Of a DNA stretch of 34,335 nt, positions 1-34,335 are shown piece by piece. The stretch is from contig CAJKVX010000002.1 of NCBI GenBank assembly GCA_905203455.1, positions 1 to 34,335 of the forward strand, written 5' to 3'. The stretch comes from an uncultured Eubacteriales bacterium. GTDB taxonomy: Bacteria > Bacillota > Clostridia > Christensenellales > UBA1242. A model generated the notes under the pieces. The model did not search any database. It was not told the DNA's origin and worked only from the letters and a program-made list of their open reading frames with translations. Numbering within the stretch: position 1 is the stretch's first letter; each line of letters starts with the position of its first letter. The position numbers were made by a program, and so were the translations under genes.

Positions 1-97
1 TAATAAAAGATAAAATAATTATAACAACATAAATTAACAGTAAGATATAAATTAATACTAAAATTTAAAAAGTTCAATTAGTGGGTTGATTTAAGGT

Positions 98-2212
98 TTA
101 CCTTACAGAAACCTTGCTTCTTACCCTTATTATAAACACAATTGCAAGAACGCCTAATGCACAAGCAATAATAATTAAGATAATGCCTGCGGCATTTTGT
201 TGTTGCGTGATGCTGAAACTTAGTTGAGTTGTGTTATTCATTGCGTCTGTTAACTGAACTGTATAATTGCCTAAATCGCCACTGCCATAATTAAGAGTGT
301 AGGTTAAAGGGCGGGTTTCATCTTGGTTGTAAATTGTTGTGTTTAATATAACACTGCCGTTTCTGTAAACAGTGACCCTCATGCCAGCCTCTTGCGTTGC
401 AACTCCTGTTAAGGTTAGGTTAACTGCAGAAGTTGTTCTTTGGTTGTTTGAAATGCCAGTAATTGAAGGGGCAGACCTTGCAATGTTAAGCCTGAAATTT
501 GACTCAACATAACCGTAAATTCCGTTATAAGTTACAAGGTTTTGTATATTATTAGTTGCTGTGTAACGCTGTGTTAAATCATAACGGGTTATAATGTTTG
601 TTTGAATGTTGTCTTGCGGTAAAGGATAGGTTACACCTTCAAAATCATAAACAGAGCGAACTGACCTTAAAATTTGGAACATTATTAGTTTAACGCTGCC
701 ATCGTTAAAAGTTATTCTTATGTTATAAGACGCTTCATCTTCAAGAACGATTGAAAGATTGTTTACACCAGATGATGAATCATAAACAGTTTGTTGTGAA
801 ATAACATCTCCGCTTGATTCAATGTGATAACTTGTGTTCACAATTGAGGCTACATTATTTGAAAGATTATAAAAATTTAAATTTACCGCTCTGTTGACTC
901 TTTGCCTTTCAATGTCTGGTCGGGTTTCGGTATTAGGGTTGTAATTAACTTCTGAGACAATAAAGTTTACATTATATTCACCGCTAATTTCATTTCCAAG
1001 TTCATCGGTTTTTGGGGTGGTGGTGGTTGCTGTGCAATAAAACCCACCTTGATGATTAGCGTCAGTGTTTGTGAGATTAAAGTTATATTCAATTATGTTT
1101 GCAAGCGGATAAATTCCAGAGCCTTTGATATTGTCATTATAACTAGAAGGTTTTGAGCCGTTATAGGTGTTGTCATAAATTCTGACCTTATAACTGCCTG
1201 ATTCACTAAAAGTTAAGGTTGCCGTGTTATTAGAACTGGAAATACCGAAAAGACTAGTGATTTCTCCGTCTTCTGTTTTTCCAAAATCAAGTTTATCATT
1301 AAAGTTGTTGTAAACTTTAAGTTCATATTTTTCGGTGTCATCGCCTGCCGTTTCTTCACTTGATGTGTTAAGTTTATATTCAAATCTTAATGAATAAGCC
1401 TTGCCGTTGTGCCAAAAATCAACATAAAGTTTGTTGATGTTTCTGTTTAAATTTATTGAATTGAAATTTAATTTTAATCTAATTATGTCACTATATGTTT
1501 GGTTTTCACCGGGTCTTATAATGTCATTTTCATTTCTGTCGGGGTCTGAATTTAAAATTCGATACCAATTAATGCCGAAGTTATCATAATTTATATTTTT
1601 TGCTTGGAAAATGTAAAAAGTGAAAGAATAGTTAATTGCTTCAATGTCAGTATAATTTGTTTCAATTGTTATTTGTGTGAAAACATCGCCGCCTATTGTT
1701 GCACCAAGTTTCACAATATCGTCAGTGTCATCTCCGCGAATAAAAGAAATTGTTGTTGTTTCGCTAGTAGGAGTAAAATTAGGGAGAGAATATGTTGTTT
1801 TTGTTACTGTTATTGGGTAAGTATATTCGCCGTTATCATCCACAACAGGGGTGATGTTTACTGAGCCAACCAAATAAAGAACATTAACAAGTTGTGGGTC
1901 AGTGCCTGTTATTGTTCCGTCTGGGTCTGTTGTGGCAAAAGGAACAACTTGTTGAGAAAAGTTCTCTTTTGCGACAACAAACCCTTCTGTGCCATCAGAC
2001 TGGGTTATGTTGCAATAAGCTACAATGCTTGACGCTTGTGAAAGTAAGTCTTCACTTAATTGTTGGTCTTCTGCGCTTACAGTTTTTGTTGTTTGTGCTG
2101 TAACTGGGCATAACGCACCAAAGCAAACTGCAAAAACCATAATAACTGCTAATAATATGTGTTTTAAATTGAATTTTTTCATTCCCGTACCTTTACTTTT
2201 AGTTTTGTCCAT
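98..2212 (-). CDS. Secreted, C-terminally membrane-anchored N/T/S/Y-rich beta-repeat surface protein (candidate adhesin or recognition factor of the T4SS-like locus); no family recognised
   Basis: 704-aa ORF ending TAA. N-terminal signal peptide KKFNLKHILLAVIMVFAVCFGALCPVTA/QTT (signal-peptidase-I type, no canonical lipobox). One C-terminal TM helix AAGIILIIIACALGVLAIVFII followed by basic RVRSKVSVR; no LPXTG. A recurring G-x-Y-x-[VI]-x-[IL]..D strand motif (SGSYKVRIYD, EASYNIRITFND, LGNYTVQLTD) suggests several Ig-like beta-sandwich modules. The gene lies 152 nt downstream of the T4CP gene and is co-oriented with it. ATG at 2182 (MKKFNL...) is an alternative start with an AAAGG upstream. Confidence 0.7.
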   Translation of the reverse strand: MDKTKSKGTGMKKFNLKHILLAVIMVFAVCFGALCPVTAQTTKTVSAEDQQLSEDLLSQASSIVAYCNITQSDGTEGFVVAKENFSQQVVPFATTDPDGTITGTDPQLVNVLYLVGSVNITPVVDDNGEYTYPITVTKTTYSLPNFTPTSETTTISFIRGDDTDDIVKLGATIGGDVFTQITIETNYTDIEAINYSFTFYIFQAKNINYDNFGINWYRILNSDPDRNENDIIRPGENQTYSDIIRLKLNFNSINLNRNINKLYVDFWHNGKAYSLRFEYKLNTSSEETAGDDTEKYELKVYNNFNDKLDFGKTEDGEITSLFGISSSNNTATLTFSESGSYKVRIYDNTYNGSKPSSYNDNIKGSGIYPLANIIEYNFNLTNTDANHQGGFYCTATTTTPKTDELGNEISGEYNVNFIVSEVNYNPNTETRPDIERQRVNRAVNLNFYNLSNNVASIVNTSYHIESSGDVISQQTVYDSSSGVNNLSIVLEDEASYNIRITFNDGSVKLIMFQILRSVRSVYDFEGVTYPLPQDNIQTNIITRYDLTQRYTATNNIQNLVTYNGIYGYVESNFRLNIARSAPSITGISNNQRTTSAVNLTLTGVATQEAGMRVTVYRNGSVILNTTIYNQDETRPLTYTLNYGSGDLGNYTVQLTDAMNNTTQLSFSITQQQNAAGIILIIIACALGVLAIVFIIRVRSKVSVR

Positions 2213-2364
2213 ATTTTAATAAATAATTTAAAAATAACTAATTAATTTGTGTAAGTAATTAATTAAATTTCATTTTTATTATCTTATTTCATTTCTGCTT
2301 GCACCATTGTGCGCTTGGTGGCACTTACACAACGGTGTGCTTATTTGTGTTTAGCAAAAGTTTT

Positions 2365-4359
2365 TTAACTTTCTGTGCCTAAAACAATGCTGTTTCGCTT
2401 TTTAATGTCATAGAAAATTGCCTGCTCATTTAACCTTCTGCCTGGAACAAATGGGGTTTCCATTTCGCCATATTTATAAATTTTGTTTTTAAGTTCAAAA
2501 GCAGGGGTTATGGTTGAGCGAATAGGGAAGTATTGGAAGATTTTTGTTATGTTTTCGCCAAGCGGAATTTTGTCAAGGTCGCTTGCGTAAACAAGTGGTC
2601 TGCTTTGGAAAGAGGTGCTTGTGCTTGGACCACTTGCATCTTTGCCGTCTTTGCCTTTTGAACCACTGTTTTTGCTGTCAACCTCAATGGTGTAGTTGCC
2701 AAGTTCTTCACTAAACTGCTTTCTTGTTTCAAGGTCAGGCGTGCCATAAAACAGCGTTGCCTTGCATTGCCCACGAACAATTGCTGCCGTTTCTTTGCCA
2801 TAAACATTATCTAGTTGTGAATATGACTGAATTGCCATGTTCATGTATATCCAACGGCTTCTTCCAACGGTTATCATTTTGTCAAGTTGACCAACCTTAG
2901 GCATGTTGGCAAACTCATCAAGCAAGTAAAACATTGGGCGTTTCAAATGCGCCATGTTGTCTGAATTTGTGCTTTCATTTATTCTTGCTTTTCTTACAAA
3001 CTCTTTATATGACTGAGAAATGCAAACGCTTGCAAGACTGTATCTTGTTGCACGCTCATCAGGAATTTTAATAAAGAAGGCAGTTGGGCGGTCATCAAAC
3101 TCGCTAAATTTCAATTGGTTTTTAGCAGTAAGCAGGCAAATTCCGTTATCTGCAAACATGCTAAGTTTGTTTGAAAGTGTGCTCATGTAACCATCTCTTG
3201 TTGTTTTTGCCTGAGATTGGGTTATGTGAACAGTAAGTTGTCTTGTTTTTGAAATTGGGCTTCTGCCGTTAAAATATTGCTTGATGTATTCAAAGTCATT
3301 TTCTTTGTTCATTGCAATTTTATAGGCGTTATAGAAGTTATATTTATCAACAGTCATGCCAAGTTTTTCATTTTCACTGTCTTCAAGCATGGCAATTAAA
3401 ACTGCCATGAAATAATCTCTTGCACCATCTTCCCAACTTGATTCTTTTTCATTAGTGGTTGGGCAAATGGCTCCGCAAATGTCTTTAAGGTCTTCAAAAC
3501 AATCGTCTCTTATTTTAGATTTTTCAACTTCAACTTCAACAAGTGTGTCACGAAGGTTTGAAAAAGCCTTGCCTGAAAATTCAAACCACTCAGAGTTATC
3601 AATGCTTCCAACTTTTTTAAGGTTTGGATATTTGCTGATTGGGTCATTCATGTGCTTTAAAATTTCTTGTTCAAGATGAAGTTGTTTTTGCCAGTTAATA
3701 TAAATATATTCAAGTGGGTTCCATTGCAAACTGTTGTATGGGTCAACAAGGTCAAGAAGCAAAACATTATAGCCACTGTCTTTAAGTTTTTGGCTGTGGT
3801 GAGCGTAAATTTCACCCTTTGGGTCAGTTATAAACATTGAAGGTTTGTTTTTATATTCACTTATAATCTGCACGGCAGGTTCAATAAATGAAACAGTTTT
3901 GCCCGTTCCTGTTGCACCAACAATTAAAGTGTGGCAGTCAGGTGTTAGCCTTACTTTAAGTTTGCCCTTTTTGTATTTAGCGTAAAAGGGAATTCCACGG
4001 CTTGAAACATTTTTAAGTTCGTAAAAATCATAGGCACGAAAGGCTTTGTCTAGTTCACTATCAGTCATGAAATGTTGATTTTCAAGTTCGTCTTTACCTT
4101 TCATTTTAACTTTATCTTTACTGCTTCCTGAGCCAACAACAAAGTTTAAAAGGCCAATAACCAAAGCAATCCCCTCAATTATTGTAAACAAAAGAATTGT
4201 TGTTTCATGGCCAACATATTCACTGATAAGTGCAGTGTCAAATGTGTGAGCATCAATAAGCATTGCTAGAATTACGCTTAAAATGTAACCAAAAATTAAG
4301 CAACACACAATAAATATTAAAACGGTTGTAAACTTAGTTCCTTTTTTGCTATCTGCCAT
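2365..4359 (-). CDS. virD4: Type IV coupling protein (VirD4/TraG/TraD-family ATPase)
   Basis: 664-aa ORF. Two N-terminal TM helices (FTTVLIFIVCCLIFGYILSVILAMLI; TTILLFTIIEGIALVIGLLNFVV). Walker A TLIVGATGTGKT. Walker-B region MFYLLDEFANMPKV followed by GRSRWIYMNMAIQSYSQLDNVYG, the typical T4CP signature. Strong RBS AGGAGA 7 nt before the ATG, and a perfect TATAAT (minus strand, 4383-4388) upstream. Confidence 0.9.
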   Translation of the reverse strand: MADSKKGTKFTTVLIFIVCCLIFGYILSVILAMLIDAHTFDTALISEYVGHETTILLFTIIEGIALVIGLLNFVVGSGSSKDKVKMKGKDELENQHFMTDSELDKAFRAYDFYELKNVSSRGIPFYAKYKKGKLKVRLTPDCHTLIVGATGTGKTVSFIEPAVQIISEYKNKPSMFITDPKGEIYAHHSQKLKDSGYNVLLLDLVDPYNSLQWNPLEYIYINWQKQLHLEQEILKHMNDPISKYPNLKKVGSIDNSEWFEFSGKAFSNLRDTLVEVEVEKSKIRDDCFEDLKDICGAICPTTNEKESSWEDGARDYFMAVLIAMLEDSENEKLGMTVDKYNFYNAYKIAMNKENDFEYIKQYFNGRSPISKTRQLTVHITQSQAKTTRDGYMSTLSNKLSMFADNGICLLTAKNQLKFSEFDDRPTAFFIKIPDERATRYSLASVCISQSYKEFVRKARINESTNSDNMAHLKRPMFYLLDEFANMPKVGQLDKMITVGRSRWIYMNMAIQSYSQLDNVYGKETAAIVRGQCKATLFYGTPDLETRKQFSEELGNYTIEVDSKNSGSKGKDGKDASGPSTSTSFQSRPLVYASDLDKIPLGENITKIFQYFPIRSTITPAFELKNKIYKYGEMETPFVPGRRLNEQAIFYDIKKRNSIVLGTES

Positions 4360-4445
4360 TAAAGTTTCTCCTATATGTTTTTATTATAATGCTATTTTAT
4401 CAACAAAATAGAAAATTTTAAGTTGTTTCAATTTGATTAGATAGT

Positions 4446-4637
4446 AAGATGTTTCGACTTCGCTCAACATGACAGTGTATGGTGTTATTATATTGATAAG
4501 TCATTTCGAGAGAGCGTCAGCGAACCGAGAAATCTCTTTGTCATTTCGAGCCTGTCGAGAAATTTGAAAGATTCTTCGGCTCCCGTTGGTCGCTCAGAAT
4601 GACAGGGCAAGATGTTTCGACTTCGCTCAACATGACA
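4446..4637. repeat. Cluster 1 of REP/BIME-like palindromic units (5 units, both orientations) between pilin-like P1 and the T4CP gene
   Basis: Exact 29-nt repeat aagatgtttcgacttcgctcaacatgaca at 4446-4474 and 4609-4637. gtcatttcgagagagcgtcagcgaaccgagaaatct at 4500-4535, identical to 5192-5227. A short variant gtcatttcgagcctgtcgagaaattt at 4540-4565. An inverse-type unit agattcttcggctcccgttggtcgctcagaatgaca at 4569-4604. Confidence 0.85.
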
Positions 4638-4672
4638 AGTGGTGTTTTAAACATAACAGAAAGTGATTTGCT

Positions 4673-4969
4673 TTACTGGCTTGCCCATTGTGCAAGTGGT
4701 TCACGAATTGCATAAAGCAGAACAACCAACCCCAAAATTACTACAAGCCCAATAACAAAACTGATTATCTTTTTTTGGGCTGCCTTGCGTTCATCAGTGG
4801 TGGCGGCTTTTGAATAGCCAACACCCAAAATTATTGAATAAATTAGCCCGCACACCAAAATGATGCCAATGGCATAAGGCCCCAAAAGGTCAATGGCTTT
4901 ATAAATTGGGCTGGTAACAGCACTGTCGCCAAGTAAAAAAGAATTTGAAATAGATTTTAAAATGCTCAT
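4673..4969 (-). CDS. Small two-helix membrane protein, VirB2/TrbC pilin-like (paralogue P1)
   Basis: 98 aa counted from ATG 4969 (MSILKSISNSF...). AAAGGGA lies 4 nt upstream of that ATG. The 111-aa ORF in the track starts at a TTG (5008) that falls inside the predicted promoter spacer. The protein has two hydrophobic helices (AIGIILVCGLIYSIILGV; IISFVIGLVVILGLVVLLYAI) joined by a short charged loop YSKAATTDERKAAQKK. The core GLIYSIILGV-x-Y-x-KA is shared with P2. The functional call rests on architecture and gene context only. Confidence 0.65.
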   Translation of the reverse strand: MSILKSISNSFLLGDSAVTSPIYKAIDLLGPYAIGIILVCGLIYSIILGVGYSKAATTDERKAAQKKIISFVIGLVVILGLVVLLYAIREPLAQWASQ

Positions 4970-4998
4970 AATTTCCCTTTTTATTATGTTTATTTTTA

Positions 4999-5027
4999 AT
5001 GTTAGCAAATTGCATTCAATTTTGCAA
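4999..5027 (-). promoter_or_regulatory. Sigma-70-type promoter for P1 (TTGCAA-17 nt-TAACAT)
   Basis: Read on the minus strand: ttgcaa (5027-5022), a 17-nt spacer, then taacat (5004-4999). This sits about 30 nt upstream of ATG 4969. Confidence 0.45.
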
Positions 5028-5120
5028 ACAAATTTTGCTTGTATTCTAAAATTGCTTGTTTTTGAATGTTGATTTATAAATTAAGAAGATGTTTTGGTTA
5101 GGTTCATTGTAACACAAAAT

Positions 5121-5715
5121 GTCATTTCGAACGCAAGTGAGAAATCTAGAAGATTCTTCGACGCGTTGCACTTGCTCAGAATGACAATCCTGTCATTTCG
5201 AGAGAGCGTCAGCGAACCGAGAAATCTAAAAGATTCTTCGACGCGTTGCACTTGCTCAGAATGACAGGGTGGGGTTGGTCGCACAGAATGACAAGGGGTA
5301 GGTGGTCGCTCATGGTGACAGGGTGTGTGTCATTTCGAGAGAGCGTAAGCGAACCGAGAAATCTAGAGACCCTTCGGCTTCGCTCAGGGTGACAGGTTGG
5401 TGGGTGGTTGTTCAACATAATATGGGTGGTCATTTCGAGAGAGCGTAAGCGAACCGAGAAATCTAGACCCTTCGGCTTCGCTCAGGGTGACAGGTTGGTG
5501 GGTGGTCGCTCATGGTGACAGGGTGAGATGTTTCGACGCGTCGCAACACGCCTTTTGTTTACGCAAGGCGCACTATTGTTTGCTTGCTTTATTTTTAGGC
5601 GGTTGCTCCTTTTCACCTGCGAAAATGAAAACATTTTCTTGGTGAGAGTGCTCCCGTTGGTCGCAAAGGGAAGATGATGAGATTCTTCGACGCGTTGCAC
5701 TTGCTCAGAATGACA
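5121..5715. repeat. Array 2 of REP/BIME-like palindromic units (at least 13 units or fragments) filling the divergent intergenic region between P1 and P2
   Basis: Forward-type units (gtcatttcga...gagaaatct) at 5121-5147, 5192-5227, 5329-5364 and 5429-5464. Inverse-type units (agattcttcgacgcgttgcacttgctcagaatgaca) at 5151-5186, 5231-5266 and 5680-5715. Variants ending ...ctcagggtgaca at 5365-5394 and 5465-5492. Fragments ...ggtcgc[at]ca[gt][ag][at]tgaca at 5275-5293, 5301-5320 and 5501-5520. A truncated unit at 5526-5550. The forward unit resembles the reverse complement of the inverse unit (tgtcatttcgag vs tgtcattctgag; cgagaaatct vs cgaagaatct). Adjacent forward plus inverse pairs therefore form imperfect palindromes of about 75 nt. 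Confidence 0.85.
5329..5506. repeat. Near-perfect 100-nt-period tandem duplication inside the REP array
   Basis: 5329-5408 (80 nt) and 5429-5506 (78 nt) are identical except for a 2-nt indel (atctagaGAccc vs atctagaccc). The flanking ggtggtcgctcatggtgacagggtg is also repeated exactly, at 5301-5325 and 5501-5525. Confidence 0.9.
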
Positions 5716-5781
5716 GGGTGGGGTTGTTAGGTAAGGGAATTGTAAAAAATTGAAAAAATTGTAAAAAAGGTATCATTTTGT

Positions 5782-5810
5782 TTGCTGGTGTCAAAAATTT
5801 GTGGTAAGAT
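5782..5810 (+). promoter_or_regulatory. Sigma-70-type promoter for P2 (TTGCTG-17 nt-TAAGAT with a TGn extended -10)
   Basis: ttgctg at 5782-5787, a 17-nt spacer ending tgg, and taagat at 5805-5810, 35 nt before ATG 5845. Phased A-tracts precede it (ttgtaaaaaa / ttgaaaaaa / ttgtaaaaaa, 5740-5768), resembling an UP element. Confidence 0.45.
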
Positions 5811-5844
5811 AAGGCTATAAAATTTAGGTTAAGGAGAAAACAAA

Positions 5845-6258
5845 ATGAAATTTTTGCAAAGCATGACGAACTTTTTGGCAAGCGGCGAGGGAGCTGGAGA
5901 TTCAACAGTCGGCGGACTTGATAAAGTTGTTAATACCGCTTATGAATCATTCATCGATGTAGTAAACATTGTTTTGCCTATCATTTTAGGTGTTGTTTTG
6001 GTTTTTGGTTTGATTTATTCAATTATTTTGGGTGTTAACTATGCAAAGGCAGAAGACAGCAATGCAAGAGACGAAGCCAAAAAAAGATTAATTGGTGCAA
6101 TTGTTGGTATTGTTGTTGCATTAGTGTTAATGGCAATTATTTGGCTTGTTCTTACTCAAGTTAATTTGGAAGGTTTGTTCCAAGTTCCTACCGAGACACC
6201 AGGTGGTGACGAAAAAACATCATCTGCAATCATTGGCATGATTTCTAAATTGTTTTAA
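5845..6258 (+). CDS. Small two-helix membrane protein, VirB2/TrbC pilin-like (paralogue P2)
   Basis: 137-aa ORF with RBS AAGGAG 8 nt upstream of the ATG. Helices IVLPIILGVVLVFGLIYSIILGV and LIGAIVGIVVALVLMAIIWLVL are joined by the loop NYAKAEDSNARDEAKKR. The N-terminus (MKFLQSMTNFL vs MSILKSISNSF) and core are shared with P1. P2 has an extra C-terminal tail of about 35 aa. It is the first gene of the plus-strand unit and is followed by two terminator hairpins. Confidence 0.7.
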   Translation: MKFLQSMTNFLASGEGAGDSTVGGLDKVVNTAYESFIDVVNIVLPIILGVVLVFGLIYSIILGVNYAKAEDSNARDEAKKRLIGAIVGIVVALVLMAIIWLVLTQVNLEGLFQVPTETPGGDEKTSSAIIGMISKLF

Positions 6259-6272
6259 TTAATGGTTTAGGC

Positions 6273-6301
6273 AAAAAAGGTCACATTTTGGTGGCCTTTT
6301 T
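6273..6301 (+). terminator. Rho-independent terminator/attenuator after P2
   Basis: Stem aaggtcac (6277-6284) pairs with gtggcctt (6291-6298): 8 bp with one G-U pair and a 6-nt loop. An A-run precedes it and ttttt follows. Confidence 0.6.
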
Positions 6302-6362
6302 GTGGTGTTTAAGGCTGGCAAAAGTTGGGGAATTTTGGCGAATTTGTTGTGGCAAAAATTGT

Positions 6363-6390
6363 AAAAAAAGGCAAAAATATTGCCTTTTTT
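6363..6390 (+). terminator. Second terminator-like hairpin between P2 and giant A
   Basis: Stem ggcaa (6370-6374) pairs with ttgcc (6380-6384), loop aaata. It is extended by A7 (6363-6369) pairing with T6 (6385-6390). It overlaps the -35 of the next predicted promoter. Confidence 0.45.
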
Positions 6391-6417
6391 GTTTGGCTTA
6401 GTTTGGGGCAATATGAT
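6389..6417 (+). promoter_or_regulatory. Candidate promoter for giant A / virB4 operon (TTGTTT-17 nt-TATGAT)
   Basis: ttgttt at 6389-6394, a 17-nt spacer, and tatgat at 6412-6417, about 100 nt before the GTG at 6518. The A-tract block aaaaattgtaaaaaa (6354-6368) lies upstream; the same 15-mer occurs at 5754-5768. Confidence 0.35.
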
Positions 6418-6517
6418 ATTATTATATTAATTAAATAAATTGTGTCTTAAAATGTAGAATGTGATAGGTTTTTACATTTTGTGCAGATACTAAACAAAAG
6501 TTAAAGGGGAATTTTGG

Positions 6518-9500
6518 GTGAAAAGTTCAGCACTTTATTTGGGAATGAAATTTATGCAGTTTTTTGCAAACGGCACAACTGTTGATGGTGAAATTGCAAA
6601 CACCACCATTCTTGACACTGTTTTTGGTTGGCTAGTAACAGCGGGGTTGTTTTTGTGGAACTGGATAATGACTTTTATTTACACCATTGTTAAATTCGCC
6701 CTTAACATTGTTGATTTTATTCAGTTTTTTGTTCAACGCCTTGTGGGTGTTGATTTTTGGACTAATACTAACTCAACCCTTGCTGACCTTGGCGAGTCTG
6801 ACATAATTTTTAGGTTTATGTTCAGTGAGGAAGTTTTAAGGGTTTTCAGGCTTATTATTATTATTGCCATTGTGCTTTTAATTGTGTTTAGCATTATTGC
6901 CATTGTTAAAAGCGAATATTCAAACGCAACAACTGGCAAAGGGGACAAAAAGGGAATTTTAACATCTTCATTAAAGGCAATTTTTTTGGTTGTTTTAATT
7001 CCTGTTATGTTAGTTTTTGGCTTGCTTGCAAGCAATGCAGTTTTAGCATCAATTTTAAACGCTGTTCAGCCTGAAAACAACAACCTTACCATTGGTGGGC
7101 AAATTTTTGTTGCAAGTGCATATGGGGCTAACCGCTACCGAACTTATGCTGATGATGGCAAAAGATATCCTGCAACCTATTCATACACATTTGGATATAA
7201 CCATTACACAGTTGATGGAATGCATTATTATGTTGTGATAGGCAGTGATATGGTTTACATTGTTCCAAGCGAATATGATGGAACGCCTGATTTTAACAGT
7301 GAAGTTGAAACTGCGTCTTTACAAAATTTAGTGGCAAACCCAGAGTTAAGTTCACTTTCAAACAAATCAAATTCTGGCAGTGTTTATTATCAAACAAGTT
7401 CAATGTTTGAAACAATTATGCCAACGCATTACAAAAGAGATAATCCGCTTTATGCGTTTGTTTATTATTTTCCTGAAAGCGTTAGCGGAAATGACTATAC
7501 CTATTATCTTGCGGCCTTTGATGAGAGCGACGGAATTGATAAACTTGCAAAATACCATTATCTTACAGGTGTTTTAGGGGCAGACATTCAAACAAGCAAC
7601 CTTGCAAGATACCAGCAAAATGGCATTTGGAATATGCTGCCATCAATCAACCATGAAGATAATGTTTGGCATTCAACATCAATTGTTCTTGATGATTGTG
7701 GGCAAAACCATGAAATTGTTCAAATGGCTTACAACACTTGGGGCGTTGCACCCGCTTTTGATGATTATGTTTACTCTTTAGAGCAATCTGTTACTCAAAA
7801 TGTTATTGAGTGGACTTCTGCAAGTGGAATAACCCTTCCAAACGCACTTTATTACACTAACAACATCTCAACCTGGACAAGGTTCGATGGTGGTGAATTT
7901 GGTTTTGTTCCGCTTTCAGTGGAATATGAAATAATGGCTGATTTTATTGACTTTATGGTTAGAATGGGGGTTCAGGCATACATTGTTAATAGCCAAAGTC
8001 CGCTTATTGATTGGAGCGGTGTTAACGAAAACAACTATTTTCAAAACGAAGAAACTGGGCTGGTTGAACTTTGTGTTAATTATGCTGACCTTGGCAGTGT
8101 GGTTTACAAGCCAACCAACACTGACTCTGAAGCAAAGGGCGCAATATATTTGATGTGTTTGTTTGATACGGCAACAGGAAGATATGTGCCTATTGTTCCA
8201 AACAGAGATTATTACAATGAAAATGGAAAATTTACATTTGATAGTGATTTCTATAACAGCAACACCAATGAAGAGGGGCTTGTTATTGCAAGGGGTGTGT
8301 TTGACAGTTCTTACAGCACCAACCCAACCATAATTGAAGAAAGATATGTTGATGATGATGGCAACAGTGTAACAAGCGGAACTGCTGTTTATGTTAACAT
8401 CACAAATGGGTCTGAAAGTGTGAATGAGGCTGAAATGCTTGGTCGAAATTTTGTTAATGTTAGTTTTGCAAGTGGTTCGGCAATTAGCCAATTGTTAACT
8501 GGTGGGCTTGCAAATGACGGCTCAGGCGTTTTGAATTACACAGTTAATTCAGACAACATTTTAGCCCAAAATTTCATTTCAAGTGATGATGGTTTTCCAG
8601 TTTTCAGAGACAGTGTTTTTAAAGAAACATTGCCTGCTGGATATAGTTATAGTAATAATGGAGACAGGGCAATTAGTGTTACTTACAGTTCTGCTTCAAA
8701 TTGCGTTTACGCAAATGTTAATGACACATCAAACAGGACAGTGCAAATTATATTAAGACCTCATCAAATGCCAAACGGCAACATGGTTATGCTTGTGCAA
8801 ACAACGGTTAACGGGCAGTTTGTAAATGCGTTTAGTGTGCTTGGGCAGGTTACAAACTTAAACCAATACAGCACCAGCATTTATGACCAAACTGGAACCA
8901 TAATTGCAACTGGTGATGGCACAAACATTTTAATTGATGATTATTTTAACAATCAAGGGTCATATAACCTTGAAGCAAGCGAAGTTTACGCAGTTTATAA
9001 TTTAAGCAATTCATTTGTTATTAATCCTTCAAGTTTGCTTGGGCTTATTGAAGTTAATGAAACGGTTGTTGGTCAAAATGCTACCATTCTTCAACTTACA
9101 AGCAGTGGTTATAACAGATACAGAGTTTGGACGGGCGCTGACCAAACAGGCAACTGCTTTGATATATATATTAATAATAATAAGTTATCTGTTATTCCTT
9201 ATCATATTTATGGGCTAACAACTCAAGGTTCAAGTGTTGATGTTTCAGGTTTGGCGATTAATAACATTGTTGGTTATGGTGGCGGTAACACCTATGTTAG
9301 ATATAACGGGTCAACATATGTTTTAAATAGTGGAACAAACAATTTTGGAGTTAATTATTTTTATTTACGAAGCGAGGAAGTAACTACATTTACTGAAAGA
9401 TATTATAATGTTAGTTTTTATGACCCTTTTGCTTACAGACTAATTGATGAAAATGGAAATGTTGTTAACGCAGATGAAATTAAAAATCTTAAAGGTGAAA

Positions 9501-12500
9501 TGGGGGCAATTTCAACCACAAGATTTAACTATTCATTAGGTAACAATGGTGCAAACATTTATGACACTGATGGCAACATTTTGTATGGAATTGAATGGCA
9601 AGGGACTGCTGGAACATCTTACAGAACGGCATATGTTTACAGCAATGGTGAAGTTATTTTAAGAATTGTTGTAGATAACCCATCAGAAAACACCATTCAA
9701 ACTCTTGACCAAATTATTGCCTTGCAAACAGTTAACACCGCTGTGGGTGAAGGTGAAAAGTTAGATTTAATTGTAAGTTTAGCGTATAAAAATGTTGATT
9801 ACAGCCCTGTTCCAAGATACACTCAGGCTATTGTTGATTTGGGTGACAAAATTAAGCCAGACAACATTTTGTTTGTTCAAGAAAAAATCAGCAAAGATTT
9901 TGTTGCAGCAGACATTAACTTTAACAATGGGGCAACGGCAATAAGGTTGCATATTGATTGGTTCTTTGGGAAAGGTGATGTTGCCCATGATAATGTTTAC
10001 CACCTTTCAGACAGTTCATTTGTTCTTGATTATAACTTCAACACAAAAACAGGCATTGCACTTAAAAACCTTTATATGCCCGCACAACTTAATGTTATTA
10101 TTCTTCTTTTTGCAACAGTTTTGGTGTTTAAAATCTTAATGCAAAGTGCGTGGGGGCTTATTAAAAGAATTTATGACATAACAATTTTGTTTATGGTTAT
10201 GCCTGGCTTTGCGTCAACAATGCCAATTGATGGTGGCGACAGGTTTGCCAAATGGAAAGACAAGTTGATAAAATCAGTCTTTTCAGCGTATGGCGTTTTG
10301 ATTGGACTTAATGTGTTCTTTGTTTTGGTTCCTGTTATTGATAACGCCGTTGGAAACATCTTTACTTATGCTGATCTTCCAAGCACAATTGTTAACAATT
10401 TCTTGTTCTCAAGACCTGATTATTTAAATGAACTTGTTAAAATTATGTTTATTTTGGTTGCGTTAACATTAATGCAAAGCCTTCCTGAATTGTTCTCTGG
10501 TCTTATTGGCTCTGACGATGTCTTAAAAGGTGGCGGTGAAACAAGAAGGGCTGTTGGCGAAATGACAAAAGATGTTGGCGATGTTGTTAGCGGCAGAAAG
10601 GCAGTTGAAGCAGCAAAGGCTATTGCGCCTGGGGGCAACCCATTTAAAGGGGCTCTTGCACAGTTTATTCCTGGAAGTGCAATAGCATCATCAATTTGGT
10701 CGAATTATGGAAAACCTTTAAAAGATGCACTTAAAGAAAAGGAAGCGTCAAAGAGAGGAAAATCAGCCGCAACCAGTCCATTTGCTGGCGGTGGTGGAAG
10801 TTCAAAACCAAGCGACACCTCAACAAGTTCTGAGCACGCTTCAACATCTGACTTTTCATCAGCAGCAAGAAGAATTTCAAAGGTTGAAGAGAATGACACA
10901 AGAGAGTTTACAGGAACAAATACTAACAAAGCAACAGGCTTTATGGACACTGAAAAGAGTGAAAATGAAATGGCACAATTTGCTAGTAAATATTTCACTG
11001 AAACTCAAAATGGAAAAGATGGCAACGCAATTTATCAGCAATATGAAGATGCATCAAGTGATTGGGTTCGTGCAAGTGTTAACAATGCCATGATGAGTGG
11101 GGCTGGTGACTTTACGGTTAGAGAAAAAGACCTTGATGAAATTAACAAAACACTTGGTGAGGGCTTTATTGCAACGGCTTACAGAACTGATGAAAAGAAT
11201 GAAATTACGGGTGAATCAATGTGGGCTGTTAAAATTGCAAAAGACACAGTTGGTGGAATTAACAGTGCTATTGATGACGCAAATAAGGTTGAGTCAACCT
11301 TAATGAATAATATTTCAGGTTATGATCAACAACTTAGCGCAACAAGTGATTCGCTTAAAGATATTCAAAAACGCTTTAATGATGCAAATACTATTGTTAA
11401 CACAATTGACTCTCAACTTTCTGGCATTACAAGCAATGGTGGGTTTGAGGAATTTAGGAAATTATCTAAAGAAAATGCAGACAATGTTAACACAATAAAT
11501 GCTATTAATAACGACATTAAGGCTAGAAAAGATGAAAACATCAAACTTGGTGAGCAAAAGCAGGATATTGACAATCAAATTAAAGAACTTGAAGCGAAAT
11601 ATAACATACGAGAAAGAATGATTCCAGGACATGACTCTGACAAAGATAATTGGCTTAGGGAAATTAAAGGTCTTAGAGAGAAGCGAACAAACATTGAAAA
11701 CACAATTGCGCTAAACAATGGCAGGATTGATGGAAACACAATTAGAAGAGATAGTTTAAACAAGAAGATTGATGAAAACAAGGCAAGAATAGGCACAATT
11801 CTTGGTGGAAAAACGGCAGATGAAGTTAACAACTTGGTTAAACAGCGTGAAACTGCCGAGGCAAATGCTCAATCATTAAGAAGTGAAATGAACAGTAAAA
11901 ACCTTGAATATGAGCAAATTAGAACTCAAAAAGTTGATGCTGAGAAAAACCTTGCCAAAGTTAGAGAAGGCAGAGATGTTTTAATTGCTGAACGCGATTC
12001 TGCAAGGGCTGCTAATTACCAAACAATGGCTAATGATGCCGCTAAGAAATATGAGGCTGCAATTATAAGGCAAGAAAGATTTGATTCACTTGAAAAGGTT
12101 GTTAACAGTTCAATTCCACAGGCAAATAAAGAGAAGGCGATTAACACATTCGTTAACACTTACTATAAAGGCGCAAGTGATGCAGATAAGAAGAAATTAA
12201 TGAAAGACCTTTCAACTGGTGCTGGAATTGGCAAAGCAAGGGCACAAACTAGAACTGAAATTGTTTCACAGGCTGCTATTGCAACAGGGGCTCAGGCTTC
12301 GCACAATAAAGTAACAAAACAATATAATGACAGCCCAATTAAAGGTATTAATGAAAAATTAGCAGCAAGACAAAGCAGATCTTCAACAAATAGCACAAGC
12401 AGAAGTTCATCAAATTCAGGTGGTTCGCGCGGAACACAAACAGGCACAAGCAGAGGCACGCAAACAGGAACTTCTGGCAATGGTGGAACATCAACTGGCG

Positions 12501-13450
12501 GTTCAAGACCAACTGGTGGTTCGGGCAGAACACAAACAGGCACAAGCAGTAGCACTCAAACAAGAACTTCTGGCAGACCTTCAAGACCAAAGGGGCAAAA
12601 AGGTTCTTCAACGGTAAAAACACAAGGCGATAGGCTTACAAATGTTTATGATAATCTTCTTGATGCACAAGCCGAAGGGAAAACCCGAAAAGTTAAGAGA
12701 CTGGCTAATAAGATGGTTAAAATTGCGGCTAAAAGCAAAACAATGAGGGGAGATGCAGATGCTAAGTATATTCAAACTGTAAGTAACATTACTGGCAAAG
12801 ATTACAAGACGGTTGAAGAAGCAAAGGCTGCTGCACAAAAATATAAAGCCAATAAGAATACATCAAGTGATGATATTGAAAAACTTGATTATGCTGAAAA
12901 AACAAGAGAAAAACAATATGATAAATCTAAACTTGATGTTGGGAAATCTGGCAGAACTGCTGATACACAACATGTTCAAGACGCACTTGATGTAACAAGA
13001 ACTACTGCTAAACAGCAAAACCAAAAAGAATTGCAGAAATATCAAACAAGGGTAAATAGTTCAACTAAAAGTGCGCCAGTAAGGCTCTTCAATGCAGTGA
13101 AAGGAAAAGTTGTTAGAAAACCTCCTACTTCACAAAGCATTAATCAAAGTGGGTGGAAGGCAACTGAAAATGCTAAGCAAAACAAAAAGAATAATTCAAG
13201 GGCTAATTTTGCCGGAGTTACAAACCAAGATTTCAAAAATCTTAGCGACAAAGAGTTAAAAGAGAAAATGATGGCAAGCAAGAATTACGCGTCAGGAAAA
13301 CTTACTGAACAACAAATTGATGACATTATTAAAGACAGAAAAGCAAATAAACGAAGCGAAAAGGCAAAAACAGACTTAAAGAAGAGCAAATCTTCAAGGG
13401 CAATAAATGCACTTAATCTTGATAGCAGCGATATTGATGATAGAAAATAG
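6518..13450 (+). CDS. Giant polytopic membrane protein A (2310 aa). It occupies the VirB6/TrbL-like position and has a roughly 965-aa ectodomain and a roughly 975-aa coiled-coil/low-complexity tail
   Basis: One uninterrupted 6.9-kb ORF. RBS AAAGGGGA precedes GTG 6518. ATG 6545 (MKFMQFF) is an alternative start matching the MKFM start of paralogue B. N-module: 3 TM helices plus the motifs IVKFALNIVDFIQFF, KSEYSNATTGKGD and IFVASAYGANRYRTYADDGKRYP. C-module from about aa 1190: LIKRIYDITILFMVMPGF...WKDKLIKSVFSAYGVLIGLNVFFVLVPVI. The tail holds heptad-rich segments (nt ~11305-12110), RGTQTGTS repeats and a Lys-rich end. The VirB6-like role is inferred from topology and gene position, not from a recognised motif. 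Confidence 0.85.
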   Translation: MKSSALYLGMKFMQFFANGTTVDGEIANTTILDTVFGWLVTAGLFLWNWIMTFIYTIVKFALNIVDFIQFFVQRLVGVDFWTNTNSTLADLGESDIIFRFMFSEEVLRVFRLIIIIAIVLLIVFSIIAIVKSEYSNATTGKGDKKGILTSSLKAIFLVVLIPVMLVFGLLASNAVLASILNAVQPENNNLTIGGQIFVASAYGANRYRTYADDGKRYPATYSYTFGYNHYTVDGMHYYVVIGSDMVYIVPSEYDGTPDFNSEVETASLQNLVANPELSSLSNKSNSGSVYYQTSSMFETIMPTHYKRDNPLYAFVYYFPESVSGNDYTYYLAAFDESDGIDKLAKYHYLTGVLGADIQTSNLARYQQNGIWNMLPSINHEDNVWHSTSIVLDDCGQNHEIVQMAYNTWGVAPAFDDYVYSLEQSVTQNVIEWTSASGITLPNALYYTNNISTWTRFDGGEFGFVPLSVEYEIMADFIDFMVRMGVQAYIVNSQSPLIDWSGVNENNYFQNEETGLVELCVNYADLGSVVYKPTNTDSEAKGAIYLMCLFDTATGRYVPIVPNRDYYNENGKFTFDSDFYNSNTNEEGLVIARGVFDSSYSTNPTIIEERYVDDDGNSVTSGTAVYVNITNGSESVNEAEMLGRNFVNVSFASGSAISQLLTGGLANDGSGVLNYTVNSDNILAQNFISSDDGFPVFRDSVFKETLPAGYSYSNNGDRAISVTYSSASNCVYANVNDTSNRTVQIILRPHQMPNGNMVMLVQTTVNGQFVNAFSVLGQVTNLNQYSTSIYDQTGTIIATGDGTNILIDDYFNNQGSYNLEASEVYAVYNLSNSFVINPSSLLGLIEVNETVVGQNATILQLTSSGYNRYRVWTGADQTGNCFDIYINNNKLSVIPYHIYGLTTQGSSVDVSGLAINNIVGYGGGNTYVRYNGSTYVLNSGTNNFGVNYFYLRSEEVTTFTERYYNVSFYDPFAYRLIDENGNVVNADEIKNLKGEMGAISTTRFNYSLGNNGANIYDTDGNILYGIEWQGTAGTSYRTAYVYSNGEVILRIVVDNPSENTIQTLDQIIALQTVNTAVGEGEKLDLIVSLAYKNVDYSPVPRYTQAIVDLGDKIKPDNILFVQEKISKDFVAADINFNNGATAIRLHIDWFFGKGDVAHDNVYHLSDSSFVLDYNFNTKTGIALKNLYMPAQLNVIILLFATVLVFKILMQSAWGLIKRIYDITILFMVMPGFASTMPIDGGDRFAKWKDKLIKSVFSAYGVLIGLNVFFVLVPVIDNAVGNIFTYADLPSTIVNNFLFSRPDYLNELVKIMFILVALTLMQSLPELFSGLIGSDDVLKGGGETRRAVGEMTKDVGDVVSGRKAVEAAKAIAPGGNPFKGALAQFIPGSAIASSIWSNYGKPLKDALKEKEASKRGKSAATSPFAGGGGSSKPSDTSTSSEHASTSDFSSAARRISKVEENDTREFTGTNTNKATGFMDTEKSENEMAQFASKYFTETQNGKDGNAIYQQYEDASSDWVRASVNNAMMSGAGDFTVREKDLDEINKTLGEGFIATAYRTDEKNEITGESMWAVKIAKDTVGGINSAIDDANKVESTLMNNISGYDQQLSATSDSLKDIQKRFNDANTIVNTIDSQLSGITSNGGFEEFRKLSKENADNVNTINAINNDIKARKDENIKLGEQKQDIDNQIKELEAKYNIRERMIPGHDSDKDNWLREIKGLREKRTNIENTIALNNGRIDGNTIRRDSLNKKIDENKARIGTILGGKTADEVNNLVKQRETAEANAQSLRSEMNSKNLEYEQIRTQKVDAEKNLAKVREGRDVLIAERDSARAANYQTMANDAAKKYEAAIIRQERFDSLEKVVNSSIPQANKEKAINTFVNTYYKGASDADKKKLMKDLSTGAGIGKARAQTRTEIVSQAAIATGAQASHNKVTKQYNDSPIKGINEKLAARQSRSSTNSTSRSSSNSGGSRGTQTGTSRGTQTGTSGNGGTSTGGSRPTGGSGRTQTGTSSSTQTRTSGRPSRPKGQKGSSTVKTQGDRLTNVYDNLLDAQAEGKTRKVKRLANKMVKIAAKSKTMRGDADAKYIQTVSNITGKDYKTVEEAKAAAQKYKANKNTSSDDIEKLDYAEKTREKQYDKSKLDVGKSGRTADTQHVQDALDVTRTTAKQQNQKELQKYQTRVNSSTKSAPVRLFNAVKGKVVRKPPTSQSINQSGWKATENAKQNKKNNSRANFAGVTNQDFKNLSDKELKEKMMASKNYASGKLTEQQIDDIIKDRKANKRSEKAKTDLKKSKSSRAINALNLDSSDIDDRK
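12419..12610 (+). repeat. In-frame 96-nt (32-aa) tandem duplication encoding G/S/T/R/Q low-complexity repeats in the tail of giant A
   Basis: ggtggttcgcgcggaacacaaacaggcacaagcag (12419-12453) vs ggtggttcgggcagaacacaaacaggcacaagcag (12515-12549). caaacaggaacttctggcaa (12461-12480) vs caaacaagaacttctggcag (12557-12576). Peptides: GGSRGTQTGTSRGTQTGTSGNGGTSTGGSRPT / GGSGRTQTGTSSSTQTRTSGRPSRPKGQKG. Confidence 0.85.
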
Positions 13451-13533
13451 TTTGCAAATTTAATTAACAGCGAGCAGGGGGTTGTGAGAGCCTTGCAAAA
13501 TTTATTTAACTTCTAAATTTAAGGAGAAACAAA

Positions 13534-16428
13534 ATGGCAGATAGCGGAATGAAGTTGGTTCCTAAGAAAACGAAGGTTGCAACCCAGTTTTACAAAAACT
13601 TTACCTTAACTGATGCAATTGTTGGGTTTTTGTTTTTGGTTATTTTGGGGTTGATTTTCCTTAGCAGTTTTTCAACCAGAATTAAATTAATTGTTGGGGG
13701 GTGTGTGGTTGTTGTTTGCATTGTTATGTTTATAACAGTGTCTCCTGAAACAAGGGCGTATCAGGCAATTGGCGACTTGTTTAGATATCTGTTTGGCGTT
13801 AGGTCATTTAAAAAGCAGAAAACAGCAACACGAAAAAGCGTTAACTCTTTAATGCCTTATGTTGGAATAATGGAAGATGGCGTTATTGATTATAAAGACT
13901 ATTACGCAAGTGTTATTGAACTTACACCTGTTGAGTTTTATATGATTTCGCCAAGCAGGCAACAGGCTTATTGCTCTGCCATTGACCATGCAATTAAATC
14001 AATTTCTCCTGAGCAGGTGGTTGAACTTGTTAAAGTTTCAAGGCCAATGGTTCTTGATAATTACATTGAAAATGAGGAAACCAAGGCAAAAAATATTATA
14101 AATAACATTGAAAATGGTGTTACCAAAGAGGAAGAGGCTATTCCAAGAATTGAAGTTATTGATGCCAGGGTTAATTCTCTTATTGCAAGCAATGTTGACA
14201 GCGCAAATTTCATAACAAAAAACCATTATTATTTAGTTTTATTTGCAAACACTGTTAAGGTTTTGCAAAGCACCATGAACATGATAATCAACACCATTGA
14301 AGGTGAAACAAGCGGGGTGCTTGCTTGCAACTTGTTAAATCAAAAAGAAGTTGCTATCTTTTTGAAAAACACTTATAGTGATGACTTTGATGAAAGAGAG
14401 ATTGACGATTTATCTCCTGATGAATATCTTGACTGGATTATGCCTGAAAAAATAAGTTTTAGCACACTTAAACAACAAATTGATGGCAAAAGTTACACAA
14501 CTTATCTTCTTGCTGATTATCCAATAATGGTTCCGCTTGCGTGGGGAAGGTCATTCTTCTCGCTTGATGGAACAAAAGTTGTTGTTAAAATGAAGCCTGT
14601 TCAACAGGTTGAGGCTGAAAAAAGGCTTGATAAATCTATTATGGAAATGGAAATTCAAGCAGCAAAAAGAGCAAAAGCCAGTGTTGAGCTTGAAAAATAT
14701 ACTCACCTTGAAACTTTAAGGGAACTTATTACTGCCCTAAAACAGGGAAACGAAATGTTGTTTGACACAAACATTTTTATAACTGCCAAAGATGAGGTTA
14801 GAAAAGCAACAAGAACCCAAATTTTAAGAAGTGGGTTTAGATATAGCGAAATGTTTGGGAAACAGAGAGATTGCTTTATTAACGGCAACATTTCAAAAAG
14901 AGACACTCTTAAAAAATATGAAAGGGGAATTAACAGTAGCACACTTGGGGCAATGTTTCCGTTTGTTAGTGACACTGTGCAAGACCCTAAAGGATTTTTC
15001 CTTGGATATAACAGTGAGGCACTGTTTATTGACTTCTTTAAGCGTGATAAAGAAAGGGTTAACTCAAACATGGTTATTCTTGGAAGGTCAGGCTCTGGTA
15101 AATCATTTGCAACCAAAGCAATTTTAACGCACCTTGCGTCAGATAACAGTAAAATTTTTGTTCTTGACCCTGAAAGAGAGTATGACAAACTTGCAAGAAA
15201 CCTTAAAGGGAAGGTTGTTGATGTTGGAAGTGCAAAGGAAGGAAGAATTAACCCATTGCAAGTTATAACGGGGCTTGAAGATGAAGATGATGTTGGGCAA
15301 AATGTTTCGCTTGCAAGCCATTTGCAGTTTCTTGAAGCCTTCTTTAAAATGATTCTTGAAGGAATAACAAAAGATGCTCTTGAAGTTTTAAATGAAAGCA
15401 TTAAAAATCTTTATGCGTCATTTAACATCACAAATAACACTAACATTTCAGAACTTAAACCTGAAGATTTCCCTATTATGCAAGATTTATATAACTATGT
15501 TTCAGCTGAATATGAACTTGCAAAAGATGATTATGTTAAAAACAACTTAAAAATTGTCAAAACTTATCTTAACAGGTTTGCCGAGGGCGGAAGAAACAGT
15601 ATGCTTTGGAATGGATATTCAACCATAACTGCTGATGAAAACTTTATTGTGTTTAACTTCCAAACATTGCTTGCTAACAGCAATAATGATATTGCAAACG
15701 CACAAATGCTTCTTATTGTTAGGTGGCTTAACAATGAAATTATTAAAAACAAAGACTTTAACGATAAATATTACCCTGGAACAAATAACCCTGATGCAAG
15801 AAAAATAATTATTGTTATTGATGAAGCCCATGTGTTTATTGACCCTAAGAAAGACACGGCTCTTGACTTTATGTATCAACTTGCAAAAAGAATAAGAAAA
15901 TATAACGGTATGCAAATTGTTATTACCCAAAACCTTAAAGACTTTACAGGAACGCCAGACATTGCAAGAAAAAGCCAGGCAATTATAAACGCCAGCCAAT
16001 ACAGCATGATTTTTAGCCTTGCACCTCATGATATTAATGACCTTATTGCACTTTATGAAAATGCGGGGCAAATAACTGAAAGTGAACAAGACATTATTGT
16101 TTCAAACCCTCTTGGATATGCCTTTTTCATGACGGGACCATATTCAAGAACAAGAATGGAAGTTGTTGTTACACAAAACATTAGAAACATGTTTGAAAAA
16201 ATTAGAACTGGGGATAGTGATGTTGTTTACATTGATGATGATAGCGAAAATAGCGATGCAGATTTAATTAACGAACAAATTAAACAAGAAATAAAAGAAG
16301 ATGAGGGCATTGCAAAAAAACAAGAAAAACCAGTGGACAATTTTGAAGCAAACAGAGAAAAAGACGAAAAAGCAAACGAAAGTGAACGAACTGAAAATAA
16401 AATAAGTGAAGATGTGTCACAAAATTAG
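13534..16428 (+). CDS. virB4: VirB4/TraE/CagE-family T4SS ATPase with a fused VirB3-like two-TM N-terminus and an acidic C-terminal tail
   Basis: 964-aa ORF with RBS AAGGAG. N-terminal hairpin of two TM helices (AIVGFLFLVILGLIFLSSF; LIVGGCVVVVCIVMFITV). Walker A ILGRSGSGKSF. Walker B IIIVIDEAHVFIDP, followed by MQIVITQNLKDF. The last roughly 70 aa are D/E/K-rich (DDDSENSDADLINEQIKQEIKEDEG...). Confidence 0.9.
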   Translation: MADSGMKLVPKKTKVATQFYKNFTLTDAIVGFLFLVILGLIFLSSFSTRIKLIVGGCVVVVCIVMFITVSPETRAYQAIGDLFRYLFGVRSFKKQKTATRKSVNSLMPYVGIMEDGVIDYKDYYASVIELTPVEFYMISPSRQQAYCSAIDHAIKSISPEQVVELVKVSRPMVLDNYIENEETKAKNIINNIENGVTKEEEAIPRIEVIDARVNSLIASNVDSANFITKNHYYLVLFANTVKVLQSTMNMIINTIEGETSGVLACNLLNQKEVAIFLKNTYSDDFDEREIDDLSPDEYLDWIMPEKISFSTLKQQIDGKSYTTYLLADYPIMVPLAWGRSFFSLDGTKVVVKMKPVQQVEAEKRLDKSIMEMEIQAAKRAKASVELEKYTHLETLRELITALKQGNEMLFDTNIFITAKDEVRKATRTQILRSGFRYSEMFGKQRDCFINGNISKRDTLKKYERGINSSTLGAMFPFVSDTVQDPKGFFLGYNSEALFIDFFKRDKERVNSNMVILGRSGSGKSFATKAILTHLASDNSKIFVLDPEREYDKLARNLKGKVVDVGSAKEGRINPLQVITGLEDEDDVGQNVSLASHLQFLEAFFKMILEGITKDALEVLNESIKNLYASFNITNNTNISELKPEDFPIMQDLYNYVSAEYELAKDDYVKNNLKIVKTYLNRFAEGGRNSMLWNGYSTITADENFIVFNFQTLLANSNNDIANAQMLLIVRWLNNEIIKNKDFNDKYYPGTNNPDARKIIIVIDEAHVFIDPKKDTALDFMYQLAKRIRKYNGMQIVITQNLKDFTGTPDIARKSQAIINASQYSMIFSLAPHDINDLIALYENAGQITESEQDIIVSNPLGYAFFMTGPYSRTRMEVVVTQNIRNMFEKIRTGDSDVVYIDDDSENSDADLINEQIKQEIKEDEGIAKKQEKPVDNFEANREKDEKANESERTENKISEDVSQN

Positions 16429-16454
16429 ATTAATTAGTTAGGAATTACTGCCAG

Positions 16455-19400
16455 ATGAAGTTTATGTTAGCAAACAAAATAGTAGAGGGGCTGATGTGTC
16501 AAAATAAGTTGGCACAGGCCTTTTCTTTGCTAACATCAACCGAAACTGACAGAGAAGTTATAACAAGCATTGAAAACACCACGGTTGCAAGCGCCCTATT
16601 TCAAGGTATTTTAGATTGGTTGTTATCATTCTTTTCAAATTTTATTTATGCAATTTGTAAGTTTGCAATGAATATTATTGATTTTTTTCAGGCCCTTGCT
16701 TACAAATTGATAGGCGTTGGAACAATTGATGAATATCAAGTTGTTGACCAAAACAACCCGTTAATTAAATTTCTTACAAGCGAAGTAGTTTTAGATGTGT
16801 TTATAAGCATCATGATTGTGGCAATTGTGTTTTTGATTGTTTTCACGATTATTGCAATTGTTAGAAGTGAATATCAAACGGCAACTGGTGGTGATGACAA
16901 TTCAGCCTCAAAAGGCAGAATTTTAAGAAGGGTTTTCAGAGCACTTGGTGCAATGATTTTGTATCCTTGCGTTTTGCTGGCATCAATAATTTTGATAAAC
17001 GCAATTTTAGCAAGCGTTATTTCGGCATTTAATGTTAACCCTAATGCAACGGTTGGAAGCAACATTTTCATTGCGTCAGCTTATAACGCTAATAATTACA
17101 GGAACTATGCAATAAACAATTCAAGAATTCCAATTTTAATTAATTTTGAAGACCCGCAAATGTATACCTTAAACGGAGATAGCGGTTACACAAGCGAAGA
17201 ACTTGATGAAATTTATAAAGCGTGGGAAGAAACAGGCAAAAGCATTTATTCAAGGTTTGCATACAGTTCTTTTAGCACTTTTAGTGACACTGTTTATTAC
17301 AAGAATAATATAATTCATAACAATAATGATTATTCTGGGTTTGAAAAGTTTGTTTGCACGCCAGAGCAATATCAGGTTATGGCTGATTTTATTGATTATG
17401 CCGTTGCAAACAACATGACCTTTTACATTAAGGCTTATGACGACCCTGATGTTGACTGGGGCTATGTTAGCAACAGTGTTTACAACCCAATGACGCAAAC
17501 TTTCACAATCAACTACACAAACTCAACAGGAGGCATGGGAACAGGCGATTATTACACCATGGTTTACCAAGCAGAAGAATTTGAGTTTGACACGCCAATG
17601 CAGGCTATTATTCAAACAATTAACCAAATTCTTTCAATTGGCGAGTTTGAAGATTATCAGTTTAAAATGCTTGAAAGGGTTGATGATGAGCGCAATTTGG
17701 TTGAGTGGAAAACCGAAAAAGTTGTTTTAAAACTTAGTGAGAATTGGCAAACAGCACCAACTGCTCTTGACCAACTTATTTTGTATGAATATTCAAGAAA
17801 ACTTGCAAACAACACCTTTAATGATTATTACATTGAAGATTTTCTTCCTGCTAGTGATGGGGTTGAACTTAAAGTAATGACTCTTCACAACACAAGGTAT
17901 TCACCTTCACTTAAACAATATGTTGAATATGCAACACACTATGTTTGTTATATTAATGGGTCATACTATGCAGTAAGTGAAAATCAAACTTATCTTGATG
18001 GTGAGACACAAACCATATATACAATTGATGAAGACCTTTTAACAGGAACCTATTTTGAAGCAAACTCAACAACAGTAAAACAAGAATATGTTCCAACTGC
18101 AAGTGAAGAATTAGATGTTGTTACCATTGATGCCCTTGGGGGCATTAGGGTGAAACTGCCTACTGATGAAAACGGCAAGGCAAGTCTTTATGCTGATTTA
18201 CGGGTGAATTATAACAGTGGAGACAGCAAGTATGATGAAATTTACAACACCAGTGTTTCAGGGGCAGAACTTGATGACGGCATTAAAGTTTATGTTGACA
18301 CCCTTGAAGATGTTTGCGTAACAGGAACATGGACTGAAAAGATTTATAATGATTTGCAGGTTATTTATAAAGACATTAACATAAACAACCTTATAAACAC
18401 TGACCAATGGCTAAGTGCGTTTAGTGAAATGTATAACTCTCAGTCTTACATTACAACTGAGAATGGTCAAACCGCAACCACAACATTTAACACAACTTTA
18501 ATTCACCCATTGGGGCTTATTCAAGCCGAGTTGTTTTTAGGTAATGTTGAAGAAGGGCAATATTATAACAGTTATGCTGATTTTATTTACAGCAGTTCAT
18601 ATAATGACAGCATTATTAAAGCCTTGTTTATAAGCCTGCTTGGTGAAGAAAATTACAGACAGTCTTACCAGCAATATCAAGTATACATGGACATTTTTAA
18701 TTGCATGATGAGTTCAGTGCTTGATGAAACTGCCTTTTATGAATTTTTTGACATTGTTGATGAAACAAATCAATCTTTGCAACTTTACACTTATAAGGCT
18801 TATCTTTCAAGTGTTTTGCTTTCAACAGACTTTGGCAATTATCTTTATAACATTGCTGACACTATAATGAAAAGCAATAATGTTTTAAACTACATTTTGC
18901 AAAGAGAAATTGATGAAAACGGCAATGTAACAAGTGTTCAATATGTCGAATTTTATGATATGATTCATTCTATTCAAGATATTGAAACAGTCTACGGAAA
19001 ATATTTTAATTTCAGCGAAAACACTAATGCTTATGGAATTTCTGCAATACAAGGTATAAAAGATGGTGCAATTGAAGAGTTTATGGCAGACTATCCAGAT
19101 GCTGCTGCGTCTTTAACCGATGCTGAAAATATTTTAAACAGTATGATAGATAGTTACACCACAACTCTTGAATACATTAACACTTTTGAAACTGTAAACG
19201 ACTATTGGCAGGGGCAAGAATTTGAACATGGTGATGATTATGAGTTTTTAGAGGCCCTTGAAATTTACATGAGCGAAGATGGTTTTGCTAGGTCTTGGGC
19301 AATGGGGCCGAATGGAATGCTTGATAAATCTAGCATTGCAAATGAACTTAGCGAAATTGTTTCATGGTATGATAAAAATGAACTTGTTGCAAATGATATT

Positions 19401-22400
19401 ATCACATTTTTTGGTGGAGCAGTTAGCGTTGAAGAATTAGAAGCGGCATACAGATATCTTTTGCTAGATGAAAATGATGAAGGTTATGACGAAGCCTTGC
19501 AGGCGGGTCTTGAAGCACAAGCAGAAATTGAAGATTATGTAAGCTTTTTAAGAGTTTATCGCTGGCTTAGTGGTGTTGCACCAAATGGGGTTATTTTTCC
19601 AGTTAAAATGTATTATGTGTTTAATGCTTACAGCAAACTTAACGACTTTTTAAGCCTTATTGACACCCTTCAATTCTTAAATGAACAGCAAACTGATGCT
19701 AGTGTTGAAGTGGCAACAATTGATTTTACCTCTGCCTATAACCTTTTGGGGCATGCTGATGAGTTTGAGTTAACCGTTGAAAATTGTGTTGATTTGGCTT
19801 TAAGTGTTAGTGACAATGTTTGGAAAGAAATTTTAGGTGAAAACTTATTTAACCAAATTGATGATGTTTTAAACATCAGCAATGGAAGGCTTGTTGAAGT
19901 TAGTGCATATTGTGAAAATACAAGTGGCGAAAGATACACATCTAGTGAAGAAATTATGGCACTTAAAAAATTGTGGTATCAAATGTTGCTTATTTATAAT
20001 GATGCTGACATTACAATTGATGAACAAAACAATTTAAGCGCTCAGGTTAAAAATGCAAGAGGAATTATTAAAAATTATGTTGGGGCACAATTAAAACTTG
20101 ATACACTTAATCTTTATAATGTTTATTATTCAATAACAGCGTTTAGCAGCCAAGTTTTAAATGAAACGCTGGTGTTAAACATTAATAACAGAAAATATGT
20201 TGCACAGGTTAACATGAGCAGTGCGAAGTTTGTTGAATATATTTTAGGGTATGACAAACTTGTTGAATATGGCTACACTCCTGTTTATATTGATGACACT
20301 TATCAAGGAATTTTAAGTCAAACATCTGTTACAATTAATGGCGAAGAGATTTACACAACTGACACATGGGCTGAACTTAAACAATTTTTAAACAAGTTTG
20401 GTCAGGCTTGTATTGACATTTCAAATAAATCAACATTTGCAAGGCTTGAAAATGATAAGGTTGATACATTCACGCTTGATTTGTATACAATAACTGGGTC
20501 TAACCAAGTAACAGAAACCACACTTTCTCTTTACCTTGCACAGTTTATTGCAGATAATCTGTCAACTGACATTCTTACAAGTTTTGTTAAAATTGATTCA
20601 ACAATAGTAAACACTAACAATGAAAGCGTTATAAGAAATGAAGTTAAAAGGGTTCTTGCAAACACAAGAGCGCAAGACCCACAAGCGTTTAGATCAATTG
20701 TTGTTGATTTGCTTGATTATTTAGGGTTAGATAAAGATTTTGTTGCAAGAATTTGTGGGGTTGACACAACAGATGTTAACTTTAAAGGCTTCACTCTTTC
20801 GCAATATAAAACGGCAGCAATGAGATTGCTTTATGACTATCAAGAGTATGCCGAAGATAGTTCTTACGCAAATCAACAGCGTTATGTTACCCTTGTTTAT
20901 TTGTGTTGTGCTGATTGGCAAGAAAGTGCATCATTTAATGGTGATAAATGGGTTAAGCCAGAAAATAGTCAAGATTTAAACACTTTTTACAATTCAAACA
21001 TAACATCGCTTAAAAAAGATGATTATTCATTGGGGCTTATTATGCGAATGAGCGGGCTTGAAAACAGAAACCCTAATGAACTTGTTGGCTTAGAGTTCAC
21101 TGTTGACCTTACAAGCAGTGTTAAAAGTGAAGAAAACGGAGACGTGTTTATAATTTGCACATATGACGCAAATGAAAGAAAATATTATCCATTCCTTATG
21201 GCTAACAATGAGTTAAATGGAATTGAACAAAATGATGTTACTCAGGAATATATTGATAAATTCATAAGAGGCACTGGCCTTACCATGCCTTACACAAATT
21301 ATTATGGCGGGGTTACAGATGAAAATGGAAATGTAACTGCACAGTGGTATCCTGTTGTTGCGAAGGGTATTGTAACAGAAGACGGAATTCCAACCACAAT
21401 TAAAGAAAGCAATGGAGACATTGTTTTCTATCGAAATGATGTTGTTATTCGTGATGCTTCAGTTTTGCAACTTTCAACATATTTTTCAGACACTTCTGCA
21501 ATAATTTATCGAGGGGGAATTATAAGTGTTACTGCAAATGCAATAACAAAGGCAATTTATGGAAAAACTCTTTCAGAAATTGCAATAAGCAGAATTCCAA
21601 GAATTGCACTTGAAAGTGGTTTGCATTTTGCTTACGGCAATGATTATAATGAAGTTGCAACTGTTGATGATGGAGTTATTTACATTGATTATAACTTCTA
21701 TGAAAACAACGGGCTTGCAATGGAATTTTTGTTTAACAGCACTCAAATTAACATGCTGATTCTTGTTTTAGCAGTTATTGCATTGTTTAAGGCATTGTGG
21801 TCAATGGTTTGGGGGCTTATTTCAAGAATTTTTGATGTTACTGTTCTTTCAATGCTTTCACCAGCAGTGTTTGCAACAATGGCCCTAACCCCCGAAGAAA
21901 AGAAAGATGGGCAATATGCTGACAAGCCGTTTGTTTATGATAACTGGCTTGCAACGGTAAGAGATAAGTTGTTGTCTGTTTTTGGGTTTGCAATTGCAAT
22001 TAACATTTTCTTTATTATGGTGCCAATTATAAGGGAATTCAACTTGTTTAGCAGTGCATCAGCATTTGCTAACATTCCACTTGTAAGAAACATTTCAACA
22101 AATGCACTTAATGCAATTGTTCAAACTATTTTGCTTATTTGTGCAATTTACACAATAAAATCTGCTCCTAAATTATTTGAAGGGTTTATTGGGGTGAAAA
22201 GTAATTTGCAAGACAGTGGTGACAACACTTTGAAAAATGTTAAGGGTATTGAAGCAATGGTCAGAGATTATACCTCTGGCAGAGCAATAGTTCGTGCAAA
22301 AAATAAGGCGATTGGTTTAGCAAAATCAATGCCAGGGGCTGAATTGGGGGCTGAGGCTGCAAGTAAATATAGAATTGCCAAAACTAGCGTTCAGGCAAGA

Positions 22401-22580
22401 CTGTCAGCAGCCCACACAAAAGATGCTCTTATGGCAAATGGAGTTAGCAAGAAAGACGCAAAACGCCTTGCAAAAACCGCAAGACAAACGCTTGTAAATA
22501 GTCAGCAGGCTGATGAAGCCCGCAGAAGACAAAGAAGGGCAGCATACAGAAAGGCTGCATTTGGTGAGTTTGAAAAGTAA
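16455..22580 (+). CDS. Giant polytopic membrane protein B (2041 aa), paralogue of A and C, with a roughly 1535-aa ectodomain
   Basis: Uninterrupted 6.1-kb ORF starting 26 nt after virB4. N-module motifs: ICKFAMNIIDFFQAL, RSEYQTATGGDDN and IFIASAYNANNYRNYAINNSRIP. Shared ectodomain anchors: YQVMADFIDYAV, VVAKGIVTEDGIPTTIKESNGDIVFYRND and IYIDYNFYENNG. C-module from about aa 1765: LISRIFDVTVLSMLSPAV...VRDKLLSVFGFAIAINIFFIMVPII. Short basic tail. Confidence 0.85.
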   Translation: MKFMLANKIVEGLMCQNKLAQAFSLLTSTETDREVITSIENTTVASALFQGILDWLLSFFSNFIYAICKFAMNIIDFFQALAYKLIGVGTIDEYQVVDQNNPLIKFLTSEVVLDVFISIMIVAIVFLIVFTIIAIVRSEYQTATGGDDNSASKGRILRRVFRALGAMILYPCVLLASIILINAILASVISAFNVNPNATVGSNIFIASAYNANNYRNYAINNSRIPILINFEDPQMYTLNGDSGYTSEELDEIYKAWEETGKSIYSRFAYSSFSTFSDTVYYKNNIIHNNNDYSGFEKFVCTPEQYQVMADFIDYAVANNMTFYIKAYDDPDVDWGYVSNSVYNPMTQTFTINYTNSTGGMGTGDYYTMVYQAEEFEFDTPMQAIIQTINQILSIGEFEDYQFKMLERVDDERNLVEWKTEKVVLKLSENWQTAPTALDQLILYEYSRKLANNTFNDYYIEDFLPASDGVELKVMTLHNTRYSPSLKQYVEYATHYVCYINGSYYAVSENQTYLDGETQTIYTIDEDLLTGTYFEANSTTVKQEYVPTASEELDVVTIDALGGIRVKLPTDENGKASLYADLRVNYNSGDSKYDEIYNTSVSGAELDDGIKVYVDTLEDVCVTGTWTEKIYNDLQVIYKDININNLINTDQWLSAFSEMYNSQSYITTENGQTATTTFNTTLIHPLGLIQAELFLGNVEEGQYYNSYADFIYSSSYNDSIIKALFISLLGEENYRQSYQQYQVYMDIFNCMMSSVLDETAFYEFFDIVDETNQSLQLYTYKAYLSSVLLSTDFGNYLYNIADTIMKSNNVLNYILQREIDENGNVTSVQYVEFYDMIHSIQDIETVYGKYFNFSENTNAYGISAIQGIKDGAIEEFMADYPDAAASLTDAENILNSMIDSYTTTLEYINTFETVNDYWQGQEFEHGDDYEFLEALEIYMSEDGFARSWAMGPNGMLDKSSIANELSEIVSWYDKNELVANDIITFFGGAVSVEELEAAYRYLLLDENDEGYDEALQAGLEAQAEIEDYVSFLRVYRWLSGVAPNGVIFPVKMYYVFNAYSKLNDFLSLIDTLQFLNEQQTDASVEVATIDFTSAYNLLGHADEFELTVENCVDLALSVSDNVWKEILGENLFNQIDDVLNISNGRLVEVSAYCENTSGERYTSSEEIMALKKLWYQMLLIYNDADITIDEQNNLSAQVKNARGIIKNYVGAQLKLDTLNLYNVYYSITAFSSQVLNETLVLNINNRKYVAQVNMSSAKFVEYILGYDKLVEYGYTPVYIDDTYQGILSQTSVTINGEEIYTTDTWAELKQFLNKFGQACIDISNKSTFARLENDKVDTFTLDLYTITGSNQVTETTLSLYLAQFIADNLSTDILTSFVKIDSTIVNTNNESVIRNEVKRVLANTRAQDPQAFRSIVVDLLDYLGLDKDFVARICGVDTTDVNFKGFTLSQYKTAAMRLLYDYQEYAEDSSYANQQRYVTLVYLCCADWQESASFNGDKWVKPENSQDLNTFYNSNITSLKKDDYSLGLIMRMSGLENRNPNELVGLEFTVDLTSSVKSEENGDVFIICTYDANERKYYPFLMANNELNGIEQNDVTQEYIDKFIRGTGLTMPYTNYYGGVTDENGNVTAQWYPVVAKGIVTEDGIPTTIKESNGDIVFYRNDVVIRDASVLQLSTYFSDTSAIIYRGGIISVTANAITKAIYGKTLSEIAISRIPRIALESGLHFAYGNDYNEVATVDDGVIYIDYNFYENNGLAMEFLFNSTQINMLILVLAVIALFKALWSMVWGLISRIFDVTVLSMLSPAVFATMALTPEEKKDGQYADKPFVYDNWLATVRDKLLSVFGFAIAINIFFIMVPIIREFNLFSSASAFANIPLVRNISTNALNAIVQTILLICAIYTIKSAPKLFEGFIGVKSNLQDSGDNTLKNVKGIEAMVRDYTSGRAIVRAKNKAIGLAKSMPGAELGAEAASKYRIAKTSVQARLSAAHTKDALMANGVSKKDAKRLAKTARQTLVNSQQADEARRRQRRAAYRKAAFGEFEK

Positions 22581-22610
22581 TAAAAGAAATAACAAAACAA
22601 GGGTGGTAAA

Positions 22611-25163
22611 ATGAGCATTACAACAAAGTTAGGAATGTTTATAAATAACATCACTCACACCATATTAAACGGTGCGGGTGGTGTTGCCACGCTTGAAAAT
22701 AGTGGGGATAGTTCAATTTGGGATACTGCACTTACCTTTGTTATTAACATCATAACAAACAGTTGGAGAATTGTTCTTACAATTATCATGAGGCTGCTTA
22801 CTGTTGTTGGCAGATTTATATTAAACATTATTGATTTCTTTTTCATATTCATAAGGCAATTTTTGGGAATGAGTGCTGATTATTCAACCCTTGAAAGTTT
22901 GGGAGGGGACGCAGTGTTTGACTTTGTGTTTAGTGACACAGTGTTAAACATTATTAAATACATTTTCATTCTAGGCATTGTTCTTATTATTGTTTTTTCA
23001 ATAATTGCCATTATTAAAACTGAATATAGTGATGTTACTGGCGGGGATAACAGCAAAAAACATGTTTTAGTTAATGCTCTTAAAAGTTGTTTTTTGATGA
23101 TAATTGTGCCTGTGTTGTTCGTTTTTTCAATAATTTTCAGTAACGCAATTCTTTCAGCACTTTACATGGCCACAGCAGGTGGGCAAGACATTAGTGTTGG
23201 CACTTACATTTGGCAGGCAAGCACATATCAGGCCAACGCGTATCGGTCTTATGCTGATGATGACCAAAAAATTCCAATAACCTACACCTTTTCAAACACA
23301 AATGATGACGGAAGTGAAATAAATTTTGACACAATTAACACTGACGGCACAATAAGTGACCTTGAAAATGCCTTTTTGGCATTTAGAAATCAGTCAGGCT
23401 TCATGCAGGGGTTTAAAACGGCGGTTATGTTTAATGAAAATGAATTTTTCAGTATTGACCAAATTGAGGCCGCCGAAGAGGCAATAAGAGAAAGTTCAAA
23501 CGGGCAGGAACACTCGGCATACTATGCTGTTTATGATAACAATTTGTATTCAAAAAAAGTTGAATATTATGTTATGGCAGATGCAATTGATTATTGCTTA
23601 GTTAAAAATTATGATGTTCCAAGCGGATTCTTCTTTATGTCAATTAATGATGTTTATGAGAACCATTGTGAAGTTTTTGGAACAGACACTGTAACAGATT
23701 TGCCGATTGAGAAAACTGTTGTTGACGGCGTTGAGGGGTATGTTACCCGTGTTGCTTATGATGGTGAACAAGAAGAAACCGTTTACTTTTCACCAGCAGA
23801 AACCTTTGATGAAGCACAAGGCACAGTTTACACATTGTGTTATTCACAACTTCAAACAATAACAACCCCAGAGGGAGGGCAGGTTGAAGTTGAATTATTT
23901 ATGCCGTTTATTCATGGTGGAGACTTTGGGTTTAAAAGTGATTATGTTACAAGCAATGGGTCACTTGTTATTGCAAAAGGACTTTTTGATGCTGAGGGGC
24001 ACCCAACAGCAATAAGAACGAATGACACAGGAATTATTGAATTTTATAGAGATGATATCTATAGCCCAACACTTCTTGACCTTTTTCCAACCATAACCTA
24101 TGAAAAAATAGATGGTTTAAGTGACATTGCTTGGTTTATAAGGAGTGGTTTTGAAGTTATCACAGGGCTTGATGGCGACCAAATGATTCCTCACATTTAT
24201 GTTAATTTCAGTGCATTTGTTGCATTTACTAAAACTGAAAAGGTTGTGGCAAGGCTTGATAGTGGCAATTTTGCGGTTGATTTTAACATGAGTGACCCAC
24301 ATCTTTCAACAGGTAATTTATATGCTGAAAACAAAATAAATCCGCTAATTTTAATTGCGGGCGGAATTGTTATTCTTGAAGCGCTGTTTGTTGTTGTGTT
24401 TGCCTTAATTGGAAGAATTTTTGATATGGTTGTTCTTGCAATAACTTACCCAGGGGTGGTTTCAGCAATTCCACTTGATGGCGGAAAAATGCTTTCAGGG
24501 TGGACGGAGTCATTTTTAAACAAACTTGTTGTGGTTTATTCTGTTACAGTGGTTTTAAACTTTTCGGTTTTAGTAATGCCAATAATTTGGTCAATGGAAA
24601 TGTTTACACCAAAAATGGTTGCAGATTCAATAGGCATTTCATTAATTGTTGGCGGGTGGACGGCATCGTTTTTGAATTTACTTATTAACACAATGTTTAC
24701 ACTTGTTATTTTCTCAATGATAAGAACATTTTCAAAATATCTTAACTTTATGCTTTCAGGAACAACTCTTAGTGATGTTAAAGCAGCAATTAAAAAGAAA
24801 AAGGCAAAAAGTGTTGATGATTATGTCAACAAAAATAATGATGACGCATTTGCTACTGGTGAAGAAATTTGGGGTGAAGTGAAAACTGCTGCAAAAACAA
24901 CAGCGGTTGTTGCTGGGGCTGTTATTTCGGGTCAGGTTTTATCAACTGCTGCCAAAGCGGTTACTGACAGACTTGCCGATTACATTCCTGGGGCAGCAGC
25001 AGTTACTGTTATGAATGACATTAAAAATGGCAAAGGTTTTAAAAATGGCATGGAAAGAAGGGCTCAAAACAGAACTGGCCTTATGAACGATTTAACAGCC
25101 GGCATTAACACGCCACGAGATTTAAGCAACAGACTTGGCAGTTTTCAAAAAAATGATAAATAA
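22611..25163 (+). CDS. Polytopic membrane protein C (850 aa), the minimal paralogue of A and B, with a roughly 350-aa ectodomain
   Basis: RBS AAGGGTGG. N-module motifs: VGRFILNIIDFFFIF, KTEYSDVTGGDNS and IWQASTYQANAYRSYADDDQKIP. Ectodomain anchors: YYVMADAIDYCL, LVIAKGLFDAEGHPTAIRTNDTGIIEFYRDD and FAVDFNMSD. C-module from about aa 575: LIGRIFDMVVLAITYPGVVSAIPLDGGK...LNKLVVVYSVTVVLNFSVLVMPII. The tail motif YIPGAAA matches FIPGSAI in A. Confidence 0.85.
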   Translation: MSITTKLGMFINNITHTILNGAGGVATLENSGDSSIWDTALTFVINIITNSWRIVLTIIMRLLTVVGRFILNIIDFFFIFIRQFLGMSADYSTLESLGGDAVFDFVFSDTVLNIIKYIFILGIVLIIVFSIIAIIKTEYSDVTGGDNSKKHVLVNALKSCFLMIIVPVLFVFSIIFSNAILSALYMATAGGQDISVGTYIWQASTYQANAYRSYADDDQKIPITYTFSNTNDDGSEINFDTINTDGTISDLENAFLAFRNQSGFMQGFKTAVMFNENEFFSIDQIEAAEEAIRESSNGQEHSAYYAVYDNNLYSKKVEYYVMADAIDYCLVKNYDVPSGFFFMSINDVYENHCEVFGTDTVTDLPIEKTVVDGVEGYVTRVAYDGEQEETVYFSPAETFDEAQGTVYTLCYSQLQTITTPEGGQVEVELFMPFIHGGDFGFKSDYVTSNGSLVIAKGLFDAEGHPTAIRTNDTGIIEFYRDDIYSPTLLDLFPTITYEKIDGLSDIAWFIRSGFEVITGLDGDQMIPHIYVNFSAFVAFTKTEKVVARLDSGNFAVDFNMSDPHLSTGNLYAENKINPLILIAGGIVILEALFVVVFALIGRIFDMVVLAITYPGVVSAIPLDGGKMLSGWTESFLNKLVVVYSVTVVLNFSVLVMPIIWSMEMFTPKMVADSIGISLIVGGWTASFLNLLINTMFTLVIFSMIRTFSKYLNFMLSGTTLSDVKAAIKKKKAKSVDDYVNKNNDDAFATGEEIWGEVKTAAKTTAVVAGAVISGQVLSTAAKAVTDRLADYIPGAAAVTVMNDIKNGKGFKNGMERRAQNRTGLMNDLTAGINTPRDLSNRLGSFQKNDK

Positions 25164-25188
25164 AAATGCAGTAAAAACTGCATTTTTT
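25162..25188 (+). terminator. Rho-independent terminator closing the plus-strand T4SS-like operon
   Basis: Immediately after the TAA of protein C: tgcagt (25167-25172), loop aaaa, then actgca (25177-25182). Flanking A5/T6 runs extend the stem. Confidence 0.8.
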
Positions 25189-25381
25189 ATATTCTTTCAT
25201 TTGTTTTGTGTAAACCTGTTTTAACGCTTTTGTAAGATAATTTTAACTATCTTGGCACTATTGATTTAAACCTAAATAGCGGGTTGCTTAAAACCTTTGG
25301 AAAAACTAATTAAATTAATTTAGTGGTGGATTACTAAAAATATTGTAGAATTGTTAAAGCGCGCCATGAATGGTATTTATC

Positions 25382-25421
25382 AAAAAACTAATGTATTTAT
25401 CAAAATCTGCATTAGTTTTTT
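25382..25421 (-). terminator. Weak terminator-like hairpin overlapping the fba stop codon
   Basis: aaaaaactaatg (25382-25393) pairs with cattagtttttt (25410-25421). The stem is AT-rich and the loop is 16 nt. On the minus strand it ends in a U-run. A direct repeat gtatttatcaaaa occurs at 25371-25383 and 25393-25405. Confidence 0.3.
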
Positions 25422-26323
25422 GAAATTAGGTTAATTAGCGAAGAAATTTGAGTTTTGATTGCTTGTTTTGCAGAATTTAAAATTTTTCTTGGGTCAAAAA
25501 CCTCAGGGTTGGTTTGAAGAAATTCTCTTAAACCGCTTGTAAAAGCAAGCCTTAAATCTGTGTCTATATTAATTTTGTTTATTCCTGATTTACTCATTTT
25601 TGCAAGGTCTTGAGTGCTTATTCCTTGGCTTTTTGTTATGTTTCCTCCAAATTTATTAATATTTTTAACTAACAACGCTGGAACAGACGAACTTCCGTGA
25701 GCAACAAGAGGAAAGTTTTGCCCAAGTTCTTTTTTAACATTATTTATAACATCATAATAAATCTTAGGTTGTTTTAAGCCTTTGTTAATTCCGTGAGCGG
25801 TGCCAATTGAAATTGCAAGGCTGTCACAATTTGTTTTGGTTACAAAATCTTTGGCTTGTTTTGGGTCAGTTAAAATGGCATTTTTATGAATAATGTTATC
25901 TTCAACGCCCATAATTTTGCCTAACTCTGCTTCAACGGTAACATTGTGTTTGTGGGCAAAGTCAACAACCTGTTTTGTTAGTTTTACATTTTCTGCATAA
26001 TCAAGGGCAGAGCCATCAAACATAACGCTTGTAAAACCACTTTTTATTGCTTTTTTGCAGATTTCAACATTTGAGCCGTGGTCAAGATGCAAAGCAATGG
26101 GCAAATCTGCATTTTTTGTTAAGTTTTTTGCTAAACTTACCAAATTTTCAATTCCAGCATAATTAATTGCAGTTTCGCTTGCAGAAATAATAACAGGCAC
26201 ATTTTCTTTTTTTGCGCATTCAACAACTGCTTGCATCATTTCAAGGTTGCTTACATTGAATGCACAAATTGCCCTTTTTTGTTTGATTGAATACTCAAAA
26301 ATTGTTTTTGTGTTAACAAGCAT
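25412..26323 (-). CDS. fba: Class II fructose-1,6-bisphosphate aldolase
   Basis: 303 aa with RBS AAGGAG. Class II ketose-bisphosphate aldolase motifs: PIALHLDHGS, SVMFDGS, VEAELG, LAISIGTAHG and PLVAHGSSSVP. Confidence 0.85.
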   Translation of the reverse strand: MLVNTKTIFEYSIKQKRAICAFNVSNLEMMQAVVECAKKENVPVIISASETAINYAGIENLVSLAKNLTKNADLPIALHLDHGSNVEICKKAIKSGFTSVMFDGSALDYAENVKLTKQVVDFAHKHNVTVEAELGKIMGVEDNIIHKNAILTDPKQAKDFVTKTNCDSLAISIGTAHGINKGLKQPKIYYDVINNVKKELGQNFPLVAHGSSSVPALLVKNINKFGGNITKSQGISTQDLAKMSKSGINKINIDTDLRLAFTSGLREFLQTNPEVFDPRKILNSAKQAIKTQISSLINLISKN

Positions 26324-26554
26324 AGTTTTATCTCCTTAATTAAAAACTTTGATTATTTTTAAAGTTTGATTTTTGCTTTTTAGTTTTGCATTTTTTACTT
26401 GCAAGTTTTTGTTTTGAACTTGGTTTTGTTTGATTAAAATGAAGTTAGTTTTATGAACTTTTTATGAAAGTTTCAGCTTAAAGTATACATCAATTTTAAC
26501 TTAACCACAAATTATTAGTTTAAATTATTTGATTTTATTCAAAAATTAATATAA

Positions 26555-27595
<1,041 letters not shown>

Positions 27596-27605
27596 ATAAA
27601 ACGAT

Positions 27606-27630
27606 GGGGCAATTATGCTCCTATTTTTTT
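27606..27630 (+). terminator. Rho-independent terminator after gap
   Basis: ggggca (27606-27611) pairs with tgctcc (27616-27621): 6 bp with one G-U pair and loop atta. The run tattttttt follows. Confidence 0.6.
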
Positions 27631-27684
27631 GCACTAAAATTTTTAGTTGTTTTCTTCTAATTAAGTTCCAATTTTTATGAAAGG

Positions 27685-27712
27685 GTTTTACAAAGTGGAA
27701 AAAGTGTGATAA
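27685..27712 (+). promoter_or_regulatory. Candidate promoter of the TM2-mnmA-trpS-hydrolase-proS unit
   Basis: ttttac (27685-27690), a 16-nt spacer ending tgt, and gataat (27707-27712), which gives an extended -10 TGnGATAAT, 24 nt before ATG 27736. Confidence 0.35.
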
Positions 27713-27735
27713 TATTAATTAATTAGAGGTGGATT

Positions 27736-31025
<3,290 letters not shown>

Positions 31026-31070
31026 GAATATATCTTTTGAAATTTTAGTATTATTTTAAGGGGATAGGTT

Positions 31071-31640
31071 ATGAAAAATTATATAATAATTCCAAGTGCA
31101 ATAAACACCGTTTATGACAACTGGTTTTCTTGGCTTAAAACTGAACTTGAAAACAAGGGGTTTAATGTTTGCGTGCCTTACATGCCACAAGGTGAATTTT
31201 GCAATTATAAAAATTGGGAAAAGGTTCTTGCAAGTTACAAAAAAATTGGGCTTATTAACAAAGAAACAACAATAATTTGTTATGACATTAGTTGTGTTTT
31301 TGCAACAAGGTTTATTGTTAAAACAAAAACAAACATTGAAGGAATAATTGGCGTTTGCCCGTTTAACACTATGGTTGGAATTGAGCAAGATAAACTTAAT
31401 AAATCTTTTGTTTGCAAAAATGAGATACTTCAAAAAGTGTCAAGGTTTGTTAAGTTTTATCACACAGTAATTTCAAATAATGACCCAATTATAAGTGAAG
31501 AAGATTACACTAAGTTTTGCAATGCTGTTGGAGCAAAGTCTCACACCATTTCAGGAGCAGGGCATTTTGACAGCGAGGCTGGTTACACAAAGTTTCCTGA
31601 ACTTGTTTCACTTATTGACAACATTAATAAAATAATTTAA
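31071..31640 (+). CDS. Small alpha/beta-fold protein, YdeN/RBBP9-like serine-hydrolase family, with an atypical nucleophile elbow
   Basis: 189 aa with RBS AAGGGGA. Family-like features recalled from memory: IIIPS...NWFSWLK at the N-terminus, NNDPIIS (acid residue) and GAGHFDSEAGY (His). The position where G-x-S-x-G is expected reads C-Y-D-I-S-C. Confidence 0.45.
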   Translation: MKNYIIIPSAINTVYDNWFSWLKTELENKGFNVCVPYMPQGEFCNYKNWEKVLASYKKIGLINKETTIICYDISCVFATRFIVKTKTNIEGIIGVCPFNTMVGIEQDKLNKSFVCKNEILQKVSRFVKFYHTVISNNDPIISEEDYTKFCNAVGAKSHTISGAGHFDSEAGYTKFPELVSLIDNINKII

Positions 31641-31669
31641 AATAGCAAAAGATTAAGGGAGTTTTGCAA

Positions 31670-33373
31670 ATGAGATATAGTAATTTTTTACTTCCAACAA
31701 AAAAGGAAGTTCCAAATGACTGTGACAGCACTGCCATGAGTTACATGGTTAGGGCGGGAATGGTTAAAAAGGTAAGTTCAGGCTTGTTTTATTATTTGCC
31801 TTATTTTAATATGCTTTTAAGAAAGGTAAGTTATATTATTAGGCGGGGAATGGAGAAGGTTAATTCAAATGAGATGAAGTTTCCTATTCTTGTTAGCCGT
31901 GAAATTTTAGAGCAAAGTGAAAGATGGAAGGCTTTTGGTAAAGAAATGTTTAAACTGGTTGACAGAAACGGCAATGATTATGCCATAAGCCCAACAAACG
32001 AAGAATATGCAACTTTGGTTGCAACAAACTTTGTTAAAAGTTATAACGATTTGCCTTTTAGCATATATCAAATTCAACAAAAGCATCGTGATGAAATAAG
32101 GCCAAGAAATGGGCTTGTAAGAGCAAGAGAGTTTATAATGAAAGATGCTTATAGTTTCCACACAAACAAAGAAAGTTTAGATGATTATTACAAACAAATG
32201 CTTAGCGTTTATGATGAAATGTTCACAAAAATGGGCATAAAAACAGTGCCTGTTGTGGCAGACATGGGCGTTATGGGCGGAAACTATTGTCATGAGTTTA
32301 TGGCTGTAACACGCGAGGGTGAAGCGCAAATTGCATTCTGTGATAACTGCAAATTTGGTGCTAACCTTGAAACGGTAAAATGTGTTGATAACTATGCTTT
32401 AAAAACAACAAACAAAGGCAACTTTAAAAAAGTGCACACGCCAAATGTTAAAAGCATAAGTGATTTATGCAAATTTTTATCAACCTCAGTTGACAATTTT
32501 GTAAAATCAATGGTGTATAATGCTGATGGCAATTTGGTTATGGCTGTTGTTAAAGGCAACCGCAATGTTAACGAGGTTAAACTTCAAAATTACCTTAAAG
32601 CAGTTACTCTTGAACTTGCAAGCGAAAAAGACATTAAGTCAATTGGTTCGGTTATGGGTTTTGTTGGTCCTGTTGGAAACCTTTTTAATGTTAGAATTAT
32701 TATTGATAACGAAGTTAAAGAAATGGAAAACTTTGTGACAGGTGCTAACATTAAAGATTACCACCTTGCTGATGTTAATGTTAGTGACCTTGCTCGTCAC
32801 GAATGGGCTGATATTAGGTTTGCTGATGAAAGTGATGTTTGCCCAGTTTGTGGCAAAAAATTAACCATTGCAATGGGCAATGAGTTAGGGCATGTTTTTG
32901 CATTAGGGCAAAGATACACCAAAAAGTTTAATGCAACATATGTTGATGCTAACGGAACAAGCCAAATTATGGAAATGGGTTGTTATGGCATTGGGCTTGA
33001 AAGATGCGTTGCTTCAATTATTGACCAACATCATGACGAAAAAGGTTTGATTTTACCTGTAAGCGTTGCTCCATTTTTGGTTGATGTTATTATTGTTGAC
33101 ACAAAAAAAGAAGAGCAAACAAAAGTTGCTGAAAGCATTTACAATGAACTTGAAGAAGCAAGAATTCCTGTTTTGCTTGATGACAGAAATGTAAGAGCAG
33201 GGGTTAAGTTTAATGACTTTGAGTTAATTGGTGTGCCAATAAGAATAACAGTTGGGCGAAGCATTGAACAAGGCGAGGTTGAAGTTGAAGTTAGGAAAAC
33301 GGGTGAAAAACACACTTGCAAAATAGAAGATGTTGCAAAAACTTTTAATAAATTAATAAAAACCTTAGAATAA
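31670..33373 (+). CDS. proS: Proline--tRNA ligase (bacterial type with insertion/editing domain)
   Basis: Start placed at ATG 31670, 9 nt after GGGAG. The TTG at 31664 in the track is too close to the RBS. Motif 2 region HRDEIRPRNGLVRAREFIMKDAYSFH. CDNC...CPVC cysteine pairs flank the insertion. GNELGHVFALGQRYT. C-terminal anticodon-binding domain. Confidence 0.9.
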   Translation: MRYSNFLLPTKKEVPNDCDSTAMSYMVRAGMVKKVSSGLFYYLPYFNMLLRKVSYIIRRGMEKVNSNEMKFPILVSREILEQSERWKAFGKEMFKLVDRNGNDYAISPTNEEYATLVATNFVKSYNDLPFSIYQIQQKHRDEIRPRNGLVRAREFIMKDAYSFHTNKESLDDYYKQMLSVYDEMFTKMGIKTVPVVADMGVMGGNYCHEFMAVTREGEAQIAFCDNCKFGANLETVKCVDNYALKTTNKGNFKKVHTPNVKSISDLCKFLSTSVDNFVKSMVYNADGNLVMAVVKGNRNVNEVKLQNYLKAVTLELASEKDIKSIGSVMGFVGPVGNLFNVRIIIDNEVKEMENFVTGANIKDYHLADVNVSDLARHEWADIRFADESDVCPVCGKKLTIAMGNELGHVFALGQRYTKKFNATYVDANGTSQIMEMGCYGIGLERCVASIIDQHHDEKGLILPVSVAPFLVDVIIVDTKKEEQTKVAESIYNELEEARIPVLLDDRNVRAGVKFNDFELIGVPIRITVGRSIEQGEVEVEVRKTGEKHTCKIEDVAKTFNKLIKTLE

Positions 33374-33392
33374 TTGGCAGATGCTAAAAAAT

Positions 33393-33421
33393 AAAAAACC
33401 CTTTATAACAAAGGGTTTTTT
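33393..33421. terminator. Bidirectional rho-independent terminator shared by proS and the convergent PIN gene
   Basis: A6 (33393-33398), cccttt (33399-33404), loop ataac, aaaggg (33410-33415), then T6. The TAA of the minus-strand gene (33420-33422) lies in the T-run. Confidence 0.75.
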
Positions 33422-34094
33422 ATTTGCTGGTTTCAGTTTTTAATTGATTTTTAATTTTTCTAAGTTCTGTTTGTAAAAAATATTCTAACTCACTGATACC
33501 TAACGGGTAAGGAGTAAATCCATATTCGTCTTCATAACCAAATTGTTTGTTAATTTCAATTATTTCATTTGCAATTTTTTTGTTTTTGTTTGCGCTTTTT
33601 ACATATATAAAGTCTTTTTGATTTGCGGTAAGAAGAATCGCGTTTTCAACAGTTGCTTCTGCCATAACATAACTGTCATTGCAAGGGCAATACCTATTAA
33701 ACTCAGCAACATATCTAGCGCTAAATGGATGAGGAGTTTTATTTTGAGTGTCTGTTGCAAAGCCACAGTAAGTGTATGCTAATGTTCTTATATTGTTAAT
33801 ATATTCCTCATTTTCAAGATTTTCACTTGTTGGGAAATAACAATAAGTTTCAATAAAATTTTTTACTGGTTGAAGATGTTGCGTTTCATAGTAAGTTGTT
33901 GAAGTCACTAAAAGTCTTATATCATCTGCTTGTGCTTTATTAAACAGTTTGCATAACGCAGGGGTATATTTTTGAAGTGTTGCATTATTAGTGATTCTGC
34001 TTGAACTAGGAATATTTTTTAACTTTGCGTATGGAGCAATAATTGTTAAACACCTGATAATGTCTGAGTCTAAGGCAATGTAAACTTTTTCCAT
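33420..34094 (-). CDS. PIN-domain-like nuclease (long VapC-like, 224 aa)
   Basis: Acidic residues spaced as in a PIN domain: VYIALDSD (beta-1 Asp), LLVTSTTYYETQ (Glu), CNDSYVMAEATVENAILLTANQKDF (the D..A.A....LLT.D.DF signature). An extra C-terminal region of about 55 aa follows. Called from motif reading only. Confidence 0.5.
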   Translation of the reverse strand: MEKVYIALDSDIIRCLTIIAPYAKLKNIPSSSRITNNATLQKYTPALCKLFNKAQADDIRLLVTSTTYYETQHLQPVKNFIETYCYFPTSENLENEEYINNIRTLAYTYCGFATDTQNKTPHPFSARYVAEFNRYCPCNDSYVMAEATVENAILLTANQKDFIYVKSANKNKKIANEIIEINKQFGYEDEYGFTPYPLGISELEYFLQTELRKIKNQLKTETSK

Positions 34095-34095
34095 A

Positions 34096-34203
34096 TTATT
34101 TTACCTTAACCTTTAAATTTTTTTGTTTGATATTTTTTGACAATTCGCAAGACTTTTTATAATATTCTTCAAATTCACTTTTTGTTTTATTATTTGATTC
34201 CAC
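34096..34203 (-). CDS. 35-aa Lys-rich micro-ORF immediately upstream of the PIN gene (possible antitoxin or leader peptide)
   Basis: Below the ORF-track cutoff. GTG at 34203-34201 is preceded by AAGGAG with a 7-nt spacing. Translation: (M)ESNNKTKSEFEEYYKKSCELSKNIKQKNLKVKVK. Its TAA ends 1 nt before the PIN ATG, which suggests translational coupling. Confidence 0.25.
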   Translation of the reverse strand: MESNNKTKSEFEEYYKKSCELSKNIKQKNLKVKVK

Positions 34204-34335
34204 TTAAATTCTCCTTATTATGTTATAAGAATAGCAGATATTTGTTAAGTTGTAAAGTTATAATTGATGATGATTATTGTCAAGAATTGTAAATTTGGAA
34301 TAATTATGAAAAGTTTTAAAATTGCTTGTATTTTG

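Follow-up and report, generated by a model that had tools for sequence, protein, structure and literature searches.

T4SSs of Gram-positive bacteria are known nearly all solely as DNA-transfer machines of mobile elements. Nearly all of their known functions are unidirectional DNA translocation, and dedicated effector translocation by these systems is a long-standing open question (PMC12857230).

The closest described systems are the ICEs and plasmids of mycoplasmas and Spiroplasma (ICEA CDS5, CDS15, CDS16, CDS17, and CDS14), which carry the same families as the locus reported here in the same order: a pilin-like hairpin, a polytopic protein in the VirB6 position, and a VirB4 with N-terminal TM helices. 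The order of the pilin-like, Mbov_0396-like, and Mbov_0397-like genes is that of CDS15-16-17 in mycoplasma ICEs. Both also have VirD4 and a separate membrane-bound surface protein, and neither has VirB1, VirB8, VirB7/9/10, or VirB11 (PMC12857230, PMC6030558). On a Spiroplasma plasmid, Mbov_0396 and Mbov_0397 are separated by a small ORF and followed by a VirD4-like gene. However, VirB4 from our locus is only about 27% identical to its best Spiroplasma match, and our host belongs to the standard-code Clostridia and is probably walled. While the VirB6-position protein of mycoplasma ICEs is about 300-350 aa, our locus has three paralogs of 850-2310 aa that carry tails and inserted ectodomains. 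Moreover, our locus occupies a fixed chromosomal site, and its surface protein is held in the membrane by a TM anchor, shows no canonical lipobox, and has no sequence relation to known families.

The T4SS of the Patescibacteria (Southlakia epibionticum and relatives) is also monoderm and of Firmicutes/Tenericutes conjugation-type origin. Like our locus it is chromosomal and lineage-wide, with no relaxase in the cluster and multiple divergent VirB2-like pilin genes. The patescibacterial loci are reported to have parts resembling VirB1, VirB3, VirB6, and VirB8, with VirB3 and VirB4 not fused (PMC12102498, PMC12857230). In contrast, our locus has no VirB1 or VirB8, its VirB4 is apparently fused to a VirB3-like module, and its VirB6 paralogs are giant. 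The hosts differ too: ours is one of the Clostridia, and a single contig of one related assembly is 917 kb long.

The pCF10 system (PrgH/I/J/K/L, PcfC) has, like our locus, a monoderm architecture; it uses a dedicated surface adhesin, as is predicted for our locus, and PcfC is in the same NCBIfam family (CD1115) as our VirD4. Gram-positive T4SS classes have been reported without virB2 homologs (PMC12102498), whereas pilin-like genes are present here. Our locus has no PrgK-like hydrolase, PrgL-like VirB8, relaxase, or accessory factor, and the cores of its giant proteins have no detectable similarity to PrgH.

In Rickettsiales, the rvh operon has tandem VirB6 copies beside virB3/virB4, and tandem extended VirB6 paralogs are a feature of effector-secreting systems in this order. 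The rvh system is diderm, has VirB7/9/10/11, and has no known sequence relation to our locus. Both are vertically inherited chromosomal T4SSs in which VirB6 has been duplicated and much enlarged by hydrophilic domains, but our locus is monoderm and its largest extension is a predicted extracellular loop in the center of the protein. The resemblance is convergent. 'Extended VirB6' proteins have been described, with four VirB6 paralogs in Ehrlichia, and their roles are not known (PMC12857230).

Genes and protein families of the locus

The window, which is the whole stretch of 34,335 nucleotides analyzed here, is from an uncultured gut Clostridia bacterium that uses the standard genetic code. The related set consisted of 77 loci from gut and rumen Clostridia MAGs, numbered with the prefix L; all genomes are MAGs, and the closest relatives are L079 and L080. 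All eight ORFs listed in an earlier note on this DNA were found at the coordinates given there. On the minus strand are pilA (4673-5008), the gene for a VirD4-type coupling protein (2365-4359), and a surface protein gene (98-2212), which is the last of this unit. The plus-strand unit begins with pilB (5845-6258) and continues with G1 (6518-13450), the VirB4 ATPase gene (13534-16428), G2 (16455-22580), and G3 (22611-25163). The giants G1, G2, and G3 flank virB4 in the VirB6 position and make up 15,612 bp, or 62%, of the 25,091-bp locus, close to the approximately 15.6 kb and 60% estimated before. The note had each unit headed by a pilin gene, which holds here and in L001 and L015, but not in L011, L013, L017, and L019, where both pilin genes are in tandem on the plus strand. 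A consensus scan placed two terminator-like hairpins 3' of pilB (6274-6301 and 6364-6390, plus strand) and a promoter-like site ahead of G1 (6393-6422, plus strand), and through these the pilin and the channel operon may be expressed at different levels.

The product of 2365-4359 (664 aa) has two N-terminal TM helices (13-31 and 57-75). It matched Pfam T4SS-DNA_transf (PF02534, 145.7 bits against a cut-off of 20.1), TraG-D_C (98.8), and TrwB_AAD_bind (90.5), and NCBIfam conju_CD1115 (NF045973, 255 against 250). Walker A (GATGTGKT) is at residue 148 and Walker B (MFYLLDEF) at 476. By these matches it is a type IV coupling protein (T4CP) of the VirD4/TraG type and the conju_CD1115 family. The product of 13534-16428 (964 aa) matched NCBIfam VirB4_plasma/Mbov_0397 (NF045975) over residues 8-886 with 601.5 bits against a cut-off of 590, and the VirB4 C-terminal domain in PDB 4ag5 with E = 2.3e-50; its Walker A (GRSGSGKS) is at 517 and its Walker B (IIIVIDEA) at 758. 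It scored 147 bits with the CD1110 model, under that model's cut-off, and its best annotated relatives are on Spiroplasma and Mycoplasma elements. Its family matches thus identify it as a VirB4 ATPase of the Mbov_0397 family. Both ATPase calls of the earlier note therefore held at curated HMM cut-offs. Its proposal of a VirB3-VirB4 fusion is weaker. VirB4 has TM helices at 28-46 and 52-70, and the Mbov_0397 model spans this region, but a match to the VirB3-like TcpE at residues 18-98 was below threshold (E = 0.042; it scored 14.8 bits, the cut-off being 29.9). VirB4 appears to be fused to a VirB3-like two-TM module (residues 1-110, 13534-13863, plus strand).

The pilA product has 111 aa if translation starts at a TTG and 98 aa if it starts at the ATG at position 4969; the 98-aa form is the one called in L078 and L079. 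The pilB product is 137 aa, with TM helices at 39-57 and 85-103. The two proteins, which had been taken for a paralogous VirB2-like pair, are indeed paralogs with two TM helices each (34% identity, E = 1.7e-14). PilB matched NF045849, the Mbov_0395 pilin-like conjugal transfer protein (47.6 against a cut-off of 40), and was slightly under the cut-off for Pfam T4SS_pilin (PF18895, 25.4 against 26.6), while PilA was under both (26.8 and 19.6 bits, respectively). These scores point to pilin-like two-helix membrane hairpins. Here there are two such genes, and related loci have up to three in tandem (e.g., L026).

Split-core giants and the surface protein

BLASTP aligned the N- and C-terminal membrane blocks of the giants with E values from 4e-33 to 2e-15 (4e-33 and 2e-29 for G1 and G2), so they are paralogous polytopic proteins, as had been proposed. 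In each of them, an acidic loop of about 400-1570 aa between TM3 and TM4 splits the core, and a basic tail follows the second half. For the giants, residue ranges are followed by nucleotide ranges on the plus strand. G1 (2310 aa) consists of an N-core with three TM helices (residues 26-190, 6593-7087), an acidic ectodomain (191-1185, 7088-10072), a C-core with three TM helices (1186-1335, 10073-10522), and a basic tail rich in coiled-coil and low-complexity sequence (1336-2310, 10523-13447). It matched NF045848 (MMCAP2_0566, 123.3 against a cut-off of 90) and NF045889 (Mbov_0396, 90.2 against 70), each in two split stretches. The loop has a net charge of -61 and a pI of 4.3, the tail +38 and 9.6, and neither had a match in Pfam or among PDB sequences. 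Compared with L001, the cores are 71-82% identical, the loop 45%, and the tail 39%.

G2 (2041 aa) has an N-core (40-195), an ectodomain of 1555 aa (196-1750, 17040-21704), a C-core (1751-1905), and a basic tail (1906-2041). Its NF045848 score of 67.3 bits is under the cut-off of 90. An insertion of about 1250 aa, helical for the most part, divides the loop domain that it shares with G3 into two stretches (about 193-357 and 1614-1774), and this nested insertion is present in the G2 ortholog of L001 and in other near-clade orthologs. An AlphaFold2 model of residues 380-1579 had a pLDDT of 78.7 and a pTM of 0.67, and had no Foldseek match at E <= 1e-3 in PDB or BFVD. None of the 56 proteins in the G2 family has a Pfam domain or an informative name (one is called 'hypothetical protein').

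The shortest paralog, G3 (850 aa), has an N-core (40-194), an alpha/beta ectodomain of 380 aa (195-575, 23193-24335), a C-core (576-715), and a basic helical tail (716-850), and scored 93.9 with NF045848 against the cut-off of 90. In its AlphaFold2 model (pLDDT 70.6), the loop domain, which reaches pLDDT 80-92 at residues 300-480, has three TM helices before it and three after it. Foldseek gave weak TrwI/VirB6 matches to this model (probability 0.57, TM 0.30-0.34, E about 1). A profile of the G3 family collected 2247 representative clusters at 50% identity, with no Pfam annotation in any member checked.

Thus, all three giants match MMCAP2_0566/Mbov_0396 as split N and C halves. By profile similarity their membrane cores are of this family (mycoplasma CDS16, in the VirB6 position), with G2 placed there via its paralogy to G1. 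The loops have pI values of 4.1-4.3 and net charges of -42 to -139, the tails have pI values of 9.6-10.5, and the short TM2-TM3 loops are basic. This charge bias suggests that the acidic loops are extracellular. The ectodomains of G2 and G3 are predicted to fold confidently in AlphaFold2, yet they had no relative in Pfam, PDB, or BFVD. The earlier note had seen in the giants VirB6-position proteins with very large surface loops, in line with the TM map and the charge bias, and had likened them to no characterized family; the latter stands for the orphan ectodomains and tails but not for the cores (123 bits for G1 and 94 for G3, against 90).

Canonical VirB6/TrbL proteins were considered as relatives of the giants. 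There was no match to Pfam PF04610, and a profile of the compact core gave hhalign probabilities of 2% with R388 TrwI and 0.2% with pCF10 PrgH. The giants are VirB6-like in position and topology only. HMM searches of all ORFs and of pieces of the giants found no VirB8 or VirB1-like hydrolase, even at E <= 1, nor did Foldseek find VirB1 or VirB8 folds in the two ectodomain models (G2 and G3). With neither part detected, the locus departs from the minimal Gram-positive set of VirB1, VirB3, VirB4, VirB6, VirB8, and VirD4. In the near clade, G1-, G2-, and G3-type orthologs are kept in all loci whose contigs extend far enough. The far clade usually has one VirB6-like protein, which is compact in most loci (about 850-1000 aa, with a loop of about 120 aa).

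The surface protein (704 aa) has a signal-like N-terminal TM helix (19-37), a C-terminal anchor (677-695) followed by a basic stub, and an acidic, N/T/S-rich ectodomain of 640 aa (pI 4.4) between them. No canonical lipobox was read at its N-terminus. It had been placed outside the characterized families, and this was borne out: a sub-threshold Ig_3 match was the sole hint in Pfam, and its homologs are from near relatives only (18 proteins at >=53% identity, none annotated). In most related loci, a variable protein with an N-terminal TM helix or signal is encoded downstream of virD4.

Chromosomal setting and inheritance

To the right of the locus, the window has fba, gap, mnmA, trpS, and proS, and many related loci have this flank too. 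On the left, the same or sister species (L079 and L080) have murI, ogt, recG, metK, rpsT, holA, and comEC, so that in the closest relatives the locus is between murI/recG/metK and fba/gap/mnmA. The locus is syntenic in related genomes, and most of the 77 loci show all or part of the order D4, pilin(s), VirB6-like, B4, fba/gap/mnmA. The named ORFs of the window and the scanned neighbors of the relatives yielded no domain of a relaxase, integrase, or transposase, and no DDE transposase, ParA, partition, or replication gene was seen in the window or the flanks of the closest relatives. Most of the window has a G+C of about 0.33-0.39, which does not jump at the borders of the locus; the single bump (0.427 at 5001-6000) is due to intergenic repeats.

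Pairwise VirB4 distances were correlated with those of three adjacent genes: r was 0.91 for mnmA, 0.91 for gap, and 0.97 for fba (p = 0.001 in Mantel tests). VirB4 is 89% identical to that of L001 and VirD4 87-88% to those of L001/L080, while fba is 70% identical between our locus and L001. The surface parts evolve fast, with 39-61% identity against 87-89% for the ATPases. VirD4 is the most constrained gene (dN/dS 0.02 against L079), followed by the G1 cores (0.03-0.12), the G1 loop (0.18), and the surface protein (0.35). The ATPases are under strong purifying selection, and the locus is chromosomally fixed and co-diverges with its host across dozens of species. This points to a vertically inherited, domesticated host system rather than a mobile element.

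The matches to Mbov_0395, Mbov_0396, and Mbov_0397 in that order agree with the earlier view of the locus as a minimal T4SS in the monoderm style, like those of mollicute ICEs. A wall-less host, which had also been suggested, is disfavored: the glutamate racemase gene murI adjoins the locus in the closest relatives, and thus the host probably has a wall.

Proposed working and cargo

We lean, by a little, towards a minimal monoderm T4SS from the Mbov_0395/0396/0397 branch, complete and expressed-looking, that has been domesticated, is passed on vertically, and serves contact-dependent transfer, with DNA as the slightly favored cargo. It would be a Firmicutes/Tenericutes T4SS that has left the mobile elements and sits at one chromosomal site in a large clade of uncultured gut and rumen Clostridia. 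In this system, a VirB4 hexamer would be anchored in the membrane by its own VirB3-like N-terminal hairpin and would power assembly and translocation. G1, G2, and G3, as non-redundant VirB6-family paralogs, would form a heteromeric membrane channel. Their acidic ectodomains, inserted between TM3 and TM4, would reach through and past the wall and stand in for VirB8, VirB1, and separate adhesins, which span the wall and make contact in other Gram-positive systems. This crossing of the wall is speculative since no VirB8- or VirB1-like part was detected. The two pilin-like hairpin proteins would line or lengthen the conduit, the membrane-anchored surface protein would contact the target cell like CDS14 of mycoplasma ICEs, and VirD4 would supply cytoplasmic substrate. 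The basic tails on the cytoplasmic side, chiefly the 975-aa tail of G1, may be docking or nucleic-acid-binding platforms.

A chromosomally encoded, conjugation-like exchange of DNA, similar to mycoplasma chromosomal transfer or mycobacterial distributive transfer, is slightly favored over protein or other cargo, because the annotated relatives are all conjugative and the T4CP keeps TrwB_AAD_bind and TraG-D_C. Similar mycoplasma ICEs also move chromosomal DNA, and their identified VirB/VirD4 homologs include no relaxase (PMC12857230, PMC6030558). Against this reading, no relaxase, oriT, or other DNA-processing gene was found in or beside the locus, and the relaxase-less chromosomal monoderm T4SS of Patescibacteria, the only one studied experimentally, is thought to be non-conjugative (PMC12102498). 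Conjugation genes also seldom stay fixed in a chromosome for long.

A dedicated non-conjugative translocator, domesticated like the patescibacterial T4SS or rvh, is less likely, though a serious alternative. It would deliver proteins or toxins to nearby bacteria or host cells, or trade other molecules with these cells, with the ectodomains and the surface protein setting partner specificity. The fast-evolving surface parts and the tandem extended VirB6 paralogs, as in effector-secreting Rickettsiales systems, fit this explanation. So does a chromosomal, lineage-wide locus that is relaxase-less in cis, which is shared with the Patescibacteria together with VirB2-like pilin arrays (PMC12102498, PMC12857230); our pilins weakly match T4SS_pilin, the Pfam family of the patescibacterial pilins, and the pilin genes of the related locus L026 reach three in tandem. 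However, the locus shows no candidate effector, toxin-immunity pair, or chaperone, the sequence relatives of known function are all conjugative, and the known functions of Gram-positive T4SSs are nearly all one-way DNA translocation (PMC12857230).

It is very improbable that the locus takes up or releases DNA like Helicobacter ComB or the gonococcal genetic island, rather than transferring it from cell to cell. Chromosomal T4SS genes with no relaxase in cis would fit, and comEC is about 10 kb from the locus in L080, so that this lineage probably handles exogenous DNA. However, the ComEC pathway would already serve uptake, surface parts as large and adhesin-like as these point to contact between cells, and VirD4 is present and the most constrained gene, while ComB-type uptake systems are not known to have a VirD4 coupling protein. 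An ordinary mollicute/Firmicutes-type ICE, active or decaying and integrated here by chance, is largely refuted and scarcely credible: its recognizable parts would all be in families named after ICE and plasmid proteins, as here, and mycoplasma ICEs likewise have no identified relaxase (PMC6030558), but the locus has none of the ICE domains searched for, the L079/L080 flanks hold housekeeping genes where the earlier note would have expected relaxase and integrase genes of an ICE, and co-divergence with adjacent core genes (r = 0.91-0.97), the even G+C at the borders, and purifying selection on the ATPases all argue against it.

Returning to the domesticated T4SS for contact-dependent transfer, a more far-reaching form of it is tentative. 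The locus may encode a core organelle of the whole clade that arose from a mycoplasma-ICE-type T4SS, with the giants as a new wall-spanning contact apparatus that works without VirB1 and VirB8. It may carry out relaxase-independent transfer of chromosomal DNA or exchange of molecules with partner cells, and would then be a second, independent non-mobile monoderm T4SS with a host function after that of the Patescibacteria.

Split-core giants with orphan ectodomains, and the chromosomal fixation and co-divergence of a mycoplasma-ICE-type T4SS, are new here. A monoderm T4SS with no relaxase in its cluster that is fixed in the chromosome and co-diverges with its host in dozens of gut and rumen species bears on both the function of Gram-positive T4SSs and the role of extended VirB6 proteins. 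From the compact VirB6-like protein of most far-clade loci to the fixed trio of giants, there is a natural series in which a channel protein has been expanded by nested insertions. With its 2247 clusters, the giant family accounts for a good deal of surface-exposed sequence in gut metagenomes that has no annotation. If the locus has another cargo than DNA, it would help to answer whether Gram-positive bacteria have effector-type T4SSs. If it does exchange chromosomal DNA, this would change how recombination and strain structure are read in abundant uncultured Clostridia.

Components of the locus

Eight genes lie in two divergent units within region 98-25,163 of the window (34,335 bp, ~35% G+C, standard bacterial code). 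The surface protein gene (98-2212, 704 aa), virD4 (2365-4359), and pilA (4673-5008) are on the minus strand. On the plus strand, pilB (5845-6258) is followed by G1 (6518-13450, 2310 aa), virB4 (13534-16428), G2 (16455-22580, 2041 aa), and G3 (22611-25163, 850 aa), where G1, G2, and G3 encode giant membrane proteins. Since the gaps along G1-virB4-G2-G3 are only 83, 26, and 30 bp, this run resembles one operon. By consensus scan, the pilB-G1 spacer contains terminator-like hairpins (within 6274-6390) and a promoter-like site. No tRNA genes or Rfam families, sought as att sites or regulators, were found in the window.

Both T4SS ATPases called in the earlier note scored above curated HMM cut-offs. 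VirD4 passed Pfam T4SS-DNA_transf, TraG-D_C, and TrwB_AAD_bind as well as the NCBIfam CD1115 equivalog (255 vs. a cut-off of 250 bits); two TM helices lie at its N-terminus, and both Walker motifs (A and B) are intact. Over its full length, VirB4 passed the NCBIfam equivalog Mbov_0397, or 'VirB4_plasma' (601.5 vs. 590 bits), and its match to 4ag5, a solved VirB4 ATPase domain, had E = 2.3e-50. As for the VirB3-VirB4 fusion that had been proposed, residues 1-110 of VirB4 do contain two TM helices, but their match to TcpE (VirB3-like) was sub-threshold. The fusion is therefore plausible and is apparently a trait of the family.

PilA and PilB are paralogous two-helix hairpins (E = 1.7e-14). PilB passed the Mbov_0395 'pilin-like conjugal transfer protein' model and fell narrowly below the Pfam T4SS_pilin cut-off. 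Two starts are possible for pilA, TTG at 5008 (111 aa) and ATG at 4969 (98 aa), the latter being the one called in two related loci, L078 and L079 (L079 is from the same species as the window). An inverted, minus-strand pilA was found only in the window, L001, and L015; it is on the plus strand, in tandem with pilB, in L011, L013, L017, and L019. One locus of the distant clade (L026:3431-4700) has three tandem pilin-like paralogues, resembling the VirB2-like pilin arrays of Patescibacteria (PMC12102498). Clusters of GC-rich, REP/MITE-like repeats that can form hairpins (units GTCATTTCGAGAGAGCGTAAGCGAACCGAGAAATCT and GCTCAGAATGACAGG) are confined to the two intergenic regions either side of pilA (4424-4632 and 5139-5730) and account for the rise in G+C at 5001-6000. 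The short spacer between pilA and pilB in L001 lacks these repeats, and thus they are recent insertions and not part of the T4SS.

The surface protein carries a signal-like segment at its N-terminus and a TM anchor at its C-terminus, with an acidic ectodomain rich in N, T, and S in between, and inspection of its ends revealed no canonical lipobox. Its relatives occur only in closely related genomes. The domain search gave nothing beyond a sub-threshold Ig_3 match, in agreement with the earlier note, which did not recognise it as any characterised family. Beyond its gene, two independent assemblies (window 1-97 and the end of L078) stop in the same AT-rich low-complexity spacer. L079 continues through this spacer as far as murI, and the shared break seems to stem from assembly and not to mark the edge of an element.

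The giant proteins in the VirB6 position

G1, G2, and G3 are paralogues of one another, as the earlier note had it, and their membrane blocks match a single family, MMCAP2_0566/Mbov_0396, that of CDS16 in the VirB6 position of mycoplasma ICEs. The match is divided into an N half and a C half, each with three TM helices, and a large acidic loop lies between TM3 and TM4. This loop is ~1000 aa in G1 (net charge -61, pI 4.3), ~1555 aa in G2 (-139, pI 4.1), and ~380 aa in G3 (-42, pI 4.1), while the C-terminal tails are ~980 aa (pI 9.6), ~140 aa (pI 10.5), and ~140 aa (pI 9.8), respectively. The TM2-TM3 loops are short and basic. From the charge pattern and the positive-inside rule, the large loops are predicted to be extracellular and the tails cytoplasmic. 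Profiles cut from the G3 family showed that both cores and a loop domain are common to all three giants. In G2 orthologues the shared loop domain is split at ~193-357 and ~1614-1774 (L001 coordinates) by a ~1250-aa insertion.

The AlphaFold2 model of G3 (pLDDT 70.6) has 3 + 3 TM helices around an alpha/beta domain (pLDDT 80-92), and that of G2 residues 380-1579 (pLDDT 78.7, pTM 0.67) is mostly helical. Foldseek retrieved nothing at E <= 1e-3 for either model from PDB or for the G2 model from BFVD; the sole sensible weak match was R388 TrwI/VirB6 to the membrane part of G3 (probability 0.57). Sequence searches for domains in the loops, tails, and pieces of the giants and in orthologues up to 3852 aa found none, and a PDB sequence search with G1 and G2 returned nothing meaningful. 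The giants had been regarded as an unrecognised family, which holds for the loops and tails but not for the cores. Comparison of the compact cores with TrwI and PrgH by hhalign was negative and failed to link them to canonical VirB6. Therefore, 'VirB6' here denotes position, topology, and family name, not demonstrated homology. The family is large: across 1.84 billion proteins, the G3-family profile retrieved 2247 representative clusters (50% identity), including 907 with E <= 1e-30, and no Pfam domains were found in the members checked.

The G1 tail (10523-13447) is hypervariable within the species, with 64% amino acid identity and a dN of 0.27 against L079, although these figures may include alignment artefacts because the sequence is of low complexity. 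In contrast, the rest of the locus is 96-100% identical to L079.

The best annotated VirB4 relatives were from Spiroplasma plasmids and Mycoplasma elements (~27% identity), and one Spiroplasma plasmid carries a run of Mbov_0396, a small ORF, Mbov_0397, and a VirD4-like gene. Families 0395, 0396, and 0397 are consecutive in mycoplasma ICEs, and these three NCBIfam families occur in the same order at this locus. Together with the family match of the giant cores, this order bears out the likeness to mollicute ICEs raised in the earlier note.

Chromosomal context and evolution

VirB4 relatives were found in 77 GTDB species representatives. Essentially all of these are MAGs that carry the label Clostridia, Christensenellales, or Christensenella and come from the gut, the rumen, or other anaerobic consortia. 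The locus proved to be syntenic in related genomes: the order virD4, pilin(s), VirB6-like, virB4 is kept in most of the 77 loci so far as their contigs reach, and fba, gap, and mnmA follow where the contigs of these loci extend that far. Housekeeping genes (fba, gap, mnmA, trpS, proS) occupy 25.4-34.3 kb of the window. Past the surface protein, the left flank in this species and a sister species contains murI, ogt, recG, metK, rpsT, holA, and comEC. No integrase, transposase, relaxase, replication, or partition genes were found in the flanks or other neighbours scanned, and no ORF matched VirB1, VirB8, VirB7/9/10, VirB11, relaxase, or integrase families in Pfam/NCBIfam. Flanks of the kind that would mark a known ICE were thus not found. 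Pairwise distances of VirB4 correlated with those of three adjacent genes: r was 0.91 for both mnmA (21 loci) and gap (10 loci) and 0.97 for fba (9 loci), with Mantel p = 0.001 in each case. The housekeeping flanks, the lack of mobility genes in the neighbours scanned, and this co-divergence argue for a locus that is fixed in the chromosome and passed on by vertical descent, not an ICE.

A wall-less or code-4 mollicute host was rejected because of the long ORFs in table 11, the Clostridia MAG relatives, and the adjacent murI. Since murI adjoins the locus, a walled monoderm is argued rather than the wall-less cell considered earlier. Gut 'Hodor' megaplasmids, which have 44-47% G+C and Rep/Par genes (PMC12934698), were also rejected as a source, given the ~35% G+C and core genes here. 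Between gap and mnmA, the window encodes a 388-aa protein that combines a zinc ribbon at its N-terminus with a TM2 domain (27736-28902), and L060 has a short relative (170 aa, 33% identity) at the same position. The listed trpS ORF overlaps the end of mnmA by ~100 nt (29922-30022), and its true start is probably further downstream.

Compared with L001 and L080, VirB4 and VirD4 are 87-89% identical and fba is 70% identical; the values are 59-82% for the cores of the giants, 45-61% for the loops, 31-40% for the tails, and 55% for the surface protein. In the comparison with L079, virD4 had a dN/dS of 0.02, the G1 cores had values of 0.03-0.12, and the G1 loop and the surface protein reached 0.18 and 0.35, respectively. 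The genes are functional and under constraint.

In the close clade (VirB4 54-90% identical to the window), the G1/G2/G3 trio is present wherever the contig is long enough, and thus the triplication and loop insertions predate that clade. The distant clade (VirB4 42-46% identical) usually has a single VirB6-like protein, mostly of 850-1000 aa, with a ~120-aa loop and a C-terminal tail and without the shared loop domain. Unrelated large proteins are also encoded there, secreted or N-anchored upstream (570-810 aa) and soluble downstream (800-1900 aa). The soluble ORF after virB4 had no HMM match as a source of the G2 insertion and no Pfam or NCBIfam match as a relaxase. Some distant-clade loci (L028:1647-4313, L033:1540-4203) carry a polytopic glycosyltransferase similar to Streptococcus PgfM1/PgfM2 between the pilin and VirB6-like genes, a hint that surface or pilin components might be glycosylated in them. 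A compact variant, virD4(+), an uncharacterised 515-aa ORF, and virB4(+), occurs in a different context in L053:6410-12721, L075, and L062:3066-12145; in L062 short VirB6-core fragments lie between virD4 and virB4. L053, L062, and L020 were rejected as true ICEs, with no relaxase or integrase in the neighbours tested.

Proposed function and novelty

The locus is most likely a minimal T4SS. VirB4 would be self-anchored through its VirB3-like hairpin, and G1, G2, and G3 would form a heteromeric channel whose ectodomains span the wall and touch the target. The pilin-like hairpins might add to the conduit, and the surface protein might promote contact in the manner of mycoplasma ICE CDS14 (PMC6030558). 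Substrate would be supplied by VirD4, and the basic tails of the giants may be platforms in the cytoplasm for docking or for binding nucleic acid.

A non-conjugative translocator, similar to those of Patescibacteria or to rvh, is the principal alternative (PMC12102498). As cargo, DNA is slightly favoured, because all characterised relatives are conjugative, the T4CP retains DNA-binding-domain signatures, and this T4SS type transfers chromosomal DNA in mycoplasmas, whose ICEs have no identified relaxase gene (PMC12857230, PMC6030558). An ordinary ICE is unlikely, and so is a ComB- or GGI-like system for DNA uptake or release.

Every recognisable part of this minimal T4SS belongs to a known family, and therefore it is not a new kind of system. 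A literature search found no prior description in Christensenellales or Clostridia. What is new is that a probably walled cell has no detectable VirB1 or VirB8, that a Firmicutes system includes pilin-like genes, that three giant proteins with split cores and structurally orphan ectodomains occupy the VirB6 position, and that the locus is fixed in the chromosome and conserved across the lineage in Clostridia.

Follow-up and report, generated by a model that had tools for sequence, protein, structure and literature searches.

Of the core subunits of the T4SS, VirB6 is understood least, and what the 'extended' VirB6 proteins do has yet to be settled (PMC12857230). In the R388 system, a VirB6 pentamer constitutes the membrane base of a stalk that carries VirB5 and the VirB2 pilus (PMC9259494). 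Among homologues of the proteins described here, CDS16 of Mycoplasma is the one shown to be essential, in its case for transfer of the ICE (PMC6030558), and it is considered VirB6-like (PMC12857230). Extended forms are known from Rickettsia, where the VirB6/TrbL domain was treated as one unit of around 413 aa within proteins of 674-1154 aa (PMC2653234), and from Anaplasma, where the extra VirB6 sequence is a C-terminal extension (PMC7648143).

The window that was analyzed, 34,335 nucleotides from an uncultured Eubacteriales bacterium (contig CAJKVX010000002.1), encodes three large membrane proteins, A (2310 aa), B (2041 aa) and C (850 aa), all three reading frames being present as noted in a first-pass annotation. 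Judged by sequence comparison the three are paralogues whose TM scaffold is split, C representing the minimal version. We consider it fairly probable that they act as polytopic, VirB6-type subunits in a minimal T4SS of the monoderm, Mollicutes-ICE-like kind, and that in a clade of uncultured gut/rumen Clostridia this system has become fixed in the chromosome, all roles being predicted ones. The three-copy, split VirB6-like layout occurs in many related gut species and has apparently not been described in the literature so far; literature searches on DUF8208, and on Christensenellales in combination with T4SSs, returned nothing relevant.

The gene cluster and its distribution

The cluster comprises a surface protein (W704), VirD4, two VirB2-like pilins, A, a VirB3-VirB4 fusion, B and C (Table 1). 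The minimal T4SS setting proposed earlier, with VirB4 (964 aa) lying between A and B, was thus recovered, and the genes for A, B and C share a T4SS cluster with virB4 and virD4, as expected of members of the TrbL/VirB6 superfamily. The coupling protein scored 255 bits with the NCBIfam model conju_CD1115 (cutoff 250), and VirB4 matched the Pfam families P-loop_TraG and DUF87, with TM segments at residues 28-46 and 52-70. The order pilin, A, VirB4 is that of the family numbering Mbov_0395-0396-0397, and the same order, with a TM protein upstream of VirB4, is found on a Spiroplasma plasmid (L087). W704 has TM segments at residues 19-37 and 677-695 and a weak Ig_3 match; its C-terminal 230 or so residues are homologous to proteins of 1417 and 1604 aa that adjoin VirD4 in two MobL-carrying elements (L083 and L002), and it is kept at the same position in a related locus (L003). 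No homologues of VirB1, VirB5 or VirB8 were detected in the cluster, and Rfam gave no family on the window. Relaxase, integrase and replication genes were found neither in the window nor in the flanks (~10 kb) of four related loci (L003, L006, L035 and L086), both flanks of which hold housekeeping genes.

Table 1. Features of the cluster, with positions in the window
Feature	Position (nt)	Strand	Basis or remarks
W704 surface protein, cluster edge	98..2212	-	Signal peptide, large extracellular region, C-terminal TM anchor
VirD4-type coupling protein (T4CP)	2365..4359	-	Pfam T4SS-DNA_transf E 3e-42, TraG-D_C, TrwB_AAD_bind
VirB2-like pilin 1	4673..5008	-	Pfam T4SS_pilin E 1e-3; NF045849 E 3e-6, under cutoff; kept in relatives
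VirB2-like pilin 2, two TM helices	5845..6258	+	NF045849 (Mbov_0395 pilin-like) 47.6 bits vs cutoff 40; T4SS_pilin E 1.6e-5
A	6518-13450	+	Paralogue of B and C
A, N-terminal TM module (aa 1-228), three long helices	6518..7201	+	BLASTP/HMM matches to B and C
A, predicted ectodomain (aa 229-1186)	7202..10075	+	Insertion 1 (229-466), shared core (467-608), insertion 2 (609-1155), pre-TM DYNF block; C-family HMM
A, C-terminal TM module (aa 1187-1335)	10076..10522	+	NF045848 positions 170-314; BLASTP to B and C
A, basic region past last TM helix, FIPGSA motif, then ~870-aa tail	10523..13450	+	Hypervariable between strains, two conserved islands
VirB4 ATPase, two N-terminal TM helices, VirB3-like part fused	13534..16428	+	NF045975 VirB4_plasma 601.5 bits vs cutoff 590
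B	16455-22580	+	Paralogue of A and C
B, N-terminal TM module (aa 1-236)	16455..17162	+	BLASTP/HMM
B, predicted ectodomain (aa 237-1760)	17163..21734	+	C-like core split by 1207-aa insertion (aa 346-1552, nt 17490-21110)
B, strain-variable patch inside insertion (aa ~835-1095, ~260 aa)	18957..19739	+	Amino acid identity to L086
B, C-terminal TM module (aa 1761-1912) and basic tail (1913-2041)	21735..22580	+	BLASTP, HMM, charge
C	22611-25163	+	Paralogue of A and B
C, N-terminal TM module (aa 1-230)	22611..23300	+	BLASTP; model helices 36-85, 109-142, 149-189
C, predicted minimal alpha/beta ectodomain (aa 231-575)	23301..24335	+	AF2 model; motifs conserved across 24 C-type proteins
C, C-terminal TM module (aa 576-716) and basic tail, YIPGAA motif	24336..25163	+	Helices 578-618, 626-661, 685-715

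The layout is no isolated case: in about 20 species-level gut/rumen MAGs the cluster adjoins the glycolytic genes FBA and GAPDH, and the family counts 2232 clusters at 50% identity, with hundreds of split members of up to 5259 aa. The family size derives from an exhaustive HMMER search; a word-indexed homologue search recovered 8 matches only. The members that were checked are annotated as 'hypothetical protein' or lack an annotation, and their hosts are widespread gut/rumen bacteria. Within the clade, B and C are kept in every complete locus. Relatives at a greater distance carry a single, short-loop copy; some of these occupy a partly syntenic chromosomal site with genes for a Zn-ribbon protein and MnmA downstream, and others, like L002 and L083, carry MobL. 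A tblastn search of the PLSDB plasmids with a short-loop member gave no match.

A split transmembrane scaffold

In pairwise BLASTP, the N-terminal modules of A (residues 26-218) and B (39-226) were 41% identical (E 1e-33) and those of A (86-224) and C (92-228) 45% (E 5e-27), with E 2e-16 for B and C. The C-terminal modules matched equally clearly (A1157-1417 with B1731-1991, E 6e-30; A with C, E 2e-17; B with C, E 1e-15), and there were additional anchors in the middle (A439-507 with B275-343, E 4e-6; A468-613 with C317-482, E 7e-7). A three-way global MAFFT alignment misplaces the C-terminal module of C, and we therefore relied on BLASTP, HMM mapping and a scaffold-only alignment, all of which bear out the earlier view of three paralogues on a split scaffold with C as the smallest version. 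With the inserts removed, the scaffolds can be aligned end to end. The earlier contention that the proteins align in defined blocks only was correct as far as the listed motifs are concerned, all of which are present, but the inserts proved partly alignable as well and have a homologous ectodomain core. The IPG motif, described as juxtamembrane in A and C, does occur in both, although 55-80 aa separate it from the preceding, last TM helix; in B the motif is degenerate (SMPGAE).

A, B and C each contain six long hydrophobic helices (3+3), as do the ~310-aa proteins of the Mycoplasma ICE CDS16 / Mbov_0396 / MMCAP2_0566 family. The NCBIfam models NF045848 (MMCAP2_0566) and NF045889 (Mbov_0396) match all three in two stretches, around model positions 5-175 (coordinates from the match of B) and 170-314, which indicates that the scaffold represents a split form of the Mycoplasma ICE channel protein. 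A scored above both cutoffs (NF045848, 123.3 bits, cutoff 90, E 1e-35 for the whole protein; NF045889, 90.2 bits, cutoff 70), C above the first only (93.9 and 58.9 bits) and B below both (67.3 and 53.7 bits), although the same two blocks were matched. The two stretches are separated by 935, 1500 and 316 aa in A, B and C, respectively, instead of the 965, 1535 and 350 aa estimated before, and none of the three has the domain as one contiguous unit of ~310 aa. Pfam gave no match on A, B or C at E <= 0.1.

The comparison with VirB6 made in the first-pass annotation is tentatively supported at the level of structural models. The best Foldseek match of the C model was TrwI/VirB6 of R388 (8rt9_F, probability 0.87), and the same protein came out on top for the model of an unsplit short-loop relative, P0005 (8rtd_L, probability 0.99, TMt 0.49; 8rt9_F, probability 0.98; 7o3v_F and 7o3v_G, TMt 0.5), be it with an E-value of 0.1. 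Almost all top matches were TrwI/VirB6 (probability 0.85-0.99, TMt 0.46-0.50, ~280 aligned columns), with E-values of 0.1-1 and a pLDDT of only 68-71 for the models; neither model had a match at E <= 1e-3. A TM score of ~0.5 is only moderate for all-helical membrane proteins. At the sequence level, out of 33 family members 12 showed a weak match to Pfam TrbL_4 (best E 0.0014, under the gathering score), and there was no significant sequence or profile link to the Pfam TrbL/VirB6 families.

Nested ectodomains

In relatives from mobile-element contexts, helices 3 and 4 are joined by a loop of 25-45 aa, whereas in A, B and C this loop holds an ectodomain that, in the model of C, is folded (AF2 pLDDT mostly 80-94 for residues 270-480 and 50-78 towards both ends). 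When a profile built from 24 C-type proteins was mapped onto the two larger paralogues, it matched three blocks of A and two of B (B15-345 and B1553-2011), which makes the ectodomains of A and B C-like with nested insertions, of +238 and +547 aa in A and +1207 aa in B, at different sites of the shared core. In C this core is conserved and comprises ~320 aa. As a query, the B insertion recovered only B-type orthologues. The accessory proteins of the single-copy loci (569-1093 aa) and the 1417/1604-aa proteins of the mobile elements were considered as a source of the insertions and showed no similarity, and the ~400-aa loops of single-copy proteins of the L046 type turned out to be unrelated to the C-type ectodomain.

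The full C model showed no significant match of the ectodomain to a PDB fold in Foldseek, and PDB sequence searches with C and the family profile returned low-complexity matches, none of them real. OB/SSB-like Foldseek matches were too weak (probability 0.1-0.2) to propose an OB fold. Given the lack of a recognizable fold match, a role of the ectodomain as stalk or adhesin is pure inference.

Variation between orthologues and strains

The ectodomains had been put forward as the variable part of the family. Between orthologues this is true for A only, whose ectodomain is 48% identical to that of L006 with 68-82% for the scaffold, while the ectodomains of B and C are conserved as much as the TM scaffold. 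In a comparison with the near-identical strain L086 the picture shifts further: the tails of A and C vary most, and ectodomain variation is limited to a patch of ~260 aa in the B insert. The 970-aa tail of A, the tail of C and this patch are replaced by divergent alleles in L086, in a mosaic pattern.

For A, nucleotide identity is 96-98% up to about nt 10500 and only 42-84% beyond it, and dS in the tail is 0.4-1.2 versus 0.12 upstream. The ~870-aa tail looks like coiled-coil or low-complexity sequence by composition, and K+R amount to 16-17% of the region past the last TM helix, giving a net positive charge. Part of the size of A is due to this basic C-terminal extension of ~970 aa, which was absent from the first-pass annotation. 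The patch in B is 33-88% identical to L086 at the amino acid level (dN 0.31, dS 0.83; upstream 0.007 and 0.044), versus at least 96% for the rest of the B ectodomain and the TM modules and 82-86% for the last ~90 aa. The tail of C is 75-80% identical from residue 701 and 96-100% upstream. For most TM modules dN/dS was 0.14-0.33 (0.55 for the N-terminal module of C), and for VirB4 it was 0.017, which means strong purifying selection. Considering that the most variable modules are tails with a predicted cytoplasmic location, the data fit poorly with the idea that what varies is what is exposed at the surface.

Topology, function and alternative readings

On basis of charge bias and helix counting, the inserts would face outward and the basic tails, including that of A, would be cytoplasmic, in agreement with the earlier proposal that the expansion took place in an extracellular loop. 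The ectodomains of A and B are acidic (net -6.5 and -9.1 per 100 aa), and so are those of all 24 C-type proteins, 19 of which have a net positive tail; the loop charges alternate. In R388 VirB6, several hydrophobic helices lie outside the membrane, and simple topology rules may thus mislead. Moreover, helix 4 was modelled as a single helix of 41 residues, and a hairpin instead would change the membrane-crossing parity. This, together with the tails of A and C being the most variable parts between strains, could be taken to favor a reversed topology, with cytoplasmic inserts and tails that are extracellular or exported. We hold that arrangement to be very improbable, in view of the strongly acidic and aromatic-rich inserts, the K/R-rich tails (16-22%) and the alternation of loop charges, which is the pattern that outward inserts and cytoplasmic tails should give. 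For the VirB6 of A. tumefaciens, too, the central loop is reported to be large and periplasmic and the C-terminus to be cytoplasmic (Jakubowski et al. 2004).

By analogy with R388, the scaffolds would probably constitute the membrane base of a channel, possibly assembled as a mixed oligomer, beside VirB3-VirB4 and VirD4. The ectodomains would probably supply an extracellular stalk, a wall-spanning part or a contact part in a cluster without detected VirB1, VirB5 or VirB8, and the tails may dock ATPases or substrates. The allelic, recombining segments (the patch in B, the tails of A and C) are suggestive of partner- or target-specific recognition, comparable to the exclusion-specificity region of F-plasmid TraG. 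The channel and the target-specificity role foreseen in the first-pass annotation both remain inferences. If the ectodomains indeed build an extracellular conduit, this would explain how the Gram-positive wall is crossed without VirB1, VirB5 and VirB8. Taken to its full extent, the scenario is that of a T4SS that lacks a relaxase and was domesticated by a large clade of uncultured gut Clostridia, and in which a heteromeric ring of three VirB6 paralogues took over stalk, wall-spanning conduit and tip, loop ectodomains replace VirB5/VirB8/VirB1, recombining alleles set partner or target specificity, and the system serves contact-dependent delivery or uptake between cells and not conjugation, which would make it the third such case to have arisen independently, next to those in Rickettsiales and Patescibacteria. 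As a whole we regard it as conceivable, though rather unlikely.

A somewhat doubtful possibility is that A alone is the channel subunit and that B and C use a VirB6-derived anchor for surface display, adhesion or exclusion, their ectodomains serving cell-cell contact, mating-pair stabilization or self/non-self exclusion, as does the C-terminal domain of TraG, and not a conduit. Single-copy and mobile-element relatives have their sole copy upstream of VirB4, and downstream, in the place of B and C, the single-copy relatives encode unrelated soluble proteins of 811-1093 aa; furthermore, the insert of B is confined to B-type proteins and contains the strain-variable patch. Yet B and C keep the full TM scaffold and its invariant residues under purifying selection, which, together with their presence in every complete locus, argues that they are more than an anchor, and scaffold similarity leaves the orthologue of the single-copy gene ambiguous, without singling out A as the closest. 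The retention of VirD4 and the conjugative nature of the closest characterized relatives (Mollicutes ICEs and plasmids, and the MobL-carrying L002 and L083) would suit a decayed or unusually stable ICE that still transfers DNA via a relaxase encoded elsewhere, with the paralogues and their size as a lineage-specific elaboration without new function. This we find improbable. The lack of relaxase genes in the cluster and its immediate flanks (~10 kb) and the conserved synteny rather suggest a domesticated, non-conjugative role, integrase and replication genes being equally absent from cluster and flanks. In addition, VirB4 is only 43-65% identical across genomes that share the site beside FBA/GAPDH or Zn-ribbon/MnmA, which indicates vertical inheritance, and its strong purifying selection speaks against this reading as well.

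Comparison with known systems

The closest resemblance of the proposed VirB6-type subunits is to CDS16 of Mycoplasma and Spiroplasma (NF045889 and NF045848; relatives are annotated as Pfam DUF8208). Homology extends over both TM modules, the gene is followed directly by one for a VirB4 that belongs to the same NCBIfam family, a pilin-like gene is close by, and the cluster has no VirB1 or VirB8 homologue in either case. The CDS16 proteins, however, are unsplit, single-copy proteins of ~300-350 aa on mobile elements with their own transfer functions, whereas here there are three copies of 850-2310 aa, with a domain of 316-1500 aa in the helix 3-4 loop and a 970-aa tail in A, at a chromosomal locus with no relaxase seen nearby. 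The same scaffold comes with loops of 25-45 aa, ~100 aa and ~400 aa (the last unrelated), a ~320-aa ectodomain and nested versions of 950 and 1500 aa, which amounts to a natural dissection of VirB6, and three of the forms are neighbours within a single operon-like cluster.

The best, and essentially the only, structural matches were to VirB6/TrwI of the TrbL/VirB6 superfamily, represented by R388 and A. tumefaciens; the long hydrophobic helices and the virB2-like, virB4 and virD4 partners are shared with it. Differences are the lack of a significant sequence match, the monoderm host, the absence of a VirB5 stalk cap, the large inserted ectodomain and the presence of three paralogues versus a homopentamer in R388. 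F-plasmid TraG has a VirB6-like N-terminal membrane domain and a large periplasmic C-terminal domain with an allele-specific region; the analogy would be a functional one, as the extra domain of TraG is C-terminal and not loop-inserted, and its host is diderm.

With the Rickettsiales rvh system (RvhB6a-e; Anaplasma VirB6-4) and other 'extended VirB6' systems, the locus has in common that the T4SS is chromosomal and inherited vertically and that its VirB6 copies, several in tandem, are enlarged by big hydrophilic regions (PMC2653234, PMC7648143, PMC12857230). The earlier supposition of an independent origin stands: the T4SS class is different, the hosts are monoderm Clostridia, and the domain, treated as one unit in the Rickettsiales (PMC2653234), is split here by insertion in a loop predicted to face outward, with further insertions nested in a shared ectodomain. 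Like the T4SSs of Patescibacteria (Saccharibacteria), which are monoderm, MPF-FATA-related, chromosomal, mostly without relaxase and equipped with VirB2-like pilins (PF18895; PMC12102498, PMC12857230), the present system combines VirB2-like pilin genes with a relaxase-less chromosomal T4SS, a combination that among monoderms had until now been highlighted for Patescibacteria. The phylum is a different one, a giant split VirB6 triplet is unreported there, and there are two pilin genes here versus arrays of up to 11. The gene set, whose functions are predicted ones, adds a new variation on the 'extended VirB6' theme.

Composition of the gene cluster

The 34-kb window (G+C content around 35%) contains, together with the paralogous membrane proteins A, B and C, VirB2-like pilins, VirB3-VirB4, VirD4 and one anchored surface protein (see table); VirB1, VirB5 and VirB8 were not detectable in the cluster. 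VirB4 scored 601.5 bits against NF045975 (VirB4_plasma / Mbov_0397; cutoff 590) and the pilin 47.6 bits against NF045849 (Mbov_0395; cutoff 40). The Mollicutes VirB4_plasma model spans residues 8-886 of VirB4, and the N-terminus (13534-13750) carries two TM helices (aa 28-46 and 52-70); this segment looks like a VirB3-like part fused to VirB4. The surface protein at the cluster edge, W704, is a candidate adhesin of the system and as such comparable in role to the lipoprotein CDS14 of the Mycoplasma ICE. Over its last ~230 aa it shares homology with the 1417/1604-aa proteins that adjoin VirD4 in the MobL-carrying mobile elements L083 and L002.

Features of the window (positions in nt; strands marked e follow an earlier table)
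Feature	Position	Strand	Description
W704	98-2212	-	surface protein, 704 aa; signal peptide, C-terminal TM anchor
VirD4	2365-4359	-	cluster gene
Short-repeat array	4360-4670; 5010-5740		intergenic, dense, local; either side of first pilin gene
Pilin	4673-5008	-	small, VirB2-like; Pfam T4SS_pilin, NCBIfam Mbov_0395 family
Pilin	5845-6258	+	small, VirB2-like; Pfam T4SS_pilin, NCBIfam Mbov_0395 family
A	6518-13450	+ (e)	2310 aa
VirB4	13534-16428	+ (e)	964 aa
B	16455-22580	+ (e)	2041 aa
C	22611-25163	+ (e)	850 aa
Class II fructose-bisphosphate aldolase (FBA)			housekeeping, after C
GAPDH			housekeeping, after C
Zinc-ribbon/TM2 protein	27736-28902		housekeeping, after C
MnmA	28892-30022		housekeeping, after C
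Class I Trp/Tyr-type aminoacyl-tRNA synthetase	29922-31025		further housekeeping
Serine hydrolase			further housekeeping
ProRS			further housekeeping

The repeat array includes around 10 copies of GCTCAGAATGACA-like units (10 matches with at most 2 mismatches, 0.73 expected), all within 4462-5715, as well as four copies of a 39-nt unit, GTCATTTCGAGAGAGCGTCAGCGAACCGAGAAATCT, and four of a separate 48-nt unit. The units show partial reverse complementarity among themselves, as REP or MITE elements do, and Rfam has no family for the array. The mechanically called ORFs of MnmA and the Trp/Tyr-type synthetase overlap by 100 nt. Since the synthetase orthologue in L086, the locus of a near-identical strain, was called at 338 aa and that in the window at 367 aa, the true start probably lies further downstream.

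A split scaffold around a shared ectodomain

The first-pass annotation had described A, B and C as three paralogues with a split TM scaffold, and this was confirmed far beyond chance. BLASTP recovered the N module (E-values of 1e-33, 5e-27 and 2e-16 for A-B, A-C and B-C) and the C module (6e-30, 2e-17 and 1e-15) in all pairs, and more weakly the mid-protein anchors (4e-6 for A-B, 7e-7 for A-C). The scaffolds aligned end to end when the inserts were cut out, the reported motifs were found, and HMMs of both modules placed them 935 (A), 1500 (B) and 316 aa (C) apart. The accompanying claim that the sequences are unalignable between the anchors held only in part. A profile based on an alignment of 24 C-type proteins mapped onto A in three blocks (HMM 41-237, 314-456 and 529-803) and onto B in two (HMM 20-356 and 387-801), which means that a homologous ectodomain is common to all three. 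It consists of a ~320-aa core in C, to which A adds two nested insertions (238 and 547 aa) and B a single one (1207 aa) at a different site; the latter matched B-type proteins only (18 matches, none stand-alone). Also to be corrected is the C-terminal part of A, of which ~970 aa form a basic tail past the last TM helix.

Pfam gave no match for A, B or C. Each of them matched the NCBIfam models NF045848 (MMCAP2_0566 family conjugal transfer protein, 322 positions) and NF045889 (Mbov_0396 family ICE transmembrane protein, 306 positions), with the match split in two (model positions ~5-175 and 170-314). A Spiroplasma poulsonii plasmid encodes a 347-aa Mbov_0396 protein upstream of the Mbov_0397 VirB4. 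The corresponding gene of the Mycoplasma agalactiae ICEA, CDS16, is needed for transfer (PMC6030558) and its product is likely a VirB6-like component according to a review (PMC12857230). The relation to VirB6 put forward earlier was examined with structure models. The AlphaFold2 model of C (pLDDT 71, pTM 0.65) had no significant match among PDB structures; the most probable one was R388 TrwI/VirB6 (8rt9_F, probability 0.87). For P0005, an unsplit relative of 460 aa (model pLDDT 68), nearly all top matches were TrwI/VirB6 chains (8rtd_L: probability 0.99, TM 0.49, 282 columns, chain of 268 residues; 8rt9_F: probability 0.98; 7o3v_F and 7o3v_G: TM 0.5). Given structural E-values of 0.1-1, the match is specific but statistically not strong. 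The Pfam family TrbL_4 was weakly matched by 12 of the 33 family members (best E 0.0014). In conclusion, the scaffold represents a VirB6-like subunit of Mollicutes-ICE type; its placement in the TrbL/VirB6 superfamily is likely, though not proven.

Occurrence and evolution of the family

The scaffold profile was searched exhaustively with HMMER against 1.84 billion cluster representatives, giving 2232 proteins at E <= 1e-3, of which 802 reached E <= 1e-30. The best 150 of the 2232 (676-5259 aa) all matched discontinuously, in two or three stretches, which is what a split scaffold should give. The A-type protein P0141 (L084, 506-16285; 5259 aa) combines an insert of ~1300 aa with a C-terminal tail of ~3470 aa; the VirB4 encoded downstream of it shares 45% identity with that of the window. 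Family members other than P0141 reached 3800-4800 aa in this search.

A VirB4 scan of GTDB species-representative genomes identified 77 loci, all in MAGs of uncultured gut or rumen Clostridia, many labelled Christensenella or Christensenellales. Where VirB4 was at least 54% identical, the layout A-VirB4-B-C was kept and the full set of W704, VirD4, two pilins, A, VirB4, B and C recurred, with inserts of 794-1374 aa in A, 1176-1726 aa in B (at least 1397 save at one locus) and 293-394 aa in C; FBA and/or GAPDH came next wherever the downstream flank of triplet loci was captured. At 42-46% VirB4 identity, loci mostly had a single family member, upstream of VirB4 and with a loop of 76-163 aa, except for one locus with two in tandem and one with the member downstream. 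Loops of 25-45 aa were found at L057, L072 and the MobL-carrying, mobile-element loci L002 and L083. Considering this range of loop sizes, the helix 3-4 loop is a site of repeated expansion. In L066 (4945-9708), the gene upstream of VirB4 has been independently duplicated in tandem (833 and 742 aa). A subgroup of single-copy proteins (loci L046, L048, L051, L062 and L078) carries a ~400-420-aa insertion in the same loop, which is not homologous to the C-type ectodomain. The single-copy locus L035 is chromosomal and is followed by the same Zn-ribbon protein and MnmA as in the window. Neither a relaxase nor an integrase turned up in the flanks that were inspected. The triplet looks like an elaboration specific to its clade, built on an old chromosomal T4SS that was apparently passed on vertically.

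Orthologues of A, B and C diverge much faster than those of VirB4. Compared with L006, a locus whose VirB4 is 90% identical, identities for N module, ectodomain and C module were 68, 48 and 82% in A (tail 42%), 64, 60 and 62% in B, and 59, 62 and 66% in C; the ectodomain was thus clearly more variable than the scaffold in A only.

Mosaic differences between near-identical strains

L086 (GCA_964310915.1, 917-kb contig) stems from almost the same strain: its VirB4 protein is 100% identical and the dS of housekeeping genes is 0.05-0.10. Nucleotide identity over the shared locus was mostly 94-100%, with three long stretches well below: A from ~10500 through to the end of the gene (42-84% except for a 300-nt bin at 90%), B at 18900-19800 (62-71%) and C at 24600-25500 (75-85%). 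At the protein level these correspond to A from ~aa 1350 (20-73% identity, conserved islands excepted), B ~aa 835-1095 and C from ~aa 700. The A tail (10523-13450, compared with L086 1-6966) is a mosaic in which the islands (aa ~1551-1600 and ~1801-1950) are 70-96% identical and the segments between them 20-58%, with a dS of ~1. A 30-aa repeat rich in serine, threonine and glycine (SRGTQTGTS...) occurs in the A tail of the window but is missing from L086. Breakpoints lie directly past the TM module in A, inside the last TM helix in C and inside the nested insertion in B. Among the ectodomains, a long variable stretch was found in the nested insertion of B; the other two are the tails of A and C. 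Within the patches both dN and dS were raised ~4- to 35-fold over background (dS 0.4-1.6 versus 0.04-0.12; dN/dS 0.25-0.6), which points to divergent alleles imported by recombination rather than to positive selection in place. The zinc-ribbon/TM2 gene (dN/dS 0.70 over the whole gene) drops to 85% nucleotide identity with indels at 27900-28200 and is 99% identical elsewhere; the dip is probably a low-complexity linker.

Predicted topology and possible mode of action

In the models, the insert is flanked by three long helices on either side (in C: 36-85, 109-142 and 149-189; 578-618, 626-661 and 685-715). The ectodomains of A, B and C are poor in K/R, rich in aromatic residues and acidic (net charges per 100 aa of -6.5, -9.1 and -11.6), and the regions past the last helix are net positive with 16-22% K+R. 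Among the 24 C-type proteins, loop 1-2 had a net charge of -3.3 (negative in 22), loop 2-3 contained 12.7% K/R, the ectodomain was at -23 (negative in all 24), loop 4-5 was slightly positive, loop 5-6 negative and the tail at +4.4 (positive in 19). These alternating charges fit with inserts outside and tails inside, and on this basis the inserts are predicted to be extracellular and the tails cytoplasmic. Several hydrophobic VirB6 helices of the assembled R388 machine lie outside the membrane (PMC9259494), which calls for caution.

In R388, the stalk has a pentamer of VirB6 as its membrane base, topped by a VirB5 pentamer, and growth of the VirB2 pilus is proposed to start at VirB6 (PMC9259494). 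On the most economical reading, the scaffolds of A, B and C would build the base of a channel, the ectodomains would supply an extracellular stalk, wall-spanning or contact structure, and the basic tails would act together with the ATPases or substrates in the cytoplasm. The allelic patches suggest that a partner may be recognised specifically.

Three alternatives have to be weighed against this channel-base reading. The topology of A, B and C could be reversed, although the loop charges fit the predicted orientation. B and C could instead be adhesin- or exclusion-type accessories. Finally, the locus could be a decayed ICE.

Comparison with known systems

'Extended VirB6' proteins and VirB6 paralogues arranged in tandem have precedents in the Rickettsiales rvh system and Anaplasma VirB6-4 (PMC2653234, PMC7648143, PMC12857230), and the unsplit form of the scaffold family is curated in NCBIfam. 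A literature search returned no paper on a split VirB6-like triplet of gut Clostridia. New are the VirB6-like domain split by a loop-inserted ectodomain with nested insertions, the conserved A/B/C triplet, the mosaic exchange of specific modules by which strains differ, and a chromosomal locus in gut Clostridia with VirB2-like pilins and without a nearby relaxase. Such pilins in monoderm T4SSs have been treated as special to Patescibacteria in the recent literature (PMC12857230, PMC12102498); their genes are also present in the Clostridia T4SS of the window and, judged by the family name (Mbov_0395), in Mollicutes elements.
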